This document shows positions 1-64,000 of a stretch of DNA of 64,000 bases, piece by piece; positions within the stretch are counted from its first letter, which is position 1, and the number at the start of each line of letters is the position of its first letter. Under the pieces are notes generated by a model. That model was given only the letters and a program-made list of their open reading frames with translations. It searched no databases and was not told the DNA's origin. The position numbers and the translations under genes were made by a program. Location of the stretch: the NCBI GenBank assembly GCA_016788905.1, contig JAEURZ010000003.1, forward strand, positions 39,262 through 103,261, written 5' to 3'. The DNA is from Elusimicrobiota bacterium (lineage in GTDB: Bacteria > Elusimicrobiota > Elusimicrobia > FEN-1173).

Positions 1-10
1 CGAGGCCCTC

Positions 11-1231
11 GTGACTCATGACGAACTGGGGTTGGTTAATTTTTTGAAAGAGCTTGGACGGTCCCCAGATCTCGAGGAGGCCTTTTGTGTGGATCGGAAA
101 GGAAAAGTCTTGGCGCACACGGATCTGGCCTTGTTGGGAAGAACGTTGACAGCGTTTTCCTTTCCTTGGACGGCTATGGGGCAGCCGGGACCGAACTCCA
201 GCGAATGGATCTATTCCCAGGTTGCCACGCGAAATGAAAAATCCGAGGTTCTGGCGCGCGTGGTTTATGATTCGAGTGGAATTAAAAAGGTGGTGAGCGA
301 TCGATTGTCGAGCCTGGTCCGGCGATCGTTGGGGTTAGGCGGCGGGGTTCTGGGCTTGGCTCTTCTCCTGGCGTGGGGGACGGCCCGCGCTTTAACGCGC
401 CCCCTTCGCCGGCTGGCCCAGGGTGTTCGTCGTGTCGGAGGAGGGGATTGGACGGCGCGCGTATCGGATGACGCTCCAGGGGAAATCGGGGAACTGGCCC
501 GGGAATTCAATACCATGTCCAACCGTCTTGGTGAGTTGGATCGACTTAAAGATCAGTTCATTAACAATGTTTCCCATGACCTTCGCAATCCGCTCAGTGC
601 CATCGCCACCTCCGCGAAGATGCTTCGAACGGACGACCTTCCACCCCCCTCATTCCCTCTTCTTCGTGTGATCGAAGTCTCCGCCATTCGGTTGCGCACA
701 ATGGTTAATAACATCCTTGATACAGCGAAAATGCGTGAGGGGCGATTGGTCTACGAAAAATCAGTGTTTCATCCGAAGAAACTTTTCGAGGATTTGGCCG
801 CTCTGTTTGCTCCTCTGGCTAAAAAGTCCGGGAAAGAGCTCACGTTGAACCTGTCGGCCGATTTGCCCGCTCTTTACGCGGATGAAGAAAAAGTTCTCCG
901 TGTCTTTCTTAATTTGTTATCGAATGCGTTTAAATTTACGAAAGAAGGGGACCGCGTTTCACTGTCGGGGCGCGTGGTGGGGGCATGGGTAGAATTCCAA
1001 GTGGAAGACACCGGGTGGGGGATCGGATCGGACCGAATGGCGCACCTCTTTGAGGCTTTCCACTCAACCAGTGAGAAACCCGACGCTCCTCCCCAACAAG
1101 GAACGGGGCTCGGTCTTTCCATCGTCAAGGCCCTTGTCGAGGGGCACGAAGGTCGCGTGCGTGTTGAATCTTCATTAGGGAAGGGGACTCGTTTTATCGT
1201 TACTTTTCCCGCCGCAAAGGAACCCGTATGA
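11..1231 (+). CDS. sensor histidine kinase (HAMP-HisKA-HATPase_c), probably 5'-truncated at window edge
   Basis: H-box 'NNVSHDLRNPLSAI'; HAMP-like 'LRRLAQGVRRVGGGDWTARVSDDAPGEIGELAREFNTM'; N-box 'LLSNAFKFT'; G1 'VEDTGWGIG'; G2 'GTGLGLSIV'. The frame is open back to nt 2, so the true start is probably upstream. ATGA overlap with the next gene. Confidence 0.85.
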   Translation: MTHDELGLVNFLKELGRSPDLEEAFCVDRKGKVLAHTDLALLGRTLTAFSFPWTAMGQPGPNSSEWIYSQVATRNEKSEVLARVVYDSSGIKKVVSDRLSSLVRRSLGLGGGVLGLALLLAWGTARALTRPLRRLAQGVRRVGGGDWTARVSDDAPGEIGELAREFNTMSNRLGELDRLKDQFINNVSHDLRNPLSAIATSAKMLRTDDLPPPSFPLLRVIEVSAIRLRTMVNNILDTAKMREGRLVYEKSVFHPKKLFEDLAALFAPLAKKSGKELTLNLSADLPALYADEEKVLRVFLNLLSNAFKFTKEGDRVSLSGRVVGAWVEFQVEDTGWGIGSDRMAHLFEAFHSTSEKPDAPPQQGTGLGLSIVKALVEGHEGRVRVESSLGKGTRFIVTFPAAKEPV

Positions 1232-1914
1232 AAGAACGGGTCCTGGTCATTGAGGATGATCCTGAAATGAGGGAGGTCACTCACTTGGTTTTGGAGCGGG
1301 CGGGGTATCGCGTGGCCGAAGCCGGGTCTGCGGAGGAAGGCTTGGCGGCCATCCAAAAAGAATTCCCTGATCTCGTGGTTTCGGATATTCAATTGCCGGG
1401 GATATCGGGGATTCGGTTATGCGAAATACTTCGGCAAGAACAGCGCACCCAATCCATTCCGCTCATTCTCCTGACGGTTCTTGGCAAAAAGCCTGATAAG
1501 GTGAGGGGTTTGAAAATGGGAGCGGATGACTACATCACAAAACCCTACGACCCGGGCGAATTTCTGGCCCGGGTCGAAGCCCTTCTGCGTCGGACAGGGG
1601 GAGTCCGGCAGGCAAACACTCCGACTTTGGAATTTCGAAAACTCAAAGTAGACCTGGACCGCCGCGAAGTCACCTTGAACGAGAAATCCCTTTCCCTCCG
1701 CCGCAAGGAATTTGATTTGCTGGTGTTGTTTCTCAACAACCCTGGGCGTTTGTTGACCCGTCTTCGAATCACTCAGTCACTGTGGTCAGATGACGTGATC
1801 GTATCCGAAAATGCCCTCACCTCTCACATCAAGAACCTTCGGTCGTTCCTCGGAGCCTACGGGGACAGGATCGAAACGCTCGTGGGGGAAGGCTATCGAT
1901 TTAATGATGAATAA
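1228..1914 (+). CDS. response regulator, OmpR/PhoB family (REC + winged helix)
   Basis: 'VLVIEDDPEMRE', 'LVVSDIQLPGISG', 'DYITKPYDP', C-terminal 'LTSHIKNLR...GYRF'. Translationally coupled to the upstream kinase. Confidence 0.9.
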   Translation: MKERVLVIEDDPEMREVTHLVLERAGYRVAEAGSAEEGLAAIQKEFPDLVVSDIQLPGISGIRLCEILRQEQRTQSIPLILLTVLGKKPDKVRGLKMGADDYITKPYDPGEFLARVEALLRRTGGVRQANTPTLEFRKLKVDLDRREVTLNEKSLSLRRKEFDLLVLFLNNPGRLLTRLRITQSLWSDDVIVSENALTSHIKNLRSFLGAYGDRIETLVGEGYRFNDE

Positions 1915-2812
1915 CCCTCTCTTGGAATATGGGTCCGATGGGCTATTCTTCCAACGAAACTCCCGCGCCAAACAGAGAATCCCGTTATTTCGAACGCGCC
2001 TATATCTTTTGAGCGGTAGCTTGATCCTTGCGGTCGTCTTCGTTTCTCCGACCTTGGGTGGTTTTTTTTCCAAAAGGGACCGGGGGCGGCGGGGTCCGAC
2101 CGTGCTTAAAATGGACACAGGCGTTCGCGCGTCTTCCTTGGGAGGCGCGTTTGTGGGCTCAGCGGATGACGCCAGCGCTCTCTTTTGGAACCCGGCCGGA
2201 CTTCAGCGTGTTCCTCGTCAAGAATTCTTGGCGGGGCATTCCCAGGTATTTGAGGACCAAACACGCGACGACCTGGCGTGGGTTTTGCCTGTTTGGCGGC
2301 GGGGAGAAAGGGAAACCTGGGGAGTCCAGGCCTCGTATCTGGCGGTCGATCGGTTTGATTTGGTTAAGAATGGCAATCCCGCAGGGTCTGCTCGCCCGTG
2401 GGAAGGGGTGGTCGGACTCTCCTACGCGAGACCTTTTCGGAACCTTTTTTGGGGGGTGACGGGCAAGCTCGCCCGCAAGGAATTCCCCGGCGCTTCAGGG
2501 CAAAGCTATTTGCTGGACGCCGGGCTCCAGGGCACATCAAAAAAGATGGGAATTAATTGGGGGGTTACCCTGGCGAATTTGGGAACAACGATGACCTTGG
2601 GGGAGGGAACCCTGGCGCCTCCTCTGGTGATGCGTTGGGGGGCATCGAAAGGCTTTTTTTTAGGACAAAGAAATCGGCTTTGCTGGTCTGGTCAAATCGA
2701 TGCGCCATCGGATGATGTCTTGCTGGGCCGAATGGGGTTGGACTATGTGATCCCTGGGGAAGAATGGGTGTTCGCGTTTCGACTGGGAGGCCAAACCGCG
2801 GGAGCGACGTGA
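1904..2812 (+). CDS. outer-membrane beta-barrel protein, FadL/TodX (OMPP1) family-like
   Basis: 'SLGGAFVGSADDASALFWNPAGL' matches the FadL-family N-terminal NPA motif. Hydrophobic signal-like N-terminus 'LLSGSLILAVVFVSP'. Start is uncertain (ATG at 1904 overlaps the regulator stop by 11 nt). Ends at an in-frame TGA at 2810, with the same frame continuing into the next ORF. Confidence 0.55.
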   Translation: MMNNPLLEYGSDGLFFQRNSRAKQRIPLFRTRLYLLSGSLILAVVFVSPTLGGFFSKRDRGRRGPTVLKMDTGVRASSLGGAFVGSADDASALFWNPAGLQRVPRQEFLAGHSQVFEDQTRDDLAWVLPVWRRGERETWGVQASYLAVDRFDLVKNGNPAGSARPWEGVVGLSYARPFRNLFWGVTGKLARKEFPGASGQSYLLDAGLQGTSKKMGINWGVTLANLGTTMTLGEGTLAPPLVMRWGASKGFFLGQRNRLCWSGQIDAPSDDVLLGRMGLDYVIPGEEWVFAFRLGGQTAGAT

Positions 2813-2824
2813 ATCACGGGGGGG

Positions 2825-3778
2825 GTGGGATTCGGTCGTGGGCCGATCGTGGTGAACTACGCTTACGGTCCCAATGAGAATTTGGGAGCGGTCCATCGAA
2901 TGGATGTGGGGTTTCGGTTTGGAAAACCCCTCGGCCGTGAAGTCCAGCGTCGAGCTCTCCTGGAAACGGCCCAATCGGCCTGGGAGAAGGGACAAACGGC
3001 CCATGCGGCGGATCTGTTGGAGGAGATCAATGAATTTTCACCCCACTATTACCCTGCCGAAGTCTTGGGCAAAGAGGTCAATCGGCGAATCGAAGAGAGC
3101 CTCAAACCAGACACCTTGTATAATTTGGGTCTTCGAGCTTATGAGGAAAAAGATTTTGAAGCGGCGGGAGACTATTTAAGAAAACTGGTCATGCTCGATC
3201 CGTCCTACCCGGAGGCGAGCATCCTATTGAAAAAAGCCGAGTCCACGTTGTCCAAGGGAAGAGAGTCCCGGGCGCGGGAAGAATTGGCCCATGGTCTTGA
3301 ACGGCAAAGGAGAGCGCTGTCCCGGACGGCCCAGAAAGCTCAGGAACGGGGACGTTGGTCAGAGGCGCTGAAGAGTTGGCGATATATTTTAGTGCGGTTT
3401 CCGAAAGATGCGGAAGCTTTGGCAAAGGTGATCCAGTGCCGGAGGGAAATGGTGGCCTTGGCGAAATCGGCGGAAAAAGAGGGAGCCATAGAGATGGCGG
3501 TATTCCACTATCGTGCCCTTCAAGAGGACCGGTTCGACCCTGCCGTGTCCCAGCGAATTGAAAAACTGACGCGGGAAGCGACACGGAAAGCCGAAACACG
3601 GGCCCGAGAGCTGTATCAAGAGGGGGTCCGTGTCTATGACGCCGGCGACCTTAAGAAAGCTTTACCCCTCTTTGAGGAATCGGTTCGGTTGAATCCCAAC
3701 GATGAAGCCGCCGCCCGTGCCCGGGACCGGGTTCGAACAGAGACCAAGCGTGGGACCGAAGAGAGGAAAGCCCGATGA
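2825..3778 (+). CDS. TPR-repeat protein; first ~30 aa look like terminal beta-strands of the upstream OMP (possibly one gene interrupted by an in-frame TGA)
   Basis: GTG start immediately after a G8 tract. 'IVVNYAYGPNENLGAVHRMDVGFRF' has an alternating beta-strand pattern ending in F. The remainder is helical and TPR-like ('YNLGLRAYEEKDFEAAGDYLRKLVMLDPSYPEA', 'LYQEGVRVYDAGDLKKALPLFEESVRLNPND'). Same frame as 1904..2812. Confidence 0.5.
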   Translation: MGFGRGPIVVNYAYGPNENLGAVHRMDVGFRFGKPLGREVQRRALLETAQSAWEKGQTAHAADLLEEINEFSPHYYPAEVLGKEVNRRIEESLKPDTLYNLGLRAYEEKDFEAAGDYLRKLVMLDPSYPEASILLKKAESTLSKGRESRAREELAHGLERQRRALSRTAQKAQERGRWSEALKSWRYILVRFPKDAEALAKVIQCRREMVALAKSAEKEGAIEMAVFHYRALQEDRFDPAVSQRIEKLTREATRKAETRARELYQEGVRVYDAGDLKKALPLFEESVRLNPNDEAAARARDRVRTETKRGTEERKAR

Positions 3779-3857
3779 AAGAGTTCTGGTCCTGGTTCAA
3801 GGCGTCCGGCGCAGGCCCCCGCTTCCTTGGATCTGTCTTAGCGGTGGGGTTCCGTTC

Positions 3858-5747
3858 GTGATCCTCCGACAAAAATTTTTTTCTGTTTCATCGGTTTTAG
3901 TTTTTTTGGGTTTGTGTCTTGGGACCCTTCCGTTGCGGGGGCAAACGTTTGGAATCGGTGATTTGGATGTTCTAATTGCGACCACAGGAACTTTTATTAA
4001 TCGGGGGATCTGTGCGTCGGGTGGCGATTTTAATCATGATGGGTTTGCGGATGTGGCCATCATCACCTATTCAAACTATGGGGTTGCTCAGGAAATTAAT
4101 TTGTTTCCAGGGGGTCCGAACCTTCCCCCAACAGATACTTTTCCAAATCGAGTGCTCCTGAAGATTGTGCCCCCACCTGTTCCCTTTATCCTTGATCAGA
4201 TTTTGTTTGTTGATTTAAATGGGGACCATTTCGATGATCTTGTATTTAAAGGGTACCGGGTCAACGGGTCCGCCCCTTGGCTGTATACGATTTACGCGGT
4301 ATGGGGTTCGACCACCCCTCCCCTGACCCTCGATTTGAATCAAACTTCAGCGGATCTTGAGTTGAAATTATCCTACTCTCCAACCTTTTGTTCACTTGCC
4401 AAAGGGGATTTCAACGGAGACGGGCGGGGCGATTTAATGGTGAGCGGAGGAGATGCTCTTCAGGGGAATGTTTATCTATTTATGGGAAAACCCTCTTATT
4501 CAAGTTCATCTATTTTCCTGGATGACGGAGTTTCGGCCACCCACATTTATAAAAGTTCAGACACCTTTTTGGGCCAAACCCTGGCGAGTGGTGATATAAA
4601 TGGCGATGGAAAGTCGGACCTGATCCTTTCTGATAAAACTCATTCCAATGGGGCCTCAACGGAGAAGGGAAAGATCTATGTCGTTTTAGGTTCCGCCGGG
4701 TTCCCGACTCAGTGGAATTTGGATACGGAACCTGCCGATTACACTCTTTTCGGAACAAACGCAATAAATAGTCCTGCTGTGGGTGATTGGACGGGTGATG
4801 GCATTGACGATTTGTTCATTTTGGATGAAACGGAACAGAAAGGGTATTTGCTCGATGGTTTAAGTGTCGCCAACGGACCCAGCTCTTTTGATATGACCAC
4901 CGACGTCCCCGCCAACACCCCGATCGCTTTCGGGGATTTTATCTTTGGAATTGGATCTCCTACGGGGGACTTTGATGGGGATGGAAAAGCGGACCTTTTT
5001 TCCCCGGTTCATTCCCAATTGGGGGCATTTTTATCGAACGATTATTCGGGCCAGCCGGTTGTGCCATCCGCGGCTTTTCAATTTTCGGTGACGTCCAGTT
5101 GGAGTCTCGGAGACATCAATGGGGATGGAAAAAAAGATCTCGTGGTGACGCCGGAGGGAGGCCCCAGTGGGAGTGTCGGAATTATTTATGGGTACCACCC
5201 ATTGGATAACCCCGCCATTCACGTTCAAATCCCCATGGCCTTGCCTCAGGCCGTTCTTGAATTGTCCGTTGAAGGGGACCCCAAAGAAATGAACTTGTCC
5301 GGTGATTTTCTGGAAAATACGAACGGCAAATGGGTGCCTTTTCAACGGACGGTGCCGGTGACATTGACTCAAACTTCTGGAGAAAAGCATCTGAGGGTTT
5401 TATTTCGAAATTCCTTTGGGCGGACAAGTTCCTCAGCTGTCCAAAATGTTCTCGTTGAACCGGGTTTCCCGCGTTTGGAGGTCGTGCACAACGATTTTGA
5501 GCTTGGAGGCCCCAAGGTTCGGATCGATTGTCATCTTTTAACGTCGGCGCGGGTGAAAGCTTCCCTGTTTGATCAGGCCGGGGTGTTTTTGGGCCAAATG
5601 ATGGACTCCACCTTGGCCCCGGGGGTATGGCCTATTGAGTGGGACGGAAAAAACTCCACGGGCCAGTCTGTGTCGCCCGGTGTCTATTACATGTCCATTG
5701 ATATAGAGGGTCGGATTGAAAAGAAAAAAATCCTTTTGCGGCATTGA
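3858..5747 (+). CDS. secreted FG-GAP/VCBS-repeat protein with C-terminal FlgD-Ig-like / T9SS-type sorting domain
   Basis: Repeated 'DFNGDGRGDLMV', 'DINGDGKSDLIL', 'DFDGDGKADLF', 'DINGDGKKDLVV' (FG-GAP Ca-binding loops). C-terminus 'VKASLFDQAGVFLGQMMDSTLAPGVWPIEWDGKNSTGQSVSPGVYYMSIDIEG' resembles the FlgD Ig-like / Por secretion tail. Signal peptide 'KFFSVSSVLVFLGLCLGTLPLRG'. Start is tentative: in-frame GTG at 3858. The ORF-track ATG at 3702 overlaps the previous gene. Confidence 0.6.
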   Translation: MILRQKFFSVSSVLVFLGLCLGTLPLRGQTFGIGDLDVLIATTGTFINRGICASGGDFNHDGFADVAIITYSNYGVAQEINLFPGGPNLPPTDTFPNRVLLKIVPPPVPFILDQILFVDLNGDHFDDLVFKGYRVNGSAPWLYTIYAVWGSTTPPLTLDLNQTSADLELKLSYSPTFCSLAKGDFNGDGRGDLMVSGGDALQGNVYLFMGKPSYSSSSIFLDDGVSATHIYKSSDTFLGQTLASGDINGDGKSDLILSDKTHSNGASTEKGKIYVVLGSAGFPTQWNLDTEPADYTLFGTNAINSPAVGDWTGDGIDDLFILDETEQKGYLLDGLSVANGPSSFDMTTDVPANTPIAFGDFIFGIGSPTGDFDGDGKADLFSPVHSQLGAFLSNDYSGQPVVPSAAFQFSVTSSWSLGDINGDGKKDLVVTPEGGPSGSVGIIYGYHPLDNPAIHVQIPMALPQAVLELSVEGDPKEMNLSGDFLENTNGKWVPFQRTVPVTLTQTSGEKHLRVLFRNSFGRTSSSAVQNVLVEPGFPRLEVVHNDFELGGPKVRIDCHLLTSARVKASLFDQAGVFLGQMMDSTLAPGVWPIEWDGKNSTGQSVSPGVYYMSIDIEGRIEKKKILLRH

Positions 5748-5841
5748 AATGAATCACATGAAAGGAACATCCGCACCCACGTTATTGTAAAATGGAATTG
5801 TTGTCTATTGATCAAAGGCCAAACCACGAGGTTCCATCGCC

Positions 5842-8607
5842 ATGAATATTTCGAATCCATTAAACACCGAATCCCCAGATCCTTCCCTCTACCCGGGGGA
5901 TCCCGCCCACGACGTTTTTCGAGGGGACAAGGGGTCGTTGGATGTTTTTTTTCGACCGAAATCCGTGGCGGTTGTGGGGGCGACGGAACACGCGGGGACT
6001 GTGGGGCGAACCCTTCTCTGGAACTTGATTTCTTCTTCTTTCGGCGGAACTGTTTATCCGGTCAATCCCAAGCGGCCGAGCGTTTTAGGAATTAAGGCCT
6101 ATCCCCGGTTGTCGGCCATTCCGGACGCGGTGGATTTGGTGGTCATCGCCACTCCGGCTCCCTCCGTCCCCGACATCATTGCGGAATGCGTGTCCCTGGG
6201 GGTTCCCGGCGCGATCATTATTTCGGCGGGATTTAAAGAGAGCGGGGCCGAGGGCGCCGCCCTTGAGAAGCGCGTTCGAGAGATTGCTCGGGGAAAGATG
6301 CGTATTTTAGGGCCCAACTGTTTGGGTTTCATGTGTCCGCCCTCCGGTCTGAATGCCACTTTTGCCAAGGGGATCGCGGCGAAGGGGAATGTGGGTTTCT
6401 TAAGTCAATCGGGGGCCCTCTGTACCGCGGTTTTGGATTGGAGTTTCCGCGAGAAGATTGGGTTTTCCGCTTTTGTTTCCCTCGGCTCAATGTTGGACAT
6501 CGGGTGGGGCGATCTTATCGACTATTTGGGCAACGATCCCAAAACGGAAAGCATTGTGATTTACATGGAGTCCGTGGGCGACGCGCGGTCCTTTATGTCG
6601 GCGGCGCGGGAAGTTTCCCTTTCCAAACCTATTATTGTGATTAAAGCCGGGCGCACCGACGCGGCCGCGAAAGCCGCGGTGAGCCACACCGGGTCTCTCG
6701 TTGGTCGTGACGATGTTTTGGACGCGGCGTTTGAGCGGTGTGGCGTGATTCGGGTGGACGCGATCTCTGATCTTTTTCAAATGGCGGGTGTGTTGGCCCG
6801 TCAACCGCGTCCCAAGGGGCCCCGTTTGACCATCGTGACCAACGCGGGTGGGCCCGGGGTTCTTGCGGCGGATTCCCTCATTGAAAACGGGGGACATTTG
6901 GCGAATCTCAGCCTGGAGACCATGAAGGAACTGAACAGTTTTCTTCCGGCTCCCTGGAGTCATGGAAACCCCGTGGACGTGTTGGGTGACGCCGACGCGG
7001 CCCGTTATGGCCACGCGTTTGAGGCGGCGGCCAAAGACCCCAATTCCGATGGGCTTTTGCTGATCCTCACGCCCCAAGACATGACCGATCCCACGGGGTC
7101 GGCCCAGCAGTTGGCTCTTAAAGCCGGTGCCATGAGGGGGAAACCGATTCTGGCCAGTTGGATGGGGGGGGAATCTGTGGAGGCGGGCCGTACCATTCTT
7201 GCGGGAGCCGGTGTCCCCGTGTTTAAATATCCCGACACCGCCGCCAAAATTTTCTGCACCATGCACTCCTATAATTCCAATCTGCAATCTCTCTACGAAA
7301 CGCCCCACCTTTCTGTGGGGGGGGATGCGCCGGTGGATCGGAAAAGTGTGGATGAATTAATTCAGACCGCGCGGTCTTCCGGGCGAACCGTGATGACGGA
7401 AGATGAATCCAAGCGGCTTTTGGCCCTTTACGGTATTCCAACGGTTGAAACCAAACTGGCCACAACCGCGGACGAGGCGGTAAGGGAAGCCGACTCTCTG
7501 ACGTATCCGATCGTTTTAAAACTCCATTCCAAGACCATCACCCACAAATCCGATGTGGGGGGAGTGTTCCTCAACTTGGGAGATGCGGCGGCTGTGCGCC
7601 GGGCTTTTGACGCGATTAAAAAGAATGTGGAGGCTTTAAAGGGGCCCGGTCATTTTGATGGGGTCACCGTTCAGCGGATGATCCGCTGGGATGGGTATGA
7701 AGTGATTTGCGGGGCGAGCCCAGATCCTCAATTTGGACCGATGCTCCTTTTTGGCACTGGGGGAAAATTGGTGGAAATTTACCAGGACAAGGCTCTGGGC
7801 CTTCCTCCCCTCACCAGCACATTGGCTCGACGGATGATGGCCAAAACGAAGATTTGGAAAGCCCTTCAAGGGGTGCGGGGGCAAAAAGTTTCCGATCTCG
7901 CGGCGTTGGAACGGGTGATGATTCGGTTCAGTTGGTTGGTTTTGGAACAAACCGCGGTGAAAGAAATCGATATCAATCCCTTGTTGGTTTCTCCCGAGGG
8001 TGTTATTGCCATGGACGCTCGCGTCGCTCTTTACACCCCGGAGGAGGAGAAGACCCGTGTTCGGTCCGCCATCCGGCCTTACCCATCGGTTTACGATAAA
8101 CCGGCCGTGACCAAAGACGGGACGTCCGTTCGGTTTCGGCCCGTGCGGCCGGAAGACGAACCTCTTCTGGTGGAGTATCACGCTAAAGTCTCGGACCGAA
8201 GCGTGGTCAGTCGTTATATGCGGTCTTTCGAATTGAGTGAACGGGTGGCCCACGAACGGTTGCGCCGGGTGTGTTTCGTGGATTACGATCGGGAAATGGT
8301 GATCGTGGCGGAGCAACCGGGATCTAACGGAAAACCCGCCTGCCTCTGGGCGGTGGGCCGCCTTTCTCGGAGTTCTTCCACCCTGAATGCCCAGTGGTCC
8401 ATGTTGGTGGCGGACCCTTACCAGCACCGTGGGGTGGGAACCGCGTTTTTAAAAAACATGGTGGACATTGCCCGGGCGGAGGGCGTTAAAACTCTCTGGG
8501 CCGAAATCCGGCAGGAAAATAAAGACATGCTTCATATTTCCCAGCGCTTGGGATTCCGTCACACGACCTGTACGGATGGGACGGTAAGAGTGACCCTATC
8601 CCTCTAA
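5842..8607 (+). CDS. Pat-type protein lysine acetyltransferase (NDP-forming acyl-CoA synthetase domains fused to C-terminal GNAT)
   Basis: N-terminal CoA-binding '[24 protein letters not shown]...[10 protein letters not shown]'; ligase-CoA and ATP-grasp regions; C-terminal GNAT '[12 protein letters not shown]...[29 protein letters not shown]'. The 921 aa length and architecture match Pat/PatZ. Confidence 0.75.
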
Positions 8608-9068
8608 TGGAAACCCGGCCGCGCCCCAAGCGGATCGTTGTTTTTTTATTGGTCCTTTTCTTTGGGGCGGCGGGAGGATTAGGGATTTTTACGTTTATCT
8701 ACGCTAAGGGCTATTCCTACATGAGCAATGACCCAGCCGCCTGCGCCAATTGCCACGCCATGGATGGCCATCTGAGCGGTTGGGTTAAATCCACGCATCA
8801 CGCGGTGGCCACGTGCAACGATTGCCATCTTCCGGAAGGGTTGGTGGGAAAGGCGTACACCAAAGGGTCCAATGGTTTTTGGCACAGTTTTTATTTTACC
8901 ACGGGTCGTTACCCCGATCCGATTCGCATTAAACCTCACAATCGTGATGTGGTGGAAGCCAATTGTCGTCGGTGTCACGGGGATACCGTGGAGGCCATGG
9001 AGGGACCGCTGTTGTCCTCCCGTCAGCTGTCCTGTGTTCGGTGCCACGGCGAAGTCGGCCATTCCTAA
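8607..9068 (+). CDS. nrfH: NrfH, membrane-anchored tetraheme cytochrome c (NapC/NirT family)
   Basis: N-terminal TM helix 'IVVFLLVLFFGAAGGLGIF'; four CXXCH motifs (CANCH, CNDCH, CRRCH, CVRCH); located immediately upstream of nrfA. Confidence 0.8.
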   Translation: METRPRPKRIVVFLLVLFFGAAGGLGIFTFIYAKGYSYMSNDPAACANCHAMDGHLSGWVKSTHHAVATCNDCHLPEGLVGKAYTKGSNGFWHSFYFTTGRYPDPIRIKPHNRDVVEANCRRCHGDTVEAMEGPLLSSRQLSCVRCHGEVGHS

Positions 9069-9079
9069 GGAGAGACCCC

Positions 9080-10483
9080 ATGAATGCAACGAAAGGTTGG
9101 AAGCTTTACGCGGGCGGATTGGTCTTGGCGGTCCTTTCAACCGCCGGGGTCACCGCTTTGTTGGTGGATATTTTCGAGAAGAAACAAGAAGCCAAAAATC
9201 CCTTTTTTCGTGTGGTGGAGTTGACGGATGAAACGGAAGATCCCGCGGTGTGGGGAAAAAATTTCCCCCAACAGTATGACGCCTACAAACGCACGGTGGA
9301 TATGGTCCGAACGAAATACGGGGGGTCCGAGGCGCTCCCGCGGACGCCCACCGACGCCGATCCTCGATCGGTGGTGGCCACGTCGCGACTGGAATCCGAT
9401 CCCCGTTTGAAAACCATGTGGGCGGGATACGCTTTTTCAAAAGATTTCCGAGAAGAACGCGGGCACGCTTACATGTTGGAGGATCAGACTTACACGGAAC
9501 GTCAACGGGTGGCGCCCCAGCCGGGGACCTGCATGCATTGCCACGCTTCGGTATATGTCCCTTATAAGAAATTGGGGAACGGAGATTTAACCAAAGGCTT
9601 TGAAGCCATGAACCAAATGACTTACCCGGAAGCGCGGAAGTTGGTCAATCACCCGGTGGCCTGCATTGACTGCCACGACTCGGCCACGATGCAACTTCGA
9701 GTCACCCGGCCGGGATTTTTGGAGGGAATCCGGACGCTTAAGCTTTCTCAAGGGGTGAAAGATTATGACGTGAACCGGGACGCCACGCGTCAAGAGATGC
9801 GCTCCTTTGTGTGTGGTCAGTGCCACGTGGAATATTATTTCAAGGGGAAAGAGAAACGGTTGGTTTACCCCTGGCATAAGGGTCTGAAAGCCGAGGAAAT
9901 GTTGGCCTACTACGATGAAGTTGGCCATAAGGATTGGGTTCACGCGGACACAGGGGCCGAGGTTTTGAAAGTTCAGCACCCGGAATTTGAAATGTGGAGC
10001 CAAGGGATTCATTCCCGATCCGGTGTCGCTTGTGCCGATTGCCATATGCCCTACACCCGCATTGGCGCACAGAAGATCTCTGATCACCATGTGCGAAGCC
10101 CTCTCTTGAACGTCAGCCGGGCCTGTCTCACATGCCACAAGTTTTCAGAGGATGAAATGAAAGCCCGGGTGGATATCATTCAAACCCGGACTGTTCAATT
10201 GCGGGACAAGGCCATGGACGCTCTGGTGGAATTGATCCACGACATCAAGAAAGCCAAAGAGGAGGGGGCCACCGATGAACGCCTGGCCATTCCCCGGAAC
10301 GCCCAGCGGCAAGCCCAGTTTCGGTTGGATTTTGTAGAGTCGGAAAACTCCAACGGGTTCCACGCCCCCCAAGAGGCGGCTCGCCTGCTCGGGGAATCCA
10401 TCGATTGGAGCCGGAAAGGGCAGGTGGCTTTACGCGATGGAAAGAAATCGTTGGTTTCGGCGCCGAAATCAACATCCTATTGA
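9080..10483 (+). CDS. nrfA: cytochrome c nitrite reductase NrfA (pentaheme), CXXCH-type first heme
   Basis: Five heme motifs (CMHCH, CIDCH, CGQCH, CADCH, CLTCH) with NrfA-typical spacing and 'CGQCHVEYYF'. Signal/TM 'LYAGGLVLAVLSTAG'. RBS 'aaggag' precedes the ATG at 9080. The ORF-track start at 8963 is an upstream extension. Confidence 0.85.
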   Translation: MNATKGWKLYAGGLVLAVLSTAGVTALLVDIFEKKQEAKNPFFRVVELTDETEDPAVWGKNFPQQYDAYKRTVDMVRTKYGGSEALPRTPTDADPRSVVATSRLESDPRLKTMWAGYAFSKDFREERGHAYMLEDQTYTERQRVAPQPGTCMHCHASVYVPYKKLGNGDLTKGFEAMNQMTYPEARKLVNHPVACIDCHDSATMQLRVTRPGFLEGIRTLKLSQGVKDYDVNRDATRQEMRSFVCGQCHVEYYFKGKEKRLVYPWHKGLKAEEMLAYYDEVGHKDWVHADTGAEVLKVQHPEFEMWSQGIHSRSGVACADCHMPYTRIGAQKISDHHVRSPLLNVSRACLTCHKFSEDEMKARVDIIQTRTVQLRDKAMDALVELIHDIKKAKEEGATDERLAIPRNAQRQAQFRLDFVESENSNGFHAPQEAARLLGESIDWSRKGQVALRDGKKSLVSAPKSTSY

Positions 10484-10490
10484 GCTGAAA

Positions 10491-11531
10491 ATGATTTTAA
10501 CTAACGGATACGCCGCCCAGGCTTCGGACGCCCCCCTTACCCCGTTTCAGTTTGAACGGAGGGATCCCGGCCCCCAAGACGTGGTGATCGAAATTCTCTA
10601 TTGCGGAATTTGTCACAGCGATATCCACTCGGTTCGTAACGAGTGGGCTCATGGGCGGTACCCCATGGTTCCCGGCCATGAGATCGTTGGGCGGGTAAGC
10701 CGTTCGGGGGCCGGCGCGACGAAATTTAAACCGGGGAACCTGGTGGGGGTGGGGTGTTTTGTGGATTCCTGCCGGGTGTGTCCACCCTGCAAAGAGGGGA
10801 CCGAAAATTATTGTGAAAAGGGTCCCCTCTTTACCTACAACGCGGAGGACAAGGCCGGGCAGGTGACCCGGGGAGGCTATTCGTCCCACATCGTGGTGGA
10901 TGAATCCTACGTCCTGCGTATTCCGTCGGGACTTGACCCCGAACGCGCCGCGCCGCTCCTCTGCGCGGGAATCACCACCTACTCCCCGTTAAAACAGTGG
11001 AAGGTCGGCCGTGGCCATCGCCTGGCCGTGGTGGGGTTGGGAGGGTTGGGGCATATGGCGGTGAAGTTTGGGGTTTCTCTGGGAGCTCAGGTGACCGTTA
11101 TAAGTTCTTCCCCAAGCAAACGGGCCGAAGCGCACCTTTTGGGAGCGCACGACTTTGTGGTCACGAAAGATTTGACCCGAAGGGGAGAACTCCAAAGTTC
11201 CTTTGATTTTATCCTGGACACGGTTTCGGCGCCTCATGATATGGATGGGTTGTTGACCCTCCTTCGACGGGAAGGAACCCTCATCCTCGTCGGTGCCTCG
11301 CCAGACCCGTTGCCCGTGAGCCCTTTCTCGCTTATTTTTGGAAGAAAAAACATGGCGGGCTCCTTGATCGGCGGAATTCGGGAGACACAAGAGATGTTGG
11401 ATTTTTGCGCGAAAGCCGGTCTTCAAGCGGACGTGGAAGTGATTCCTTTGTCTCAGGTGAACGAGGCGTACGATCGAGTGGTTCGGGGGGACGTTCGTTA
11501 CCGCTTTGTGTTGGACCTGAAGACCCTGTAA
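10491..11531 (+). CDS. Zn-dependent NADP alcohol dehydrogenase (cinnamyl-alcohol dehydrogenase / YahK-like)
   Basis: 'YCGICHSDIHSVRNEWAHGRYPMVPGHEIVGRV' (catalytic Zn), 'CRVCPPCKEGTENYC' (structural Zn), Rossmann 'LAVVGLGGLGHMAVKF'. ATG at 10491 chosen over the overlapping ORF-track start. Confidence 0.85.
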   Translation: MILTNGYAAQASDAPLTPFQFERRDPGPQDVVIEILYCGICHSDIHSVRNEWAHGRYPMVPGHEIVGRVSRSGAGATKFKPGNLVGVGCFVDSCRVCPPCKEGTENYCEKGPLFTYNAEDKAGQVTRGGYSSHIVVDESYVLRIPSGLDPERAAPLLCAGITTYSPLKQWKVGRGHRLAVVGLGGLGHMAVKFGVSLGAQVTVISSSPSKRAEAHLLGAHDFVVTKDLTRRGELQSSFDFILDTVSAPHDMDGLLTLLRREGTLILVGASPDPLPVSPFSLIFGRKNMAGSLIGGIRETQEMLDFCAKAGLQADVEVIPLSQVNEAYDRVVRGDVRYRFVLDLKTL

Positions 11532-11538
11532 CGACACG

Positions 11539-12690
11539 ATGGACCTCTACTTTGACAACGCGGCCACTTCTTGGCCGAAACCACCCGCCGTCTTAAAAAG
11601 TTTTGAGACCTACCAGCGCACCGTGGGCGCGAGCGCCGGTCGCGGGGCTTACCCCCGGGCCCAGGCCTCGGGATCGATACTCGCGGCCTGCCGGAAGGCG
11701 TTGGCGGTTCTGGTCAACGCCCCGGACCCGGAACGAGTGATTTTTACACTCAATTGTTCGGATGCCCTCAATATGGCTATTCAGGGGATCCCCTGGCGAC
11801 GCGGGGATCGTGTTCTTGTCACACCTTTTGAACACAACTCAGTGCTTCGCCCTCTCCACGCGTTGAAGGCGAGGAGGGGGATCCTCATCGATTGTTTGCC
11901 CGTTGATCCGGAGGGGCGGGTTCGGTTGGAGAAATTGTCCGTAAGCCTTCGCCCGAGGACAAAGTTGGTGGCCTGTGTGCACGCTTCAAACGTGACGGGA
12001 GTGATCCAACCCGTGGCGGAAGTGGGGGCTTTCGCTCGAAGAAAAGGGATCCCCTTTCTGGTGGATGCCGCTCAATCGGCTGGTGCGATTCCCTTGGACA
12101 TGGGCGCGATGAAAATTGATCTTTTGGCTTTTCCCGGACACAAAGGGCTCTTGGGGCCTCTGGGTACTGGGGCCCTTGTCCTTTCAGAAAACATGGATCT
12201 GGAACCTTATCGGCAGGGGGGGACCGGCAGTCTCTCCGAGCTGGAAGTTCAGCCCCTGTTTTACCCGGATCGGCTGGAAACAGGCAGTCATAATGCCCCG
12301 GGGTTGTTGGGTTTATGGAAAGGGGTACAGTATGTCGCCCAGCGGGGCGTGGCCTCGATCCGGAGGCATGAACGGGCCCTCCTTAACCAATTCCGGGAAG
12401 GGATCGACACGATTCCTCAAATACGGTATATTGGTCCTTCCAAGTCCACCCACCAGGTGGCGGTTGTCTCCCTTCTCTTGGCGAATGAAGACCCTCGGCT
12501 TTCCGCGGCCCGGTTGTGGAAAAAAGGGCGGGTGATGGTTCGGGCCGGTCTTCACTGTGCCCCTTGGGCTCACAAACAGATGGGGACTTTTCCCCAGGGG
12601 ACGTTTCGATTTTCGTTTGGGCCGTATGTCACTTCGGCGCAGATCGATCGCGCGTTGGGCGCGCTTCGGGGCCTGGCCCGTGGGACATAA
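11539..12690 (+). CDS. class-V aminotransferase-fold PLP enzyme, cysteine desulfurase / selenocysteine lyase-like
   Basis: 'MDLYFDNAATSWPKPPAVL', PLP-lysine region 'LLAFPGHKGLLGPLGTGAL', overall Csd/SufS-like layout. Confidence 0.75.
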   Translation: MDLYFDNAATSWPKPPAVLKSFETYQRTVGASAGRGAYPRAQASGSILAACRKALAVLVNAPDPERVIFTLNCSDALNMAIQGIPWRRGDRVLVTPFEHNSVLRPLHALKARRGILIDCLPVDPEGRVRLEKLSVSLRPRTKLVACVHASNVTGVIQPVAEVGAFARRKGIPFLVDAAQSAGAIPLDMGAMKIDLLAFPGHKGLLGPLGTGALVLSENMDLEPYRQGGTGSLSELEVQPLFYPDRLETGSHNAPGLLGLWKGVQYVAQRGVASIRRHERALLNQFREGIDTIPQIRYIGPSKSTHQVAVVSLLLANEDPRLSAARLWKKGRVMVRAGLHCAPWAHKQMGTFPQGTFRFSFGPYVTSAQIDRALGALRGLARGT

Positions 12691-12838
12691 GGTGTTCCGA
12701 TAGATTCCCAGAAGAGCCATCGATCACAGTTTTTGGCGTTTTAGCCGATAAGTTATAAAATCCCTCTTGAAGGGGATGGCCCACGGGGAGACGTGTGCCC
12801 TTAAAATCTTTAGCGGAGAGCGACGAAGGGAGAAACCA

Positions 12839-15800
12839 ATGAACCCGAAAGACACCAACGAAGAAGCGCGCATCATCCAGTACATCAACTTGAAGCTGGC
12901 GGCCCGGGGGCAGGCGACCTACGGGGGCGTTTCCGGGGATCTCTTGGAAGTGGCCTGGCCCCTGTTGCAAAACCATCAGGAAAAAAGCCGATTGTTGGCG
13001 GGACATCTTTGTCCGCCGGACCGACGTATCCAAGATTTCCTTGACGCCTATTTGCATGAGCCGGAGGGATTGGAGCCTGTGTCTCTTCCCCATTTGACGT
13101 TCACGTTGGATCGGCCCGGTTTGGCCCGAACGCTTTCCCTTCCCCCGGACCAAGACGAGTTTTCATCTTCGATCATCCACACGTATCGAGTGAAACAGGG
13201 TATTCTGCACAATCCCAAAAGTGATCGACGGACAACCGCGGGCGTGTTTCACGTGGCCGAGGGTGGGTTTGCGGTTCCCTGGGATAAGAAGGCTGTTCCC
13301 AAGGTCGCGTTTCGGAACCTTTTTGCGGCGGCGGTACAACCCCCGGAGGACAACAAAATTCTTCCGTTCACCTCGAGCCAAAAGGAGAAAGTTCGCGTAT
13401 GGGTGTCCCTTCTCCTCCGTCCACTGGTCTGCCCCGCCGTTCCGGGGCTTCGTCCTGAAAAACGAACGGAGGTCCGCTTCTTTGCTCCGGGATCGTTGAT
13501 CAGCAACCTCGATTTCCTGGAGCGCATTTTTGGGAACGCGGGCGATCCCTCCCTTCCCGCCAACGATGCCGCCCTTGATATCGATGGGTGGACCGGACAC
13601 ACGGGGTGCGTTATTTTGGCTCCCCACTTGATTACGTTAAAGAAAAAAGACCTCGGGTTACCCACTCGGGACCAAGCCACTGAGCGTCAAAAAAGAGATG
13701 GCATGTGTTGGGACCATCCCGACGACCTTTACAATGACGGACAAGCCTTTAAGATTACCGCGCGGGATGAGCGGGGCGTGATGGTCACCCTGATTGCAGA
13801 TAATTATTTTGGGTACTGCAAGAAGGAAGTGAAGACGCAGATCAGTTACTCCGCCAATCTTTACGGTTGGGCTGAGGAAGAGCACGCCGGTGGAGCGATC
13901 GCGTTTTCCAGTTACGACCTCGGGGTTCGGTTTGCCCAGGAAGTCCGGGCGCTCCCGCAAAACGGTTTTACTTTCGCCGATATTGCCAAAAATTACGGAG
14001 ACCTTATGGAGGTCCAACCTGAAGGATATGGGGTGGATCGCCGGTTTCCGGACGTTCTCTATGTCCCGGAGGACGCGGTGTTCGACATGACCTCGAAAAC
14101 CGTCTCCTGGGAGTGGGACGGTGTGAAACGGTCCCTTCAACTCATCGCGCGAAACGTTTATATTCTTCCCAATGGGTACAAAGTGTTTCTGTCTCACTCG
14201 GTAGGGGGGCAAGGATGGCATTTGCGAGGCACCTCGGCCGAAGGAACGGTCTGTCATAAGCCCAGCACCGTCAGCGGTGGGGGAAAGTCGGAAATTTCAA
14301 AATCGATTGAGGACGCCATGGTTCAAGGGCCCGTGTTTGTGGCGGATTTTCCCAAAGACATGGACAGAGTGGAAGCCATTATTCGCCGGTCCTATGAGGA
14401 CCGTTTCAAAGATCGTCAACTGGTTAAGAACCCTTCCCGACCGATATTGGGTGTTGATCGATCCCTGGGTTCAGTGATTAAACTATTAACTCCAGCGGCG
14501 TCTTACAGTAACGAATTCAACGAGTGGCTTCGTTCCATTCCGTCGTATATCAAGGATCTGGTTTTCATAGTCAAACGTTTTTACCATTCCGATTGGGGAA
14601 CCGATTGGCGCAGTCATTTCAGTGTGGACATGGTGAACGGTACGTCGGGCCATGAATTAAAGTTGGACGGGCGTCGCTTGCGGGCCACCTATCTTCGGGT
14701 GGGTTTTGAGCGGGACGGATCCCGCCGGATCTGTCGCGTGCGCCAGGATTTTTCTCCCACAGAAAAAGTGCAGACCGAAGATGACATCACGGCCTCCGTG
14801 GTTGTTCCGCGCGAGTCCATCGTTGGGTTGCGTGCGGGGGAAATTCACCCGAGCGTTAAAATTGTGACCAATTGCGAACGACGCTTGTTTCAGCGCCCGG
14901 ATGAGGCGATTCATCCCGGATATGACAAACAAGCTGAGGCGGATTTGTCTGGGAACGAGGTGTTCCTCTCCAACTGGGAACCCATGGGCCCGGCGGAAGC
15001 GCGGACCTTGGTGGATGACGCTCTCTCCTTTGAGCTGTTCACGGCCCCGGTTCGGGATCTATTTCATCGGTTCCTGGCCGATGGAAAACCAGCCTATATC
15101 GTGTCGTCCGCTCGACCGCGCATCGTTGATGGGAAGCCCTCCAAGAATCCCCGGTATTTGCAGGAACGTCCCGACTTGATGAACCCACGGTTGGTGCACG
15201 TCTCTGAAATGGGGACCCGTTTGTATCGAAAGATCCCCATGGGAAAACCTGTCCCCTGGGTGGTGGACGCGGTGCTGCCCGCGCGGCGGAACAATCCCCC
15301 CGAAAACACGAAAAAAGGCATAGGAGCACCACCACTCTGCGTCTACAATCCGATTCATTTCGAGGAACTTCCTGAACTGTTTATGGATTTTGTTTGCAGT
15401 CTCACAGGGAAATCTCCTTCAACGACGGGTTTCGGGTCTGAGGGGGCTTTAACGAAAGGCCCATTCAACGCTCTTCCGCCGGTGATTGACCTGAACAACG
15501 CGATGGTCTCCTATATTTTGACCGGGTATCAAGGGTTCACGACCGCCGCGGGTCATGTGGGGCCCCATATTCAAGTGGACCACGACATCAGTTTGCTGGT
15601 CCCCGAAATCTGGGCCCGTTTGAGCGCCGAAGAGCTGGATCCAGCGTTCCTCATTCGAGAAGGGTATTTGGAACCTGTCTCGGACTTTGTTCATGAGGGT
15701 AAAACGGTTTTGGCCAGCCGGTTGGGGTATCGGATCACCGATAAATTTGTGCGTGGATTCCTTGGAAGAATTTTCAATAACCCGACCATCGTGTTCACTC

Positions 15801-16276
15801 CGGAAATGTTGCAGCCGGAATTGCAGGATCTGGGCGTTTTTGTCCAAGGGGTGAACGCCATTGTCGAGGCTCAGCAGCGTGTGGCGGAAGACTATTTTTC
15901 TGACGGCAGCGTAGCCCTGGCCTGCCCGCCGTTGAAGGCACTCTTACATATAATGGCGAAGGGAAGCTTTGAAGGGAAAGGGCCCTCTCATCCGGACGTT
16001 CGAGCCCTTTTTGACCGTAAAAATCTGCTCAAGAGCGACTGGTATCAGGCCCGTCTTTCCGCTCAACAGAAAAAAGACATCGCTCTCTGGCAGCGCCACG
16101 TGAAGCATATGGAGGCGTCGCTCAAATCCTTTCCTCCCGAAGAGTATCCTCTGATGGGCATTGACGATCGATGGGCTCACGCTAAAAAGATGTTGGCCGA
16201 AGTCAAAAGTCCCGCTTATCGGGAGTCCCTCGTGGGGTGCCTTGGCGTCGATCCAGCTTCTCTTTCTTCCAAATAG
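12839..16276 (+). CDS. large (1145 aa) soluble protein of unknown function. Its size would fit a PPi-dependent PEP carboxykinase-like family, but this is unverified
   Basis: Long uninterrupted ORF with RBS-like 'agggagaaacc' before the ATG at 12839. No TM segments and no motifs I recognise. The PPi-PEPCK suggestion rests on size only. Confidence 0.6.
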   Translation: MNPKDTNEEARIIQYINLKLAARGQATYGGVSGDLLEVAWPLLQNHQEKSRLLAGHLCPPDRRIQDFLDAYLHEPEGLEPVSLPHLTFTLDRPGLARTLSLPPDQDEFSSSIIHTYRVKQGILHNPKSDRRTTAGVFHVAEGGFAVPWDKKAVPKVAFRNLFAAAVQPPEDNKILPFTSSQKEKVRVWVSLLLRPLVCPAVPGLRPEKRTEVRFFAPGSLISNLDFLERIFGNAGDPSLPANDAALDIDGWTGHTGCVILAPHLITLKKKDLGLPTRDQATERQKRDGMCWDHPDDLYNDGQAFKITARDERGVMVTLIADNYFGYCKKEVKTQISYSANLYGWAEEEHAGGAIAFSSYDLGVRFAQEVRALPQNGFTFADIAKNYGDLMEVQPEGYGVDRRFPDVLYVPEDAVFDMTSKTVSWEWDGVKRSLQLIARNVYILPNGYKVFLSHSVGGQGWHLRGTSAEGTVCHKPSTVSGGGKSEISKSIEDAMVQGPVFVADFPKDMDRVEAIIRRSYEDRFKDRQLVKNPSRPILGVDRSLGSVIKLLTPAASYSNEFNEWLRSIPSYIKDLVFIVKRFYHSDWGTDWRSHFSVDMVNGTSGHELKLDGRRLRATYLRVGFERDGSRRICRVRQDFSPTEKVQTEDDITASVVVPRESIVGLRAGEIHPSVKIVTNCERRLFQRPDEAIHPGYDKQAEADLSGNEVFLSNWEPMGPAEARTLVDDALSFELFTAPVRDLFHRFLADGKPAYIVSSARPRIVDGKPSKNPRYLQERPDLMNPRLVHVSEMGTRLYRKIPMGKPVPWVVDAVLPARRNNPPENTKKGIGAPPLCVYNPIHFEELPELFMDFVCSLTGKSPSTTGFGSEGALTKGPFNALPPVIDLNNAMVSYILTGYQGFTTAAGHVGPHIQVDHDISLLVPEIWARLSAEELDPAFLIREGYLEPVSDFVHEGKTVLASRLGYRITDKFVRGFLGRIFNNPTIVFTPEMLQPELQDLGVFVQGVNAIVEAQQRVAEDYFSDGSVALACPPLKALLHIMAKGSFEGKGPSHPDVRALFDRKNLLKSDWYQARLSAQQKKDIALWQRHVKHMEASLKSFPPEEYPLMGIDDRWAHAKKMLAEVKSPAYRESLVGCLGVDPASLSSK

Positions 16277-16328
16277 GGCTCACGTTTTTACCCGTATTTG
16301 ATTTGGGTCAAGGTGAGGTGTGAGAAAA

Positions 16329-16357
16329 TTTACAAAACCGTTACAATTCCTTAAGGT
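16329..16357 (+). promoter_or_regulatory. possible sigma70-like promoter upstream of giant gene 1 (TTTACA-N17-TAAGGT)
   Basis: AT-rich 113-nt intergenic leader; the hexamers were read directly; weak -10. Confidence 0.2.
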
Positions 16358-16389
16358 GTATTGTTGGTGTTTTTCGGTAAAGTGTTGGC

Positions 16390-19300
16390 ATGTTGATCCT
16401 TCCCGGTCAATTCAAAAGGGTGACGGTTGCCATTCTTTCCGTTTCCCTGTTTTTTTCTCAATGTCTTTTTGCCTACCAATCTGAAAATGGATTTTGGGAA
16501 GACCGGCGGAGAGCCACCCAGCGGCAATCTCCAACCCAATTGGCCTCCCGGTCCATGGGATCTCCTTCCCTGGGAGGGGGCGCATTGGCCCCTGTTCCGA
16601 TCCTCAATTCTTCTCTTTCCTCTAACGTTTCGAAATCACTTCCGAAAAGTTTTTTAAAAGACCACGCCAACCTTTTGGCGGTGCTGTCTCCCGCATTTGG
16701 AAATATCCGAAAAGTATCTCTCGGGCACCCCTCTCCCTTTTCCGGCCCCGTGGTCATTCATATTCAAGACGTTCATATGAATCAAGAGGCCCAGTGGAAT
16801 ATCCGCGAAACGGTTCGATCGTTAATTCAGTCGGGCCAGGTGGGCTTGGTGGCTTTGGAAGGAGCCACAGAGGAACTGAACCTCCAACCTTTTGTGGATT
16901 TTCCCTATCGAAGAGCCGTTAAGTCAACGGCGGATTACCTCCTCAAGCAGAACAAAATCACCGGCCCCATTCACGCGGCTTTCACCGCAACGGGAAAACT
17001 GCCTCTCCTACGCGGAATTGATGATCCTGCCCACTATCAAGCCAACGTCCAGGCCTACAAAGATTCCGCTCCGCGGTTGCTGAAAATGCGCGAAGAAGTC
17101 CACGTTTTATCGATTCAGATCGAAGCTGAGAAAGGAGTTGTTTTTTCTCCCACCTTACGTGCGTTTGACCAGAAAGTCCGAGCTTACAGGGCAGAAAAAA
17201 TGGCCCTGGGGGACTATGTTCGGACCCTCATGGAAGTGGGGGGCGATTCTCCTGTCCCAATCGCCCTCCGCCATTTTGGCGAGGCGTTGGAAATGGAACG
17301 CACACTCAACTTCTCTCAGGTGGAGCTTGAGCGGGCCAAGGTAATCGAAGGACTAACGCAAAAACTGGATCCTCAAGAAACCAAAACGATGATGGCCCTA
17401 AGCCTGGCTTATCGGGCCGGGCAACTCAACTACGCCGAATTTTATACGCAATTGAGGGAAACGTGCCGGGCGAAGGGGCTCTCCTTGTCGAATTATCCTG
17501 CCCTGGATGCCTACGTTCGCTATGTGCTTCTGGCTGAGGGAATCGATGCTGAACAGTTATTGGAAGAGATCTCGATCCAGGAAAAACGTGCCTATGATCG
17601 ATTGGCGGCAACGTCGGAAGAAAAAGATTTGATCGCCCGGTCCCGTGAACTCTGGTTAACCGAAAAGTTGTTGGATTTTTCCCTGACACCAGCGGAATGG
17701 AAAGAATACGATACCACCGTTTCCAGGCCGGGGCGGGAGAATCTGCTTTCGTTCGAGTCGTTCTATCGGGAAGCCCATGCCCGTGACGGCGCCATGGCGG
17801 ATAATCTCCTGAACGCTGTGGGGCAAATGCCCCAGGGGAAAAGGGTCTCCATCTTGGTTACCGGTGGATATCACGCGGAAGGGATTGCCAAAAAATTAAC
17901 AGAAAGTGGAACCACGGTCATTTCCTACGTTCCGAAAATCGAAAAAATTGACACGACCCAGGGATCGGCCTACCTCAGTGTTTTCAGTCAAGAGAAATCC
18001 CCATTGGAAAAGCTGTTTTCTGGGAATAAATTATTCTTAGGCATCAACCCTGCGGCGGGTGTGCCGTCAGCGGCTGTGTTGTCTTCGTCTTTAGCCCAGT
18101 TGGAAGGAATTGCTTCGGAGGACCTGGAAAAAATATCTGGCTATGTAAATGAATTTCACCCGGGCATGAAATTATCACTTAAAGATCCTCATCAAATGCC
18201 GGACAGTGGATGGATGGCTGAGGTCCATGTTCAGGTCGGGGACGAAGAAAAGAGTTTTACGCTCATAACAGATCACGAATTCCGTATTAAATCATTCAAC
18301 TTAACCGAAAATGAGGAACGCCCGCCTTTCGCTTGGCTTACGGAAGTTCTCATCCCTGTTCATCACTTTCTCCAGGGCCACGCGGTCAACTTATGGCTCC
18401 GTGAAGGGAAATCCCCTGAGAGTTTTCAATCTTCATTCTTGGCTGCCCGTGAAACTTCCCTTTCTCGTTTAGTTAAGCAAACCTTGGCGGCGCGCAAATT
18501 ACTCCGATCACAAATAAATGCTAACGGAAGGGCGACCGGCTGGATGGGGGTGGGGATTTCTTGGGGGATCGGAGCGGGGGTGGGATTCGTTCGAAAGTGG
18601 TGGGGGAAAACTGAAAAAGGGGAAACCCCTTTCTCCTACGCAAGGCATTTTGTTTCCTGGAATCGGGGATTAAACGCGTCTCGTTCGGAAGATGGGGTGA
18701 ACGCCTTGGTGTCTGTTTCGGCGGGAGGGTTGGCGGGGCAGACGTGGATGGGTATGGCGTTGGACCCTTCTTTTCTTTTTGTGTGTATTTGGTTTTTGTT
18801 GTTTGTGGCGTCGCACTATGAGAAAAGAACAGGCGAAGGGAAAAAATCCTCGCTTGAAAAGCTAACCGGGCAGGCCCCCAGTTTCAGCAAAGCCATACAA
18901 TTGTTCGGGTTTTATCTTCTTCCCCTTTCGTCCTCGGTGTACATGGGGGCGTCTTCGGTGCCCCTGGGCTGGATTCTTTTGGTGGTCTTCCTCTATTTTC
19001 TTCTCATTCGGCGGGTGCATGATCAGATCAATAAAGAAAATGGGGTTCATTTAGGGGCATGGGGAACCTATTCCAATTTCCTTTTCCCAGCGTCAGCGGC
19101 CTACTGGTATGCGCGGTGGAGCGGGAAGGACGCCCAGGAGGCCCATGGGATCGGTCGGAAATGGATCTTTCTGGAAGGGGTCCCGTTGATTGGTTTGATA
19201 CTGATGGGTGGCTTATCTTCAGGTTTGGGAGAAGAAAGCGTGCTCTGGTTCGGTATCGATCCCGTTTTGGGGTCTTTGGCTCTTTTAGGGCACTTTGGGA

Positions 19301-21858
19301 TTGCCTGGGGTCGATTCGCAATGATGGCCCGGGTGGAAACGATGCAAGGGGAATCCCCACCGGCGGTGGGGGCCGTGACGCGTTACCTTATTTTGTTTGG
19401 ATTGTTCTTGGTCCCCGGAGGTCTCTTCATTGGGTTGTTCGTTAACTTGGTCGTGGCTCTTTTGCAATGGGACGCGGATGGGCGCGTTCCTTCTACTAAA
19501 ACACCCTGGTCTCCGGAAATCACACGAAAAGGGTATCAGATCCACTTGGTCGACTCGGATCAGTTGGAGGGATCACAGGATAAATGGCTTTCGGTCCGGG
19601 CGGTCATCACGCGAATTGGCCCTGACGGTGAGATCCAGTACCTGTTGGTGAAAAACCCTAGTGATCGATGGGAGTTTCCGGGCGGGGGAGGGGCTGAGGG
19701 GGAGTCTCCCACAGAGGCATTGAAAAGAGAACTGAAAGAAGAATTGGGGGAGCCGTTTGCACAGGATGTGGTCCAATTTCTTACCGAAACAAATGAAAAT
19801 AAAAAAAATAAACCGTTAATTACTCATGATTTAATGAAACCCAATAAAAATAAAGAATATAGATCAGTTTATCTTGAAATTTTCCCCCTAAATAAAAAGA
19901 AACACTCTTCTGTCCATATTAATGATGAGTCTTTGAGTAGTCGTTGGTTGAGTTACGAGAGAATGAAAATTGAACTCCCTTCGTTGACATTGGCGACGCG
20001 GATGTCGTTTCTCCCCGAAGTTTTTTTGCGCGAGTTTGGGATTGAAGGAGTGGTGTCCATGTCGCCTTTATTTGGCGACCCAGGAGCGCTATTGGTTGAA
20101 ACAAAAACAAAGAACTATGTGTTTCGCAAAGCGGGGAAAGATGCGTCAGAAGCCGCTTTTAATTCGGCGGTTCAAGCACATCTTTTTAAGAACGGAATTC
20201 TGGTGAGAGAATTAATTAAACGGCAGGGTTCGGAAGAGAGTGAAGAGAAATTTATTTTAAGGTTAGGAAATGTTCCGTTTGTTTTGGAACGTTACGGGGA
20301 TGAGGGCGAACCCATTAAAAAATCCGACGCTGAGGAAAAACACTATATTGCGTTAGGAGCATTGGCCGCTCAAGTTCAAAAGGCTTTAAAAAGTTTCCCA
20401 AAGAATTTGAGTCCAGATCGAAGACTCCCACGGTTTGAGGAAATGGTGAATCCAACGGTGGTGCTGGGTCTCAGCTTCTGGAATGTGGGTTTTTCGATTA
20501 ACGAGGATGGTTCTGTTTCTGTTTCGCGAATTCGTGTATTCGACCGTCCCCATTGGGGAGATCGGCTTGAAGAAATAGTGAATCTAGCGTTTGAAGTTGA
20601 AGCCCCCGGTTTACTTCAAGAACTTGTTACTGCGTATGCTTATCAAATTAATCCGGAACTGACCGATTCGGAGGTCCGTTCTTTAAATGGACCGAATCAG
20701 AAAGCGAACATGAGAGTAGCGTTTAGTGGGTATATGGCCGCAAAAAGGTTGGCTGATGAAAGGATTAATAACGCAAAAAAAATGTCGCCTTCTTCTCTTT
20801 CTTGGTTTTGGATGAATTTTCCATCCCACGTAAGCATTTTAGATGACCTCCTACGGAAAGCGCCCTGGGAATCGGTGTTTTTGGTTGTGGGAATGGGTGG
20901 CGCTGTCATGGCCAATTTGTTGCTGGGAGCTTCGATTTTTTGGGTTTTGGCGGCGTCCCTATTGGCCGGGGTGTTGGGGTATTCTCATACCTGGGGAACT
21001 TATGGGTTTGTGGATGGAAAAATGAAACGGGTTGTGGGAGCCCTGTCTGGGAACAAAGCCGTTTCCTGGTGGCTCTGGACATCAATCTTTGGGGCTCTCT
21101 TGTTGGGGGTGGGGCCGATGGTTCCGGCCGAAGCGCTTGGGTGGGTTCTGGGTGGCGGTACTTGGGCGGCGGCTTGGGTTGGGGTCGTTGTTCACCGGCG
21201 GGGGAACCGGGAATGGCTGGTGGATCATTTGGACAACGGGAACTTGACCCCGGCTCAGAAAAATATCGCCCGGGATATTTTAAAGAATTTGGAACAGCGA
21301 CCCATCCGGCTCGGGGTGGAGGAGTTTCGGGCCATGGTCATGCAAACGGCGGAAACCTATTCCCGTGGACAGGGAAGTCTTGCCATCGATGTTCATGCCC
21401 CAGCGGCGTCGCTTGGCCAGGGGATAAAGCTGTATTTTGTGGATCCTGTGGCGGTTCGTTCTTCCGAGAATGTGGAAAAATTGACATGGATGATGAAAGC
21501 GGACAAGAATCTTTATGTGGTTGCGGGCAATTCAATCGATGGTTTGCCCAGTGATCGTGTCCTTGTGGTGGAGGGGGCTTTCCAATCGGTGGGGGGGAAA
21601 GACAACCCTCTCTTTGATGTGTCTTTGAAAGAAGTCCGAGTTCCGATCCTTGATCGATTTAAAAATCCGTCGTTCCGAATTCTCCAAACACCGCTGATCC
21701 AGTTGAATGGTGACAACTTGGTACCAGAGGATCCACTCCTTGTTGCGTCTAAGAATGCTCTGATTTTCATCCTGGAATCCATGCGGGCGTTCCCGTCCAC
21801 CGCGTTTCACTGGGGTGATGTATTGCACGTTTATCGGGCTTTGGCGGAATCGGCTTAA
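16390..21858 (+). CDS. giant multi-domain membrane protein 1 (1822 aa): signal peptide, TIKI/TraB-like N-domain, polytopic TM region, Nudix hydrolase box, C-terminal TM + soluble domains
   Basis: Signal-like 'VTVAILSVSLFFSQCLFA'. N-domain motifs 'VVIHIQDVHMN' and 'ARDGAMADNLL...VTGGYHAEGI'. Nudix box 'GGGGAEGESPTEALKRELKEELGE'. Multiple hydrophobic helices. N-terminal 550 aa is paralogous to the downstream giant gene. Confidence 0.75.
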   Translation: MLILPGQFKRVTVAILSVSLFFSQCLFAYQSENGFWEDRRRATQRQSPTQLASRSMGSPSLGGGALAPVPILNSSLSSNVSKSLPKSFLKDHANLLAVLSPAFGNIRKVSLGHPSPFSGPVVIHIQDVHMNQEAQWNIRETVRSLIQSGQVGLVALEGATEELNLQPFVDFPYRRAVKSTADYLLKQNKITGPIHAAFTATGKLPLLRGIDDPAHYQANVQAYKDSAPRLLKMREEVHVLSIQIEAEKGVVFSPTLRAFDQKVRAYRAEKMALGDYVRTLMEVGGDSPVPIALRHFGEALEMERTLNFSQVELERAKVIEGLTQKLDPQETKTMMALSLAYRAGQLNYAEFYTQLRETCRAKGLSLSNYPALDAYVRYVLLAEGIDAEQLLEEISIQEKRAYDRLAATSEEKDLIARSRELWLTEKLLDFSLTPAEWKEYDTTVSRPGRENLLSFESFYREAHARDGAMADNLLNAVGQMPQGKRVSILVTGGYHAEGIAKKLTESGTTVISYVPKIEKIDTTQGSAYLSVFSQEKSPLEKLFSGNKLFLGINPAAGVPSAAVLSSSLAQLEGIASEDLEKISGYVNEFHPGMKLSLKDPHQMPDSGWMAEVHVQVGDEEKSFTLITDHEFRIKSFNLTENEERPPFAWLTEVLIPVHHFLQGHAVNLWLREGKSPESFQSSFLAARETSLSRLVKQTLAARKLLRSQINANGRATGWMGVGISWGIGAGVGFVRKWWGKTEKGETPFSYARHFVSWNRGLNASRSEDGVNALVSVSAGGLAGQTWMGMALDPSFLFVCIWFLLFVASHYEKRTGEGKKSSLEKLTGQAPSFSKAIQLFGFYLLPLSSSVYMGASSVPLGWILLVVFLYFLLIRRVHDQINKENGVHLGAWGTYSNFLFPASAAYWYARWSGKDAQEAHGIGRKWIFLEGVPLIGLILMGGLSSGLGEESVLWFGIDPVLGSLALLGHFGIAWGRFAMMARVETMQGESPPAVGAVTRYLILFGLFLVPGGLFIGLFVNLVVALLQWDADGRVPSTKTPWSPEITRKGYQIHLVDSDQLEGSQDKWLSVRAVITRIGPDGEIQYLLVKNPSDRWEFPGGGGAEGESPTEALKRELKEELGEPFAQDVVQFLTETNENKKNKPLITHDLMKPNKNKEYRSVYLEIFPLNKKKHSSVHINDESLSSRWLSYERMKIELPSLTLATRMSFLPEVFLREFGIEGVVSMSPLFGDPGALLVETKTKNYVFRKAGKDASEAAFNSAVQAHLFKNGILVRELIKRQGSEESEEKFILRLGNVPFVLERYGDEGEPIKKSDAEEKHYIALGALAAQVQKALKSFPKNLSPDRRLPRFEEMVNPTVVLGLSFWNVGFSINEDGSVSVSRIRVFDRPHWGDRLEEIVNLAFEVEAPGLLQELVTAYAYQINPELTDSEVRSLNGPNQKANMRVAFSGYMAAKRLADERINNAKKMSPSSLSWFWMNFPSHVSILDDLLRKAPWESVFLVVGMGGAVMANLLLGASIFWVLAASLLAGVLGYSHTWGTYGFVDGKMKRVVGALSGNKAVSWWLWTSIFGALLLGVGPMVPAEALGWVLGGGTWAAAWVGVVVHRRGNREWLVDHLDNGNLTPAQKNIARDILKNLEQRPIRLGVEEFRAMVMQTAETYSRGQGSLAIDVHAPAASLGQGIKLYFVDPVAVRSSENVEKLTWMMKADKNLYVVAGNSIDGLPSDRVLVVEGAFQSVGGKDNPLFDVSLKEVRVPILDRFKNPSFRILQTPLIQLNGDNLVPEDPLLVASKNALIFILESMRAFPSTAFHWGDVLHVYRALAESA

Positions 21859-21887
21859 TGACAAACGGGGGGCGGTAGATCAAGCCA

Positions 21888-24800
21888 ATGGAAAAAATGA
21901 CTTTTCTGCCAAAATTAAATCCGATATTGCGTCATTTGAGTGTGATCCTTTATGTGTGCACTCAAGTGGTATTTACGCATGCCGCTGAATCCGGATTTTG
22001 GGAGGAACGTCGCAAAAGCCGATCTCTCATTGGCTCAACGTATGCGGCGCTTCCAACGTCCTCCCTCCCTGGGATGGAACGAGTGACTAAAAATCTCGGT
22101 ACGTTGTCGGCCTCTCTCCATTCTTCCATTTCAAACCTCGGTGGCCATGCCCCTTTATCTCACGTCATTCGAGCCATTCCCCACGAATTAGGAAGCATTC
22201 GGAATATTTACCCACCCCAATCTCCCGAAAACCCAATCGTTGTCCTTCTTCAGGACGTCCATTGGAATATCGACGCCCAAAGGAATTTGAGCCGTTTGAT
22301 TCAAGAATTATCTTCTTTCCAATGGAAGGATGGAAAAAGCACAGAAATGGTTCTGGCTCTGGAAGGGGCATTTGGCGCCATCGATATCTCCGCCTTTAGG
22401 AACTACGGTCACCCGACGATTTTGAGGCGAGTCGCTGATCGGTTACTATTGGATCGCCGCATTGCTGGGCCGCTCCATGGACTTCTATCGGGGGAAAAAA
22501 TTCCCGCCCGCATTGTGGGCGTGGATGATCGGCGTCATTACCAGTCCAACGTCATGGCTTACCGCACCGCCATTCCGCATCAAAAAAGCCTCCGCAATCA
22601 ACTTTTCCAAAAACGAAGAGAGTTCGTTAAGCGTCAGAATACCGTTTTCAGCAAAGGCCTCAAATCCTTTGATTATGAGGCACGGTCCTACCACGAGGGG
22701 AAAAAGAGCTTAAGCCATTATTCCCGTATTCTGGCGAGCACGTATTCGGGAAATAAACAAACGTTCGCGCGAGAGAACCCCACCCTGTCCATTTTCCTTC
22801 AAGCGGTGGAGATGGAATCTTCTCTTGATTTCAATCGGGTTGAACGAGAACGCGGGCAATGGCTCAATCAATTGACCCATTTTTTATCAGCGGAAGGAAG
22901 AAATTCCTTAATTGAAGCTGGCATCTCTTATCGATTGGGACAGATTAGTTTGTCGGATTTTTATCAACACCTCATTGCGGTGGGTGGCACGAGGGCCCCT
23001 TTGGCAAATTTCCCAGCGATGGCGGCCTATACCAATTACGTGCTTTTAGGGGAACGGGTGGACCCAGGGAAACTTTTCGAAGAAGTCACCCGGTTGGAAA
23101 CGGCTCTCTATGACCGGTTGGCGGAAAGCCAAGAGGCAAAAGCCTTGGTCAAGGACACTCGAGAGCTTGATCTTTCGCTCCGGTTGGTTGATTTCGCCCT
23201 CACTCCCCCAGAGTGGGAGGCTTATAAGCGTTGGGTGCCTGAAAATTCCAATTTGGAAATTTTTGAGCGGTTTTATAGGGAAGCAGAAGCGCGCGATGGG
23301 ACCATGGCGGGGGCCCTTCAGTCCAGTTTGATTTTGTCTAAAGGGAACAAGGGTCCACTCGGTCCCCGCCCAACGCCTGCGTTGGGGATTTTGGTGGCCG
23401 GGGGCTTTCACGGGGAGGGAATAACGAAACGATTGGTGAACGCAGGGATCGGGGTGATCACGGTGGTCCCCCGAATTAAAACGTTGGATGACAAACCGGG
23501 GCTGGCCTTGTCTGTCTTTACCCAAGATCGGACCCCGCTTGAAAAACTCGTGTCTGGGGAAAAATTGTTCCTTTCAGAACCGGTGTTTGATCCCTCACGC
23601 CAAGCGTTGACCGCACTGGCCTGCGCCGCCACGGGGGCGGCGGATGGTCTCGCCATACCCCCCGGTGAAATCTCCAATCTATTACCTACCCCATTGGCCG
23701 ATCTTCCCACCCAAGTTCAGACACCATCCCCCCATACGGGTGTGGTCTCGATCCAAGCGAGAGGTGGCGAAGTCACCGTTACTTCAACACTTGAAAATCA
23801 AGGAGGACAGATCCTCTCCCTCACTGAATCCCAGGCGGGAAGAGGATTGCCCCAACCCGAACCCCTTCGCGGGTATTCCTGGGAACAATTGGTTGCGGCG
23901 ATGAGGCCCTTTATCGCCAGCGGGGGAAAAGACGAATCCTTTTATCGGGGGGTCGTATGGGATTTGATATTAGACCCTCGCCGGACCAAAAGACTGGGTC
24001 CGTTGCTCTCACGCCAAGCGGTGGACCCGGCACAGGCCATATCGGAATCCATCGACAACGGCCAAGATGGTGTTCTTCGACGGTTTGAACCGGATGTTCG
24101 GCCCGTCGGGCGACGCGGGGTGGGAGGGATTCAGATATTCAATGATCTCAAATCCAGCGCTGATCGCGTTGTCATTACTTCTTCCCGTGACGGGCTCAAT
24201 GGCGTTGAATTTACTTTCTGGAAAGAGGGCGGTGAAATTCGATTTACATATAAAATTCTTTATGTCTCCGAATGGGGAGACGAAAATATTAATGCTCTTT
24301 TGCCAGCCCTGTCAAAAGATATCGCCACGGAATTGGTTTTTCGCCTTCCTCAGGGGACGAAAATCGACGTTCGCTGCGCTCTTTCGGCCGAAGAAACGGG
24401 CCGCCGTCTATCCTTTGTGAGAAAAAAACTGCGCTTGAATACCCGTTCGCCTATCGACGTTAATGGGACGAATGTCGATCAAACAGGCGAATACAAACAC
24501 GGGGGCCTCACGCGTCCGGTATCGGCCACGGAATTGCCTCCCGTTCACGTCACCATCAACCCAAACGGATACTCGGTTACAGATGAGGGCATTGGCATGG
24601 GTTTGAAAGAGATGTTTGAGGACTATCTCTTCCCCTACAAGACAACCAAATCGATGACCACTCCCCATGGAGAAGTTGATTATTATTACAAACCGGGCTC
24701 CGGTCGGGAGACAACGATCGCATCGTTCATCCCATCGAGAGAAATTGAATCTCTCTCGCCCTCTCCGGAAGGGACTCCCCTCAACGTCATTCCGGAACTG

Positions 24801-27800
24801 TGCTTGGTCTTTCCCGATGGTGCCAACCTGACGGAAGATCGAGGGACCATTGACTTAGTGCCATCCGATCAACGCGTCACTTCCGAAATCGCGGGGATGA
24901 AGCGTTTGATTGACCGATGGACGAATCCAAGGCTTTCCATCGAAGAACGGTTTGCCCTACTGAACACTTTGGCCGTATTCTTAAGGGCAAAACAACCTCG
25001 GGCCGAGAAAGGGTTGACGAGGGACAATCTTCAAACCTGCACAGATCTCTTGTGGTATCTAAGCAAGAAAATCCTCCCTTTGTTAAAACAGGACAGGGAA
25101 CAAGGAAAGACGTTCCTTCCCAACACCGAGGAATGGCTTTCTTTTGAGGGGAAAAGCGGCGTCATTCTTTTGGATACAGATATTTTTGAACCGAACGCGG
25201 CGGATTTCATCGCTGCAGGGATGTCCGATGTAACGGAAAACCCACTGTGGGCTCCATTGGATAAGCGGATACGTCATTTTTATCTGGCGGATTTGAGCGC
25301 GGCCCCTGCGGTGATTCTCGTGGGCAGTGGGGAAACAGTTATTGTTGATCGGACTGTCTTTGAGCGAGAAAGTTCTGACCCGGAAATCCTGTTGGAGAGA
25401 ATTCGAAAAAGTATTGATACGGCCTGGGGAAAATCCAGCCAAACGTTAACAAAACAATCCCCTTCCAAAAAGTCTTGGGTTCAGAGGCATTCCCTCCGTA
25501 TCGCCTCCTTTTTTTTGGCCCTGCTGGTCGCCGCTTCGCTCTGGATGACCTGGACTGTTGATGGAAAATTTGAGAATGAACCGGTTGAATTCGTCCCCCA
25601 TCAGATGACTCTAACTCCTGGTGCGATCGGATGGTCAGCCCCCAGTTGGGTCGATTCGGAATGGTGGAGTTCGTTTTTCTCATTAGACAAGGAACTTAAA
25701 CCGCGCAAACCCTATGGACGGATCATCGGTTTAGTGGATTCTCCTTATCTGGTTAAAGGGTTTTACCCGCATCTTACTGGCGACGGTTCATTCAAATCAG
25801 CGGGCGACCTGACCTCCCGGATGGAGGGACCTTCTAAGTCAAAAATAAGCCTTATGGTCGCCGTAACAAAGGAAAGAAACGAATCCATCCCTTTGCTTGT
25901 TCCTTACCACGGACAAGTGGACGCCAAGAGCGTTAGAATCCATATCCCTGGAAGACCTGCGGAGGCCTTACCACTCGCATACGAATCGGGACAACCGGTG
26001 GTTCATCCTCTAACGAGAGGATCTTTTTCCCTCTCATGGGACGTTTGGGTGGCTGAGAAGCAATATTTTAGTTACCGAAACCTACCTCTACCACCCAAAG
26101 AAATCGAGAATTTCCCCTCCGAATGGGCAGCGGTCCTTGATCCTTTGCAATCCGCGCACGACGAAAAAAAACTTTCGGCCATTAAACATCTGATGGGACG
26201 CTATTTCGCCTACGATGCCGGTAAAACCTATGGATTTGATGGCACCAGTTGGGCCAGCACCGCTAAACCCTATTTGGAAAGAGGAGAACGAATTCCAATT
26301 GTCTGCAACACATCAACGTTATATTTTTATCTGATGGCGCGTTATGTGGGCCTTCCCGCCATATATGTCGAATTAGAAAATTCAGGAAGTGAGAATATCC
26401 TATACCGGGATCTGTCCGGCCACGCGCAGGTCGTCGTAAAAGTGGGATACGAATGGGTCGTGCTTGAAACGACCAATGTAATGCCTCTTGTCCAAAGAGC
26501 GTTTCCCTTAAAACCGAGTTCACTATGGGGAGATATTCAATCCCAAACTAAAAATTTAAATTTAATACTAATCGGTTTTTCTGGTTTTTTATTTTTTATG
26601 GCTCTATGGAAGGGGGGACCTCAATCAAAGGAATATTTTTCAAGGAATTATTTTAACCGGTTGAGATATTTTTTAAAAAACAGAGTTCATTTAAAGGGAT
26701 TCGATATACAGGTCTCCCCATGGGGAATGATCAAAAAAACCAGAACCACAAATCCTTTTGGAAATCCTTCGATTGAAACAGAAACTCATCTGGGTGTTCT
26801 TTATCAAACCAAAGGATCAACGTTTACCCCGTTGAAATATGAGCATGGCAAATCCGACTACTTTCTGTCTCTTAAAGGGGAATTCGAAGGCGTCATAATC
26901 AAATTAATATTTCTCTTGGTGTTCAGCGTCATCTTTGGATCAATTGGATGGGATATTTTGTCATCTTCATCGAATCTGACGACCCCGATCCTAATGGGAA
27001 TATCCATATGGATGTTGATCACCTTTTTGGTTTTGCATCGACTTCCTGTGTTAATTCGCCTCAATGAGAATGGATTAAAACTTGTTTCTGTTCCCTATCC
27101 AAAACGATTCGTTCCTGAGGTTTTAGAGGTTAAAGACGGCGCCTATTTGGATTTTGGGGGAGGTGATTTCTATTGGCTGGGACTTGAATCGGGTCACCTT
27201 AAGAAAATTGTTATTCCTGGACTTCGGGAAATTAAACCTGTTTCTAAACCCGGAGGGAAAGCCGCTTTAGTGGCATTGGTTAAAGATCAAAAAAATGGAT
27301 CCAGATTTATTGTATACGAACCCCAGGGGACTCATTTAAGGGAAGTATGGAGTATTCCCTCTCCCCCAAGCCTTGCCCCTCTGTATGATTGGAAATCATT
27401 ATACTTGTTCCCATCGAACCAATACGTCATTGCCTACCAAACCATCAATTCGGATATGACGGAATTCATTACTCTTGGCCAACCCATTCCGCCTATTCCG
27501 TCACAAATTCCGTTGAGGCATCTTTATCCATTTCAGAACAGTTTTATTAGTGAAGTGGGGAAAATCCCGATTTTTCCTGGGGATAGTCATCCGGAAATTA
27601 CACCTCGTCTGGATGGGAGACCGTATTACATCTTTTCAGACGATATTGTTGGGTTCCCAACAGGTGAGCGGGATGACGAGTCCAAATATTTAACTTTGTT
27701 CAATATTTGGTCGGGTGACCGGTTGGGGGAAATACCCATTCAAGGAATGGACAGCATCTATAACCCTATCGTTTTAATTGATAATACTGTTTTCAGATTA

Positions 27801-30800
27801 TCTCGCGCGACTGACGAAAAGGGATCCCCTAAACCCCAACTGCAAATCATCGATTCAACGGGGTATCGGTCCATTGACCTCGCCCCATGGGCAGGGCTTT
27901 CCAAAACTATTTCCGAGGTTTGTGCCAGAGTGACAGGGCATCCTCGAGATCTGTTTATCACCTTCGATGCTAGGCACAGCCAGATCTCCAAATACACGAG
28001 TGGTGAATATATAAATTCCGGCCTTCCCTTCTATTTCGGGTTCGACCGCCAAGACGGACTGACAATATTTGGAACGGAATTAAATCGTGTGTTTACCAAA
28101 TCTCCCTTGAAACCCCCGGAATTGAAAGAATTAAAGAAAAAATTGGATGGACCTGCCTTGGAATCCCTCGAGAACCGAATGTCGTATATGACAGAATGGC
28201 ATCCCCACGAATTGTTCATTCCCTGGGTGGATTCCACCATCCCACCGGATGTTAAAGATCGGTTGGATGGGGTGGCTCGCGAAAATCTAGAACGGCAGGA
28301 TTGGGTGCGGGAGGTTTGCCGCGCCCTATACGTTTTGAATCGAGACCCGGCTGGACAGGCAGGGCCAATTCTCAGACGTTACATGGACTTATTGGAGATG
28401 GATCCCGAATTGGAAGAAACCCTTCGCGAAAAACTCTTTACCCCTCAAACAATGCCTGGGGTTGACTATCCTATGGAGCCCATCGTTTTTTTATGGCGGT
28501 CGCCCAGCGAACAACCCCCTCTCCCTTTAGAGGTGGAATTTTTCCTGTCCCTGTTGTCGAAAGAATTCGAGGATATTTTGAAGTGGGAAACCGAAAGAGC
28601 CCCCACCTTCCCGACCGACATTGTCATAAACCCTTTAAGTGACGACCGTTCTTTGTCCCGGTTTTTGGGGGCCGCCCGAAAGACCTCAACAGAAGAGTTG
28701 GATGGCCCTGATGGGTTCTCAAAACTTAAGGACACCTACGATGAGTTAAGCCCCCAGGACCATGCCGCCCCATCTGAAATCGTGGGGCCAGCCAACAATC
28801 AGGGGCTGGCCGAACCGTTGTGGCTGCGGGAACTGGTACAAAACGCTCGGGATGCGGTAAGAGAAGCCCGCCGAACCGGGGCTTTATTACAAGATCCGGC
28901 CATACGAATGGGAAGTTATTTGAACCGAGAAGGAGAGCGTCCTCGTCTGGTCGTTAGCGTTAAAGACGGGTTAGGAATGTTTTTAAGCCGTTTGGTCAAA
29001 AAGGTGTTGGACCCGGACGAAACGACAAAGACCTTAGCGGACGATCTGCTGGAACAACTGAGAAAGGGAACGGACACCACCACCCGCACGCAAGGGGTTA
29101 TCGACACGCTCGTGCAACCGGAAAAACGTGACGATGCGGCCCTCCGCCAGGCGATCCAGGAGCAGATTGAGGGCAATGAAATTAATGAAGCGTTGGCGCG
29201 GAGAATGGCGGATGCGTTTTCGTTGGACATGACTCCCACCAGCTCGGGGTTTATTGGGATTGGTTTCTTTACAGCTTTTCAGGCCGATGAAGTCATGGTG
29301 CGAACGGGGCGCGGTGGCTCTCTTCATGAAATTAAATTGCGGACCGTGAGGGCGTCTGACGATAGGCGGATTGTGGACATTCAGCTCTTGTGGGCTCGAA
29401 AAATCTCGGATCCCCAGGGAAAGTATCAAGGAACGGATGTTCAATTGGGGTTCGATCTCCCACGAGAGGATGACCCCACCTTTGATCGTGAAGTGATTCG
29501 GGCCCGAATACGCAACGCCCATTTTCATTGGATGGCCATGAATTACCTCAGTGGGGTATCGGATGTGGACATCTATTGGAACGGCGTCAACCTACGGGAG
29601 TCCACCTCCCCAGGAGCGACTGTTGGGGAAATGGCCTCGGTTTTAGGATCCCGTCATCCCGGCCGCCTTTTGGTGGATGAACTCCGCATCCAAGAGCTCC
29701 CGAAAGCTCTCGTGTCCTTGGTCCCGACTTGGGTCCAACGGGTGTTGACCGAGGAAGGTGTTAACATTAAGTACCCCCGCACCCGGTCCTTCGTTCGAAC
29801 ACGACGCGCCATCCAATCCCCGGAAAACGATGCGCGTCCCATGGCCCTCTTGGCCCTGCGCACGGTCTATGTTCATTGGCGCAACGGAGGAGTGGTGGAC
29901 GGGTTGCCGCCTTATGAGGAGTATCGCCTCCAATCACCGTGGAACAGTTATCCGGCGGATGAAAACGTTCGGAGGGATGCGGCGTTCCTCTTGCAGACGA
30001 ACGGGAGCAAGGACGGTCAGGAGGAGTTTTGGGGCCGGTTTGAAAAGGAGTATCTATCGGCTCGGGGACGTTGGGTCCAACTTATGCTGGAAGTGGCTGA
30101 TGATCGAGACGCCTTCTATCGTCAAGCTCTGCCCCACGAGTTTTCAACCGCATTGGATGCCGCCCGGGAAAAGGGTGTATTGCTCGGTCTTTCCCCTGCC
30201 CGGGCGCCTCCCGCTTCCTCCGACGATTTGAGTCGGCGCGTTCTTCGTCCTCACCTGGCACGCTGGGCACGGCTCTTTCTCGAAGGACGGGTGAATATCG
30301 AAGGTCGTTCGGTGAGAGAATGGGCCGGTGTAACACCATCTGGAGAGGACTGGACTCAATCCCTATGGCAAGTTGTTCCCGAAGGGGCCACCCTTCCTCT
30401 TTCTCAGATCGTGGCGACCATGGACCCAACCGCGACCCCTGTTTTGGCTGAGGACACAACACAAATGGAATTATCGATTCGGGCCCTCTCAGAGGCAGGG
30501 AGCGTTTTTGCGGCGCGGTTGCCCCTTCCTCCCACCCACATGATGATCGACGAACGCCTCTTGTGGGCCTTAAAACTTTTTTTACTCAAAAATGAACTGT
30601 CTCCTCTATTGGACGCATTTTTGATGACGCTCGGGCGGCATAAGAATGGGTCAGCCGTCTCCTTTTACGAGCAATGCTTGCGTGAAGGGTTGGATAAAGC
30701 CGACCTGAAACGAAGGTTGGTGTCCCTGGGTAATATTTCCGACATCGACGCGTCCATTGATCACCAGATCCAACTCTTACGCGAAAACCCGACCCATCAG

Positions 30801-32036
30801 CTGGATACCTTACTGAAACCCAATGTTTCGTCCTCCTCCACGGTCCTTCCTGGGATGATTCCTGCGTTTACCCGGGCGCTTCTTTACCGGTTTGTGAAAT
30901 GGTTTGGCGCAAAGCGGGGAACATCCTTCTATGTGAAATGGGGATCGGCTTTTTCCGAGGGTGTCACTGTCCTAGGACTTCCTTTGCTCTTGATGGAGAT
31001 CGGGGGAGGGGTATTTAATCCCCTCTCTGCGCCAATGATTTTTTGGCTGATGTACGCCTCTGGAAAATTATTGTTCGTGCGGGCCCACCCCCAGGGGAAC
31101 AGCTTATTTTACGGGATGGCTTTTGCGCCAGTGGGAGTGGCGTTCTTTGTTGTGATGTTTCTGGGCTTATCGGTTCCCGGGATCCTTCTTATCGTCGCGT
31201 CGGAAGTGGTTCCCCATGTTCGCAACAACACCGCCTATTGGCATAGGTTAAGTCCAGGAGAACGATTGGCTTTGGAGGTTTCCGCCGCTCAGGACGCCCT
31301 TGCCCGTGGGGTCCGTGTTCGTGATGCGGATGAGCTCAGAGAGGAAACCTTTCAATTGTTGCTGGGTGCGGATTCCCTTGGCCAGCGTTGGACCCATCAC
31401 CTGCGCGTGGAGGACATCTCTTTGGAACAATCCCGTTTTAAAGAGAAGTATGGGCAGGTCCAACGGGAGGTCTTTTCTCCCCAAATGCCGCGTTCTTTGA
31501 GGGAAACCGTGTTGGAACAATTATTTCGAAAAATGGGACCGGCTCAACGTTTTGAATCCATGTGGGGGGAAGAAGATTCGTCCACGAATGCTGTTTTGAT
31601 TTTGTTGGACGAATTCCGAACCAACCAATTGGAGGAAATTGTTACTAAGGCTATTCAGGTCTCTCTCCAGCAGAAAAAACAATTGCTTTGGGTCGCTGAA
31701 AATAGGCCCCTCAAACTCCGGGCCGAGGCTCTTCTTCGAGATCGGGGGATTTTCGTTCAAATCCCACTCTTGAACGATGGAACCGATTTTGTTCGTGTGG
31801 GACGATTGGGGAGAGTCAACGACGGAGCCCTTGAACAACTCACCCAGCCCCAACGGAAAGATAAAGTGATCAGACAACTCTCCATCTGTTTGGGGGAAGA
31901 ATGGACGATCCAAAAAACAACCCAGGAATCCTTGTTCCAAAACGCGAATATCTTTTTCTTCGATCGCTGGCTTTCTGTTCATAAACTACTGGAAGAAGGA
32001 CAGCGCCTCGCCCACTTCATTGCTCAAATGGCGTAG
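21888..32036 (+). CDS. giant multi-domain membrane protein 2 (3382 aa): signal peptide, TIKI/TraB-like N-domain, transglutaminase-like Cys-protease core, TM segments, Hsp90/sacsin-type GHKL ATPase, C-terminal polytopic region
   Basis: Signal-like 'LSVILYVCTQVVFTHA'. N-domain 'IVVLLQDVHWN', 'ARDGTMAGAL...VAGGFHGEGI'. TGase-like 'VCNTSTLYFYLMARYVGLPAIYV...GHAQVVVKVGYEWVVLETTN'. GHKL boxes 'RELVQNARDA', 'VKDGLGM', 'SSGFIGIGFFTAFQADEVMV'. Many TM helices. Confidence 0.75.
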   Translation: MEKMTFLPKLNPILRHLSVILYVCTQVVFTHAAESGFWEERRKSRSLIGSTYAALPTSSLPGMERVTKNLGTLSASLHSSISNLGGHAPLSHVIRAIPHELGSIRNIYPPQSPENPIVVLLQDVHWNIDAQRNLSRLIQELSSFQWKDGKSTEMVLALEGAFGAIDISAFRNYGHPTILRRVADRLLLDRRIAGPLHGLLSGEKIPARIVGVDDRRHYQSNVMAYRTAIPHQKSLRNQLFQKRREFVKRQNTVFSKGLKSFDYEARSYHEGKKSLSHYSRILASTYSGNKQTFARENPTLSIFLQAVEMESSLDFNRVERERGQWLNQLTHFLSAEGRNSLIEAGISYRLGQISLSDFYQHLIAVGGTRAPLANFPAMAAYTNYVLLGERVDPGKLFEEVTRLETALYDRLAESQEAKALVKDTRELDLSLRLVDFALTPPEWEAYKRWVPENSNLEIFERFYREAEARDGTMAGALQSSLILSKGNKGPLGPRPTPALGILVAGGFHGEGITKRLVNAGIGVITVVPRIKTLDDKPGLALSVFTQDRTPLEKLVSGEKLFLSEPVFDPSRQALTALACAATGAADGLAIPPGEISNLLPTPLADLPTQVQTPSPHTGVVSIQARGGEVTVTSTLENQGGQILSLTESQAGRGLPQPEPLRGYSWEQLVAAMRPFIASGGKDESFYRGVVWDLILDPRRTKRLGPLLSRQAVDPAQAISESIDNGQDGVLRRFEPDVRPVGRRGVGGIQIFNDLKSSADRVVITSSRDGLNGVEFTFWKEGGEIRFTYKILYVSEWGDENINALLPALSKDIATELVFRLPQGTKIDVRCALSAEETGRRLSFVRKKLRLNTRSPIDVNGTNVDQTGEYKHGGLTRPVSATELPPVHVTINPNGYSVTDEGIGMGLKEMFEDYLFPYKTTKSMTTPHGEVDYYYKPGSGRETTIASFIPSREIESLSPSPEGTPLNVIPELCLVFPDGANLTEDRGTIDLVPSDQRVTSEIAGMKRLIDRWTNPRLSIEERFALLNTLAVFLRAKQPRAEKGLTRDNLQTCTDLLWYLSKKILPLLKQDREQGKTFLPNTEEWLSFEGKSGVILLDTDIFEPNAADFIAAGMSDVTENPLWAPLDKRIRHFYLADLSAAPAVILVGSGETVIVDRTVFERESSDPEILLERIRKSIDTAWGKSSQTLTKQSPSKKSWVQRHSLRIASFFLALLVAASLWMTWTVDGKFENEPVEFVPHQMTLTPGAIGWSAPSWVDSEWWSSFFSLDKELKPRKPYGRIIGLVDSPYLVKGFYPHLTGDGSFKSAGDLTSRMEGPSKSKISLMVAVTKERNESIPLLVPYHGQVDAKSVRIHIPGRPAEALPLAYESGQPVVHPLTRGSFSLSWDVWVAEKQYFSYRNLPLPPKEIENFPSEWAAVLDPLQSAHDEKKLSAIKHLMGRYFAYDAGKTYGFDGTSWASTAKPYLERGERIPIVCNTSTLYFYLMARYVGLPAIYVELENSGSENILYRDLSGHAQVVVKVGYEWVVLETTNVMPLVQRAFPLKPSSLWGDIQSQTKNLNLILIGFSGFLFFMALWKGGPQSKEYFSRNYFNRLRYFLKNRVHLKGFDIQVSPWGMIKKTRTTNPFGNPSIETETHLGVLYQTKGSTFTPLKYEHGKSDYFLSLKGEFEGVIIKLIFLLVFSVIFGSIGWDILSSSSNLTTPILMGISIWMLITFLVLHRLPVLIRLNENGLKLVSVPYPKRFVPEVLEVKDGAYLDFGGGDFYWLGLESGHLKKIVIPGLREIKPVSKPGGKAALVALVKDQKNGSRFIVYEPQGTHLREVWSIPSPPSLAPLYDWKSLYLFPSNQYVIAYQTINSDMTEFITLGQPIPPIPSQIPLRHLYPFQNSFISEVGKIPIFPGDSHPEITPRLDGRPYYIFSDDIVGFPTGERDDESKYLTLFNIWSGDRLGEIPIQGMDSIYNPIVLIDNTVFRLSRATDEKGSPKPQLQIIDSTGYRSIDLAPWAGLSKTISEVCARVTGHPRDLFITFDARHSQISKYTSGEYINSGLPFYFGFDRQDGLTIFGTELNRVFTKSPLKPPELKELKKKLDGPALESLENRMSYMTEWHPHELFIPWVDSTIPPDVKDRLDGVARENLERQDWVREVCRALYVLNRDPAGQAGPILRRYMDLLEMDPELEETLREKLFTPQTMPGVDYPMEPIVFLWRSPSEQPPLPLEVEFFLSLLSKEFEDILKWETERAPTFPTDIVINPLSDDRSLSRFLGAARKTSTEELDGPDGFSKLKDTYDELSPQDHAAPSEIVGPANNQGLAEPLWLRELVQNARDAVREARRTGALLQDPAIRMGSYLNREGERPRLVVSVKDGLGMFLSRLVKKVLDPDETTKTLADDLLEQLRKGTDTTTRTQGVIDTLVQPEKRDDAALRQAIQEQIEGNEINEALARRMADAFSLDMTPTSSGFIGIGFFTAFQADEVMVRTGRGGSLHEIKLRTVRASDDRRIVDIQLLWARKISDPQGKYQGTDVQLGFDLPREDDPTFDREVIRARIRNAHFHWMAMNYLSGVSDVDIYWNGVNLRESTSPGATVGEMASVLGSRHPGRLLVDELRIQELPKALVSLVPTWVQRVLTEEGVNIKYPRTRSFVRTRRAIQSPENDARPMALLALRTVYVHWRNGGVVDGLPPYEEYRLQSPWNSYPADENVRRDAAFLLQTNGSKDGQEEFWGRFEKEYLSARGRWVQLMLEVADDRDAFYRQALPHEFSTALDAAREKGVLLGLSPARAPPASSDDLSRRVLRPHLARWARLFLEGRVNIEGRSVREWAGVTPSGEDWTQSLWQVVPEGATLPLSQIVATMDPTATPVLAEDTTQMELSIRALSEAGSVFAARLPLPPTHMMIDERLLWALKLFLLKNELSPLLDAFLMTLGRHKNGSAVSFYEQCLREGLDKADLKRRLVSLGNISDIDASIDHQIQLLRENPTHQLDTLLKPNVSSSSTVLPGMIPAFTRALLYRFVKWFGAKRGTSFYVKWGSAFSEGVTVLGLPLLLMEIGGGVFNPLSAPMIFWLMYASGKLLFVRAHPQGNSLFYGMAFAPVGVAFFVVMFLGLSVPGILLIVASEVVPHVRNNTAYWHRLSPGERLALEVSAAQDALARGVRVRDADELREETFQLLLGADSLGQRWTHHLRVEDISLEQSRFKEKYGQVQREVFSPQMPRSLRETVLEQLFRKMGPAQRFESMWGEEDSSTNAVLILLDEFRTNQLEEIVTKAIQVSLQQKKQLLWVAENRPLKLRAEALLRDRGIFVQIPLLNDGTDFVRVGRLGRVNDGALEQLTQPQRKDKVIRQLSICLGEEWTIQKTTQESLFQNANIFFFDRWLSVHKLLEEGQRLAHFIAQMA

Positions 32037-32186
32037 GATCACCTTCCGAAAAGAGGAAATGGTTTAATCCGAAATTCCCCGTTGGATCGCGGAATTTGAC
32101 AAAAAAATTGGGCCTTTTCCTTTCACAAAAAAAGTTTGTCCGTAGTCCCTGCGACCGCGTTGGCGGAAATCTTCCGTCGAAAACAC

Positions 32187-32230
32187 TCCCTCTCCCTCCC
32201 CCTCTCCCGTCAACGGGAGAGGGAAACCCC
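32187..32230. repeat. G/C-rich hairpin repeat, copy 3 (CCCTCTCCC...CCCTCTCCCG-tcaa-CGGGAGAGGG)
   Basis: Inverted repeat read directly; same core as the copies at 32966-33030 and 33148-33204. Confidence 0.6.
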
Positions 32231-32247
32231 TTCAGCGTTACGGGAAT

Positions 32248-32670
32248 TTATCCGCCGAAGCGGAGGGTCGCTTTGGCGGTGCCGTCCCAACCGCAATAGA
32301 AGACGGGGGCGCCTTCTTCTTCCCAGTCTCGGGCGGCGGTTAATAACATTTCCGGGATCGCCATGCCGGATTCATTGAGAAAATCTTTTGTTCCGATCAG
32401 GGCGGCCCGGGGCGTTGATTCGCCCGGCAGTTGAACTGCACCGCCAAAACCCTTTTCCCCAAAATCTTGAAATCCACTGACCGTTTGCGTTCCTTGGCTG
32501 TTCCAGAGGGCTACGCGGTGAAGGTCCTTGGCGCAGGGGTGTTGTGATTGCGCGGCTAAACTGGCGGCGATCGTTAAAAAATCGCGCTGGGCCTCGATGC
32601 TGGCGGGCCAGGTTTGGAAACCGCGGAATCGCCAGGCCGGGTCGCCGGTGGGGTGGTCAAGGTTGTCCAT
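32248..32670 (-). CDS. hypothetical protein (140 aa)
   Basis: ORF co-oriented with and overlapping (14 nt) the upstream DUF420 gene; no motifs I recognise. Confidence 0.4.
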   Translation of the reverse strand: MDNLDHPTGDPAWRFRGFQTWPASIEAQRDFLTIAASLAAQSQHPCAKDLHRVALWNSQGTQTVSGFQDFGEKGFGGAVQLPGESTPRAALIGTKDFLNESGMAIPEMLLTAARDWEEEGAPVFYCGWDGTAKATLRFGG

Positions 32671-33142
32671 ATTTTAGGAAGAAATAAATTCCCACTCCGG
32701 TTAGGCATACATACATCCATATGGGCCAGGTCCAGCGGGCCCATTTACGGTGGCGATCGAAATTTCCTTTAAGTGCGAAGGCCAGGGTGGTGAGAACCAG
32801 GGGGACGACCACTGTGGCGAGGACGGTGTGGGACGCTAGGATGGTTAAGTAGATTGTGCGAATGGTGCCGGTTCCTAGAAATCGCGTGGTTCCTACCCGG
32901 GCGTGGTATTCGAGGTAAGAGAAAAGGAAGATTGTGGAGAGCAGGAAGGCGGTGCCCATGGCTAGGCGGTGGAGGGCGACCCCCCTCATCCGGCCCTTCG
33001 GGCCACCTTCTCCCACCGTTGGGGGAGAAGGAAAAACTTGACCCGTTGTGCGGATGGTTTGGATGGCGATCCATCCGATTGTCAAGAATATGGCGGTGGA
33101 GCCGTTTAGTAATGCGTGGAGAGCGGGGCGGGATAGCGTCAC
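32657..33142 (-). CDS. DUF420-family (YozB-like) membrane protein with an in-frame repeat-derived insertion
   Basis: Four TM layout. 'LNGSTAIFLTIGWIAIQ', 'HRLAMGTAFLLSTIFLFSYLEYH' and 'KGNFDRHRKWARWTWPIWMYVCLTGVGIYFFL' align with B. subtilis YozB-type DUF420. An extra ~18 aa 'FPSPPTVGEGGPKGRMRG' in loop 1 is encoded by the repeat copy at 32966-33030. Confidence 0.7.
   Translation of the reverse strand: MTLSRPALHALLNGSTAIFLTIGWIAIQTIRTTGQVFPSPPTVGEGGPKGRMRGVALHRLAMGTAFLLSTIFLFSYLEYHARVGTTRFLGTGTIRTIYLTILASHTVLATVVVPLVLTTLAFALKGNFDRHRKWARWTWPIWMYVCLTGVGIYFFLKYGQP
32966..33030. repeat. G/C-rich double-hairpin repeat, copy 1 (inside the DUF420 coding sequence)
   Basis: 'CCCCTCATCCGgcccttcgggccaCCTTCTCCCAccgttggGGGAGAAGG' is near-identical in architecture to the copy at 33148-33204. 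Confidence 0.6.
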
Positions 33143-33147
33143 AGTTA

Positions 33148-33204
33148 CCCCCCCCCTCTCCCGGTCCTTCGGACCACCCTCTCCCGCGGGCGGGAGAGGG
33201 TATA
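33148..33204. repeat. G/C-rich double-hairpin repeat, copy 2 (immediately 5' of the DUF420 gene start)
   Basis: 'CCCCCCCTCTCCCGgtccttcggaccaCCCTCTCCCGcgggCGGGAGAGGG': hairpin 1 (ggtccttcggacc) plus hairpin 2 (CCCTCTCCCG/CGGGAGAGGG). Confidence 0.6.
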
Positions 33205-33226
33205 AGAAAAGTATCCCATCAAAAGA

Positions 33227-34897
33227 CTATCGTAATAAAATCAGAACCAATATTTGGGTGGAGAGGACCCGCAAAAGCATGGTCAGGGGGTAAACCGTGG
33301 CGTAGGACAGCGCGGGGAGTTCCGAGTTCATGTAGGTGTTGGCGAAGGCCAGGGCGGGGGGATCCGTCATGGAGCCAGCCAAGACTCCACACAGGGCGGT
33401 GAAGTTGGTTTTATGGAAATAGCGAGCCGCCAATCCCACGACCAGGAGGGGCACCAAGGTGATGGCCGCGCCCCAAAGGACCCAAGAGACGCCACTTCCG
33501 GACATCAAAGTCTCGATGAATTTTCCGCCCGATTTTAACCCAACGCAAGTTAAGAAGAGGGAAATACCCAGTTCTCGGATCATTAAGTTGGCCGACACGG
33601 GCATATGCCACACCAACGAACGCCATTGGCCCACACGGGCGAGCACGATGGCCACGATCAGGGGTCCCCCCGCCAAACCCAGTCGGACCGGAGCGGGTAG
33701 GCCAGGGATCGTGAGAGGCAAACTTCCGAAAATGACCCCGACCGTAATTCCCACCAAGAGAGGAATGATTTGGGGATCGTTCAAGTCTTTGGGGGAATTT
33801 CCAAGCACGCCGGCGGCTTCGTTGATCGCTTCCCGCTCACCCACCATGAGGAGAGTGTCCCCGAATTTCAAGGTCAAATCGGGACGGGCGGCGAACTCCA
33901 AGTTCATTCGTGTCAGGCGGGACACGGTCACGCCAAAACGTTTCTGCAAAGAGAGTTCTTCAAGGGATTTCCCAAGGATGGTTTTGCGTGTAACGATCAC
34001 CCTCTGGGTCGAAATATTGCTTTCCACTTCGCGCAAGTCAAGTTCCGACTTTTTGCCGATGATGGCTTCAAGTGTTTTCAGCATTTCGTGGGGACCCACC
34101 GCTAAAATAACGTCGCCCACCGCGAGTGTGGTGGTGGGGTGTGCCACGGTCACTTCCCCGTTGTGCATGACCCTGGAAATAACGACAGACGCCGCCGGCA
34201 GGCCGGGGACATGCCCGATCGGCAAGCCGATGAGCGCGCTGTTGGTCACTTCCAGATTGGCGGAAAAAAGTTTTGGGGCATTTTCCCGGCTTTCGGCGGA
34301 GAACTGGTCTAATTCTTTTTCCGGATGGATTTTGAAAATGGTCTTGATGAAAATCATTGAAAGGATTATTCCGATGACGCCGAACGGATACGCGACCGCG
34401 TAGCCGAGCCCTGGCATTTTGACGATTTCGGAATGGGCCCCAAAAACGTCGCGGAGGGCCTGCTGGGCCGCCCCGAGGCTGGGGGTGTTCGTGGTGGCGC
34501 CGGAAAGGACCCCGACCGCCGCCTCCACCGGGACACCGCCTATGAAATGGGCCACGAGAGTCATCCCCACGCCAAGAAGTACCACGGAAGCCGCCATGAT
34601 GTTGAGGGGGAGACCTCCTTTTCTTAAGGACGAAAAGAACCCGGGGCCAACTTGCAGGCCGATGGCGTACACGAAAAGGATGAGCCCAAATTCACGGATA
34701 AATTCCAGGACATGTTCGTTGATGGTGATCCCGAAATGACCGAAAATGAGACCCGTAAAAAGGACTCCGGCAATGCCGATGTGAATGCCCCAAAGTTTGA
34801 ATTGGCCCAACGCGAGACCGAGCCCCGCAACGAGACAGATAACCGTTACCGCGTGGGGAACGGATTCGGGATTAAGAAGTGTGGCGAATAAGTCCAT
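33227..34897 (-). CDS. YidE/YbjL-family transporter (aspartate:alanine exchanger-type permease halves flanking two TrkA-C/RCK_C domains)
   Basis: 'MDLFATLLNPESVPHAVTVICLVAGLGLALGQFKLWGIHIGIAGVLFTGLIFGHFG'; duplicated permease domains with central soluble RCK_C-like region; the ATG at 34897 is internal to the longer ORF-track ORF. Confidence 0.75.
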   Translation of the reverse strand: MDLFATLLNPESVPHAVTVICLVAGLGLALGQFKLWGIHIGIAGVLFTGLIFGHFGITINEHVLEFIREFGLILFVYAIGLQVGPGFFSSLRKGGLPLNIMAASVVLLGVGMTLVAHFIGGVPVEAAVGVLSGATTNTPSLGAAQQALRDVFGAHSEIVKMPGLGYAVAYPFGVIGIILSMIFIKTIFKIHPEKELDQFSAESRENAPKLFSANLEVTNSALIGLPIGHVPGLPAASVVISRVMHNGEVTVAHPTTTLAVGDVILAVGPHEMLKTLEAIIGKKSELDLREVESNISTQRVIVTRKTILGKSLEELSLQKRFGVTVSRLTRMNLEFAARPDLTLKFGDTLLMVGEREAINEAAGVLGNSPKDLNDPQIIPLLVGITVGVIFGSLPLTIPGLPAPVRLGLAGGPLIVAIVLARVGQWRSLVWHMPVSANLMIRELGISLFLTCVGLKSGGKFIETLMSGSGVSWVLWGAAITLVPLLVVGLAARYFHKTNFTALCGVLAGSMTDPPALAFANTYMNSELPALSYATVYPLTMLLRVLSTQILVLILLR

Positions 34898-34917
34898 GGT
34901 TTTCCTCTTGGTTTTAT

Positions 34918-35400
34918 TTAAAAGGTGGTGAGACGAAGTGCGGCCGCGCAAGCCACCACGGCGAGCGTGGCAGCGATGTTGAAGCGGGCCCAAAAAATTA
35001 TCCGGCGTGTGGCGGTTTTGAAATCCAGCGAATCGGGGGTGTGGCTGGTGCGGACGAGGGCGGGGCCCCAGCGTTTATCATGCAAAACGCCCAACACCAA
35101 GGTGAGGACAAGAAACCCCATCTTGAGTCCAAAAATGCGACCGTAATCTGTTTCGAAAAACGAAACGGTCGAAGAGAAAAAAATGTAGCGAACTTGCCAA
35201 AAACCTGTGAGGATCAAAATGCCTAGAGCCCCATGGCCGAATCGTTTGAAGCGTTGGGCGATCGCGAGGGAAAGGGGCATTCTGTCTTTCGGGGTGAGGG
35301 TTTTCCTTAAAACGGGTGCCAGGATCAAGGCCAAAAAGAGTTGCCCACCCACCCAAAAGAGGGCGGCTGTTAAATGCAGGAACAGAACGAGTGTGGCCAT
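34918..35400 (-). CDS. small polytopic membrane protein (CopD-like / unknown function)
   Basis: Four predicted TM helices; 'LHLTAALFWVGGQLFLALILAPV'; no catalytic motif recognised. Confidence 0.5.
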   Translation of the reverse strand: MATLVLFLHLTAALFWVGGQLFLALILAPVLRKTLTPKDRMPLSLAIAQRFKRFGHGALGILILTGFWQVRYIFFSSTVSFFETDYGRIFGLKMGFLVLTLVLGVLHDKRWGPALVRTSHTPDSLDFKTATRRIIFWARFNIAATLAVVACAAALRLTTF

Positions 35401-35401
35401 A

Positions 35402-36655
35402 TCAGTAGACGAACTCTCGAATGTCGTAAAGGGCGCGTCGCTCGCCTCGCGGAGTCAACTGGGCCTCTAGGGCACGCCGTTGGGACAAGAGTTCCGGTTC
35501 GGAGAGAGCGGTCCATCCCTTCTGGGCGGCCAGCCGTCCGTAGGGGGTTTGGGGTCCAGCGATGAGCGGCGAAAAATAGAGGAGGTCGCCCGGTCCCAAC
35601 AGGGCGTTGCGCAGGAGATCCGCTGTTTCGCGGACGTGCGCTGACGCGTTTTCTTGCCCGCCCGCACCGAGCAAGACAATGAGCCCCACCGCGATGCCCG
35701 CGCTTTTGAGTTTGAAAATGCTCTCCGCTACCGTTTCGGCATTCCCTGGTTTTCGGAGCTCGCGTCTCAATGTCTCGGCTCCTGTCTCGACGCCGATGTA
35801 GGCCCGCCGGTAGCCTGTTCGGGACAGGGCTTGAAGATCGGAGATGGTCCAGGCCGACATTCGGGACGCGTCGGCAAAGGAATAAATTCCGCCCACTCCG
35901 TCCGTCTGGGGAGTCGCCAATTGGGGGAAACGAAGCGCCAGTTCTTCGGCCATGGGGATCAGGGCATGGGGCGGGGCCTGGAAGGCGTTGGCATCCCCCA
36001 AAAAAAGTGAACAACGCCCCGACAACGCGGGCCCGAAGAAGCGTTTGGTCTCTTCCGCGTGGAGGAGAACTTCCTCGAGGGTTCGGACGCGGGAGCGGCG
36101 TCCGCTGTAGAAATCACAAAAAGTGCACTGGTTCCAGGCGCATCCCTCCGCCACCTGAACCACAAGGGCCAAATACTGGTCCGGAGGAAGAATCCCGATC
36201 GGTTGCCAAATTTTCGAAAACTGGGCCGCGTCTGATGTCCAGGCTTTGTTTACCCCACGGATCAGAAAATCAAGGAAGTCGGCCGTGGCTTCTTTATCCA
36301 CGGGCGTTTCCCTTCCGCGCACAAAGGATCGGAGACTGTTGCGTTGGGAAAGTATCGGCAGATTTTGACGGCAGGAGTTTATCAAATCCAAGAAACGCTC
36401 TTTGAGTGCTGTCCGTTCGAGCTCGGGCAATTCCCTTATGTGTCGGTGGGCTTCCCCCTCAGGGTTCCAGACCCACTTTTTTTCTAAACAGCGTCCGTCC
36501 AGGCCCCGGACAGTGTAAAAACCATTTTCATAGAGACCCGTCGGCCGACCCGCCCGATCGAACGAGAGGGTGGCTTGAGGGGAAATCACCAGGGAAAAGC
36601 TCCCGGATGTCTCTCCCACAAGCAGAGTCTCGATATCGGCTAGCGATGTGGTCAT
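35402..36655 (-). CDS. radical-SAM-like Fe-S protein with non-canonical CX4CX2C motif
   Basis: 'VQVAEGCAWNQCTFCDFY' (C-x4-C-x2-C); SAM-pocket-like 'SLFLGDANAF'; TIM-barrel-like remainder; ~160 aa N-terminal domain of unknown function. Confidence 0.5.
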   Translation of the reverse strand: MTTSLADIETLLVGETSGSFSLVISPQATLSFDRAGRPTGLYENGFYTVRGLDGRCLEKKWVWNPEGEAHRHIRELPELERTALKERFLDLINSCRQNLPILSQRNSLRSFVRGRETPVDKEATADFLDFLIRGVNKAWTSDAAQFSKIWQPIGILPPDQYLALVVQVAEGCAWNQCTFCDFYSGRRSRVRTLEEVLLHAEETKRFFGPALSGRCSLFLGDANAFQAPPHALIPMAEELALRFPQLATPQTDGVGGIYSFADASRMSAWTISDLQALSRTGYRRAYIGVETGAETLRRELRKPGNAETVAESIFKLKSAGIAVGLIVLLGAGGQENASAHVRETADLLRNALLGPGDLLYFSPLIAGPQTPYGRLAAQKGWTALSEPELLSQRRALEAQLTPRGERRALYDIREFVY

Positions 36656-36717
36656 GGTTTGGTGATCCCCCTGGACTGTCTTGTGGGTTACCCCATTTTA
36701 GCTTATTATAGGAGCGT

Positions 36718-37881
36718 ATGAGAAACAGCTCCCTCCCTTTGCCCAACCGTTCGGGCCAATCGCCTTCGAACCCAGCGGCCCCACCCCGGTTGGTTTTTTG
36801 GGAAACCACAGCGGCCTGTAACCTCCGGTGTGTTCATTGCCGTCGGTTGGATGTTTTGGACCAGGTGTCCGAAACGGATCTGCCGACCGTCGCGGCGAAG
36901 GCCATGATTGCCGACATCGCCACAAACTATAAGCCGATTTTGGTCTTGTCTGGGGGAGAGCCCCTTTTTCGACCGGACATTCTGGAATTGGCGGGTTTTG
37001 CCCGGGAGCAGGGCCTTCGGGTAGCCCTGGCCACGAATGGAACCCTTGTGGACCCGAAAAAGGCCAAAGAGATCAAAGAGGCGGGGGTGGCGCGCGTGAG
37101 TATTTCGCTGGATGGGGCCCATCCCGCCACTCACGACCGGTTTCGGGGCGAAGGGAACTTTGAGCGCGCTTGGGCGGGTTTTGACCACCTCAAAAAAGTG
37201 GGGGTTTCTCTCCAAATCAATATGACGGTCACCCGCTACAACGCGCATGAGCTTCCAGACCTTTACGCCATGGCTCTGGACCGAGGGGCGGCCGCGCTTC
37301 ACCTTTTTATGTTGGTTCCCGTTGGATGCGGTGTTCAGATCGCCGAATCCGACATGTTGCCTTCAGCGGAATATGAAAAATGGTTGAACTGGTTTTATGA
37401 CCGGGATGTGGAGCGAAAAATGGAACTGAAAGCCACCTGCGCGCCCCACTATTTTCGCATCGTTCGGGAACGATCCAAAGAAATAGGCGGCTTGCCCCCC
37501 AGCCATCATCGTCAGGAAGCCAAGGGAGCCACCCACCCCCATCAGTCTTTGCATCAGACAACGAAGGGGTGTTTGGCCGGGCAGGGGGTGTGTTTTGTGT
37601 CCCATAAGGGCGAAGTCTTTCCTTGCGGGTACCTCCCCATTTCCGTTGGTAATATTCGCACGACCCCTTTCAAAACCCTGTGGGAAACATCCCCCGTTTT
37701 TGAAAATTTACGTAACCCCGCCCAATTGGAAGGGAAATGCGGTGCCTGTTCGTTTAAGTACGTTTGTGGGGGGTGCCGCGCTCGGGCTTATTACGAGCAC
37801 GGGGATGAATTGGCGGAAGAACCCCACTGTGTTTATGTCCCTCCCGGGTTTGAGGCGAGCTCCGCCTGCGACGCGTATTGA
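36718..37881 (+). CDS. radical SAM / SPASM-domain protein (AhbC/AhbD/NirJ-like)
   Basis: 'ETTAACNLRCVHCRR' (CX3CX2C), 'VLSGGEPLFRPD'; C-terminal Cys-rich SPASM region 'CAPHYF...CLAGQGVCFVSHKGEVFPCGYLP...KCGACSFKYVCGGCRARAY'. Confidence 0.8.
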   Translation: MRNSSLPLPNRSGQSPSNPAAPPRLVFWETTAACNLRCVHCRRLDVLDQVSETDLPTVAAKAMIADIATNYKPILVLSGGEPLFRPDILELAGFAREQGLRVALATNGTLVDPKKAKEIKEAGVARVSISLDGAHPATHDRFRGEGNFERAWAGFDHLKKVGVSLQINMTVTRYNAHELPDLYAMALDRGAAALHLFMLVPVGCGVQIAESDMLPSAEYEKWLNWFYDRDVERKMELKATCAPHYFRIVRERSKEIGGLPPSHHRQEAKGATHPHQSLHQTTKGCLAGQGVCFVSHKGEVFPCGYLPISVGNIRTTPFKTLWETSPVFENLRNPAQLEGKCGACSFKYVCGGCRARAYYEHGDELAEEPHCVYVPPGFEASSACDAY

Positions 37882-38019
37882 TTCGAAATGAAGAGTGGGA
37901 TCACGGTCTTTTGGGCATGATCTGGGTCATGGCGGATTTAGATCTTTTATAGGACAATTATTTGCGGGGGGTTCATGGGCAACCGGGGGGGTGCCCGTTG
38001 CAGCAAGGAGGCCAGTCCC

Positions 38020-38637
38020 ATGCTCAATGTCGGCGGGAACCGTCAACGGTGCTACCTCTACCAAATGCGGTCGGGGTTGGGAGACGATCCTTACGAGATT
38101 CTTACCCGGCTTACCCATCGGGTGTGGCAGACGTTCGATAAGCGACAGGGGGACTATTCCCTTGATCCCCATCTTTGGCCTGAAATTTTCCACACCTTCC
38201 ATCGCGTGTTCCAGGGACGCCTGTCATTCAACCCTTATTGCGGTCAGCGGGACGCCTGCTATCAAATCCCTTGTGTGCTGTGCGGGCGCGAACCTCACGC
38301 GCACGCTCCTTTAAAAAGGTTGTTCCATTTAGAAACCCGTCGACCCTTACCGGAATTCCTCCAAGCCATTGCCGCGGCTCTCGAGCGCCGACTTCGTCGC
38401 AAAGACATTCGTTCACGGGGGGGAGAAAAACCCCTGAGAGACTTGTTCCACGAAAGCATGGTGGACGCGCTCAAGGAACATTTTTTTATGAGTGAGGTTT
38501 GTTCTCACTGTCCGGTGCGGGAAACGTTGGGCGACCGGAGGGTCTGGGTCCGGGACGTGATGGAAGTCCCCTGGGGCGGATTACGGCGTGTTCTTCCCCA
38601 GGAGGCTCCCCAATTCGAAGAGCTCGAGGAGGCGTAA
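38020..38637 (+). CDS. hypothetical Cys/His-containing protein (205 aa)
   Basis: RBS 'aaggagg' 8 nt before the ATG at 38020; 'CGQRDACYQIPCVLCGREPHAH' and 'CSHCPVRE'; downstream of the SPASM gene on the same strand. Confidence 0.45.
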   Translation: MLNVGGNRQRCYLYQMRSGLGDDPYEILTRLTHRVWQTFDKRQGDYSLDPHLWPEIFHTFHRVFQGRLSFNPYCGQRDACYQIPCVLCGREPHAHAPLKRLFHLETRRPLPEFLQAIAAALERRLRRKDIRSRGGEKPLRDLFHESMVDALKEHFFMSEVCSHCPVRETLGDRRVWVRDVMEVPWGGLRRVLPQEAPQFEELEEA

Positions 38638-38642
38638 TCCCT

Positions 38643-39509
38643 ATGAAAATTCTGCTCGCGGTGGACGGATCGAAACATTCCCAATGGGCCGAACGTTTGT
38701 TGTCTCTCGTGACGGGGCCGGGGCATTCCGTTGAGGTCCTGACCGTCATCCCCGTTGTCCACAGGGGTGATGCGGGAATCCCCTCGATCACGGAAGTCAT
38801 AAGGGAAAGCGGAGCGAAGATGGTCCGCGCCGTGGCGAAAGGGTTAGGGAAAAAGTTTAAGACGTCCACCGCGGTGGTCGAATCCTCGGATGTGGCCGCC
38901 ACGATCTTGGATCGGGCGAAAAAGTTCCGGGCCGATCTCGTGGTGTTGGGCGCTCGCGGGGTCACCCCTCTCAAAACATTTTTCTTGGGAAGCGTATCGA
39001 ACAAGGTGACCCGCCACGCCACCTGTTCGGTTTTGGTGGCGCACCGAAACCCGGGTCGGACCCTGACTGTGTTGTCGGCAGTGGACGGTTCGCCCGAGGG
39101 GCGCCGAGCCACGGCGTTTGCGCATAAATTGGGGGCGGCCCGTTCCGCCCGATTGATTTTGGTTCACGTGTTGGCTGAGCCGATGGTTTTCTGGATTCCG
39201 GAGGTGGGCGTCCCAGGGGGCTATGGAAACGTGTCCGCCCACCAGGTGTCCCTGAAGGCCCTGCGTGAACGAGGGGCGCGTGTCTTGGCGGACGCCAAAA
39301 AAGAGTGGGTGGGCCAATTCAAATCTGTCCGGACGCAATTGCGGGAAGGGCATCCCTCCGGCGAAATTCTCCACGCGGCCAAAAGTTCTCGGGCCAGCTT
39401 GGTGGTGGTGGGCCGACGGGGTCTGTCCCGGTTGGATCGCTTCTTTATGGGGAGCGTATCTCAGAAAGTATCATCCTACGCGTCCTGCGGGGTCTTGATT
39501 GTGCACTGA
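38643..39509 (+). CDS. tandem universal stress protein (2x UspA domains)
   Basis: 'MKILLAVDGSKHSQWAE...LVVLGARG...GSVSNKVTRHATCSVLV' repeated as '...LVVVGRRG...GSVSQKVSSYASCGVLI'. Confidence 0.8.
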   Translation: MKILLAVDGSKHSQWAERLLSLVTGPGHSVEVLTVIPVVHRGDAGIPSITEVIRESGAKMVRAVAKGLGKKFKTSTAVVESSDVAATILDRAKKFRADLVVLGARGVTPLKTFFLGSVSNKVTRHATCSVLVAHRNPGRTLTVLSAVDGSPEGRRATAFAHKLGAARSARLILVHVLAEPMVFWIPEVGVPGGYGNVSAHQVSLKALRERGARVLADAKKEWVGQFKSVRTQLREGHPSGEILHAAKSSRASLVVVGRRGLSRLDRFFMGSVSQKVSSYASCGVLIVH

Positions 39510-39523
39510 GTAAAGGGGGTTTT

Positions 39524-40252
39524 ATGGTTCTTGCCACAGACCATCTCACACGGTTTCTTTCGGCGGCGGCAAAGCTTCTTCCCGATCACGCCGATAATGG
39601 AAGGGCTCCGCGCCCGTTTATTACCATTTCGCGCCAAACAGGGGCGGGCGGTTACGCGATCGCGCGAGCGTTGCTGGAAAAAACCCGCTCGTGTCGACCG
39701 CAAACGATCTTTGGTGGTTGGGCTCTCTTCAATGAGCGGTTGGCGGAAGTGGTGGCGGATAATCCTTCCCTCAAAGTGTCTCTCCGGGGCTTGGCGGAGG
39801 AGGAGTTCGCCTCAGGCATTCAGGATATGGTGTCTTCCTGGATCGCGGGTCTTTCCCCCCAGTCCGTGGTGGTGTCTCACTTGTTTAAAGTGATTCGCTC
39901 TTTGGCGGGGGGAGGTAAAGTCATCATCGTGGGTCGGGCCGGGGCTTGCCTCACTCGCCCCTTGATGGGAGGACTTCACTTGCGTTTGGTGGCCTCGCTT
40001 CCGACCCGGGTTCGTCGGGTGATGGCCCTTCGTGGTGTTTCCGAGAAAGACGCCCGACAGTCGATCTTGGCGCGGGATCGGGCCCGTGCGGCCTTGGTCA
40101 AAAATTATTTCCATCGGGACATTGAGGATCCCTTGTTGTACGATTTGGTTTGGAACACAGAAACGGTGGGAGCTTCCGCGATTGCGGCGACCACGCTCCG
40201 GGCGGTGGAGGCGGTTGTTCGGCAAGGGCCCGGGAAAGGCCTCGAACTCTGA
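39524..40252 (+). CDS. cytidylate-kinase-like family protein (P-loop NTPase, function unclear)
   Basis: 'PFITISRQTGAGGYAIARALLEK' matches the CMP-kinase-like family signature. Confidence 0.6.
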   Translation: MVLATDHLTRFLSAAAKLLPDHADNGRAPRPFITISRQTGAGGYAIARALLEKTRSCRPQTIFGGWALFNERLAEVVADNPSLKVSLRGLAEEEFASGIQDMVSSWIAGLSPQSVVVSHLFKVIRSLAGGGKVIIVGRAGACLTRPLMGGLHLRLVASLPTRVRRVMALRGVSEKDARQSILARDRARAALVKNYFHRDIEDPLLYDLVWNTETVGASAIAATTLRAVEAVVRQGPGKGLEL

Positions 40253-40266
40253 GAAAAGGAGATTCG

Positions 40267-40503
40267 ATGACGAAGATAATTCAGAAATCGAAGGGCCCTC
40301 TTCCCGGGATATTTCTTCCTGGAGTCGGCCTGATGGATATTCTGGAGCACGGGGGGGGCGTGCGCGGGGTGTTTGACCGTGTGCACACCCACTTTTTTGA
40401 AACCCTCTGCGCGCCGGATTCATTTCACGAGGGACCGTTCCCTGCGAGGTCCCAGCGAACGAAAGGAAAAGGAGGGTCCCATGCTCAAGGCCACTCTCGG
40501 TAA
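40267..40503 (+). CDS. possible small ORF (78 aa), doubtful
   Basis: RBS 'aaaggag' before the ATG at 40267; contains a G8 tract; overlaps the start of the next gene; no motifs. Confidence 0.2.
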   Translation: MTKIIQKSKGPLPGIFLPGVGLMDILEHGGGVRGVFDRVHTHFFETLCAPDSFHEGPFPARSQRTKGKGGSHAQGHSR

Positions 40504-40891
40504 AGAACTTCTTATCAAACGGTTGAACGAAATAGGGGGTCTGGCTGACGTCGTCAAAACGGTCGCCGAAAAAGGCCTGACCATTTTGGCGGTGTGCGCC
40601 TGGGTGGAAGGACGAGACGGCGTTTTTCGCCTTCTGGTGGACGATGCGTTACGGGCGTCCGACGCCCTTCGCGCCAAAAACATTGAGGTTCGCGAAACGC
40701 ATGTGGTGGTGGTCGAGGTCCCTCACAAACCCGGCATGCTTAAGCTGTTAACGGAAAAATTGCGGGAGGCGGCCATTGACCTCCATCATCTCTACGCTTC
40801 CGCGGCCACGGATCAAGCCAAGTGTGTGGTGGTGTTTTCAAGTTCCGATAACCAGCGGGCGGTTGTCGTTCTTAATCAAGCCGCTCACTGA
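40481..40891 (+). CDS. tandem ACT-domain protein
   Basis: RBS 'aaggagg' before the ATG at 40481; two bab-fold-like halves 'LTILAVCAWVEGRDGVFRLLV' / 'ETHVVVVEVPHKPGMLKLL'. Confidence 0.55.
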   Translation: MLKATLGKELLIKRLNEIGGLADVVKTVAEKGLTILAVCAWVEGRDGVFRLLVDDALRASDALRAKNIEVRETHVVVVEVPHKPGMLKLLTEKLREAAIDLHHLYASAATDQAKCVVVFSSSDNQRAVVVLNQAAH

Positions 40892-40979
40892 CGTCTCCCC
40901 TCCTGAACCCTGTTGGCCGGGTTCAGGATTTTTAATTCCCAAAATGTTTGTCTTCCCTTCATTTTAAACAAACGCTAGA

Positions 40980-42239
40980 ATGCCAGCCATGGAACGCGCG
41001 GTGGTGGTCGGGATTCGTTTGAAGGGGGGCGACGAAAGGGTTGAGTCCGCGTCTCTTCTGGAACTTAAACGTCTTCTTGAAACCGCTGGGGGGGTGGCGG
41101 AAGCCACGGTGGTTCAGGAACGGGCCCGACGGGACCCCGCGACACTGATTGGTGAGGGAAAGGCGGTGGAGATTGCCGAGCTGGTGAAGCGTGACGGGTT
41201 GTCCGCCGTCGTTTTTGATGAGGAACTTTCCCCCAGTCAACAGAAGAATTTGCAAGAGGTGATCCCCGCCAAGATCATTGACCGAACCCGGCTTATTTTA
41301 GATATTTTTGCCCAGCGGGCCCGTACGCGGGAAGGCAAACTGCAAGTGGAACTGGCTCAAATGAACTACCTCTTGCCGAGGATTACGGAGCGGTATGGGC
41401 GTTTTGAACAACAGACCGGAGGAATTGGGACCCGGGGCCCTGGAGAACGGAAACTGGAAATTTCCCAACGGCGTATTCGGGAACGGATCGTGCGTTTGAA
41501 GCGTGAGATGGTTGGCGTTCGACATCAACGGGCCCTTCAGCGAGACAATCGGCGGCGGACCCCGGTTCCCCTTGTGGCGATTGTGGGATACACCAACGCC
41601 GGGAAATCGACTCTTTTAAACGCGCTCCACACAAGCCCTGGCCTCGATGTGTTGGCCGATGACAAACTTTTTGCCACGTTGGACCCCACCACCCGACGGG
41701 TGAAATTGCCGGGGGGGCGACCGGCGTTGTTCGTGGACACGGTGGGCTTTATTCAACGGTTGCCGCATCACCTGGTGGCGGCCTTCCACGCCACGTTGGA
41801 AGAAGCCCGCGATTCGGATTTCGTTGTTCATGTGGTGGACGCATCGAACCCGGATTGGGTTGAACAGAAGCGGGTGGTGGAAGATGTCCTCCGTCTTTTA
41901 GAGGCAGACAAGATTCCCCGGATGAACCTGTTCAATAAATGTGACGCGCTTACATCGGCCCAGCGGGCTCAGGGGCGGCGGGAAGGGCGGGTGATGGTTT
42001 CCGCCCGAAAGGGCGATGGATTGGACCGGTTTCTTTCTCGGGTGGAAGCCCAATTGGAAGTGGGGCTTGTGGACCGGACCTTTGTTCTTCCGCACAGGCG
42101 CCGAGATCTCTTGCCCGTTCTTTACGGTACGGGGCGAATCGTTTCTGAAAAACCGGCGGCGGACGGTACCCGGTTTCGGGTCAAATTGGACGATAAAAAT
42201 TGGGGATTTATTCGAAAGGAGCTGGAGCATGGTTGTTAA
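40980..42239 (+). CDS. hflX: GTPase HflX
   Basis: HflX N-domain 'AVVVGIRLKGGDER...', G1 'VAIVGYTNAGKSTLLNAL', G3 'VDTVGF', G4 'NKCD'. Confidence 0.9.
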   Translation: MPAMERAVVVGIRLKGGDERVESASLLELKRLLETAGGVAEATVVQERARRDPATLIGEGKAVEIAELVKRDGLSAVVFDEELSPSQQKNLQEVIPAKIIDRTRLILDIFAQRARTREGKLQVELAQMNYLLPRITERYGRFEQQTGGIGTRGPGERKLEISQRRIRERIVRLKREMVGVRHQRALQRDNRRRTPVPLVAIVGYTNAGKSTLLNALHTSPGLDVLADDKLFATLDPTTRRVKLPGGRPALFVDTVGFIQRLPHHLVAAFHATLEEARDSDFVVHVVDASNPDWVEQKRVVEDVLRLLEADKIPRMNLFNKCDALTSAQRAQGRREGRVMVSARKGDGLDRFLSRVEAQLEVGLVDRTFVLPHRRRDLLPVLYGTGRIVSEKPAADGTRFRVKLDDKNWGFIRKELEHGC

Positions 42240-42789
42240 TAAATCAAATCTTTCCGGGGCGCGGCCCATGACATGGGCCAATCGCATCACGATAGCGCGT
42301 ATCCTTTTGACGCCGGTGTTGGTGATTCTTCTCTTAAAGGGCGAGCGATTGTGGCCCTTGTATATTTTCGTTTTAGCGGCCCTTTCCGATGTGTTGGATG
42401 GGGCCGTGGCCCGTTGGCGGGGCGAGCAGACCACCTTAGGGACCTTTCTGGATCCCATCGCGGACAAGCTCCTTCTTTCTTCTTCCTTTTTGGTTTTTGC
42501 TCATTTGGGTCGCTGTCCCATGTGGGTTTTTATTGTCGTTTTTTCTCGAGATCTTTTAATTCTTTTGGGGTGGAACGTGATCACTATTTTATCTGGCACA
42601 TCCATCGTTCGCCCTCGGTTTTTGGGGAAAGCCACCACGTTGGTGCAAATGCTCACCGTTATGGCGGTGTTGGCCTTCCCAGGCCAAACGTGGCCGGCGC
42701 TGCTTTTCTGGCCGATGGTGGCGGTCACGGTCATGTCCATGGCGGATTATGTCTGGGTGGGGTCGAAAACATTAGGGGAATTAGCGTGA
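42229..42789 (+). CDS. pgsA: CDP-diacylglycerol--glycerol-3-phosphate 3-phosphatidyltransferase
   Basis: CDP-alcohol phosphatidyltransferase motif 'DVLDGAVARWRGEQTTLGTFLDPIADKLL'; RBS 'aaaggag' before 42229 (alternative start at 42268); GTGA overlap with der. Confidence 0.8.
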   Translation: MVVNKSNLSGARPMTWANRITIARILLTPVLVILLLKGERLWPLYIFVLAALSDVLDGAVARWRGEQTTLGTFLDPIADKLLLSSSFLVFAHLGRCPMWVFIVVFSRDLLILLGWNVITILSGTSIVRPRFLGKATTLVQMLTVMAVLAFPGQTWPALLFWPMVAVTVMSMADYVWVGSKTLGELA

Positions 42790-44114
42790 GCAGCACTTTG
42801 CCCACCGTCGTTATCGTTGGTCGGCCCAACGTAGGGAAGTCCACTCTTTTCAACCGGCTTTGCGAGAGCCGCCGGGCCATCACGTCTCCCATTGCGGGAA
42901 CCACCCGGGACTGGATTGAAGGCTTGTGTCATTGGAACGGGCGCGTGTATCGAGTGGTGGACACCGGAGGCTATGCACCGGGGGCGGACGTGATGGCCTC
43001 GGTGCGGACTCAGGTGAAGCGTTGGGTGGATCAAGCCGACGTGATCGTATGGGCCGTGGACGCCAAGGAAGGGTTGACCGCCGGGGATCAGGATTTTGCC
43101 CGTTTGCTGCGGCCGATGGCGGGCCGAGTGATCCTGGCCGTGAACAAAGCAGACGCCGAACGGCATGACGCCGCGTTGGGTGATTTCGCGCGGTTGGGGT
43201 TTTCAAACATTTTGACTCTGTCGGCGTCCCATGGGCGGCGCATTTCCAGTTTATTGGACACTTTAGAAGAAAAAACGGGAGGTCCACCGCGGGGAGGGGA
43301 ACCCCACGACGCGGACACGGAAGAAGTTCGAATCTCAATTGTGGGTCGCCCGAACGTGGGGAAATCGTCTCTCACGAACCGGTTGGTCGGGGAAGAGCGG
43401 ATGATCGTTTCCCCCGTTCCCGGAACCACGCGGGACACCATTGACAGCCGATTGCGCTGGAAAGACCAATCGTTCCTCTTGATCGACACGGCGGGCCTTC
43501 GAGCGAAAAAGTCCAAGGCCGACGATTTGGAGGGGTTAACCCGGTTGATGACCGAACGCGCTTTGGAACGGTGTGAGGTGGCCCTCCTTTTGGTGGACGC
43601 TTCGGAGGGGTTGACCGAGGGGGACGTGGCGGTGGGCCGACTGATTGATGAAAAACGCCGGGCGTGTGTGGTGGGGGTGAACAAATGGGACCTGGTGGTG
43701 GATCGGGCGCCCAACGCCGCCTATTTCCGCGACCGAACGCCGGAAGGGATGCCCTTTATGGCCCACAGTCCCGTGGTTTTTCTCTCCGCGAAAACGGGCC
43801 ATCACGTGGAAGAACTTTTAAAAGCGTTACGGGTCACACGGGACGCTTTTCGTCAGCGCTTTGACGAAGAGGAACTGACGGCCTTTTTTTGGAAGGCGGT
43901 GCAGGAACGTCCCTATTCTTACCGTGGACGCAAGATGGTTTTTTACAGCGCGACGCAGGCGGCCACCGCACCACCGGTTTTTATCCTGCGTTCCAATCTG
44001 GAACCAGGGGAAGTCCACTTTTCCTTTGAGCGCCACCTGGAAGGGGTTTTTCGAAAGGTGTATGGGATGGCGGGGGTTCCGTTGGTGATGAAGTTTAAGA
44101 AAGGAAAACGATGA
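42786..44114 (+). CDS. der: ribosome-associated GTPase Der (EngA), two GTP-binding domains + KH-like C-terminus
   Basis: 'VVIVGRPNVGKSTLFNRL' and 'ISIVGRPNVGKSSLTNRL'. GTG start at 42786 in frame. The long upstream ORF-track extension overlaps pgsA and was rejected. Confidence 0.9.
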   Translation: MSSTLPTVVIVGRPNVGKSTLFNRLCESRRAITSPIAGTTRDWIEGLCHWNGRVYRVVDTGGYAPGADVMASVRTQVKRWVDQADVIVWAVDAKEGLTAGDQDFARLLRPMAGRVILAVNKADAERHDAALGDFARLGFSNILTLSASHGRRISSLLDTLEEKTGGPPRGGEPHDADTEEVRISIVGRPNVGKSSLTNRLVGEERMIVSPVPGTTRDTIDSRLRWKDQSFLLIDTAGLRAKKSKADDLEGLTRLMTERALERCEVALLLVDASEGLTEGDVAVGRLIDEKRRACVVGVNKWDLVVDRAPNAAYFRDRTPEGMPFMAHSPVVFLSAKTGHHVEELLKALRVTRDAFRQRFDEEELTAFFWKAVQERPYSYRGRKMVFYSATQAATAPPVFILRSNLEPGEVHFSFERHLEGVFRKVYGMAGVPLVMKFKKGKR

Positions 44115-44722
44115 TCGAGATCTTTGTGATTATGGGTCTGGCCTATGGTTTGGGATCTATCCCAACCGGCTACCTGATGGGGCGGGGGCTTAAAGGTATC
44201 GATATTCGTACCGTTGGATCGGGTAACGTGGGGGCGACCAACGTTTTTCGTTCTGTGGGGAAAATGGCCGGAGTCGCGACTCTCTTGGTGGATATTGCCA
44301 AAGGATTTCTTGCTGTGGAATTGGCGCTCATCTTTTTGGGGGGAAACCTATGGCCCTTGTTCGCGGGTGTGGCCGTGGTGGGTGGGCACAGTTGGTCCTT
44401 TTGGGTTCACTTTCGTGGGGGGAAAGGAGTGGCCACCTCCGCGGGAGTGTTTTTGGCTCTTTTGCCCGTCCCCATGGGGATCGCGCTCCTCGTTTTTGCG
44501 TTACTTTTCGGGCTCTCTCGACGTGTTTCGGTCGGGTCCATTGGGGCCGCCATGGTTTTGCCTGTGGCCGCTCAGGGGTTGGAGAGCCCCGCCTCTCGGG
44601 TTTTGTTGGCGTTGATTTTAAGTGGCGTTGTCATTTTTCGTCACATTCCCAATATTCGGCGGCTCCTTCGCGGTGAGGAACCTCCTCTCTTTACTCTGTC
44701 AAAAAAAGGACCCCTTCCATGA
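44111..44722 (+). CDS. plsY: glycerol-3-phosphate acyltransferase PlsY
   Basis: 'GLAYGLGSIPTGYLMGR...GSGNVGATNVFRSVGK'; ATGA overlaps with der and gpsA. Confidence 0.9.
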   Translation: MIEIFVIMGLAYGLGSIPTGYLMGRGLKGIDIRTVGSGNVGATNVFRSVGKMAGVATLLVDIAKGFLAVELALIFLGGNLWPLFAGVAVVGGHSWSFWVHFRGGKGVATSAGVFLALLPVPMGIALLVFALLFGLSRRVSVGSIGAAMVLPVAAQGLESPASRVLLALILSGVVIFRHIPNIRRLLRGEEPPLFTLSKKGPLP

Positions 44723-45756
44723 ATGAGCGCATCGCGGTTTTGGGCGGCGGCAGTTGGGGCGCAACGCTGGCCGACCACCTGGCAAAAAATGGTCATGATG
44801 TGTTTTTGTGGGAATTCGTGGAGAATGACGCGGACCGATTAAAGCGAACACGGCGCTTGCCCACTTTACCGCCTTTGGTTCTTCATGACAGTGTCCAAGT
44901 GACCTCACGTCTCGGGGAAGCTCTTTCCGGGAGATCGGTCCTGGTGAACGCTGTTCCTTCAACCCATGTTCGATCCACGTTTCAGGCGGTTAAAAAGACC
45001 GATGCGTTACTCCCGGGAGCTTGGGTGGTGAGCGTTTCCAAGGGGATAGAAAACGATTCGCTCAAACGCATGAGCGAGGTCATCGCGGAGTCGGATCCGC
45101 GCTTGGCCGGACGGGTGGCGGTATTGGCGGGGCCTTCTCACGCGGAAGAAGTGGCTCGTTCCCTCCCGGCCGCTGTGGTGGCCGCGGGGCCGGACACCTT
45201 TCGACAAAAAATAGTGGACTTGTTTAACGCCGATCATCTGCGTGTGTACACCAATCCTGATTTTACGGGTGTGGAACTATGTGGGGCCCTCAAAAATGTT
45301 TTTGCGGTGGCTTGCGGTGTATCGGACGGATTGGGTTTTGGGGACAACACAAAGGCCGCCCTCATGACCCGGGGATTGAACGAGATGGTTCGGTTGGGCA
45401 TGGCTGAAGGGGCCCAGGTGATTACCTTTTTGGGATTGGCAGGGTTGGGGGATTTGATTGTGACGTGTACGTCCCAACATTCCCGGAACCGTTCCTTAGG
45501 GGAAAAATTGGGTTCAGGAAAAACGGCCAAAGAGGCGTTGGCTGAAATGACCATGGTGGCCGAAGGGTTCCCCACCACGAAGAGCGCCATGCAATTGGCG
45601 TTGCGGCACGGGTTGGATCTCCCCATTATTCTGGAGCTTTATCATATTCTCTATGAGGGAAAGCCCGCACGGGACGCCATGCGGGACCTGCTGTCCCGAC
45701 CGCCGGTGCCGGAAATGATGCACATCCAATCTTTTATTAAACAAATGCCGTCCTAA
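44719..45756 (+). CDS. gpsA: NAD(P)H-dependent glycerol-3-phosphate dehydrogenase
   Basis: 'IAVLGGGSWGATLADHLAKNGHDVFLW' Rossmann; conserved der-plsY-gpsA order. Confidence 0.9.
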   Translation: MNERIAVLGGGSWGATLADHLAKNGHDVFLWEFVENDADRLKRTRRLPTLPPLVLHDSVQVTSRLGEALSGRSVLVNAVPSTHVRSTFQAVKKTDALLPGAWVVSVSKGIENDSLKRMSEVIAESDPRLAGRVAVLAGPSHAEEVARSLPAAVVAAGPDTFRQKIVDLFNADHLRVYTNPDFTGVELCGALKNVFAVACGVSDGLGFGDNTKAALMTRGLNEMVRLGMAEGAQVITFLGLAGLGDLIVTCTSQHSRNRSLGEKLGSGKTAKEALAEMTMVAEGFPTTKSAMQLALRHGLDLPIILELYHILYEGKPARDAMRDLLSRPPVPEMMHIQSFIKQMPS

Positions 45757-45765
45757 GGAGAGATC

Positions 45766-46023
45766 ATGAACAAAGCGGACCTGGTGAAAATGGTAGCGAA
45801 GGACGTGGGCAATTTAATGGAAGCGAAATCGGCGGTGACGCATATGTTTGAAGGGATGGCGAAGGCCCTCCAGGAGGGGAACAAAGTCGTGGTGCAGGGG
45901 TTTGGGAGTTTTCACGTGGTGATGCGAAAAAGCAAGCCGGCCCGCAACCCTCGGACGGGTACGCCCGTGATCATTCCTCCCCGGCGGCGGATTAAATTTA
46001 AAATGGCGAAAGGACTTCTTTGA
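45766..46023 (+). CDS. hup: DNA-binding protein HU
   Basis: 'MNKADLVKMVAK...GFGSFHVVMRKSKPARNPRTGTPVIIPPRRRIKFKMAKGL'. Confidence 0.9.
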   Translation: MNKADLVKMVAKDVGNLMEAKSAVTHMFEGMAKALQEGNKVVVQGFGSFHVVMRKSKPARNPRTGTPVIIPPRRRIKFKMAKGLL

Positions 46024-46030
46024 CGAAGTC

Positions 46031-46066
46031 CTCCTTCCGTCGATCAGGGCGGAGGATTTATTGATT
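46031..46066 (+). terminator. possible intrinsic terminator after HU gene
   Basis: Imperfect hairpin 'cctccttccg...cgggcggagg' followed by 'tttatt'. Confidence 0.3.
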
Positions 46067-46098
46067 TCTGGTTCGGCTTGTGGTATATTGGCCGTCCC

Positions 46099-46479
46099 AT
46101 GCTCTTGAGTCTACCGACGGATCAGGAGTTCTTCTCCATCGGCGAAGTGAGTCGACTCACGGGCCTGAAGTCGCACGTTTTGCGGTATTGGGAGTCAGCC
46201 GCTGGTGTGGTGCGTCCTGCCCGTCGAGGGTCGGGGCATCGGCGTTTTTCCCGAAAAGATGTGGAAGGGCTTCTTCGTGTCCAGGAGTTGGTCCGGGACC
46301 GCGGGCTGACTCTGGCGGGGGCCAAGAAACATTTACGGGCCGAAGCGAAACGGGGGCCCCTGCAGATCTCTTTAGCGCTGAGCGATTCCTCGGCCGCTGT
46401 GTCCACGCTAAAAGATGTTCGATCGGATTTGGCGGCACTCGTCAAAGATTTGAAAGCGAGGACCGATAGCCTTCGTTGA
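46099..46479 (+). CDS. MerR-family transcriptional regulator
   Basis: HTH 'FFSIGEVSRLTGLKSHVLRYWESAAGVVRPARRGSGHRRFSRKDVEGL'. Confidence 0.75.
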   Translation: MLLSLPTDQEFFSIGEVSRLTGLKSHVLRYWESAAGVVRPARRGSGHRRFSRKDVEGLLRVQELVRDRGLTLAGAKKHLRAEAKRGPLQISLALSDSSAAVSTLKDVRSDLAALVKDLKARTDSLR

Positions 46480-46520
46480 AGGTGTCGGAGAGTTGGTTTT
46501 AATTGTTCAGTCCGAGACAC

Positions 46521-46592
46521 CGGGGCGTAGCGTAGTGGTAGCGCACTCGCTTGGGGTGCGAGAGGTCGTGGGTTCAAGTCCCACCGCCCCGA
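46521..46592 (+). tRNA. tRNA-Pro (anticodon GGG)
   Basis: Cloverleaf by hand: acceptor CGGGGCG/CGCCCCG, anticodon stem CTCGC/GCGAG, loop TTGGGGT, T-arm GTGGG-TTCAAGT-CCCAC, discriminator A; no encoded CCA. Confidence 0.85.
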
Positions 46593-46695
46593 TGTGTCGG
46601 ACTGAAACGTGGTGTAAAAATAAAAAGGTGGCGGTTTTTTTATTCCAAGCTCCGTTGTCCCGCTTAGGCCTACACGGTCCCCGTCGTTCTCTCCT

Positions 46696-47874
46696 GTGAA
46701 CCCACAGGCACGGATTCTCTTTTGTTATATTTCCCACGCCAGTGGACACCAGCGGGCCGCGGACGCGGTGATGGGGGTGTTGCGGCGACGTCGGCCGCCG
46801 GTCTCTTGCGAGGGAATTCACTCCATCAATTATTCCAATCCCGTTTTTGGGAAGATTATTTCCAAACTTTATATTCAATTGCTGAAAATGGTTCCCCAGG
46901 TGTGGGACTATTTGTATGACAACCCCTATGTTGAAAAAGCGACTCGGGATCTCCGCGAGTTTATTGGACTTTTCAATACCCGACGCATCACCGAACTTCT
47001 ACGAAAATATCGTCCCAGTTGTTTGGTGTGCACTCAGGCGGTTCCCGCGGGATTGTTGTCGGCAATGAAAGAACGGGGGCTTATTAACGTTCCCCTGGTG
47101 GGCATTATTACCGATTTCGGTGTTCACAAATATTGGATTTCTTCTCAGGTGGATCTTTATCTGGTGCCTTCCAACGAAGTCCGTCGACGGATGATGCGGT
47201 TGGGGGTCTCGGAAGACCGTATTCGAGTGACGGGAATCCCTGTGGACCTTCATTTTGCGCAGCGTCTCGATCGGAGAGCGGCACGAGCGGCCCTGGGGCT
47301 TGGCACTCGGGATCCCCTGATTTTAGTGATGGGCGGTAACTACGGGTTGGGGCCCTTGGAAGACGCCGTCAACGCGTTGCGTCGTATTCCCCTAGGGTTT
47401 CAATTGGTGGTTGTTTGTGGGAACAACCGGTCACTCCTCCGACGGATGACACGCTATTTTGCGGGGGACCGACGCGTTCGGATTTTAGGACACACCCGTA
47501 CGGTTCATCGGCTGATGGGGGCGGCTGATTTGCTGATTTCCAAGCCTGGGGGATTGACCACGTCGGAAGCCTTGGCCCAAGGACTCCCTATGGTGATGAT
47601 AGAACCGATCCCAGGTCAAGAAGAACGGAACGCCACGTATCTCCTTCGACACGGAGCGGCAATTCGGGCTGACACATTGGATGAATTGGTCGAGGTGGTG
47701 AGTCACTTATTTTTGGAGCCTGCTCGCTTGGATCGCTTGAGGGAAAGTGGGGCCCGCTTAGCTCGCCCTTGGGCGGCTCGGGACGCGGCCGATGCGATTC
47801 TTTCTCTGGTGAGCAGTGATCGGGATAGTCCTCCCCGTGCTGTGGGGCGGCGGGTTTCATCGGCGTTCACGTGA
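46696..47874 (+). CDS. MGDG-synthase-like glycosyltransferase (GT28-type diacylglycerol glycosyltransferase)
   Basis: N-terminal 'ILFCYISHASGHQRAADAV' (MGDG_synth domain), C-terminal GT28 'GGNYGLGPLE...SKPGGLTTSEALAQGLPMV'; GTG start. Confidence 0.75.
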   Translation: MNPQARILFCYISHASGHQRAADAVMGVLRRRRPPVSCEGIHSINYSNPVFGKIISKLYIQLLKMVPQVWDYLYDNPYVEKATRDLREFIGLFNTRRITELLRKYRPSCLVCTQAVPAGLLSAMKERGLINVPLVGIITDFGVHKYWISSQVDLYLVPSNEVRRRMMRLGVSEDRIRVTGIPVDLHFAQRLDRRAARAALGLGTRDPLILVMGGNYGLGPLEDAVNALRRIPLGFQLVVVCGNNRSLLRRMTRYFAGDRRVRILGHTRTVHRLMGAADLLISKPGGLTTSEALAQGLPMVMIEPIPGQEERNATYLLRHGAAIRADTLDELVEVVSHLFLEPARLDRLRESGARLARPWAARDAADAILSLVSSDRDSPPRAVGRRVSSAFT

Positions 47875-48701
47875 GTCGAGAATTTTTTTGGGCGTTGGGG
47901 CTTTCTCTTTCCAGCCGTGTTGCGGCGGCCTTGCCTCCTTCTTTGCGTTACCGTTGGGCGTCCGGCCTGGGGAGGGGGATGCGGAAATTGTTTGCAACAA
48001 AATCCGATGCGGTGAGAAAGAACATCGAACGTATGAACGCTTTCTATGGCACGCGGTTTCAGGTGGATCGGGTGTTTGAAAATTTTGGCGTGACATTGGC
48101 TGATTTTTTAGGCCGACAAAAAGTTACTATATCGGTCGAGGGCCGCGATCAGGCCGAGGCGGTCCGCGCTCGTGGGCGTGGGGCCATTCTCTTGACGACG
48201 CACTTAGGTAATTGGGAGATGGGGGGGCGTGTTGTCGCGGAGTGGGGGTGGCCTGTGACGGCCGTGTTTCAGCCCTATCGATCCCGTGCCATGCAACATT
48301 TTATTCAGTCTCGGAGGCCGTCGGGGTTTTCGTATCTGGCGGTGGGGCGGGGGGCCGCTCACGGAATTGCCAAAGCCCTGCGACGGAGAGAGACGGTCGC
48401 CATGTTGGGGGACCGTCCTTTTGGGGAGGATGGTGGTCGGGTTTCCCTTTGTGGAAGCGAGATTCGTCTCCCCCGCGGACCATTCCTTTTTGCAAGTCGC
48501 CTGGGGTGTCCGATCCTTCCCGGGTTCGCTCTCATGGATCGACCGGGCCACTACCGGGTTGTTGTGGAGGGTCCTTTATGGCCGGAAGGCCCCGACCCTG
48601 TTCAGAATCTTATGGACAAGATGGCCCAAGTATTGGGAAAATACGTTGCCACTCATGGTGACCAATGGTATTGCTTCGAGCCGTTGTGGGAAAACCAATA
48701 A
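47871..48701 (+). CDS. lysophospholipid/lipid-A-type acyltransferase (LpxL/HtrB family)
   Basis: 'ILLTTHLGNWEMGG' (HX4D-variant acyltransferase motif); GTGA overlap with the upstream glycosyltransferase. Confidence 0.75.
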   Translation: MSREFFWALGLSLSSRVAAALPPSLRYRWASGLGRGMRKLFATKSDAVRKNIERMNAFYGTRFQVDRVFENFGVTLADFLGRQKVTISVEGRDQAEAVRARGRGAILLTTHLGNWEMGGRVVAEWGWPVTAVFQPYRSRAMQHFIQSRRPSGFSYLAVGRGAAHGIAKALRRRETVAMLGDRPFGEDGGRVSLCGSEIRLPRGPFLFASRLGCPILPGFALMDRPGHYRVVVEGPLWPEGPDPVQNLMDKMAQVLGKYVATHGDQWYCFEPLWENQ

Positions 48702-48708
48702 AGTCTGA

Positions 48709-48756
48709 ACGGAAGGCGGGCGGAAACATTAATTTACGGGGTGTAGCGCAGTTGGG
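48709..48756 (+). repeat. direct repeat A1: upstream flank plus 5' 19 nt of tRNA-Pro(CGG), duplicated
   Basis: 'aacggaaggcgggcgga...ttacggggtgtagcgcagttgg' recurs at 48855-48902, differing only in a ~9-nt central patch. Confidence 0.6.
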
Positions 48757-48854
48757 TCCCGTGTGCCGAGTAGGGCACACGATTGGGACGACCGGCTTTA
48801 GCCGGGCCGGCCTGGAACCCCTGTGTGAGGGTTGGAAGGCGCGCTTGGTTCGAA

Positions 48855-48902
48855 AACGGAAGGCGGGCGGAGGTAGTGATTTACGGGGTGTAGCGCAGTT
48901 GG
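48855..48902 (+). repeat. direct repeat A2 (authentic copy running into tRNA-Pro(CGG))
   Basis: Same sequence as A1; the 98-nt spacer 48757-48854 carries the hairpin 'cgtgtgccgagtagggcacacg'. Confidence 0.6.
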
Positions 48903-48956
48903 TAGCGCGCTTGGTTCGGGACCAAGAGGTCCGGGGTTCAAGTCCCCGCACCCCGA
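48884..48956 (+). tRNA. tRNA-Pro (anticodon CGG)
   Basis: Acceptor CGGGGTG/CACCCCG, D-arm GCGC-AGTTGGTA-GCGC, anticodon stem CTTGG/CCAAG with loop TTCGGGA, T-arm CGGGG-TTCAAGT-CCCCG, discriminator A. Confidence 0.85.
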
Positions 48957-48964
48957 TTTTTAAG
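48944..48964 (+). repeat. att-like 21-bp direct repeat, copy 1 (tRNA 3' end + 8 nt)
   Basis: 'ccccgcaccccgatttttaag' is repeated perfectly at 49145-49165. Confidence 0.65.
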
Positions 48965-49144
48965 TTAGGTGATGTTCATCACTGCGATCGGTTCGTTTTG
49001 GGGGTTGGTGGAAGTCGTTCGTTGCACTTACCGCGGGACCCGGGGCCTGTTCGGCCCGTCGTAAACGTCCCCTTTGGGGCCGGCCGCTGTTCGCGGCGTG
49101 CCAAACGTGTGCCACTGGCACACGGCACCCACAGGCACCCACGA

Positions 49145-49165
49145 CCCCGCACCCCGATTTTTAAG
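49145..49165 (+). repeat. att-like 21-bp direct repeat, copy 2
   Basis: Perfect copy of the tRNA-Pro(CGG) 3' end plus flank, 180 bp downstream of copy 1. The intervening segment carries the palindrome 'gtgtgccactggcacac'. Confidence 0.65.
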
Positions 49166-49172
49166 GGAAAAG

Positions 49173-49448
49173 ATGCTTAGTCGTCGGCGATGGCGATTTG
49201 ATGGGCGGGTTCAGGGGGTCGGTTTTCGGGCCTTTTGTGAGGAAGCGGCTCTTTCTCGCGGAATTCGGGGGTGGGTCCGTAACGAATTTGACGGGTCGGT
49301 TTCCCTTGAAGCGGAAGGGGAGGTGGACGTCTTGGCGGACCTTCTAAATCATGTCCGAACCTCTCACCTGCTGGCGCGTGTGGATCGCACTGAGGAGATT
49401 CCATTAACACCCAAGAATGATCCCGCGGAGATGTTTATCATTCGATGA
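49173..49448 (+). CDS. acyP: acylphosphatase
   Basis: 'WRFDGRVQGVGFRAFCEEAALSRGIRGWVRNEFDGSVSLEAEGE'; the ATG at 49173 is internal to the longer ORF-track ORF. Confidence 0.85.
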   Translation: MLSRRRWRFDGRVQGVGFRAFCEEAALSRGIRGWVRNEFDGSVSLEAEGEVDVLADLLNHVRTSHLLARVDRTEEIPLTPKNDPAEMFIIR

Positions 49449-49560
49449 ATCCTTCCGGTTCTAACGAGCCGCATTTTTTTATGTTGGCAAGGGATCGGGG
49501 TTTGTGTAGGTGGTTCTGGCGAATTTTTTGGGTTGAGGCGATTTGAAGGAGATCACCGGA

Positions 49561-50391
49561 ATGGCGGAAAGTTTGGATGCGGTTACGCTCTACTTTCATG
49601 GGGTTAAGCGTCTTCAGGATGTGTCCAAAGAAGACGTGACTGAATTGTGGCGCCGAGCCAAAAAAGGCGATAAGAAATCCAAGAAACGGTTGGTCGAATC
49701 AAATTTACGATTGGTGATTCCTGTCGCCAAGAAATATTTTCGTTCCGGGGTTGATTTTATCGACCTCATTATGGAAGGGAATTTGGGTTTGATGCACGCG
49801 GTCGATAAATTTGATCCCAAACGAGGGTTTCGATTTTCGACCTACGCGTCGTATTGGATCGAGCAATCGATTCGTCGGGCTTACGATGAACAATCAAAAT
49901 TGATTCGTATACCGCCCCACGCGCTGGAAGCCCTTCGTCGGTGGTTAAGAGAATGGGAGCGGTTGAGGGTTGAACACGGTCGGAGCCCGACCATTCAAGA
50001 AATGGGAAAAAAACTCTCACTTTCCCCGAGGCAAATTCGCAGCGTTGTGGACGCTCATGAAGCGGCCAGGCCTGTGGGGAGCCTGGATATGCCGTTGGAT
50101 GAAGACGAAAACCTTTTTATTCGCGACATGGTGAGTGATCGGCCGGATCAGGGGCCGGAACGTATTTTTTCACTTCTCCGGGATCGGAGTGATGTGGCCA
50201 CCGCCCTCAGGGGGGTCAGCCAACGGGAGAGATCTATTTTGGAAATGCGTTATGGTGTGACGGGAAAAGAGCCCATGACATTAGAAGAGGTGGGAAAAAA
50301 AATGCGAATCTCCCGGGAACGGGTTCGCCAATTGGAAGAACGCGCGATGGCGCGGCTGCGTCGCGTGAGTCACCGAATGGGGCTGCGGTGA
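49561..50391 (+). CDS. RNA polymerase sigma-70-family sigma factor (alternative, group 2/3-like; no region 1.1)
   Basis: Region 2 'DLIMEGNLGLMHAVDKFDPKRGFRFSTYASYWIEQSIRRAY'; region 4 'LEEVGKKMRISRERVRQLEERAMARLRR'. Start at 49561 (RBS 'gaaggag' 7 nt upstream) preferred over the in-frame ATG at 49543. Confidence 0.8.
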   Translation: MAESLDAVTLYFHGVKRLQDVSKEDVTELWRRAKKGDKKSKKRLVESNLRLVIPVAKKYFRSGVDFIDLIMEGNLGLMHAVDKFDPKRGFRFSTYASYWIEQSIRRAYDEQSKLIRIPPHALEALRRWLREWERLRVEHGRSPTIQEMGKKLSLSPRQIRSVVDAHEAARPVGSLDMPLDEDENLFIRDMVSDRPDQGPERIFSLLRDRSDVATALRGVSQRERSILEMRYGVTGKEPMTLEEVGKKMRISRERVRQLEERAMARLRRVSHRMGLR

Positions 50392-50930
50392 CATCGGTTT
50401 CCTCCGCTCTCCCCGTGGATTTGCGGTCTCTTATTCGAGACATTCCGGATTTCCCCAAGAAAGGAATTGTTTTTAAGGACATCACGCCTCTCCTGGGGGA
50501 CGGACCGGCGTTTGCCCATTCGATTGATCTCTTGGCGAAGGTGGGAGAACGGCATCGTGTTGACAAAGTGATTTCCATTGAATCCCGAGGGTTTATCTTT
50601 GGATCGGCGGTGGCTTGTCGATTGGGTGTTGGGCTGGTTCCTGTCCGAAAAAAAGGACGACTGCCCTATCAGACGATTTCCGCCCGTTACGCGTTGGAAT
50701 ACGGGGAAGACACGTTGCAAATGCATGTGGACGCTCTTCGCCCAAACGAACGCGTCATTGTTGTTGACGATGTGTTGGCCACAGGGGGAACCGCAGGGGC
50801 GGTAGCGCGGCTGGTGGCCGAAGCGGGCGGCCTCGTGATGGGAGCGGCCTTTGCGATCGAGCTGAATTTCTTAAAGGGACGTGAACGGTTGAGTGGATTT
50901 GAGGTGGTGTCTCTCATTCAATACGATTGA
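50388..50930 (+). CDS. apt: adenine phosphoribosyltransferase
   Basis: 'DFPKKGIVFKDITPLLGD', PRPP motif 'VIVVDDVLATGGTAGA'; GTG start in a GTGA overlap with the sigma-factor stop. Confidence 0.9.
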   Translation: MTSVSSALPVDLRSLIRDIPDFPKKGIVFKDITPLLGDGPAFAHSIDLLAKVGERHRVDKVISIESRGFIFGSAVACRLGVGLVPVRKKGRLPYQTISARYALEYGEDTLQMHVDALRPNERVIVVDDVLATGGTAGAVARLVAEAGGLVMGAAFAIELNFLKGRERLSGFEVVSLIQYD

Positions 50931-50967
50931 CTTCTTTTCTGTTGGAATAGGGTCGTTTTCCGCCCAA

Positions 50968-51041
50968 GCCTCCGTAGCTCAATTGGATAGAGCGGCTCCG
51001 TCCTAAGGAGAAGGTTGGTGGTTCAAGTCCGCCCGGGGGCG
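50968..51041 (+). tRNA. tRNA-Arg (anticodon CCT)
   Basis: Acceptor GCCTCCG/CGGGGGC (one G-U), D-arm GCTC-AATTGGATA-GAGC, anticodon loop GTCCTAA, T-arm GGTGG-TTCAAGT-CCGCC, discriminator G. Confidence 0.85.
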
Positions 51042-51087
51042 TGGGCGGAAAATGAGTGGATCAATACGATCAAAGGGTGGGCTCTTT

Positions 51088-51789
51088 ATGTCATCAAATA
51101 TTTTCTCATTGCCGGGCCGTGCTCACGTGCCGGTGACCAAAGGCGAAAAAGTGGCGCAGTGGATCGTGACGCATCGGGCCCAATTGGGCTTGGCTCTCGT
51201 TACGCTCATTTTGGCGGGGGGCCTCGCGGGCCTCATTGTGGTGAATCGAAAAAAGCTTCAGGAAGGGGGAATCCTTCAGCTGGCGAAGGCCCGTTATCAG
51301 GCCTCCCAGGGGGCAATGAAAGAGGCTTTGGGGGCCATTGACGAAGTCATCAATACCCAACGAACGAACGCCGTGGGGATGCAGGCCTATATTTTAAAAG
51401 GGGACATTTTGTTCAGCGACCGAAAGTTCGAAGAGGCCGCAAAAAATTATCGCGCAGGATTTGGTCAAGCGTCGCTCCCCGCTTACAAGGTGTTGATGTT
51501 GGCCGGACAGGCTTCTTCTGCTGTGGAACTTCAGCAGTACAAGGAAGCCATTGGGTTTTATGACCAATTGGTTCGGGACTACCCGGATCATTTCCTTGTC
51601 CCCCGGGCGTATATGGAGCTCGGTCGATTGCATTCCGCTCTTCAGCAATGGGCGGAGGCGAAAGTCTCTTACGAAAGGCTCCTCACTCTTTACTCCAAGT
51701 CCCCTTGGGCGGTTGAGGCTGAAGTGAATCTCGCGGCTGTCGCGGCGAAGCTGCCTTCTGAAAGGCCGGTTCCTGAACCGATCAAATAA
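51088..51789 (+). CDS. membrane-anchored TPR-like protein (YfgM/UPF0070-like)
   Basis: N-terminal TM 'LGLALVTLILAGGLAGLIVV' followed by helical repeats ('AYILKGDILFSDRKFEEAAKNYRAGF', 'AYMELGRLHSALQQWAEAKVSYERLL'). Confidence 0.55.
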   Translation: MSSNIFSLPGRAHVPVTKGEKVAQWIVTHRAQLGLALVTLILAGGLAGLIVVNRKKLQEGGILQLAKARYQASQGAMKEALGAIDEVINTQRTNAVGMQAYILKGDILFSDRKFEEAAKNYRAGFGQASLPAYKVLMLAGQASSAVELQQYKEAIGFYDQLVRDYPDHFLVPRAYMELGRLHSALQQWAEAKVSYERLLTLYSKSPWAVEAEVNLAAVAAKLPSERPVPEPIK

Positions 51790-51811
51790 ATAAATGAGAG
51801 TGAGAACACCA

Positions 51812-51840
51812 TTGACAGAGACGTTTGGTTCTGTTAGTAT
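51812..51840 (+). promoter_or_regulatory. sigma70-type promoter of the infC-rpmI-rplT operon (TTGACA-N17-TAGTAT)
   Basis: Consensus -35 hexamer with 17-nt spacer and near-consensus -10, read directly; 115 nt upstream of infC. Confidence 0.45.
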
Positions 51841-51858
51841 GACACCGCAACACGACGC

Positions 51859-51887
51859 AGGGGCGGACTTCCTCCCCTGTTATTTTT
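51859..51887 (+). terminator. leader hairpin + U-tract (candidate L20-responsive attenuator / ribosomal-protein leader)
   Basis: 'aggggcgg-actt-cctcccct' stem-loop followed by 'gttattttt', located between the promoter and infC. Confidence 0.4.
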
Positions 51888-51955
51888 AGGAGACAACGAG
51901 CATCTACCCTAAACCTTTTACGCGGCCTCCAGTAGGAAATACCAGTGGACCGCGA

Positions 51956-52450
51956 GTGAATAACCAAATACGGTCTCAGCAGGTCCGTCTCATTGATGAG
52001 GATGGAACCCAGTTGGGAATCAAAAACCTGGATGAGGCCATTCGCACGGCCCAAGACAGAGGGAAGGATTTAGTTGAGGTCGCCCCCCTGGCAAATCCCC
52101 CGGTGTGTAAAGTGGTGGACTTCTCCAAGTATCGCTACGAAAAAGAGAAGCAAAAGAAAGAAGCGAAAAAGCACGCGAAGGGTGGCCAGGTTAAAGAAGT
52201 TCGGTTTCGGCCCCGTATTGGGGAGCATGATTTTGATACGAAACTAAGGTCCATTCAAAAGTTTTTAGATGGGCGGGATAAGGTGCGTATTACCGTGATG
52301 TTCCGCGGGCGGGAAATGGAACACAAAGATTTGGGCCATAAAATCATTGAACGGATCAAGGGTATTTTGGGCGAAGCGGCCACGGTGGAATCTTCCCCAA
52401 CGATGTTCGGGAACCGGATGATCCTGATGTTGGCCCCCCAGAAAAAGTAG
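51956..52450 (+). CDS. infC: translation initiation factor IF-3
   Basis: 'IRSQQVRLIDEDGTQLGIKNLDEAIRTAQDRGKDLVEVAPLANPPVCKVVDFSKYRYE'; non-ATG (GTG) start as usual for infC. Confidence 0.9.
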   Translation: MNNQIRSQQVRLIDEDGTQLGIKNLDEAIRTAQDRGKDLVEVAPLANPPVCKVVDFSKYRYEKEKQKKEAKKHAKGGQVKEVRFRPRIGEHDFDTKLRSIQKFLDGRDKVRITVMFRGREMEHKDLGHKIIERIKGILGEAATVESSPTMFGNRMILMLAPQKK

Positions 52451-52507
52451 CGGACACGATTTTTACACCGGAACTATGTCCGGTCAATAAATAAGTCGAG
52501 TTCATTC

Positions 52508-52708
52508 ATGCCAAAAATTAAAAGTCACAGTGGAGCGAAAAAGCGTTTTCGAATCACCGCTCAAGGGCACGTCATGCATCAAACGCAGGGACGACGGCAT
52601 CTCTTGATCGGTATGTCTTCCAATCGGCGCCGTCGTTTCCTGAAAGACAACAAATTGAACACCAAACAATCCGATATGATTAAAGCGATCTTGCCCTATG
52701 CGCGTTAA
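52508..52708 (+). CDS. rpmI: 50S ribosomal protein L35
   Basis: 'MPKIKSHSGAKKRFRITAQG'. Confidence 0.9.
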   Translation: MPKIKSHSGAKKRFRITAQGHVMHQTQGRRHLLIGMSSNRRRRFLKDNKLNTKQSDMIKAILPYAR

Positions 52709-53063
52709 AAGTTCTGTTTACACTCGTCAGCGAAAAAAGAAATGGTTCCGTCGCGCCAAAGGGGCCTACGCCACGAAAAGTACCCGGTGGCGGATGGTTA
52801 TTCAACATTTGGAAATGTCCATGCGGCATATGTATCGGGGTCGCAAAGATAAAAAGCGTGACATGCGGGCTATTTGGATTCAACGAATCAATGCCGCTTC
52901 CCGTGCGGAAGGCTTGAGTTACTCACGCTTTTTCTCGGGTTTAAAAAAGGCCGGTGTCGTCATGGATCGCAAGGTGATTGCGACCATGGCCACGGAAGAC
53001 CAGGCGTCCTTCCAGAAACTCGCGGCAGTGGCTCGAGAACACGCCTTCGTTAAAGCGGCGTAG
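52698..53063 (+). CDS. rplT: 50S ribosomal protein L20
   Basis: 'IWIQRINAASRAEGLSYSRFFSGLKKAGVVMDRKVIATMA'. Confidence 0.9.
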   Translation: MRVKSSVYTRQRKKKWFRRAKGAYATKSTRWRMVIQHLEMSMRHMYRGRKDKKRDMRAIWIQRINAASRAEGLSYSRFFSGLKKAGVVMDRKVIATMATEDQASFQKLAAVAREHAFVKAA

Positions 53064-53114
53064 TCTTTCCGGGCTGGACCCGGTGTTCTGACTTTCCGGG
53101 CCCCGTCGTTCTTT

Positions 53115-54179
53115 ATGTCCGCCCTCCTTTCACAACTGGAATCCCTTCGAACCGAGAGTCTTGCGGAGGCTGCGTCATTAGCCGATGGGGACGCGTTGGA
53201 AGCTTATCGTCTCAAATACCTCGGTCGTAAAGAAGGGGCGTTAACGCGGATTCTTACCGCCCTCCCGGGTTTACCCAGTGACGAAAAACGCGATGTTGGA
53301 CGGCGTGCCAACGAACTAAAAGTTGCCATTGAAGCGAGTGTGGACCGCCGAAAGAAAGAATTGGACAATGCCCGCCTAACCTCTGAGCTCTCAAAATCAA
53401 AAATTGATCTTTCCTTGCCGGGATTCCCCTTGCGGCGTGGGGGCCAGCATCCCTTGACGCGGGTGATGGAGGAGATTACTGATGTTTTTTTACGGTTGGG
53501 TTTTTCCATTGCGGAAGGACCTGAGGCCGAAACAGATGATAATAACTTCACCGCTCTCAACCACCCACCGGATCATCCCGCTCGAGACTCTCACGACACG
53601 TTCTACTTAAAGGACTTTACCGATCGAGCGGGTCAACCGCTTCTTCTTCGTACGCACACCTCCCCCGTTCAAATTCGGCATTTGCGGTCTCGCAAGCCTC
53701 CTGTCTACATCGTTGCTCCAGGGCGAGTTTTTCGTCATGAAAATGTGGACGCCACGCACTCCTACGTTTTTCATCAGGTGGAAGGTCTCGCGGTGGATAT
53801 CGGGATTTCCGTGGCGGATCTGAAGGGGGTATTGACCCTTTTCGCGGAACGTCTTTTCGGCGATCGGGGGGTCTCCGTTAAAACACGCTTTCGTCCTTCT
53901 TTTTTTCCTTTCGTTGAACCTGGTCTTGAAATGGATATCTCCTGCACGCTCTGTGGTCAAAAAGGGTGCCGGGTGTGCAAGTTCACGGGGTGGGTGGAAA
54001 TGTTAGGGTCGGGTCTTGTTCATCCGAATGTTCTTCGGTCCGTGGGGTGTGACCCGGAAAAATATTCGGGCTGGGCTTTTGGCATAGGGGTGGAGCGGGT
54101 GGCCATGTTCAAATACGGAGTGGACGACATGCGCCTTTTCTACGAGAACGACATTCGGTTCTTGGAGAATTTCGCGTGA
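53115..54179 (+). CDS. pheS: phenylalanine--tRNA ligase alpha subunit
   Basis: Class-II core 'FRPSFFPFVEPGLEMDISC', 'GWAFGIGVERVAMFKYGVDD'. Confidence 0.9.
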   Translation: MSALLSQLESLRTESLAEAASLADGDALEAYRLKYLGRKEGALTRILTALPGLPSDEKRDVGRRANELKVAIEASVDRRKKELDNARLTSELSKSKIDLSLPGFPLRRGGQHPLTRVMEEITDVFLRLGFSIAEGPEAETDDNNFTALNHPPDHPARDSHDTFYLKDFTDRAGQPLLLRTHTSPVQIRHLRSRKPPVYIVAPGRVFRHENVDATHSYVFHQVEGLAVDIGISVADLKGVLTLFAERLFGDRGVSVKTRFRPSFFPFVEPGLEMDISCTLCGQKGCRVCKFTGWVEMLGSGLVHPNVLRSVGCDPEKYSGWAFGIGVERVAMFKYGVDDMRLFYENDIRFLENFA

Positions 54180-56557
54180 AGGCTTCCTTTCTTTGGTTGA
54201 AAGAGTTCGTCGAATTTTCCGAAACTCCCCAGGAGATCGCCGCGCTATTGCTGAAGCAGGGATTTGAGGTGTCCGCTCTTACTCCGGTGGGAGGCGCGGT
54301 GTCCGGCGTGGTGGTGGCTCAGGTGGAGTCGGCCGAAAAGCATCCCAACGCGGACAAGCTTAAACTGTGTGACGTTTTTGACGGAACCTCCCATTTTCAG
54401 GTGGTCTGTGGAGCGCCCAACGTTGAGGCGGGGCATCGATATCCGTTCGCCCGCTTGGGAGCCCGGTTGCCGGATGGGCTTGTGATTGAGAAACGGCCCC
54501 TGCGGGGGATCGATTCCCACGGGATGCTTTGTTCCTCTCGGGAGTTGGGGCTTGGTCCCGACCACTCCGGTCTTTACCTTCTTCCGAACGAAGCTCCCTT
54601 GGGTCAAGACGTTTTGGAAACGCTCGCGCTTAACGATGTTATTCTCGATGTGGAAGTGACTCCCAACCGACCTGATGCGCTTTCCCACTGGGGTCTCGCT
54701 CGTGAGATCGCTGCGGGGCTGGGGAAACCTGTTCGGTGGCCTGCCTTGTCGATTCCGGTGGTTCCCCGAAAAACGGGTTTGGTCCGGGTGGAGGAACGAA
54801 CGCTGTGCGGCCGATATGTGGCCCGTGTTCTCGATTCCGTGCGGGTGGCGCCATCCCCCCTGTGGATGCGTCTTCGGTTGGAGCGATGCGGGATTCGGTC
54901 CATTAATAATGTGGTGGATGTGACCAACTACGTTTTGCTGGAATTGGGTCATCCCCTTCACGTCTTTGATCGTGCCCGGCTAGCGGGGGGATCGGTTGTT
55001 GTTCGTTTGGGAGGCGCCGGAGAGAAATTGGAATGTTTAGACGGGGTCACCCGAACCGTGGATGGGGTTCTTGTCATTGCGGATGGTAAAGGTCCTGTGG
55101 CCGCGGCGGGGGTGATGGGGGGGCAGGGGACTGGCGTGGGGGAAAACACAACGTCTGTTTTGTTGGAAAGCGCACGATTTTTGCCGTCTCATGTTCGGCG
55201 CTCCCGCGGCCGATTGAACGTGTCCACCGAAAGTTCCTACCGTTTTGAACGGGGGACCGATTTTGAAATGACGGAGAAGGCCAGCTGTCGTGCGGCGGCC
55301 TTGATTCAGTCTCTGGCCGGTGGCGTGATGGTGGCGGAAGAGGACGCCCGGAGTGAAATGGCGACGCCGAAGCCCATTGAAGTTTCCTTTGAACGACTTT
55401 TGCGTCTTTTGGGATTGTCGGTGAGCCTGGCTGACGTTAAAAACGCTTTGGAAAGTTTTGGTTTTGTGTGCGAAGGCGGGGACCCTTTGTTGCGCGTAAC
55501 GCCGCCTCTTCATCGGGCGGATGTGCAGGACACTCCGGACATCGTTGAAGAAGTGGCGCGTCGGATCGGTTACGATCGTATCCCTGGCCGTGTGCGGGCG
55601 GCGGTGTCCGATGGGCCGGCGCTTCCGCTTGTCCGTTCGCTTTCACTCCGTGCACGGGATAAATTGATCGGGCTTGGGTTTTGGGAAGCTGTTCAAAGCG
55701 GGTTGGTTCCTCGAACGTTGTGGGACCGTTGGGCGGGGCCCACCGGCGAAAACCCGGTGGAACTATCCAACCCTCTTTCTTTGACCGGAGAATGTCTGAA
55801 CCCCAGTCTCTTGGTGAACCTTTTGGTGTGTCTGGCGGGTAATGTTCGGCGGGGATCCCGTGACGCTCGACTGTTCGAATCGGCCCGGGCCTTTCACCGT
55901 AAGGGGGGGGCGGTGGTGGAAGCGGATCATATCGCTTGGGCGGCCACGGGGCGGGACCACGCGGATCACTGGAAATATCGCTCGCGTCCCTTGGAAATGT
56001 GGGACGCCCGGGCCTGGTCTGAGGCGCTTCTGAACGAGTGGCGTTTGGAAGGTATTTCTTTTAAAGTGGAACCCCTCCCCTTTCTCCACCCGGCCGAATC
56101 CCAAACGATTTGGCGGGGTGAGGAACGTTTGGGTTATTTCGGACGGGTGCATCCCCTTCAAGCGGAAATGTGGGCGTTGCCGTCCGATACGTTTGTGGGG
56201 GAGTATAACCTGTCGGTGGCGGTGGGGGGACCTTTTGTCGAACGAAATTACCGAGGACTTTCCCGTCAGCCGGCCTTGGTTCGTGATTTCTCCCTGGTGT
56301 TTCCCGAGGGAGTTCCTTGGGCGTCCATCGTCTCGTGGATCAACCGTGAGTGCGCATGGGTGGAGGCTGTTGAACTTTTTGATGTGTTTCATGGGCAGGG
56401 ACTTCCAGCGGGGACGCGGAGCCTCGCGTTTCGGGTCACGTTTCGGCATTCCGATCGAACTCTTACCGACGAGGAAGCTCAGACTTTGCACGAACGGGTG
56501 CTGACCGGATTGGAGAAAGCCCATGGGGCCCATCTCCGGGTGGCTATCCCCTCATGA
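54176..56557 (+). CDS. pheT: phenylalanine--tRNA ligase beta subunit
   Basis: tRNA-binding N-domain 'GVVVAQVESAEKHPNADKLKLC', B3/4 and B5 regions, C-terminal FDX-ACB; GTGA overlap with pheS. Confidence 0.9.
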   Translation: MKASFLWLKEFVEFSETPQEIAALLLKQGFEVSALTPVGGAVSGVVVAQVESAEKHPNADKLKLCDVFDGTSHFQVVCGAPNVEAGHRYPFARLGARLPDGLVIEKRPLRGIDSHGMLCSSRELGLGPDHSGLYLLPNEAPLGQDVLETLALNDVILDVEVTPNRPDALSHWGLAREIAAGLGKPVRWPALSIPVVPRKTGLVRVEERTLCGRYVARVLDSVRVAPSPLWMRLRLERCGIRSINNVVDVTNYVLLELGHPLHVFDRARLAGGSVVVRLGGAGEKLECLDGVTRTVDGVLVIADGKGPVAAAGVMGGQGTGVGENTTSVLLESARFLPSHVRRSRGRLNVSTESSYRFERGTDFEMTEKASCRAAALIQSLAGGVMVAEEDARSEMATPKPIEVSFERLLRLLGLSVSLADVKNALESFGFVCEGGDPLLRVTPPLHRADVQDTPDIVEEVARRIGYDRIPGRVRAAVSDGPALPLVRSLSLRARDKLIGLGFWEAVQSGLVPRTLWDRWAGPTGENPVELSNPLSLTGECLNPSLLVNLLVCLAGNVRRGSRDARLFESARAFHRKGGAVVEADHIAWAATGRDHADHWKYRSRPLEMWDARAWSEALLNEWRLEGISFKVEPLPFLHPAESQTIWRGEERLGYFGRVHPLQAEMWALPSDTFVGEYNLSVAVGGPFVERNYRGLSRQPALVRDFSLVFPEGVPWASIVSWINRECAWVEAVELFDVFHGQGLPAGTRSLAFRVTFRHSDRTLTDEEAQTLHERVLTGLEKAHGAHLRVAIPS

Positions 56558-57288
56558 GCCCCACGCCCCGTTTTCGCCCTGAACGACAGGTCGCCACGGT
56601 GGCCTTGTTGGGTACCCTCTTAACCCTGTTGTCAGGATGCGTCTACCTGCGTCTTCTTGAAGTCAAGAAACAACTTCAAAATTTCGATACCCACTTTGCT
56701 ATTGGAGGTCGGTCGAATCTCGTCATTGAATTTAAGAAACCGGTTCTTCGTTTAAAAGACACCCGTTTTCTTGTTGGGGCGGAACCTCTTTTTCAAACAG
56801 AAAATAACGGGGAGGTCCTCCTTCACTATGAATTTAATTTGGTCCATCGCTCCTCCGTTCCCTCTCCGCCGCCGTTAAACCGATTGAGCTTGGATCTGGT
56901 CTCCCGCGATGGGCGTTTGGCCAAAATCATTGTGCCTGAAAAGTTCATGCTCCTCTTTCCGCGAAACGTTATATTGGAAACGCTGAAGCAGGCGAAGGAC
57001 GCCGAAGTGTTTGAACTAAAAAAAATGGCCCGGGGACTCATTCATTTGCCCCCCGATATTGAAGCGGAACTTCCCAGTCACGAAAAGACGTTAATGTTGC
57101 TGGGCAATCCCGCGGTCAGTGTTCCTGAAAATGATTTGCAAGTCTTATCCTATCGTTACGCCATTTCCAGCGCGACCCGGGATGTTCCCATTTTGGCTCA
57201 CCTGAGTTTTGACGCGTCTGGTCTTCTTAAAAAAGTGCATGTGCGGTGGGACCAGTCTTCCATCGAGGCACTTTTTATTCGGGAGTAG
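56554..57288 (+). CDS. hypothetical lipoprotein
   Basis: Lipobox 'LLTLLSGC'; no other motifs; ATGA overlap with pheT. Confidence 0.55.
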   Translation: MSPTPRFRPERQVATVALLGTLLTLLSGCVYLRLLEVKKQLQNFDTHFAIGGRSNLVIEFKKPVLRLKDTRFLVGAEPLFQTENNGEVLLHYEFNLVHRSSVPSPPPLNRLSLDLVSRDGRLAKIIVPEKFMLLFPRNVILETLKQAKDAEVFELKKMARGLIHLPPDIEAELPSHEKTLMLLGNPAVSVPENDLQVLSYRYAISSATRDVPILAHLSFDASGLLKKVHVRWDQSSIEALFIRE

Positions 57289-57291
57289 TGT

Positions 57292-58500
57292 TTGGGGCGC
57301 TGGCTCTGTCTGCTCGGTGTTGGCGTTTTTCTGTCCGCCTGCTTAGGTCCGGTTCCCTCCTCGCGTGAGTCCCCTGTTGCGCCGCGCCCCTTTGACAGTG
57401 GTCTTGGGGGCAATTCCCATTCGTTGGTTCGCCTTTCCCCCGCTGAAATTCCCTCTCTGATTGACGATTCTTCTATCCCGGAACTGGTCGTCGCTGTTCA
57501 GCAGAGTGTGGGGTATTATCGATCGCTTCCTTCCGACCGTTTTTTTTATTTGGGTCCCGATGTTTACACGGCGGACGAAATGGCCGCGTCCCTGGAACAT
57601 TTTCTTTTCGTGATGGAGGGTGAGAAGGGAGACCGTCGGGAAGCCCTGGCGCGAGATTTCCATGTCTACGCTTCAGTGGGGTCAGACCACCAGGGCACGG
57701 TGGTCTACAGCGCCTATTACGAGCACAGTTTACAGGCCTCTCTGAAAAAGACGAAAAGGTTTCGGTTTCCCTTGTATGGGCGACCACCGGATCTGGAGGA
57801 AGAGCGGTTTCCGAACGGGGACCGTCGGGTCTTCCGGAAATCGAATCTCGGGCGGACGCCCTATTACACGCGGAAGGATATTGATTCGGATTTCGTTTTG
57901 GCGGGGCGCGATTTGGAAATTGCGTGGGCCGATGACCCTGTGGAAATATTTTTTCTGCAGGTTCAGGGGTCCGGCTGGTTGCTTCTCCCTGATGGCAGCC
58001 GGGTCCGGGTCCGTTACGCGGGAAACAACGGGCACCCGTATCAGTCGGTGGGAGGGGCGATGATCGAGCAGGGGATCCTTCCACGGAAAAAGTTTAGTCG
58101 GAAGGCCATGGTGGACTATTTGGCGTCCCACCCGGACGAACGGCAGAAGATTTTGAATAAAAATTCCCGCTACATTTTTTTTAAAATTGATCAGGGGTCG
58201 TTAAAGGATAAGGCCGTTGGTTCCTTGAACCTGCCGTTAACCCCAGGCCGGTCGGTGGCCCTAGATCCCCAGGTATTCCCGCCGGGCGCTCTGGCGTGGA
58301 TGTCTACTTCGGGGAGAAACAACGTTCAACGATTCGTGTTAAGTCAGGACGAAGGAGGGGCGATCAAGGGGCCCGGGCGGGTGGACTATTTTGTGGGAAG
58401 TGGAGCGGAAGCGGAGGCCTACGCTGTGGGGTTATGGGAAAAAGGACGACTTTTCTTTTTGGCCAAGAAGCGAGGAGGGACGGCAGGGGGCGGTCGTTGA
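57292..58500 (+). CDS. mltA: membrane-bound lytic murein transglycosylase A-like lipoprotein
   Basis: Lipobox 'GVFLSAC'; MltA-like 'LQVQGSGWLLLPDGSRVRVRYAGNNGHPYQS' and 3D-domain-like C-terminus '...YFVGSGAEAEAYAVGLWEKGRLFFL'. Confidence 0.6.
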   Translation: MGRWLCLLGVGVFLSACLGPVPSSRESPVAPRPFDSGLGGNSHSLVRLSPAEIPSLIDDSSIPELVVAVQQSVGYYRSLPSDRFFYLGPDVYTADEMAASLEHFLFVMEGEKGDRREALARDFHVYASVGSDHQGTVVYSAYYEHSLQASLKKTKRFRFPLYGRPPDLEEERFPNGDRRVFRKSNLGRTPYYTRKDIDSDFVLAGRDLEIAWADDPVEIFFLQVQGSGWLLLPDGSRVRVRYAGNNGHPYQSVGGAMIEQGILPRKKFSRKAMVDYLASHPDERQKILNKNSRYIFFKIDQGSLKDKAVGSLNLPLTPGRSVALDPQVFPPGALAWMSTSGRNNVQRFVLSQDEGGAIKGPGRVDYFVGSGAEAEAYAVGLWEKGRLFFLAKKRGGTAGGGR

Positions 58501-59339
58501 GGGATGAGGGACGGAGAACGGGCGGCCCGTTGTTCGGGGGGCTCTCCCGGGGGAACGAATGTAAAGCTCGTGCGGGGTGTTTGTTGGCGAACAGCGAAAA
58601 AAACGCCTTTTCGGAATTGACTCTTCGCCATAAGCGAACCTCCCCAACTCACGGGAAGGGGAGAAATCCCTTTCATTTTTTGACTCAACTTCACCACTAA
58701 GGAAGCCAGGTGGTTTTGGGCCTCGTGAATGATCTGGGCACAACGGGAATCCCGGGCAGACCGTCGGAATACTGTTTTTGCCAGAGCGGCTGTTTCTTTG
58801 ATCGACAAACCTGTTAACGGAAGAGCGTTCCGTTTTAAAAACTCGTTTCCCATCCACCAGCCGCTTCCCTCGTCGCCCCGTTTGGGGCCAAGCCCCCCCA
58901 CCCGAATCCATCGTCCCGTTTGAGTTATTCCCATCGCGATGGACCCGGTCCCCGCCACGAGAAAAATTCCAACCGTTCCCTTTCTCGGGTGCCCCAGGGC
59001 GGTGTGGATCGCCAGCTCAATATCCGAGAGAGTGTTCACGGTTTTGGCCAAGGAAGAAAGTTTTCGGGCAAGTTTTTTGCGTTCCGAAAGAGTCCATATT
59101 CCTTTTGACCCGACGATCAAACGTTGAACGTTGTTCCATTCGTTTCGCTTCCAAAGCGAATGGAGAACCGGGACCAACTGCTCGAGGGAGACCCCATTCT
59201 TTTTCCATTTGTAGAGCGCGCGTGTGGATCCTTTCGCGGCCGCCAGGCGCAACCAACTTCCTCCCAGATCCACGACCACGGTGGTGGGCGATTTCGTTTT
59301 AGTTGACCTGCTCCGCAGGATCTGGGGTTCGATGATCAT
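58419..59339 (-). CDS. BadF/BadG/BcrA/BcrD-type ATPase; candidate MurNAc/GlcNAc kinase (MurK-like)
   Basis: ASKHA fold 'VVVDLGGSWLRLAAA', 'GIFLVAGTGSIAMG'. ATGA coupling to nagZ. 3' end overlaps the mltA 3' end convergently by 82 nt. Confidence 0.6.
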   Translation of the reverse strand: MIIEPQILRSRSTKTKSPTTVVVDLGGSWLRLAAAKGSTRALYKWKKNGVSLEQLVPVLHSLWKRNEWNNVQRLIVGSKGIWTLSERKKLARKLSSLAKTVNTLSDIELAIHTALGHPRKGTVGIFLVAGTGSIAMGITQTGRWIRVGGLGPKRGDEGSGWWMGNEFLKRNALPLTGLSIKETAALAKTVFRRSARDSRCAQIIHEAQNHLASLVVKLSQKMKGISPLPVSWGGSLMAKSQFRKGVFFAVRQQTPRTSFTFVPPGEPPEQRAARSPSLIPQRPPPAVPPRFLAKKKSRPFSHNPTA

Positions 59340-60916
59340 CGGAAGCCTTTTTGTCTCCGCTCCGTGGCTTTTTCTCTCATAGGGGACCCTAGGGGGGAAT
59401 CCGAGCTGAATATCTTTTTTAGGCAGGCCTCCAGTTGGACTTGGCGGAAGCCAAAGGCGTTGACGATCGTGGTGGACGGTTTAGAGAATTCTTCGTCATA
59501 GGGATCCCGCATCAAGACCACGACCAACGAACGAATCTTTTTTTCAAGAATTTTTAATAGTTTGTAATTTCCCGGTTGCAGGTGGGCGTCATAACAAAAG
59601 AAAATAGTGGCGGCGCAGGATTCACTTTTCTGTACCGCCGTGCGTATTTCCTCCTGATTCGGGTTGATCGTGAGTAAATGAATCCGAGCCGAAGAAGAGG
59701 GGGGAATGCATTTCCGCAGGAATGTTTTTTCCTGGCAAAGGGCCGGTTCGATCATGATTGTTTTGGCCAGATCGGACAAGCGGGGGAAAAGGATTTGAAA
59801 AGGGCCCCCGATTCGGATCGGAAGCGGTTGGCGGCCTTCCCTTACATTCACCGCCCCTTGAGCCACGGTTTCCGCGAGTGGAGCGCCCGATCGTTCGGAG
59901 CAAGGGACCCCTGGGGCAAAGCGAGTTCGGTTTCTCCCCCGAAGGGCACGGAGGCGTTCCACGGACCGTTCCAGATCTTTGATCTTCAATTCACCGGAGA
60001 CGTAAGCGTCCCGAAGGTTCCGGAAAACGTCCCGTTGGAGATCACGTTTGTGGCAACAAAGGATCAGATCGTGGCCCGCCCGTGCGGCGAGCACGGCCGC
60101 CCGACCGACAGGCGCCAATCCCCGTAACGCGCCCATTTCCAAATCGTCGGACGCCACGACACCGCGAAAGTCCAGTTCCTTTCGCAACACGTCCGTGATC
60201 AGTCGGCGTGAGAACGTGGCGGGTGTTTTTGGGTGAGGATCGAGGTTCGGGTACAAAGGGTGGGACGACATGACCATGTCCACCCCGGCCTGGATGGCGG
60301 CCTGAAAGGGGATCAGGTGGTGTTTCCTCCATTCGCGCCATTTGACGGGGATGACGGGGAGATCGAGATGGGGGTCACGGGTGGCGGGGCCCAGGCCGGG
60401 GAAATGTTTGGCGCAGCCGCTCACCCCTTCGTTCTGGAGCGCCCGGATTCGAGCTGTGGCGAGCCGGGCCACAATTTCCGGATCGGGGCCGTAGGAACGA
60501 ATTCCAATATTGGGGCTGAAGGCTTTCGTTAGAACGTCCACGGTAGGGGAAAAGGAGACATCCATGCCCAGCCGACGAAGTTCCCGGCCTTCGATGGTTC
60601 CCTCCGCGCGAGCGGCACTTGTTTTTCCGTAACGGCCGAACGCCAGGTTGTCGGGAAAAACAGTGACCCCGGACTGGAACATGATCACACGTCCCCCTTC
60701 GTGATCTACGGTGACCAGGAGCCGTCGACCGAGGGCTTGTTCCATGTCTTGAAGGAGAGCTCGGATTTGAGTGGGAGAACGGAAGTTGATGCGAAACAGG
60801 ATAAGACCTGCGGCGTGTGTTTCACGAAAAAAGAGAATATCGTCCCGTGTGGCTCGGGGGCCCGGAAGACCAAAAATCAATGTTTCCCCAATGAGGGACT
60901 CGAGGGTGTCGGTCAT
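59336..60916 (-). CDS. nagZ: beta-N-acetylhexosaminidase NagZ (GH3) with C-terminal extension
   Basis: 'GLILFRINFRSPTQIRALLQDMEQALGRRLLVTVDHEGGRV', 'KHFPGLGPATRDPHLDLP'. Start at the internal ATG 60916. The ~150 aa upstream extension in the ORF track has no homology-like features. Confidence 0.8.
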   Translation of the reverse strand: MTDTLESLIGETLIFGLPGPRATRDDILFFRETHAAGLILFRINFRSPTQIRALLQDMEQALGRRLLVTVDHEGGRVIMFQSGVTVFPDNLAFGRYGKTSAARAEGTIEGRELRRLGMDVSFSPTVDVLTKAFSPNIGIRSYGPDPEIVARLATARIRALQNEGVSGCAKHFPGLGPATRDPHLDLPVIPVKWREWRKHHLIPFQAAIQAGVDMVMSSHPLYPNLDPHPKTPATFSRRLITDVLRKELDFRGVVASDDLEMGALRGLAPVGRAAVLAARAGHDLILCCHKRDLQRDVFRNLRDAYVSGELKIKDLERSVERLRALRGRNRTRFAPGVPCSERSGAPLAETVAQGAVNVREGRQPLPIRIGGPFQILFPRLSDLAKTIMIEPALCQEKTFLRKCIPPSSSARIHLLTINPNQEEIRTAVQKSESCAATIFFCYDAHLQPGNYKLLKILEKKIRSLVVVLMRDPYDEEFSKPSTTIVNAFGFRQVQLEACLKKIFSSDSPLGSPMREKATERRQKGFR

Positions 60917-61006
60917 GGGACCTGGAGGGCGTCCGCGGGATCGGGACACAAGAATGATTTTTTTGGAGACTCTAAAAGGGGCGCTAAAATTGATATTCTC
61001 CTCGAT

Positions 61007-61900
61007 ATGGACGTTCGTTCTTACGCTCGACTTCCCACGGAAAAACCCCACCCTCGGTCCGCAGGGTTGGACCGGCTTTCCCCTGGGGGCCAATTCGACC
61101 TGATGAACCAAGATAATTTCGCCGCCGCGAAGGCGGTGGCCAGCGTCAAGCGGGATGTCCTTCGCGCCGTGAATCTGCTGGTCGACCGGATGTCCCGCGG
61201 GGGCCGGGTGTTCCTTGTGGGGGCCGGGACCAGCGGTCGCCTGTGCGTTTTGGAAGCCGCGGAATGTCCGCCCACGTTCGGTACGTCCCCGACCCTCGTT
61301 CAGGCCCTTATGGCCGGGGGAAGACCCAGTGTTTTCCGATCGAAAGAAGGTGCGGAAGACCAAGCCCAGGAACTTGAAAAAAAATTAGGTTCCCTTCTTC
61401 AACCGTCGGACGTTGTGGTGGCGGTCGCTGCCAGTGGCGTTACGGCTTTTGCCGGTGCCGCCTTGGTCCTGGCTCGGAGGCGTCGCGCGGCCACTGTTTT
61501 TGTGACGTGCAACCCCCAGTCTTCCGTTCCGGCCGACGCGCGTGTTCGGCTCCGCACCGGGCCGGAAGTTTTGGCCGGGTCCACCCGGTTGAAGGCTGGC
61601 ACGGCCACCAAGATGATACTAAACATGCTGACCACTCTGACCATGGTGCGGTTGGGAAAAGTGTATGGCCCCTGGATGGTGGACCTACAGCCCCGTTCCA
61701 AAAAACTGGTGGCCCGCGCCACCCATTTGATTTCCCTTTTGGGTCGCACCTCAACGGCGGAGGCGGCGTCCCTGTTGCGCCGTTCTGGGGGGAAAGTTAA
61801 AACCGCGATCGTGATGGCGCGGCACGGGGTCTCGCGTTTTGAGGCCGAGCGCCGGTTGGTCCAAGCGGGAGGTTTTCTTCGGGAGGTTTTGATTCCATGA
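61007..61900 (+). CDS. murQ: N-acetylmuramic acid 6-phosphate etherase
   Basis: SIS domain 'GGRVFLVGAGTSGRLCVLEAAECPPTFG', 'TAAEAASLL'; divergent from nagZ. Confidence 0.8.
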   Translation: MDVRSYARLPTEKPHPRSAGLDRLSPGGQFDLMNQDNFAAAKAVASVKRDVLRAVNLLVDRMSRGGRVFLVGAGTSGRLCVLEAAECPPTFGTSPTLVQALMAGGRPSVFRSKEGAEDQAQELEKKLGSLLQPSDVVVAVAASGVTAFAGAALVLARRRRAATVFVTCNPQSSVPADARVRLRTGPEVLAGSTRLKAGTATKMILNMLTTLTMVRLGKVYGPWMVDLQPRSKKLVARATHLISLLGRTSTAEAASLLRRSGGKVKTAIVMARHGVSRFEAERRLVQAGGFLREVLIP

Positions 61901-63096
61901 GGTACGGGTGGGCCTTTCTCTCGCTGATGTTCTTTGGCCTTGGTTCCGTTAACGGGGCCGTGCAGACGGGGTTGGATGTGTTGGTGGAAAATCATTTCGA
62001 GCCCCTTTGGGGGAAACGGGTGGGGGTGATTGCGAATCACGCCGCGGTGGATCGGCACGGGCGCCATTTGGTCGATTATCTCATGGAGGCCCCGGGCGTG
62101 ACGATGGCCGCGGTGTTTTCTCCTGAGCATGGATTTAGTGGCACAGTGGAACATGGGCGGACGGTGAACCATAGTTTATGGGCAGATACCACCATTCCTC
62201 TCTACAGTTTATACGGCGATTCCAAACGCCCAACGGCGGATCAACTTAAAAATCTGGATGTTTTGGTGTGTGATCTTCCCGATGTGGGGGTGCGCTATTA
62301 CACGTACATCACCACCCTGGGGTATGCTTTGGAAGAGGCCGCGAAGGCCGATTTGGAGTTTGTGGTCTTGGACCGGCCCAATCCATTGGGAGGGGCCGTG
62401 GTGGAAGGTTTGGTTCTGTCTACGGGGGTTCGGCACTTTACGGCGTACTATTCCATACCAACCCGTCACGGTCTGACCCTGGGGGAAATTGCCCGCTGGC
62501 ACGATCAAAAGGGGGCATTAAACTCCCGCCTTCTCACCGTGACCATGCGGGGGTGGGAACGGCCCATGTTATGGGAAAACACCGGACTAAAATTCATCCC
62601 ACCTTCCCCCAATATCCCTACCCCGCGAACGGCGCTGCTTTACGCCGGGGTGGGGGCCTTCGAATCCACGAACGTTTCCGTGGGGCGCGGGACGGACACC
62701 CCTTTTGAAGTTTTTGGGGCTCCGTGGATGAAAAATGTGACGGTGGTTAAACGTTTGTCTAAAAAGAAATTACGGGGGGTTCGGTTTAAAGCGGTTGTCT
62801 TTCGGCCGAAAACAGACCGTTACAAAAAGCGGAAATGTTATGGGGTGCGGGTCATCATCACCAACCCCAAGACCGTTCGACCCGTGGATATTTTTGTTCA
62901 CGCGGTCTGTGCGTTGCGCGATATTTCACCAAAGGATTTTAAACCCCGATGGGCCGAAATGCCCCGGGTGGTGGGGTCCTCGGATTTTGAGGTCTGGTTC
63001 AACGCTGGGGAATCGCCAGAGACCATTCTTAACCGGGTGCACGAGAGCGCCGCTGGTTTTAGCGAAGAACGAAAACCTTTCCTCCTTTACCCATGA
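61897..63096 (+). CDS. DUF1343-family exo-beta-N-acetylmuramidase (NamZ/YbbC-like)
   Basis: Signal peptide 'FLSLMFFGLGSVNGA'; 'GKRVGVIANHAAVDRHGRHLVDYL' and overall DUF1343 layout; ATGA overlap with murQ. Confidence 0.7.
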   Translation: MRYGWAFLSLMFFGLGSVNGAVQTGLDVLVENHFEPLWGKRVGVIANHAAVDRHGRHLVDYLMEAPGVTMAAVFSPEHGFSGTVEHGRTVNHSLWADTTIPLYSLYGDSKRPTADQLKNLDVLVCDLPDVGVRYYTYITTLGYALEEAAKADLEFVVLDRPNPLGGAVVEGLVLSTGVRHFTAYYSIPTRHGLTLGEIARWHDQKGALNSRLLTVTMRGWERPMLWENTGLKFIPPSPNIPTPRTALLYAGVGAFESTNVSVGRGTDTPFEVFGAPWMKNVTVVKRLSKKKLRGVRFKAVVFRPKTDRYKKRKCYGVRVIITNPKTVRPVDIFVHAVCALRDISPKDFKPRWAEMPRVVGSSDFEVWFNAGESPETILNRVHESAAGFSEERKPFLLYP

Positions 63097-63112
63097 CGGG
63101 GACTCCCTCCTG

Positions 63113-64000
63113 ATGGAATCTGCACTTTTCGGAAACGCGTTGGTCTCTCCGGCCGATTTCGGGGTGCTGGTGGGGTTATTGGTGGCCATGGTGGGGGTGG
63201 GATTTTATTTTCGTCGCCGGCAAACCAACACGGACGAATTCTTTTTAGGAAGTCGCCGCGTCCCCGGTTGGGCGGCCGCCCTGTCCTTTGTGGCCACCGA
63301 AGTGAGCGCGGTGACCATCATTTCTGTCCCGGCCGTCGGGTTTCTTGAAAATTGGGAATACCTTCAATTCTTTATCGGGTCGGCCGCGGCACGGATTGTG
63401 ATTGCCACGCTCTTCATTCCTGCGTTTTATAAATACAACTGCACGACCGTTTATCAATTTCTGGCCGCTCGGTTTGGGTGGGGAACTCAAGTGGCGGCCT
63501 CTTCCTTTTTCTTTTTGACGCGGCTCTTGGGGTCTGGGGTCCGCCTCATGGCCGCGTGTTTGGCGCTTTCTGTCCTTTTGGGGTGGAACATTCTTCCGGT
63601 CATCCTGATCTTTATTTTGATTGGGATTATTTATATGGGACTTGGGGGTATGCGGGCTGTGGTTTGGACGAACGTTTTGCAGGCGGGTGTTTTTATTGTT
63701 GGAGGAGTGGCGGCGGTTCTTTTTCTGGCTGGACAAGTGGATGGGGGGCTGACGGGAATGCTTCAGACAGCTCGTCAAGGGGGCCGGTTGTCTGTTTTTG
63801 ACTGGGGGCCCTCTTTTGGGGACCCGGCCTATTTTTCGACTTTTTTCAAAAACCCCCATATTTTGTGGGTGGCCATCCTCAACGGTTTTTTTGGGTCCAT
63901 GGCGGCTTTTGGGACGGACCAGGATTTAATGCAACGGTTGCTCACCGTAGAAACCCGACGGGAAAGTCAAAAAACCATGATCGCCACCATCGTGTTAAGT
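63113..64000 (+). CDS. sodium:solute symporter family transporter (3'-truncated by window end)
   Basis: 'GSRRVPGWAAALSFVATEVSAVTIISVPAVGF', 'YMGLGGMRAVVWTNVLQAG', 'GTDQDLMQRLL'; the frame is open to the window end. Confidence 0.75.
   Translation, partial: MESALFGNALVSPADFGVLVGLLVAMVGVGFYFRRRQTNTDEFFLGSRRVPGWAAALSFVATEVSAVTIISVPAVGFLENWEYLQFFIGSAAARIVIATLFIPAFYKYNCTTVYQFLAARFGWGTQVAASSFFFLTRLLGSGVRLMAACLALSVLLGWNILPVILIFILIGIIYMGLGGMRAVVWTNVLQAGVFIVGGVAAVLFLAGQVDGGLTGMLQTARQGGRLSVFDWGPSFGDPAYFSTFFKNPHILWVAILNGFFGSMAAFGTDQDLMQRLLTVETRRESQKTMIATIVLS

Follow-up and report, generated by a model that had tools for sequence, protein, structure and literature searches.

Giant genes are often reported from Omnitrophota, Elusimicrobia and similar lineages and still await an explanation, in part since the divergence of their bodies defeats comparison. 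Two adjacent, very long genes in the genome of an Elusimicrobiota bacterium raise the question of what such genes encode, whether the two belong together as a system, and on which side of the membrane their products would act. An initial annotation of the window (i.e. the whole 64,000-nucleotide stretch of contig JAEURZ010000003.1 that was analysed) had read them as an uncharacterised tandem system of paralogous membrane proteins, combining a TIKI/TraB-like domain, a transglutaminase (TGase)-like protease, a GHKL ATPase and a Nudix domain.

Two intact genes of distinct composition

The locus is arranged as follows:

16277..16389, + strand: leader, 113 nt, GC 0.40, between the PPi-PEPCK gene and gene 1
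16390..21858, + strand: gene 1, 1822-aa head-cargo-tail protein, NCBI MBL8023031.1; identical ORF in independent assemblies
21859..21887, + strand: spacer between gene 1 and gene 2, 29 nt, with a G-rich, RBS-like stretch in its sequence
21888..32036, + strand: gene 2, 3382-aa head-cargo-tail protein, NCBI MBL8023032.1; intact in JGI, ENA and Logan assemblies

Both ORFs, co-oriented and adjacent as first described, are intact, real genes. With regard to the concern that they might be assembly chimeras or be split by frameshifts, the 1822-aa and 3382-aa pair is also intact in the JGI and ENA assemblies, and a complete gene 2 is present on a Logan contig, with 0-3 nt differences per gene from the window across these assemblers and samples. 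The annotated NCBI start of gene 2 lies 13 codons downstream of the ORF start used here. A chimera, or decayed ORFs without function, would account for cargo regions with low similarity to anything known and for a composition that is heterogeneous along both genes; however, with reading frames uninterrupted over 5.5 and 10.1 kb, the agreement between assemblies, same-locus orthologues in four genomes, and thousands of clusters in which head and tail are conserved and the catalytic residues invariant, this explanation can in practice be discounted.

With a spacer of just 29 nt, a common orientation and no terminator-like site listed within the spacer by a terminator scan, the two genes are probably co-transcribed. 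The AT-rich leader reported earlier is indeed present, and contains one 9/12 promoter-like site (16320-16347), such sites occurring across the region at chance level. The lower GC of the pair relative to its flanking genes is likewise borne out (0.50 vs 0.545-0.589; GC3 0.52 vs 0.61-0.67), and the internal AT-rich blocks could be located as low-GC3 stretches at aa 1051-1500 of gene 1 and aa 1351-2100 of gene 2, both of which overlap cargo regions.

Conserved ends: a hydrolase-like head and an Ala-terminated tail

The N-terminal features of the two proteins are:

16417..16476, + strand: gene 1 N-terminal hydrophobic segment, aa 10-29, KD 1.85; signal peptide or signal anchor
16477..18084, + strand: gene 1 head module, aa ~30-565, with a hydrolase fold of TIKI/Ere/ChaN/TraB type and, inserted in it, ~240 aa of helices
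21921..21977, + strand: gene 2 N-terminal hydrophobic segment, aa 12-30, KD 1.38, then THA-AESGFWEERRK
21978..23624, + strand: gene 2 head module, aa ~31-579, paralogue of the gene 1 head; head HMM E=3e-185

Each gene thus opens with the signal-peptide-like start ascribed to it, the hydrophobic segment being strong in gene 1 and weaker in gene 2. Across the family described below, a basic n-region, a hydrophobic core and the pattern A-H-[AST]-x-E-x-x-F-W-x-E-R-R occur together in 120 of 185 members; R-R-(R/K) is conserved immediately after the hydrophobic segment, and Pro occupies position +1 of the putative cleavage site in ~30% of members. The ~550-aa paralogous N-terminal domain claimed for both genes was recovered by BLASTP, with 36% identity between the heads over ~560 aa (E=6e-85).

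Structure predictions were run on the head and tail modules. The AF2 model of the head is confident and comprises an alpha/beta core with a parallel beta-sheet, as in Ere, ChaN, TraB, RRSP and HopBA1, the last two of which are effectors and count among its structural neighbours; the proteins used for comparison were EreC (6xcq), ChaN (2g5g), Bacillus 2qgm and 2rad, RRSP (5w6l) and HopBA1 (5t09). The invariant residues of the gene 1 head are D127, H129, E157, R465 and G492-G493-x-H495, with D127-x-H129, E157 and H495 invariant in 24 diverse heads. The catalytic motif described for RRSP (E3900, H3902, E3930, H4030) and Bcr135 (H85/E113) is of the 2His/2Glu type (PMC6254334). At the level of sequence motif, the head carries the same elements, i.e. 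a (D/E)-x-H, a Glu 28 residues on (a His-to-Glu spacing equal to that in RRSP and Bcr135; PMC6254334) and a C-terminal G-G-x-H, and it shares a helical, lid-like insert with the Ere enzymes. Unlike the TIKI/Ere/ChaN/TraB proteins compared, it has Asp in place of the first Glu and an insert of ~240 aa, and is always found at the N-terminus of a giant multi-TM protein, never standalone or as a toxin effector.

Profile searches place ChaN PF04187 on the head at 19.8-21.1 bits, under its gathering cutoff of 27.7, with sub-threshold matches in 12 of 24 family heads (best E=9e-6), and TraB PF01963 gave no match in Pfam; the head is therefore assigned at superfamily level only. At that level, predicted fold and motif together confirm that it belongs to the TIKI/erythromycin-esterase/ChaN/TraB superfamily, as a putative hydrolase, in line with the TIKI/TraB-like domain of the initial annotation.

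At the opposite end of the proteins lie:

21157..21855, + strand: gene 1 tail module with a Rossmann-like core, aa 1590-1822, C-terminal sequence ...YRALAESA-COOH
30960..31193, + strand: last TM cluster of gene 2, aa 3025-3102, some 3 helices by hydropathy
31245..32033, + strand: gene 2 tail module, of the second tail subfamily, aa 3120-3382, C-terminal sequence ...AHFIAQMA-COOH

Complete family members share this back end, in which the last TM cluster is followed by a Rossmann-like tail of ~230-280 aa with a terminus of the form ...hydrophobic-A-x-x-Ala-COOH. The tails fall into two subfamilies, both reaching the exact C-terminus: that of gene 2 matches the C-termini of family members P0154, P0149, P0173, P0020, P0086 and others, and the tails of genes 1 and 2 show a weak relationship to each other at their very ends (hhalign E=1.4e-4, probability 53%). 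A median of 279 aa separates the end of the last TM segment from the C-terminus, and the terminal residue is Ala in 117 of 185 members, compared with an expectation of 9.4% (P~4e-72). Also Ala-terminated are adjacent giants at other loci, among them an Omnitrophica protein of 10,539 aa. No Pfam or NCBIfam model reached its cutoff on either head or tail.

Variable cargo between the ends

Between head and tail, gene 1 encodes:

18070..18390, + strand: post-head conserved domain, aa 561-667, ~100 aa
18745..19476, + strand: TM cluster 1, aa 786-1029, about 5-6 helices by hydropathy
19606..19965, + strand: Nudix hydrolase domain, aa 1073-1192, Nudix box aa 1099-1121
19987..20874, + strand: conserved domain after the Nudix domain, aa 1200-1495
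20869..21189, + strand: TM cluster 2, aa ~1494-1600, by hydropathy

The post-head domain is common to family members P0063, P0082, P0116, P0145 and P0151 (E down to 1e-20) and is kept in all four orthologous loci considered below. The Nudix box proposed for gene 1 is real: PF00293 scores 43-46 bits against a cutoff of 21.1, the complete box G-x5-E-x7-R-E-U-x-E-E-x-G-U was confirmed by regular expression, and the domain is also matched by Nudix entries of NCBIfam and the PDB. In these respects it resembles Nudix hydrolases of the MutT/RppH/NudI-like kind, from which it differs in being embedded between two TM clusters of an 1822-aa protein; relatives contain two or three tandem Nudix copies. 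Its substrate specificity is unassignable, since no NCBIfam equivalog cutoff was reached. The domain that follows is homologous to aa 1919-2195 of P0151 (E=4e-25) and to P0124, and has no match in Pfam or among PDB sequences.

The corresponding part of gene 2 contains:

23688..25487, + strand: soluble region, aa 601-1200
25494..25550, + strand: TM helix, aa 1203-1221, hydropathy KD 1.83
26166..26492, + strand: transglutaminase-like (papain-fold) core, aa 1427-1535, with Cys1473, His1512 and Glu1527 as a candidate triad
26553..27056, + strand: one TM helix at aa 1556-1574, then a TM hairpin at aa 1668-1723, by hydropathy
28824..29327, + strand: possible degenerate Hsp90-like GHKL module, N-box aa 2313-2323, G1 aa 2359-2364, G2 aa 2454-2460

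No Pfam, NCBIfam or PDB match was found for aa 601-1200, in which an N-box-like motif (aa 720) and DEGIGM (aa 898) stand isolated, 178 aa apart. A TGase-like Cys/His core, as claimed for gene 2, is probable judging from its sequence. The segment scores 18.3 bits (E=0.0028) against PF01841 and the whole protein 14.9, below the cutoff of 23, with a match spanning model positions 53-107 of 108 that includes Cys1473 and His1512; the third position is Glu1527 as opposed to the Asp of a Cys-His-Asp triad. Nevertheless, aa 1202-1312 of P0167 are 38% identical (E=4e-15) and conserve the Cys, His and Glu.

The Hsp90/sacsin-type GHKL ATPase also attributed to gene 2 gained no support from profile searches. 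No HATPase_c or HATPase_c_3 match was obtained from Pfam at E<=10, the NCBIfam sacsin model NF047352 gave 13 bits over 15 residues against a cutoff of 50, and the best PDB match by phmmer, the HtpG N-domain, was non-significant (E=0.29). The N-box (of E-x3-N-A-x-D type) and the G2 box (GFIGIGF; G-x-x-G-x-G) are co-linear with those of HtpG; the G1 box, K-D-G-L-G-M, is non-canonical, its Asp standing one position off D-x-G-x-G, and no homologues of the region were found from which to build an alignment. By sequence comparison, gene 2 cargo may be summarised as a TGase-like domain and ~2,000 aa without assignment, together with what is perhaps an Hsp90-like GHKL module in degenerate form. As for the 'long polytopic regions' initially described in both genes, hydropathy does identify TM clusters, but these punctuate what are mostly large soluble regions.

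One family, and a locus with a single resident gene

Both genes belong to one unnamed family, which comprises >10,000 clusters and has a fixed chassis, in the order N-terminal segment, ~550-aa head, lineage-specific cargo with TM clusters, last TM cluster and tail; we found no description of this chassis in the literature searched. Searches with the head returned 10,311 clusters (at 50% identity) with E<=1e-3, 7,080 of them with E<=1e-30, from Elusimicrobia, Omnitrophica and relatives, nearly all of the proteins being very large. The head is N-terminal in 48 of 48 first matches, and among the top 150 profile hits there are 148 in which it lies <=55 residues from the N-terminus. Pfam content is highly diverse and cargo differs from member to member, including elsewhere PGM/PMM, PMI, hexokinase, PPDK, kinases, methyltransferases, sugar-nucleotide enzymes, GNAT, HAD and DnaJ. 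Members are found singly, in pairs or in triplets with unrelated cargo, and those from Omnitrophica adjoin, or are fragments of, larger giants.

Four related Elusimicrobia genomes have the same flanks together with an orthologue of gene 1, which is the single giant gene at each of the four loci; none of them contains gene 2. Identity to these loci is 63-84% in the flanks, 50-56% in the head and 36-45% in the tail, with the middle unrelated or partly duplicated and a total span of ~2,100 to ~3,350 aa. Gene 1 is thus the resident gene of a chromosomal locus and gene 2 a lineage-specific second family member, and the two are not an obligate pair.

The proposal that the two genes form a dedicated system, with cooperation between TIKI, Nudix, TGase and GHKL activities, e.g. 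in defence or signalling, is contradicted by this synteny. The close spacing and probable co-transcription of the genes are in its favour, as is a weak PADLOC match of gene 1 to PDC-S07 (33.7 bits). That match, however, covers only a generic 32-residue stretch of the Nudix box, and is the sole PADLOC indication of anti-phage defence, gene 2 giving nothing; the GHKL module lacks profile support, and the varied groupings of family members also argue against such a system, which we consider highly improbable. What stands of the initial annotation is a pair of uncharacterised, paralogous multi-enzyme membrane proteins of an uncultivated lineage; the four-activity 'system' does not stand, in view of the synteny and the variation in cargo.

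Relationship to known giant proteins

Multi-enzyme ('Archaeovorin-type') giants have been described, without function, in Omnitrophota (West-Roberts et al., bioRxiv 10.1101/2023.11.21.568195; bioRxiv 10.64898/2026.06.07.730766; Seymour et al. 2023, PMC10066038). Omnitrophota giants are listed with NUDIX, HATPase_c, PPDK_N, HAD, HEAT and SecA-type domains and many TM helices, and their N-terminal regions 'generally lack identifiable domains' save for some C39 or S8 peptidases; neither a TIKI/Ere-like head nor a conserved tail nor an Ala at the terminus is mentioned in the published descriptions. Shared with our family are an occurrence in uncultivated bacteria with small cells, single ORFs of great length, an N-terminal signal-like segment, many TM helices, a poorly conserved body and a mosaic of divergent enzymes (NUDIX, HATPase_c, methyltransferases, HAD, PPDK_N, HEAT, SecA-like), and there are head-bearing Omnitrophica members that adjoin the 10,539-aa giant. 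Unlike the Archaeovorin type (gene >90 kb, >30,000 aa, Omnitrophota), the present proteins of 1822 and 3382 aa are from Elusimicrobia and 10-40 times smaller. The best reading of the two genes makes them smaller relatives, in Elusimicrobia, of the Omnitrophota multi-enzyme giants, by likeness of architecture and domain content. The initial annotation had overlooked this known class, as well as the large head family and the conserved tail with its terminal Ala.

A second point of comparison is provided by MARTX and polymorphic toxins, in which conserved terminal regions likewise frame variable central enzyme modules that are swapped between lineages, and MARTX toxins also contain a TIKI-fold peptidase (RRSP). 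However, MARTX toxins carry their TIKI domain as cargo, and in the present family it forms the conserved head; moreover, neither protein contains glycine-rich repeats or a CPD autoprotease (Pfam), the window contains no T1SS genes, and both proteins carry many TM clusters.

Mechanistic interpretation

We infer the function and membrane topology of the two proteins from the features above. The best explanation, to which we assign a probability of about 0.5, is that a chassis family carries an exchangeable, membrane-tethered tool kit of envelope enzymes. The N-terminal segment would target the chain to the membrane and place the head outside the cytoplasm where, its catalytic residues being intact, it may work as a peptidase or esterase; the TM clusters would staple the polypeptide to the membrane, and the cargo enzymes would constitute a tethered tool kit at the cell envelope, exchanged rapidly between lineages with retention of head and tail. 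So organised, the proteins would be a small-scale Elusimicrobia counterpart of the multi-enzyme ('Archaeovorin-type') giants of Omnitrophota. Export of the head is suggested by the basic n-region, hydrophobic core and A-H-[AST] site in 120 of 185 members. Hydropathy leaves TM parity unfixed, including that of TM cluster 1 in gene 1. In family members P0063, P0122 and P0160 there is no strong TM segment between head and Nudix domains, and an exported head therefore implies exported Nudix domains, which would be unusual for nucleotide-dependent enzymes; the putative GHKL module of gene 2, if outside the cell, would be without ATP, and the Pro at +1 in ~30% of members, like the sub-cutoff ChaN score of the head, also speaks against an envelope tool kit.

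Those same observations on P0063, P0122 and P0160 and on Pro at +1, which argues against cleavage, suit a different arrangement that we regard as possible, albeit less than probable, namely that the proteins are cytoplasm-facing, membrane-tethered enzyme scaffolds, with the N-terminal segment an uncleaved anchor, the head and most cargo on the cytoplasmic face, and the outside left to short loops or to domains that single TM helices enclose, e.g. the gene 2 TGase-like domain. Metabolic or regulatory enzymes would thereby be concentrated at the membrane. Cargo that needs cytoplasmic cofactors (Nudix, HATPase_c, methyltransferases, hexokinase, PPDK, HAD) and the R-R-(R/K) right behind the hydrophobic segment are consistent with this arrangement, and a head inside would put the gene 2 TGase-like domain outside and the GHKL-like region inside, which suits both. 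It is harder to reconcile with the classic signal-peptide layout, including an A-x-A-like site, of those 120 members, with the published topology predictions for Omnitrophota giants, which are mostly of signal peptide plus TM helices with extracellular domains, and with the extracytoplasmic or secreted proteins among known TIKI/ChaN/TraB members (e.g. Tiki and ChaN). By analogy with MARTX, the proteins could alternatively be self-processing polyproteins or effector carriers, with head and tail as a delivery and processing frame from which cargo would be cut out, possibly to enter a host or prey cell. The TIKI endopeptidase catalytic motif retained by the head, the presence of RRSP and HopBA1 among its structural neighbours, the conserved ends around a variable middle, and cargo that includes common effector domains (Nudix, papain-fold Cys protease, kinases, GNAT, HAD, DnaJ) all point in this direction, as do literature proposals that N-terminal peptidase domains cleave Omnitrophota giants and a reported three-fold increase of a giant protein in prey-attached cells. 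Nevertheless, neither secretion-system genes (T1SS or other) nor immunity-like genes are among the annotated ORFs of the window, the many TM clusters favour retention in the membrane of the producer, much cargo elsewhere belongs to ordinary sugar and nucleotide metabolism (PGM/PMM, PMI, hexokinase, PPDK), and no cleavage sites or processed products are known, making an effector carrier decidedly unlikely.

Significance

The family provides three landmarks by which giants can be compared, i.e. the TIKI/Ere-like head with its catalytic residues, present in >10,000 clusters, the conserved tail, and the Ala at its terminus, and the one locus in five genomes, with ends conserved and middle swapped, constitutes a natural experiment; together these make the sidedness of head, cargo and tail, self-cleavage by the head and recognition of the C-terminus testable. 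Proteins of 1.8-3.4 kaa are small enough for cloning and expression, unlike giants of at least 30,000 aa, and, as head and tail match no Pfam or NCBIfam model above its cutoff, profiles of these modules could better annotate thousands of 'hypothetical' giants. More speculatively, and with rather low confidence, head-cargo-tail may be a general, previously unrecognised chassis of many large and giant proteins of Elusimicrobia, Omnitrophota and allied small-celled bacteria, whose ends would drive export, anchoring and/or processing of cassettes, with the terminal Ala-carboxylate recognised by the head, a protease or a sorting factor, and whose exchangeable cassettes would have as their target either the envelope of the producing cell itself or a host or prey cell. 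If this were true, the family would represent a new protein display or delivery system.

The gene pair and its chromosomal context

The initial annotation described two co-oriented giant open reading frames (ORFs), and both were recovered in this Elusimicrobia metagenome-assembled genome, where NCBI names the products 'NUDIX domain-containing protein' (gene 1, MBL8023031.1) and 'hypothetical' (gene 2, MBL8023032.1). The principal features of the region are as follows.

1811-2812, + strand: ORF with no Pfam match
12767-16276, + strand: 1169-aa ORF directly upstream of gene 1
16390-21858, + strand: gene 1 (1822 aa)
19540-20889: low-GC3 block of gene 1 (aa 1051-1500)
21888-32036, + strand: gene 2 (3382 aa)
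25938-28187: low-GC3 block of gene 2 (aa 1351-2100)
32248-32670, - strand: 140-aa ORF downstream of gene 2, with no Pfam match
37975-38637, + strand: ORF with no Pfam match

The genes are separated by 29 nt holding a G-rich, RBS-like stretch, and the terminator scan lists no terminator-like site between them; site numbers in the promoter and terminator scans were at chance level. The pair is intact and in the same context in the JGI and ENA assemblies, and gene 2 is complete on one Logan contig, each gene in these versions showing 0-3 nucleotide differences from the window; neither ORF is therefore likely to be an assembly chimera or a product of frameshifts, for which the initial annotation had allowed. 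With strains so close, an analysis of dN/dS from strain variants was dropped. The reported compositional contrast also held: GC is 0.50 in the giant genes against 0.545-0.589 in their neighbours, GC3 is 0.52 against 0.61-0.67, and gene 1 is preceded by an AT-rich leader of 113 nt (GC 0.40). The lowest GC3 (0.36-0.48) occurs in two blocks that overlap the variable middle regions of the proteins (hereafter cargo), that of gene 1 lying between its two transmembrane (TM) clusters, a distribution consistent with exchange of cargo cassettes acquired from donors of lower GC.

The 1169-aa upstream ORF was considered as a possible third gene of the system and rejected, as it is a PPi-dependent PEPCK (PDB 6k31 and 8e1u; E=0); it has no match in the Pfam copy searched, and PF26300 (PEPCK_PPi_lobe_2) is listed for this gene in precomputed annotations elsewhere. 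Core chromosomal genes make up the remainder of the window, encoding a two-component system, NrfA, an alcohol dehydrogenase (ADH), an aminotransferase, DUF420, an Asp-Al_Ex permease, two radical SAM proteins, HflX, Der, PlsY, GpsA, PheST, MltA, a sigma factor and three tRNAs. A mobile-element origin was rejected, since no integrase or transposase is found among the annotated ORFs adjoining the giant genes; secretion-system genes are likewise absent from that set. The 140-aa ORF downstream of gene 2 is kept at 76% identity in one orthologous locus (L010).

A TIKI/Ere-like head at the N-terminus

Both proteins begin with a hydrophobic segment, and their first ~560 residues are paralogous (36% identity, E=6e-85), as had been noted from the sequence. 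This ~550-aa module, termed here the head, forms the extreme N-terminus in all of the first 48 homologues, proteins of 1,950-5,865 aa from Elusimicrobia, Omnitrophica and one Chlamydiota. An exhaustive search with a profile built from 24 aligned heads gave 10,311 cluster representatives at E<=1e-3, 7,080 of them at E<=1e-30, and the head started within 55 residues of the N-terminus in 148 of the 150 best profile matches.

The AF2 model of the head is confident (pLDDT 80, core mostly >90), Foldseek also ranked EreC first, and sub-threshold matches to Pfam ChaN were obtained for 12 of the 24 heads. The invariant columns (D127, H129, E157, R465 and G492-G493-x-H495) correspond, as judged from the alignment, to the 2His/2Glu catalytic motif that is a feature of active TIKI/Ere enzymes (PMC6254334), with the first Glu replaced by Asp; the His-to-Glu spacing of 28 residues equals that of RRSP (H3902/E3930) and Bcr135 (H85/E113) (PMC6254334). 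Together these observations place the head in the TIKI/Ere superfamily, with a helical insert of ~240 aa and with catalytic residues that appear intact. The proposed TIKI/TraB-like assignment thus stands at the level of superfamily, in fold and motif, but does not extend to the Pfam families ChaN and TraB themselves.

Against PDB sequences the head profile gave only non-significant, EF-hand-like matches, confined to the helical insert; in gene 1 (aa ~240-345, window ~17107-17424) many such weak matches occur (E~0.1-0.7), the proteins involved being calmodulin, centrin and myosin light chains, all non-significant. Weak matches to the PAH_ZNF598 domain were seen in 5/24 heads (best E=4e-4).

Variable cargo between head and C-terminus

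Beyond the head, the Pfam content of the 48 homologues differs widely, and includes methyltransferases, HAD, GNAT, hexokinase, IMPase, PPDK, Nudix, SecA-like, DnaJ, kinases, HEAT, helicases and HATPase_c. The two proteins had been described as having long polytopic regions; TM clusters are indeed present, but both chains consist mainly of soluble regions between them. The Nudix domain of gene 1 was confirmed: it scores 43-46 bits where the cutoff is 21.1, and its Nudix box is complete. A post-head domain of ~100 aa and another of ~300 aa (aa 1200-1495) are kept across the gene 1 subfamily, without an assigned identity. Four relatives of gene 1 (P0116, P0063, P0145 and P0160) have Nudix in two or three copies. 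In the giants of two orthologous loci, L004 (P0151) and L012, two regions each match the gene 1 TM-cluster-plus-Nudix segment (aa ~760/900-1230), which suggests that this segment may be the unit being duplicated there. The sole non-Elusimicrobia match to gene 1 in the genome scan, in a Candidatus Altimarinota MAG (L013, 4046-4237), was rejected as a family member, being a 62-residue Nudix-box match at 39% identity.

In gene 2, the transglutaminase (TGase)-like core falls below the Pfam cutoff (18.3 vs 23 bits), but a homologous region of the family member P0167 (38% identity, E=4e-15) keeps the Cys, His and Glu, and we regard the assignment as probable. The claimed GHKL ATPase was not confirmed, with no Pfam matches and 13 bits for the sacsin model against a cutoff of 50. 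The top PDB sequence match of this region is the HtpG N-domain, non-significant at E=0.29; the N-box and the G2 box line up with it in order, but the G1 box is K-D-G-L-G-M and not the canonical D-x-G-x-G. A genuine HATPase_c domain does occur in P0002, the protein whose head is closest, at nearly the same position (aa 2327-2415); transitive support from this protein was rejected, as the domain is of histidine-kinase type and the bodies (the parts beyond the head) are without significant co-linearity. Elsewhere in gene 2 there are an isolated GHKL-like N-box, ESIDNGQDG (aa 720-728, window 24045-24071), and a perfect Hsp90-like G1 motif, DEGIGM (aa 898-904, window 24579-24599); a second GHKL domain built on these was set aside, the motifs lying 178 aa apart with zero profile or PDB support. 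Searches of Pfam, NCBIfam and PDB assigned no domain to ~2,000 aa of gene 2.

A conserved, Ala-ending tail

A word-indexed database search with the 1263-aa and 2783-aa bodies returned self-hits alone, an output that is not reliable as evidence of 'no homologue' for long divergent queries: body homologues of up to 144 bits exist among the proteins from the exhaustive profile search. The body searches were repeated locally against 183 family members, and clear homologues were obtained for the post-head domain, Nudix domain, aa 1200-1495 domain and C-terminal region (tail) of gene 1, and for the TGase core and tail of gene 2. The notion that the bodies have no homologue anywhere is thus ruled out, and reflects the sensitivity limit of the word-indexed search.

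In 14 proteins, sequence reaching to the very C-terminus aligns with the last ~230 aa of gene 1 (best E=1e-44), and the last ~260 aa of gene 2 align with the C-termini of a second set; between the two tail profiles there is a weak alignment at the far C-terminal end (hhalign E=1.4e-4). A terminal Ala is present in 117 of 185 family proteins, against 9.4% expected (P~4e-72), within the pattern ...hydrophobic-A-x-x-A, and the median distance from the end of the last strong TM segment to the C-terminus is 279 aa across the same 185. Neighbouring giants at other loci also end in Ala. At an Omnitrophica locus (L008, GCA_014728075.1) a 10,539-aa gene (1-9409; start outside the locus) ends ...KILIAA, and directly downstream of it lies the head-bearing P0043 (10001-22201; at least 4067 aa, cut by the contig end). 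Co-evolution of head and tail was considered and dropped: heads group by tail type only inside the gene 1 subfamily, a pattern that fits vertical descent and is uninformative on coupling.

Orthologous loci in related genomes

The locus is kept in four related Elusimicrobia genomes, with flank proteins 63-84% identical to those of the window and in the same order (ADH, aminotransferase and PPi-PEPCK upstream of the giant; Asp-Al_Ex and then two radical SAM genes downstream). Each of the four holds one giant running from head to tail, the gene 1 orthologue (head 50-56% identical, tail 36-45%), with spans of about 2,100, 2,500, 2,550 and 3,350 aa; the C-terminus is ...ALAEAA in L010-L012, the three loci read that far. 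The middle of these proteins is either unrelated to gene 1 or carries the duplicated TM-plus-Nudix unit. Gene 2 finds a head-only match at the four loci, and no match was found for it in a comparison with genome and metagenome contigs. Elsewhere, head-bearing genes are found singly, in pairs separated by a few genes, or in tandem triplets. The proposal of a dedicated two-gene system is therefore not sustained: gene 1 is the resident gene of the locus and gene 2 a lineage-specific second family member. The giants diverge much faster than the genes around them.

Some differences in gene content were also seen. In L004 a 396-aa Fic-domain gene (2538-3728, + strand), absent in the window, lies between PPi-PEPCK and the giant. 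An extra ORF of ~610-640 aa, with no matches to the window proteins compared, occupies the aminotransferase/PPi-PEPCK interval in L010 (3494-5323), L011 (3157-5067) and L012 (4438-6309); in the window these two genes directly adjoin (12690/12767). In a further genome (GCA_016722575.1; L003, 7949-21157) a singleton family member of 3718 aa with methyltransferase cargo directly follows lepA, lepB (signal peptidase I) and hemN and precedes hrcA-grpE-dnaK-dnaJ; its placement beside genes for signal peptidase and chaperones may be a coincidence.

Possible function and relation to known giant proteins

In this architecture a hydrophobic segment at the N-terminus is followed by the TIKI/Ere-like head, by cargo that varies and is interspersed with TM clusters, and by the Ala-ending tail. 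A Sec-signal layout (basic n-region, hydrophobic core and A-H-[A/S/T] site) is present at the N-terminus of 120 of 185 members, and such a segment would place the head beyond the cytoplasmic membrane, where it might have peptidase or esterase activity. The chain would be tethered by its TM clusters, and the cargo would amount to a set of enzymes, bound to the membrane at the envelope, that can be exchanged rapidly. We infer this mechanism, to us the likeliest, from the architecture; for the multi-enzyme giants of Omnitrophota a similar role has been suggested but not proved.

Topology is the main weakness of the envelope mechanism. Hydropathy leaves the TM parity of both proteins unfixed, Pro occupies position +1 of the putative cleavage site in about 30% of members, and several gene 1 relatives are without a strong TM segment between the head and Nudix domains, so that both domains must be either exported or cytoplasmic. 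These points make a scaffold facing the cytoplasm a serious, though less likely, rival, set against the Sec-like N-terminus of most members. A self-processing or effector-carrier protein, suggested by analogy with MARTX toxins, seems to us less probable still.

Among described classes, the nearest is formed by the giant 'multi-enzyme' or Archaeovorin-type proteins of Omnitrophota, although genes 1 and 2 lie outside it by size and phylum and are compared with it here through its published description. An enrichment of Elusimicrobiota in huge proteins lacking annotation has been reported (PMC11573180), and the N-terminal regions of the Omnitrophota giants were generally without identifiable domains (West-Roberts et al.). 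Neither head nor tail is matched by any Pfam or NCBIfam model at cutoff, and the literature searched makes no mention of the TIKI/Ere-like head, the conserved tail or the terminal Ala. The gene pair is a real feature, akin to an already known yet unexplained class of giants, and, rather than a two-gene 'system', is a clear, tractable case of a very large family in which a conserved chassis carries swappable enzyme cargo.

Follow-up and report, generated by a model that had tools for sequence, protein, structure and literature searches.

Two giant genes lie side by side on the forward strand of the 64,000-nucleotide stretch of Elusimicrobiota DNA analysed here (the window), and they raise the question of what the N-terminal domain shared by both of them is and what it does for proteins that otherwise have nothing in common. 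Both are real open reading frames, ORF A and ORF B, and they are separated by 29 nt (Table 1). When the full proteins were compared by BLASTP, residues 16-550 of ORF A aligned with residues 17-562 of ORF B at 36% identity and 54% positives (E = 6e-85), and nothing else was found at E < 0.4. The first-pass annotation had proposed that the two N-terminal parts, hereafter the heads, align along their length. This holds for the first ~560 residues and for these only, and the peptide pairs quoted in its favour (VVIHIQDVHMN and IVVLLQDVHWN; GPIHAAF...IDDPAHYQANVQAYK and GPLHGLL...VDDRRHYQSNVMAYR; EAHARDGAMADNLL...VTGGYHAEGI and EAEARDGTMAGAL...VAGGFHGEGI, ORF A and ORF B respectively) are all present in the translations as written.

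Behind the N-terminal helix and the head, ORF A continues with a small alpha+beta domain, at least four strong hydrophobic helices, a NUDIX domain (aa 1073-1192), more hydrophobic helices and a C-terminal region. In ORF B, the same head is followed by an unrelated tail with ~6-9 hydrophobic helices, which has no detectable relative among 137 other tails of the family. ORF A is identical to the public protein MBL8023031.1 of an Elusimicrobia MAG, where it is annotated as 'NUDIX domain-containing protein', and ORF B shares a 90%-identity cluster with MBL8023032.1 (3369 aa), annotated as 'hypothetical protein'. Upstream of the pair lies a gene of 1169 aa whose product resembles a PPi-dependent PEP carboxykinase; it is probably unrelated.

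Table 1. Positions of the two genes, their heads and the sites within them. Nucleotide positions are those of the window; residue numbers are those of the respective protein.
Feature	Position	Strand	Remarks
ORF A	16390..21858	+	1822 aa
ORF B	21888..32036	+	3382 aa
N-terminal hydrophobic helix (ORF A aa 6-44)	16405..16521	+	Runs into conserved 'LFAYxxExxFWxERR'; membrane anchor or signal-like
ORF A head domain (aa 92-550)	16663..18039	+	Family profile, 676 bits; TIKI/ChaN/Ere-type alpha/beta fold
D127-V128-H129 codons	16768..16776	+	First catalytic motif (QDVH); C-terminal end of strand 121-127
E157 codon	16858..16860	+	LEGA; directly after strand 151-156, 28 residues past H129
Helical insertion (aa 213-449)	17026..17736	+	~235 residues, all-helical; between fourth core strand and Arg helix
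R465 codon	17782..17784	+	EAxxRDxxM; helix 450-478
H495 codon	17872..17874	+	TGGYH; directly after strand 486-492, 30 residues past R465
ORF A junction motif GSAYLSVFSQEKSPLEKLFSGNKLFL (aa 525-550)	17962..18039	+	One of the family's best-conserved stretches; predicted disordered
ORF B head domain (aa 91-563)	22158..23576	+	Family profile, 545 bits; D123-x-H125, E159, R469, H508
ORF B junction motif GLALSVFTQDRTPLEKLVSGEKLFL (aa 538-562)	23499..23573	+	Counterpart of the ORF A motif

A search with the family profile located no third copy of the head in the window. The profile bounds of the conserved module show that the span of aa 1-557 annotated earlier takes in the entire domain and, in front of it, the N-terminal helix and a linker. 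Outside the window, the family is very large: with sequences clustered at 50% identity, an E-value limit of 1e-3 gives 9,277 clusters and one of 1e-30 gives 5,930. Its best 150 proteins are 550-6142 aa long, with the head at about aa 90-560, and every family member found that is named or assigned to a genome belongs to Elusimicrobiota. In a genome scan with a 7-sequence alignment as the query, which biases the taxonomic result towards closer relatives, all 78 loci with a head were from this phylum, and one MAG alone could contribute as many as 8 of them. A genome thus has several heads, which often lie in tandem (14 of the 78 loci have two or more), and viral contigs contain no relatives of the head. 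The pair in the window is not a local duplication; its head is that of a family which spans the phylum and keeps this part invariant.

The head was initially likened to the TIKI/TraB/PrgY/GumN superfamily. Its fold and the order and spacing of its motifs agree with this, but TraB/PrgY is not its nearest branch. The TraB/PrgY/GumN family (PF01963) was not found in any Pfam scan of the heads, and in a comparison by hhalign with a profile of the E. coli YbaP/TraB family, which was built in this analysis, the head profiles obtained a non-significant probability of ~3%, with only 'LEGA' aligned to 'ELEGA'. By these two results, the head is not placed in PF01963 proper, and the negative profile-profile test leaves ChaN and Ere as the nearest branches.

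The only Pfam family that matches the head is PF04187 (ChaN, of the Tiki superfamily), found in 13 of 19 and in 10 of 24 members scanned. For ORF A, the match scores 21.3 bits, which is under the Pfam cut-off of 27.7, and covers model positions 60-204 only; ORF B has no match in the Pfam scan. The relative P0006 reaches 32.0 bits, which is above the curated cut-off. When the heads were scanned with their insertion deleted, PF04187 alone reached E <= 0.001, in 7 of 9 constructs, although only at positions ~125-204 and with a top score of 25.5 bits. The stretch so matched is exactly the 'R-D-x-x-M ... G-G-x-H' block that had suggested the superfamily in the first place. The erythromycin esterase family (Erythro_esteras) appeared in one insert-deleted construct at E = 0.07, which is not significant. 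A search of PDB sequences with the head HMM, either full or insert-deleted, yielded chance matches only and no TIKI protein, whereas the NCBIfam and PADLOC scans recognised the NUDIX region of ORF A and nothing on the head, for which none of Pfam, NCBIfam and PADLOC has a model. Neither ORF A nor ORF B has a significant sequence match to any curated family, and for neither does the score attain the PF04187 gathering cut-off across the larger part of the model's 213 positions. The head is thus filed at the superfamily level and not as a member of the ChaN family.

Two AF2 models of the head (pLDDT 84.2 and pTM 0.75; pLDDT 83.5 and pTM 0.81) contain the alpha/beta core of the TIKI fold, that is, a central parallel beta-sheet flanked by helices (PMC6254334). 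The fold is split by the large helical insertion, which is a probable lid or substrate-binding subdomain and, in ORF A, gives weak PAH-like signals. In a Foldseek search against the PDB, nothing was found at E < 0.04; the best TIKI match had an E of 0.06 and EreC, HopBA1 and ChaN had the highest probabilities, none of them significant. One could argue that the head is an unrelated Rossmann-like alpha/beta domain, in which the likeness is generic or convergent and the order of His, Glu and Arg is due to chance. We consider this very unlikely. Among 48,164 chains, TIKI-superfamily chains took 7 of the top 8 places with one model and all of the top 7 with the other, independent model, and their alignments were longer (143-190 residues versus ~100-130 for other chains). 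Furthermore, PF04187 was the sole family at E <= 0.001 on the insert-deleted heads, its match covers the Arg/His block and P0006 exceeds the cut-off. Finally, five residues agree with those of characterised enzymes in identity, order, structural position and spacing (PMC7979712, PMC6254334). We are therefore moderately confident that the head is a single domain of ~460 residues and a diverged, so far unannotated relative of the TIKI/ChaN/erythromycin-esterase proteins.

These five residues were examined in a 164-sequence alignment, in which the non-gap sequences have kept D127 and H129 (158 of 158 each), E157 (162 of 162), R465 (160 of 160) and H495 (158 of 158), i.e. without a single substitution in ~160 homologues that are 36-56% identical. 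In the AF2 models, each of the five sits where a core strand ends C-terminally or in a helix that precedes such a strand. D127 and H129 correspond to E47 and H50 of EreC and to E3900 and H3902 of RRSP, and R465 corresponds to R261 and R4001, respectively (PMC7979712, PMC6254334). The first motif is a variant one, as Q126-D127-V128-H129 has Asp in place of Glu and no Gly, compared with G-x-x-H in TraB/TIKI proteins or G-E-x-x-H, but it retains the acidic residue and the His. E157 takes the place of the catalytic Glu, and its distance from H129 is the same as that in EreC (H50-E78, 28) and RRSP (H3902-E3930, 28), with 26 in YbaP (PMC7979712; PMC6254334). In ORF B, the distance is 34 because of a loop insertion. 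R465-D-G-A-M469 follows the R-[DN]-x-x-[MW] pattern, and G492-G493-Y-H495 supplies the second G-x-x-H, equivalent to H289 of EreC (28 after R261) and H4030 of RRSP (29 after R4001), so that the two spacings are 28 and 30 in the head versus 28/28 in EreC and 28/29 in RRSP (PMC7979712, PMC6254334). For the superfamily, the expected distances are about 26-28 residues from the His to the Glu and about 24-29 from the Arg to the last His. By these alignments, the head retains the full EreC/RRSP catalytic constellation with nearly the same spacing.

The conservation of the His and Glu residues, which had been put forward as predicted metal ligands, is thus complete and extends to the Arg. The labels of a metalloprotease and of metal binding have no such backing, as the best-studied proteins with this residue set, EreC and RRSP, are metal-independent hydrolases (PMC7979712, PMC6254334). 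By analogy, the reaction to which such a constellation most likely points is a hydrolytic one, in which a His-activated water would attack a peptide or ester bond and a metal would not necessarily be needed. In the EreC-like scheme, His129 would act as the general base and be oriented by Asp127, Glu157 and His495 would position the attacking water, and Arg465 would stabilise the oxyanion. Alternatively, the head might be a non-catalytic ligand-binding or sensor domain, comparable to the haem-binding ChaN, and would pass a common signal on to the variable enzymatic and membrane tails as a receptor does. This appears improbable, as a pure binding domain would not need the five EreC/RRSP residues to be invariant in ~160 homologues, and PMT, an inactive TIKI-fold domain, has lost the set of two His and two Glu (PMC6254334).

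The head nevertheless differs from each of its known relatives. The Ere proteins (erythromycin esterases and Bcr135/Bcr136; PDB 6xcq, 2rad and 2qgm) show no significant sequence match to it, have Glu-x-x-His instead of Asp-x-His and a smaller and different helical insert, and are soluble single-domain enzymes of ~400 aa, whereas the head is a membrane-tethered part of proteins of 1,000-6,000 aa. ChaN (Cofac_haem_bdg, PF04187; PDB 2g5g) is a lipoprotein of 255 aa, located in the periplasm or the outer membrane, and is known to bind haem rather than to catalyse a reaction; it has no insert, junction motif or giant tail, and the N-terminal half of its Pfam model is not matched by the head. In MARTX toxins, the TIKI domain is a variable effector delivered into host cells (RRSP, PDB 5w6l; compare PMT C1-C2, 2ebf), whereas here it is the constant N-terminal part, the rest varies, and RTX repeats and a cysteine protease domain are absent. 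Animal TIKI1/2 are metal-dependent Wnt proteases of the cell surface; for the head, neither metal dependence nor an extracytoplasmic site finds support.

AF2 predicts helices at aa 6-26 and 28-44 of ORF A, and in 136 homologues the N-terminus consists of an n-region (2.6 K/R and 0.2 D/E) and a hydrophobic core of ~19 aa behind it. A lipoprotein signal was rejected, as a Cys is not always present towards the end of this hydrophobic segment and the residues before it are unlike a lipobox. The segment resembles a Sec signal or anchor, which would place the head outside the cytoplasm. Against this, K/R residues are enriched on that side of the first hydrophobic helix which faces the head in 84 proteins versus 19 (p = 1e-9), and PPDK-like, GH77, inositol-monophosphatase, SAM-methyltransferase and PIG-L domains are found in stretches behind the head that have no hydrophobic helices. 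In ORF A, four strong hydrophobic helices separate the head from the NUDIX domain. Taking together the hydropathy (a crude measure and not a trained predictor), the charge bias and the tail domains, we infer that the inner membrane probably carries the head on its cytoplasmic face. Two GHKL-type ATP-binding motif sets that had been read in the ORF B tail were supported neither by Pfam nor by phmmer against the PDB, so that they carry no weight for the topology.

The head ends in the junction motif. In the conservation map of a 126-sequence alignment, the family-wide conservation falls sharply beyond aa 550 of ORF A, and between close heads the similarity stops 15-35 aa beyond the motif. P0030 and P0047, for example, are 69% identical over aa 1-571 and unrelated thereafter, their motifs ending at aa 553 and 550, respectively. 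Any similarity between tails is found in 482 of 18,906 ordered pairs (2.5%), compared with 100% for the heads, which are mutually 36-56% identical across the family. The tails, in which membrane helices are combined with enzyme domains of various kinds, have been swapped or have drifted too far apart for a likeness to be recognised. The motif itself has a pLDDT of ~40 in both AF2 models and is docked nowhere.

This architecture resembles that of CdiA, Rhs and MafB, in which a conserved N-terminal part and a short, very conserved junction are followed by unrelated tails, and it shares tandem paralogues and breakpoints right after the motif with polymorphic toxin systems (PMC3482391). The proteins could accordingly be exported polymorphic effectors or toxins, the signal and head forming a trafficking or processing module, the junction marking the point of cassette exchange, similar to VENN of CdiA and DPxGL of Rhs, and the tails acting in another cell. 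The Sec-like N-terminus, the sharp boundary with tails replaced right behind it and the tandem copies would agree with this, as would tail domains such as NUDIX, GT4-conflict, HD, S8 protease and metallophosphoesterase, the presence of TIKI-fold domains in large toxins (RRSP/MARTX, PMT and HopBA1; PMC6254334) and the reported enrichment of the possibly host-associated Elusimicrobiota in huge proteins (PMC11573180). However, neither a cognate immunity gene directly behind the giant genes nor a link to a secretion route was found. Beside the 78 loci, no immunity-like, secretion or chaperone gene is conserved (the commonest neighbour families are present at 9 loci at most, and none has the position of an immunity gene), and none flanks ORF A or ORF B. 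The tails are long and rich in membrane helices, many of them so hydrophobic (Kyte-Doolittle up to 2.6) that the membrane of the producing cell itself would be the expected site of insertion, and the charge bias is that which the positive-inside rule predicts if the protein stays in the membrane with its head in the cytoplasm. Among the tail domains, enzymes of a metabolic type predominate over known toxin domains. The constant part resembles an enzyme and not a filament, a repeat or a known trafficking domain, and the head has neither a PADLOC match nor a viral occurrence. An exported effector thus seems unlikely.

The reading we prefer, with moderate confidence as a whole, is that of a membrane-tethered TIKI-type catalytic head, constant in a very large Elusimicrobiota family. 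Of this, the paralogy, the class of fold, the conservation of the residues, the size of the family and the polymorphic tails are shown by the data, and catalysis, substrate, self-processing and topology are inferred. Each giant protein would start with a membrane-associated helix, followed by a single domain of the TIKI/ChaN/erythromycin-esterase/TraB kind. As nothing but the head is constant among proteins with such different tails, it must do a job common to all members. Our preferred guess is that this job is maturation, in which the head cuts or gates its own polypeptide, or those of its paralogues, at or near the invariant, disordered junction motif. The stricter version, in which an Ere/RRSP-type head cuts its own junction and so releases or activates interchangeable enzymatic tails throughout a phylum-wide, highly expanded system, is a tentative idea and rather doubtful. 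If true, self-processing heads with swappable tails would make a bacterial polyprotein or effector-cassette system of an undescribed kind.

Elusimicrobiota have repeatedly been noted for huge proteins, none of which was given a function or COG (PMC11573180; bioRxiv 10.1101/2023.11.21.568195). The head, with which the proteins of at least 5,900 distinct clusters begin, offers a handle on thousands of them, as the module can be recognised, is probably catalytic and has five residues that can be tested. In turn, the TIKI superfamily gains a new and very large branch in bacteria, in which both the insertion and the context are new. The combination of a constant head, a junction and swapped tails raises the question of whether the head is a maturation protease or performs a shared catalytic step. 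One relative, P0014, is a head-only gene, on a contig that ends soon downstream of it.

The predicted fold and the putative active site of the head, the N-terminal domain common to ORF A (aa 92-550) and ORF B (aa 91-563), place it in the TIKI superfamily. The first-pass annotation had likened both domains to the TIKI/TraB/PrgY/GumN superfamily and regarded them as paralogous. BLASTP of the two giant proteins gave one significant alignment (A 16-550 / B 17-562, 36% identity, E = 6e-85), which bears out the paralogy, and none between their tails; all the peptides cited were found in the two ORFs.

AlphaFold models were obtained for aa 92-552 of ORF A (pLDDT 84.2, pTM 0.75) and, with a deeper alignment, for aa 1-690 (pLDDT 83.5, pTM 0.81; mostly above 90 over aa 75-515). 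Fold comparison returned Bcr136 (2qgm, score 10.0), Bcr135 (2rad, 9.8), ChaN (2g5g, 9.6), EreC (6xcq, 9.1), a TraB-family protein (8bqs_DQ, 9.1), HopBA1 (5t09, 8.7) and RRSP (5w6l, 8.1).

The sole Pfam family on the head is PF04187 (Cofac_haem_bdg/ChaN, "Tiki superfamily"). ORF A scored 21.3 bits (E = 3e-4; cut-off 27.7) and the ORF B head had no match in the Pfam scan, with 13/19 and 10/24 relatives matching in two sets; the family member P0006, 54% identical to the ORF A head, reached 32.0 bits, above the curated cut-off. When the helical insert, an all-helical insertion of ~235 residues that splits the fold (ORF A aa 213-449), was deleted, PF04187 alone reached E <= 0.001, in 7 of 9 constructs. 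The match was always to the "R-D-x-x-M ... G-G-x-H" half, exactly the block to which the first-pass annotation had pointed. Head profile searches found no TIKI proteins among PDB sequences, hhalign gave no significant result with a TraB/YbaP profile constructed from E. coli, and NCBIfam and PADLOC searches gave no match on the head. At the family level, the head falls outside both the ChaN and the TraB families proper.

The active site known from the literature consists of a 2His/2Glu set and a conserved Arg (PMC7979712, PMC6254334). These are E47, H50, E78, R261 and H289 in EreC, a metal-independent hydrolase with a His-activated water (PMC7979712), and E3900, H3902, E3930, R4001 and H4030 in RRSP, also metal-independent (PMC6254334). 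The putative equivalents are D127-x-H129, E157, R465 and H495 in ORF A and D123, H125, E159, R469 and H508 in ORF B. The His-to-Glu/Arg-to-His spacing is 28/30 in the ORF A head; EreC has 28/28 and RRSP 28/29. In both models, each His/Glu lies directly C-terminal to a core strand and the Arg in the preceding helix. Conservation of the predicted His/Glu residues, on which the earlier reading was in part to stand or fall, is complete: an alignment of 164 heads with pairwise identities of 36-56% contains no substitution at any of the five positions. That the TIKI resemblance reflects chance or a generic likeness of fold is very improbable. The most likely explanation is that the head is an Ere/RRSP-type His/Glu hydrolase whose target is a peptide or ester bond. 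A binding or sensor domain like ChaN is an unlikely reading.

Neither the literature searched nor the Pfam, NCBIfam or PADLOC libraries describe the large helical insert, the Asp-x-His form of the first motif, the junction motif, or a constant head that thousands of polymorphic giant membrane proteins share within a single phylum.

All 18,906 ordered head pairs were mutually detectable versus 482 tail pairs (2.5%), and the ORF B tail had no relative among 137 other tails. The tails carry many hydrophobic helices and NUDIX, GT4 (including GT4-conflict), inositol monophosphatase, ARMT1-like, PPDK-like, His-phosphatase, GH77, PIG-L, SAM-methyltransferase, epimerase, S8 protease, HD, metallophosphoesterase and HEAT domains. 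Family-wide conservation stops abruptly at aa 550, after the junction motif GSAYLSVF(S/T)QEK(S/T)PLEKLFxGxKLFL, which is among the most conserved stretches of the family, although both models predict it to be disordered (pLDDT about 40). In pairs 62-69% identical over the aligned N-terminal region but with dissimilar tails, similarity is lost 15-35 residues past this motif; the members P0030 and P0047 are 69% identical across aa 1-571 and unrelated beyond.

The N-terminus resembles a Sec signal or anchor, with a basic n-region, a hydrophobic helix of ~19 residues and an invariant "ExxFWxERR". As judged by crude hydropathy, the head is probably cytoplasmic, because in members with 1,000-2,000 residues after the head that lack hydrophobic helices this stretch holds ATP-, PEP- or SAM-dependent or otherwise typically cytoplasmic enzymes, because K/R residues are more frequent in the head-side flank of the first hydrophobic helix than on its far side (84 proteins versus 19, p = 1e-9), and because four strong hydrophobic helices separate the head from the NUDIX domain of ORF A.

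The hydrolase would be tethered at the membrane, performing a task common to all family members. We favor maturation of its own giant protein at or near the junction, because the head is always N-terminal and the junction, though invariant, is unstructured and falls at the module boundary; this proposal is speculative and, taken by itself, rather doubtful. It is also unlikely that the head serves polymorphic effectors as a module for their export and processing.

Features of the two giant genes and their surroundings (window coordinates)
Feature	Position	Strand	Details
Upstream ORF	12767-16276	+	1169 aa, directly 5' of ORF A
ORF A	16390-21858	+	1822 aa
Small domain after junction	18040-18300 (ORF A aa 551-636)		two helices and a four-stranded sheet, pLDDT 87-92
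NUDIX domain	19606-19965 (ORF A aa 1073-1192)	+	E = 5.6e-11, between blocks of hydrophobic helices
ORF B	21888-32036	+	3382 aa
Two motif sets	23790-25490, 28380-30180 (ORF B aa ~635-1200, ~2165-2765)		E-x-x-x-N-x-x-D then D-x-G-x-G-M
Low G+C	26001-28000 (inside ORF B)		down to 0.43 vs 0.50-0.58 elsewhere
Transglutaminase-like core, weak	26301-26468 (ORF B aa 1472-1527)		PF01841, E = 0.034, under cut-off, between two hydrophobic helices

With clustering at 50% identity, an exhaustive profile search gave 9,277 clusters for a threshold of E <= 1e-3 and 5,930 for E <= 1e-30; among the 150 top matches, the head lies at about residues 90-560 of proteins of 550-6142 aa. All cluster members with a phylum-named source are from Elusimicrobia, the exception being the unclassified "bacterium F11", and viral contigs held no relatives of the head. 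When each GTDB species was scanned through a single genome, 78/78 loci were in Elusimicrobia/Elusimicrobiota MAGs, a phylum restriction that is a lower-bound statement as the patterns were drawn from close relatives. Up to 8 loci occur in one MAG, at least two head genes, tandem or divergent, are present at 14/78 loci, and the neighbors include no conserved gene family (commonest in 9/78). At one locus (L080, 3878-6662), the head-only member P0014 (553 aa) stops 17 residues past the junction motif and adjoins a transposase gene (HTH_38 + rve); only another 458 nt of contig follow, and the tail may be split. At L041 and L078, head genes are broken into pieces of 264-480 aa whose frames adjoin or overlap; these paralogues may be pseudogenes or reflect frameshifts in the assembly.

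ORF A and ORF B are co-directional with a gap of 29 nt, and the 113-nt spacer upstream of ORF A contains a single weak promoter-like site. The public MBL8023031.1 ("NUDIX domain-containing protein") is identical to ORF A, and MBL8023032.1 (3369 aa, "hypothetical protein") shares a 90%-identity cluster with ORF B; both come from an Elusimicrobia MAG. The NUDIX box also matches the PADLOC candidate-defence model PDC-S07 (E = 5.7e-9). The region of the confidently predicted small domain is alignable in only about 7-8 of 137 other family tails. In ORF B, the low G+C may point to recent acquisition of this part of the tail. The two motif sets (e.g. "LRELVQNARDA ... VKDGLGMF") were read by eye as GHKL/Bergerat ATP-binding boxes, a reading supported neither by Pfam nor by phmmer against PDB. 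The upstream ORF has no Pfam match and by eye reads like a PPi-dependent PEP carboxykinase; at L001, where the head is 62% identical, a homologous ORF likewise lies upstream of the giant gene.

What the first reader, a model, noticed from the sequence alone, without database searches (positions are those of the whole stretch)
19570..19990. Nudix hydrolase box embedded in giant protein 1
'LSVRAVITRIGPDGEIQYLLVKNPSDRWEFPGGGGAEGESPTEALKRELKEELGE' contains a full Nudix signature (G-x5-E-x7-REUxEExGU). It sits after a long polytopic stretch. The second half of the presumed Nudix fold is encoded by strongly AT-rich DNA starting at ~19780.
Basis: partly seen in the sequence, partly recalled or inferred. 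Interest (0 to 1): 0.55.

Follow-up and report, generated by a model that had tools for sequence, protein, structure and literature searches.

The report
Membrane-tethered Nudix domain with dead kinase
The flagged motif is a real Nudix hydrolase domain, already annotated as such in public databases, but it sits next to a kinase-like domain with a broken active site, between two membrane-spanning blocks of a large modular protein family found here only in Elusimicrobiota bacteria.

Summary
The quoted peptide is at aa 1067-1121 of a 1822-aa ORF (16390..21858, +). The Nudix box is at aa 1099-1120 (nt 19684-19749) and matches GX5EX7REUXEEXG; only the final hydrophobic position differs (Glu). Pfam NUDIX scores 43-48 bits against a cutoff of 21.1. 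An AlphaFold model (pLDDT 83) matches solved Nudix enzymes. The AT-rich DNA (19749-19956, the lowest GC in the window) encodes folded strands of the same domain and is homologous to orthologs, so it is not an insertion.

New here: the Nudix domain is fused to an APH/choline-kinase-like fold whose catalytic His-x-Asp is lost. A conserved membrane unit precedes this pair, and the resulting cassette recurs, sometimes in tandem, in related proteins. Canonical-box copies in ten relatives keep REx2EE, four have Glu-to-Gln, and one positional ortholog has deleted the box.

The host protein belongs to a family defined by a ~550-aa N-terminal module behind a signal peptide. Family members carry varied enzyme domains. 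All 47 hits among 185,579 species-representative genomes were Elusimicrobiota.

Loop charges suggest the cassette is cytoplasmic; this is an inference. The substrate is unknown. At domain level this is ordinary and already annotated. The architecture appears undescribed.

The parts
16390..21858 (+). ORF of 1822 aa, the host protein ('giant protein 1')
   Evidence: Identical to P0001, 'MAG: NUDIX domain-containing protein [Elusimicrobia bacterium]', seen on 3 contigs.
16390..16479 (+). Predicted signal peptide (MLILPGQFKRVTVAILSVSLFFSQCLFA/YQ)
   Evidence: Read from the sequence: a basic n-region, a hydrophobic core (KD 1.85) and an A-x-A-like end. No dedicated predictor was run.
16477..18339 (+). 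Family-defining N-terminal module (aa ~30-650), weakly ChaN/Tiki-like
   Evidence: It aligns in all 120 homologs, with near-invariant H124, D127, H129, N131, E157 and H495. PF04187 scores 20-22 bits, below its cutoff of 27.7, in 3 of 6 diverse members. No hit to solved structures by sequence.
18526..19479 (+). Membrane block 1 (aa 713-1030), made of sub-unit I (aa ~700-895) and sub-unit II (aa ~888-1064)
   Evidence: Hydropathy and an AF2 helix map at pLDDT 70.6. Sub-unit II precedes every canonical-box Nudix module found.
19567..19983 (+). Nudix-fold domain (aa ~1060-1198; Pfam match aa 1073-1192)
19684..19749 (+). Nudix box GGGAEGESPTEALKRELKEELG (aa 1099-1120), with E1105, R1113, E1114, E1117, E1118
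   Evidence: It lies on the predicted helix at aa 1107-1119.
19749..19956 (+). AT-rich patch encoding the C-terminal half of the Nudix fold
   Evidence: GC minimum 0.21; GC3 0.20 against 0.54 for the rest of the gene. Homologous to orthologs apart from a 2-aa indel. No promoter, terminator or repeat signal.
19984..20040 (+). Conserved connector helix LTLATRMSFLPEVFLREFG (aa 1199-1217) linking the Nudix and kinase-like domains
   Evidence: 80% identical to P0002, the best-conserved segment. The L and R of TLxTR are nearly invariant in alignment A3. Helix 162-177 of the model.
20041..20739 (+). APH/choline-kinase-like fold domain (aa 1218-1450), catalytically degenerate
   Evidence: Foldseek hits to homoserine kinase II 2ppq, APH(9) 3q2m, AmiN 6sv5, YtaA and NahK. 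It aligns full-length with P0123 and P0151, which pass the Pfam APH PF01636 cutoff. The window copy itself has no Pfam hit.
20458..20493 (+). Degenerate catalytic loop VVLGLSFWNVGF (aa 1357-1368), in place of PLHGDLHFGNLHF in P0123
   Evidence: alignment and coordinates. The catalytic Asp is absent; Asn1365 and Asp1385 (IRVFD) are retained.
20863..21195 (+). Membrane block 2 (aa 1492-1602), four predicted helices
   Evidence: Loops alternate K+R 3.1 / 0 / 3.1 / 0.1 / 3.2 across 14-15 homologs.
21196..21855 (+). Conserved C-terminal domain (aa 1603-1822), ending ...YRALAESA; function unknown
   Evidence: Found in 27 of 121 family proteins by local jackhmmer. No Pfam hit.
21888..32036 (+). Tandem paralog of 3382 aa sharing the N-terminal module (context)
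   Evidence: 36% identity over aa 16-550. Holds the second most AT-rich patch of the window, 26491-26745.
12767..16276 (+). PPi-type PEPCK-like gene, conserved upstream neighbour (context)
   Evidence: Orthologous upstream genes in L001, L002 and L050 carry PF26300 PEPCK_PPi_lobe_2. Unrelated to the giant family.

Best explanation
The flagged segment is a genuine Nudix-fold pyrophosphohydrolase domain. All metal-binding and catalytic box residues are present (E1105, R1113, E1114, E1117, E1118), so it is probably catalytically competent. It is not free-standing. With a conserved connector helix and an APH/choline-kinase-like domain that has lost its catalytic His-x-Asp, it forms a soluble two-domain unit of about 400 aa. 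A conserved membrane unit always precedes this pair, and in the window protein and its full-length relatives a four-helix membrane block follows it. Most likely the cassette faces the cytoplasm. There it would hydrolyse a nucleoside-diphosphate-linked substrate close to the membrane, with the dead kinase fold acting as a ligand-binding or regulatory partner rather than a phosphotransferase. The host protein belongs to an Elusimicrobiota family built from three parts: a signal peptide plus a ~550-aa, probably periplasmic, N-terminal module (weakly ChaN/Tiki-like); variable cytoplasmic enzyme 'cargo'; and, in 27 of the 121 proteins examined, a conserved C-terminal domain. Shown: domain identities, box residues, the cassette's recurrence, the family's distribution, and the homology of the AT-rich patch. 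Inferred: catalytic competence, topology, the role of the kinase-like domain, and the substrate class.
For: Nudix identity: Pfam above cutoff; box residues present, with 0 of 20,000 shuffles matching; AF2 pLDDT 83 and pTM 0.83; Foldseek matches to NudI, Ap4A and Ap6A hydrolases, CT771 and RppH. Constraint on the box: the box-containing half is 76% identical to ortholog P0002, against about 65% overall, and ten relatives keep REx2EE. Kinase fold: Foldseek hits to small-molecule kinases; full-length alignment with P0123 and P0151, which pass Pfam APH; the catalytic Asp is absent in the window copy. Cassette: membrane sub-unit II precedes every canonical-box module, including the tandem copies in P0004, P0005 and P0006; beyond the Nudix box, only about a dozen of 1.84 billion representative proteins match the module. 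Topology: loops alternate between K/R-rich and K/R-free in both membrane blocks across homologs. Not an assembly artefact: the same protein occurs on 3 contigs, and colinear positional orthologs occur in three other assemblies. Family: 133 homologs with E-value of 0.001 or better share the N-module and carry diverse Pfam domains; all 47 genome hits are Elusimicrobiota.
Against: Nudix catalysis appears dispensable in close relatives. Positional ortholog P0003 has a clean ~55-aa deletion that removes the box. P0010, P0015 and P0044 have Glu-to-Gln in the box. The C-terminal half of the domain is the fastest-evolving segment, at 43% identity, and is compositionally aberrant. No NCBIfam equivalog comes near its cutoff, so there is no substrate assignment. 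Topology rests only on hydropathy and the positive-inside rule. Several helices of block 1 are weakly hydrophobic, the block-1 model is mediocre at pTM 0.46, and the last hydrophobic stretch must be re-entrant, not spanning, for the cytoplasmic placement to hold. No coordinates were available to inspect the active-site geometry.
Confidence: 0.6

Rival explanations
1. The Nudix domain is a non-catalytic or decaying module. Like the kinase-like domain beside it, it would serve as a structural or ligand-sensing pseudoenzyme, and its intact box in this genome would be a remnant.
For: The box is deleted in positional ortholog P0003 while the rest of that protein is conserved at 60-72%. Three copies have Glu-to-Gln. 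Sister module classes in the same family have expanded or lost boxes. Degeneration is reciprocal across cassettes: intact Nudix with dead kinase, or box-less Nudix with a His-x-Asp kinase. The C-half evolves fast and is AT-drifted.
Against: The box half is the best-conserved part of the soluble region between the window and P0002 (76%). All five key residues are intact, and ten relatives keep them. That pattern is not expected under neutral decay.
Confidence: 0.25
2. The Nudix-kinase cassette is extracytoplasmic (periplasmic) because the last hydrophobic stretch of block 1 fully spans the membrane. The domain would then act on an extracellular or periplasmic nucleotide-linked substrate.
For: Counting three clear helices in sub-unit II (a, b, c), with the loop before helix a on the inside, puts the segment after helix c outside. 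The Omnitrophota giant-protein study reports that most detected domains, a set that includes NUDIX, are predicted extracellular, while warning that such predictions are unreliable (bioRxiv 10.1101/2023.11.21.568195).
Against: Block 2 has four helices whose flanks and middle loop are K/R-rich while the two short turns are K/R-free, which puts the end of the kinase-like domain inside. Helix c is broken at a conserved Pro-Gly and modelled as two short helices. Tandem cassettes need an even number of crossings to keep like modules on one side. Other family cargo (PGK, hexokinase, PPDK, IMPase) normally uses cytoplasmic substrates; this last point rests on general knowledge.
Confidence: 0.12
3. The AT-rich half of the domain is a foreign or recombinant patch, a gene-conversion tract from a low-GC relative, so the Nudix domain is a chimera.
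For: It is the most extreme GC trough in 64 kb, at 0.21. The bias extends to synonymous sites, with GC3 0.20 against 0.54. The second most extreme trough lies in the tandem paralog.
Against: The patch aligns residue for residue with orthologs apart from a 2-aa indel. Those orthologs show the same dip more weakly, and distant copies show a mild dip, so the trend is graded. No closer donor appeared in an exhaustive search of 1.84 billion representatives. The two AT-rich patches share no sequence.
Confidence: 0.1

Closest known systems
Small bacterial Nudix hydrolases (NudI/YfaO 6dt3 and 3oga; Ap4A hydrolase 3i7u; CT771 4mpo; T. thermophilus Ndx1 1vc8; RppH)
   Same: Same alpha/beta/alpha Nudix fold, with target TM-scores of 0.6-0.74. 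Same catalytic box on the Nudix helix. Pfam PF00293 passes its cutoff.
   Different: Those are soluble proteins of 130-160 aa. Here the domain is internal to a 1822-aa membrane protein, has Glu at the last box position, carries an extra helix after the box (model residues 82-95), and is fused to a kinase fold. No subfamily model reaches its cutoff (best 29.6 bits against 245), so the substrate cannot be transferred.
APH / choline-kinase-like small-molecule kinases (PF01636): homoserine kinase II 2ppq, APH(9)-Ia 3q2m, amicoumacin kinase AmiN 6sv5, YtaA 2q83, NahK 4wh2
   Same: Bilobal kinase fold (Foldseek E-values from 7e-8 down to about 1e-5, target TM-scores 0.46-0.56). Homologous to P0123, which has HGDLHFGN...FDFE and passes the Pfam APH cutoff.
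   Different: The window copy lacks the catalytic His-x-Asp (VVLGLSFWN), has a catalytic loop two residues shorter, and gives no Pfam hit of its own. It is fused behind a Nudix domain through a conserved helix.
Omnitrophota 'Archaeovorin'-type giant proteins (bioRxiv 10.1101/2023.11.21.568195)
   Same: Very long, multi-pass membrane proteins that string together divergent enzyme domains. The paper's domain lists for these giants include NUDIX, PPDK_N, radical SAM, HEAT, TPR and HAD, which overlaps this family's cargo.
   Different: Those are encoded by genes over 90,000 bp (over 30,000 aa), contain SecA_DEAD domains and N-terminal C39 or S8 peptidases, and come from another phylum. None of those features was found here. 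Homology was not tested directly.
ChaN / Tiki / TraB-PrgY / erythromycin-esterase superfamily (PF04187 and relatives)
   Same: The N-terminal module gives repeated weak PF04187 matches over its C-terminal part. It has near-invariant His, Asp and Glu residues and a GGxHxxG motif, which from my own knowledge of the superfamily resembles the motifs described for it.
   Different: All scores are below the curated cutoff (20-22 bits against 27.7). There is no hit to solved structures by profile. The module is about 550 aa, much larger than ChaN. Its fold was not predicted here.
Bifunctional Nudix fusions such as NadM-Nudix (2r5w)
   Same: A Nudix domain covalently coupled to a second nucleotide-handling domain. 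2r5w appears among the structural hits through its Nudix part.
   Different: The partner domain is an adenylyltransferase rather than a kinase fold, the protein is soluble, and both domains are active.

Membership tests
Nudix hydrolase superfamily (PF00293) | Nudix box GX5EX7REUXEEXGU | tested here: met
   aa 1099-1120, GGGAEGESPTEALKRELKEELG. All specified residues match except the final U, which is Glu1121. 0 of 20,000 shuffles match.
Nudix hydrolase superfamily (PF00293) | Profile score above the curated Pfam gathering cutoff | tested here: met
   43 bits on the whole protein and 48.2 bits on the excised segment, against 21.1.
Nudix hydrolase superfamily (PF00293) | Alpha/beta/alpha sandwich fold with the box on a loop-helix-loop | tested here: met
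   AF2 pLDDT 83, with the box on the helix at aa 1107-1119. Foldseek probability 1.00 to many solved Nudix enzymes.
Nudix hydrolase superfamily (PF00293) | Divalent-cation-dependent hydrolysis of a nucleoside diphosphate linked to X | not testable with these tools
   Needs an enzyme assay.
Specific Nudix subfamilies (MutT, RppH, NudI, YtkD, NudG; NCBIfam equivalogs) | Score above the equivalog cutoff | tested here: not met
   The best is 29.6 bits against a cutoff of 245 (PRK08999). NudI scores 25.4 against 95, MutT 24.4 against 97.9, and RppH 26.2 against 118. Most matches cover only the box.
APH / choline-kinase-like phosphotransferases (PF01636) | Bilobal protein-kinase-like fold | tested here: met
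   Foldseek hits to 2ppq, 3q2m, 6sv5, 2q83, 4wh2, 6ctz and 4feu.
APH / choline-kinase-like phosphotransferases (PF01636) | Profile score above the Pfam cutoff | tested here: not met
   No Pfam hit for aa 1201-1450 even at E-values up to 10. Homologs P0123 (46.3 bits) and P0151 (32.6 bits) pass the 23.2 cutoff and align full-length with the window copy.
APH / choline-kinase-like phosphotransferases (PF01636) | Catalytic loop HxDxxxxN with the catalytic Asp | tested here: not met
   VVLGLSFWN replaces PLHGDLHFGN. The Asp is absent and the Asn is kept.
APH / choline-kinase-like phosphotransferases (PF01636) | Metal-binding Asp of the DFG/DxE-equivalent motif | tested here: met
   Asp1385 in IRVFD aligns with the Asp of FDFE in P0123.
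ChaN/Tiki superfamily (PF04187), for the N-terminal module | Profile score above the Pfam cutoff | tested here: not met
   19.8-21.7 bits against 27.7. The hit recurs in 3 of 6 diverse members at E-values up to 0.1.
ChaN/Tiki superfamily (PF04187), for the N-terminal module | Shared fold | not tested
The profile search against PDB sequences found nothing.
Omnitrophota giant proteins (Archaeovorin type) | Gene over 90 kb, SecA_DEAD domain, N-terminal C39 or S8 peptidase | tested here: not met
   The gene is 5.5 kb. Pfam finds none of these domains in the window giants.
Known anti-phage defence proteins (PADLOC) | Full-length match to a defence-system model | tested here: not met
   The only hit is a 32-aa match of the Nudix box to PDC-S07.

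The most novel reading that the evidence does not exclude
The Elusimicrobiota giant family may be a new class of modular transmembrane transducers. In this reading, cytoplasmic enzyme and pseudoenzyme domains of nucleotide and sugar-phosphate metabolism act as metabolite sensors or local effectors coupled to a periplasmic Tiki/ChaN-like hydrolase module; those domains include Nudix, dead kinase, IMPase/FBPase, PGK, hexokinase, PPDK and DUF89. The membrane-unit + Nudix + kinase-fold cassette would then be a previously undescribed membrane-tethered nucleotide-sensing module, in which catalysis by either partner is optional. That would explain the reciprocal degeneration seen across paralogs.
Probability: 0.15. 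Interest if true: 0.7.

Novelty: new variant of a known kind. Interest (0 to 1): 0.4.

Why it matters
At domain level this adds nothing new: it is a recognisable Nudix hydrolase domain that automated pipelines already label. The context has some value. A Nudix domain welded to a catalytically dead small-molecule-kinase fold, flanked by membrane blocks and repeated as a cassette, is an architecture I could not find described in the searchable literature. Beyond the Nudix box, only about a dozen of 1.84 billion representative proteins match it. It belongs to a multi-copy family of 1,000-3,400-aa membrane proteins found here only in Elusimicrobiota. Family members share one N-terminal module and carry a variety of central-metabolism enzyme domains. 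If that family were characterised, it could show how an uncultivated phylum organises or senses metabolism at its membrane. It would also offer a natural series of enzyme-to-pseudoenzyme transitions.

Tried and rejected
1. A word-indexed homolog search with the module alone (aa 1040-1450) returned only one fragment, so I used local jackhmmer on the 121 family sequences and the exhaustive HMMER search instead.
2. A profile of the N-terminal module against PDB sequences found nothing, so the ChaN/Tiki link stays sub-threshold.
3. afdb50 fold search, meant to ask whether any AlphaFold-database protein has both domains in this arrangement, was unavailable.
4. Model coordinates are not exposed, so I could not inspect active-site geometry, the domain interface or the membrane-helix arrangement.
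5. AF2 of the membrane block plus Nudix gave only a moderate model (pLDDT 70.6, pTM 0.46) and did not settle the topology.
6. I looked for a DNA-level function of the AT-rich patch. There were no promoter-like or terminator-like sites, the A8 run is not unusual for the window, and the patch has no similarity to the second AT-rich patch.
7. Defence-system membership is rejected.
8. Literature searches for Elusimicrobia with giant proteins or NUDIX, and for Nudix-APH fusions, found no description of this family.
9. Assembly chimera is rejected, because colinear positional orthologs exist in independent metagenomes.


Full report
**Observation**

The quoted peptide is present exactly as written, at aa 1067-1121 (nt 19588-19752) of a single uninterrupted ORF on the plus strand, 16390..21858, 1822 aa. 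The Nudix box is aa 1099-1120 (nt 19684-19749): G1099-x5-E1105-x7-R1113-E1114-L-K-E1117-E1118-L-G1120. It satisfies GX5EX7REUXEEXG. The only departure from the 23-residue consensus is Glu1121, where a bulky hydrophobic residue is usual. The relaxed pattern never arose in 20,000 shuffles of the protein. Pfam NUDIX (PF00293) matches aa 1073-1192 at 43 bits, or 48 bits for the excised segment, against a gathering cutoff of 21.1. Direct comparison with solved chains finds the box in many Nudix enzymes.

A hydrophobic block spans roughly aa 715-1030 just upstream. GC falls to 0.21-0.31 over 19749-19956, the most extreme trough in the whole 64-kb window (mean 0.542, sd 0.068 for 100-bp windows).

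**Structure**

I built an alignment of 17 homologous modules (A3) and predicted aa 1040-1450. The model has mean pLDDT 83 and pTM 0.83. The box lies on a helix at aa 1107-1119. The AT-rich DNA encodes an extra helix, three beta strands and two loops of the same domain. The strands are confidently modelled and the loops score pLDDT 62-71.

Foldseek against the PDB returns two interleaved sets of hits:
- Nudix enzymes: NudI/YfaO, Ap4A hydrolase 3i7u (target TM-score 0.74), CT771, Ndx1, RppH and X29.
- Small-molecule kinases of the APH/choline-kinase-like fold: homoserine kinase II 2ppq (E=7e-8), APH(9)-Ia, amicoumacin kinase AmiN, YtaA, N-acetylhexosamine kinase, APH(2'') and APH(3'), and macrolide phosphotransferase.

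**The kinase-like domain is degenerate**

The window copy has no Pfam hit even at E-values up to 10. It does align along its full length with two relatives, P0123 and P0151, that pass the Pfam APH cutoff (46.3 and 32.6 bits against 23.2). P0123 has the canonical catalytic loop PLHGDLHFGN and the metal-binding FDFE. The window protein reads VVLGLSFWN (aa 1357-1365), so the His-x-Asp is gone and the loop is two residues shorter. The Asn (N1365) and the second Asp (D1385, IRVFD) remain. From established knowledge of APH enzymes, loss of the catalytic Asp should abolish phosphotransfer. I therefore read this domain as a pseudokinase that may still bind a ligand. That reading is an inference.

The protein is identical to a public entry already named 'NUDIX domain-containing protein [Elusimicrobia bacterium]', and JGI labels it as MutT-like. 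The domain call itself is therefore not new.

Local iterative searches of 121 family sequences found Nudix-type modules in 23 proteins, with up to four per protein. They fall into three classes:
- A class with an expanded box that keeps REx2EE.
- A class with a degenerate box, where HKNECxGGVG precedes the box and the box glutamates are lost.
- The canonical class, to which the window copy belongs.

Within the canonical class:
- REx2EE is kept in P0002, P0004, P0005, P0006, P0007, P0009, P0011, P0013, P0124 and P0125. P0121, a near-identical fragment of P0002, also keeps it.
- One Glu is replaced by Gln in P0010, P0015 and P0044, and by Thr in P0123.
- In P0003 a clean deletion of about 55 aa removes the first strands and the whole box, while the flanks stay conserved.

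P0002, P0003 and P0004 are positional orthologs. Each sits immediately downstream of a PPi-type PEPCK gene, as in the window, and P0004, like the window, has the Asp-Al exchanger gene downstream.

Domain by domain, the box-containing half of the Nudix domain is 76% identical to P0002 and the connector helix 80%, against about 65% overall. The AT-rich half is only 43% identical. The box therefore looks constrained in this lineage, yet catalysis is evidently dispensable in a sister lineage.

**The AT-rich patch**

The patch aligns residue for residue with the orthologs apart from a 2-aa indel, so it is not an insertion. The bias is partly due to amino acids, with Lys plus Asn reaching 29%, and partly synonymous, with GC3 at 0.20 against 0.54 for the rest of the gene. 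Orthologs show the same dip more weakly (GC3 0.38 and 0.29 against 0.53). More distant copies show only a mild dip (0.44-0.46 against 0.52-0.55).

I found no promoter-like or terminator-like sites, no unusual homopolymer, and no similarity to the window's second AT-rich patch, which lies in the neighbouring paralog. Lineage-specific compositional drift of a weakly constrained, surface-loop-rich segment fits best, but the cause remains unexplained.

**The cassette**

Membrane block 1 splits into two sub-units. Sub-unit I (aa ~700-895) is widespread in the family. Sub-unit II (aa ~888-1064) precedes every canonical-box Nudix module, including the tandem copies in P0004, P0005 and P0006. The recurring unit is therefore membrane sub-unit II, then Nudix, then the connector helix (TLxTR...EYG), then a kinase fold that is either full or reduced to its N-lobe.

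Degeneration across cassettes is reciprocal:
- P0123: both domains intact.
- The window protein and P0002: intact Nudix, dead kinase.
- P0003: both dead.
- P0004, P0005 and P0006: one cassette has an intact Nudix and only a kinase N-lobe; the second has a box-less Nudix and a kinase that retains His-x-Asp.

An exhaustive HMMER search of 1.84 billion representative proteins found only about a dozen matching beyond the Nudix box. Most of these are identifiable members of the same giant family.

**Topology (inferred)**

No dedicated predictor was available and model coordinates are not exposed, so I applied the positive-inside rule across homologous copies.

- Block 2 has four helices. Its loops alternate K+R 3.1 / 0 / 3.1 / 0.1 / 3.2, which puts both the end of the kinase-like domain and the C-terminal domain inside.
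- In block 1, the loop between helices a and b has no Lys or Arg in any of 13 copies, so it faces out. The loops beside it are positive, so they face in.
- The last hydrophobic stretch is broken at a conserved Pro-Gly, and AF2 models it as two short helices. If it is re-entrant, the Nudix domain is cytoplasmic.

This agrees with block 2, with the need for tandem cassettes to lie on the same side, and with an N-terminal signal peptide that places the N-module outside. It is not settled: several block-1 helices are weakly hydrophobic and the block-1 model is mediocre (pTM 0.46).

**The host family**

The search found 133 homologs with E-value of 0.001 or better, of which the best 120 are listed. 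Most match the query mainly over its first ~550 aa. That module has near-invariant His, Asp and Glu residues and gives repeated sub-threshold ChaN/Tiki (PF04187) matches. A profile search against PDB sequences found nothing.

Downstream, members carry varied Pfam domains: Nudix, IMPase/FBPase-family, DUF89, PGK, hexokinase, PPDK_N/PEP-utilisers, ROK, NAGPA, glycosyltransferases, radical SAM, metallophosphoesterase, HEAT, TPR, rhomboid and M50 peptidases. Roughly half have no recognisable domain.

The 3382-aa gene immediately downstream (21888..32036) is a tandem paralog. A pattern scan of 185,579 species-representative genomes gave 47 confirmed loci, all in Elusimicrobiota MAGs, with four to six hits in individual MAGs. 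That is a lower bound, because only two peptide patterns were scanned.

Compared with its closest orthologs, the window protein lacks about 925 aa (two further Nudix-type modules and an IMPase-family domain) between the N-module and the membrane block.

**Comparison with known systems**

I found no paper describing this family. The nearest published parallel is the Omnitrophota 'Archaeovorin' giant proteins. These also string NUDIX, PPDK_N, radical SAM and repeat domains between many membrane helices. However, those genes exceed 90 kb and carry SecA_DEAD and C39 or S8 peptidase domains, none of which occur here. This is a resemblance, not membership. A PADLOC scan found only the 32-aa box.

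**Verdict**

At domain level it is ordinary and already annotated. What is new is the context: a membrane-flanked Nudix-pseudokinase cassette inside a multi-copy modular membrane-protein family found here only in Elusimicrobiota. The substrate, the topology and the role of the kinase-like domain remain inferences.

Noticed in passing
window 21888-32036 (+): A 3382-aa ORF immediately downstream is a tandem paralog. It shares the ~550-aa N-terminal module (36% identity) but nothing else recognisable, apart from a weak sub-threshold transglutaminase-core hit at aa 1472-1527.
   Followed up: partly
window 26491-26745: The second most AT-rich patch of the window (GC minimum 0.27) lies inside the paralogous giant and encodes a hydrophobic segment (NLNLILIGFSGFLFFMALW). 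It has no sequence similarity to the Nudix patch. Both of the window's extreme AT troughs fall inside the two giant genes.
   Followed up: partly
window 12767-16276 (+): This 1169-aa ORF has no hit in my Pfam copy, but its orthologs upstream of P0002, P0003 and P0004 carry PF26300 (PPi-dependent PEPCK lobe 2). The order PEPCK-PPi, Nudix giant, (second giant), Asp-Al exchanger is conserved across several Elusimicrobiota assemblies.
   Followed up: partly
window 16750-16866 and 17854-17883 (aa 121-159, 489-498): The N-terminal module has near-invariant VVIHIQDVHMN, LVALEGA and LVTGGYHAEG motifs across about 120 homologs. That suggests a conserved metal or catalytic site in a probably periplasmic domain of unknown function; the ChaN/Tiki similarity is only sub-threshold.
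   Followed up: partly
homologs P0001-P0120: The family's variable 'cargo' seems rich in glycolysis, gluconeogenesis and sugar-phosphate enzyme domains (PGK, hexokinase, PPDK_N/PEP-utilisers, IMPase/FBPase family, ROK, DUF89, HAD, 2-hydroxyacid dehydrogenase, aldo-keto reductase), all fused into membrane proteins. No statistical test of enrichment was done.
   Followed up: no
L002 (P0003), aa ~1990-1995: A clean in-frame deletion of about 55 aa removes the Nudix box in a positional ortholog, while the rest of that 2694-aa protein stays 60-72% identical. This is a natural knock-out of the catalytic motif.
   Followed up: yes
P0151 (448 aa): A stand-alone protein with a hydrophobic N-terminus is the only relative of the kinase-like domain found outside the giant family by the exhaustive search, and it passes the Pfam APH cutoff. 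It might represent the free-living ancestor of the cassette's kinase domain.
   Followed up: no
window 8963-10483 and 5842-8607: Ordinary chromosomal neighbours include a cytochrome c552 (NrfA-type) gene and an acetyl-CoA-synthetase (ADP-forming)/GNAT fusion. Nothing suggests a mobile element or genomic island around the giants.
   Followed up: no
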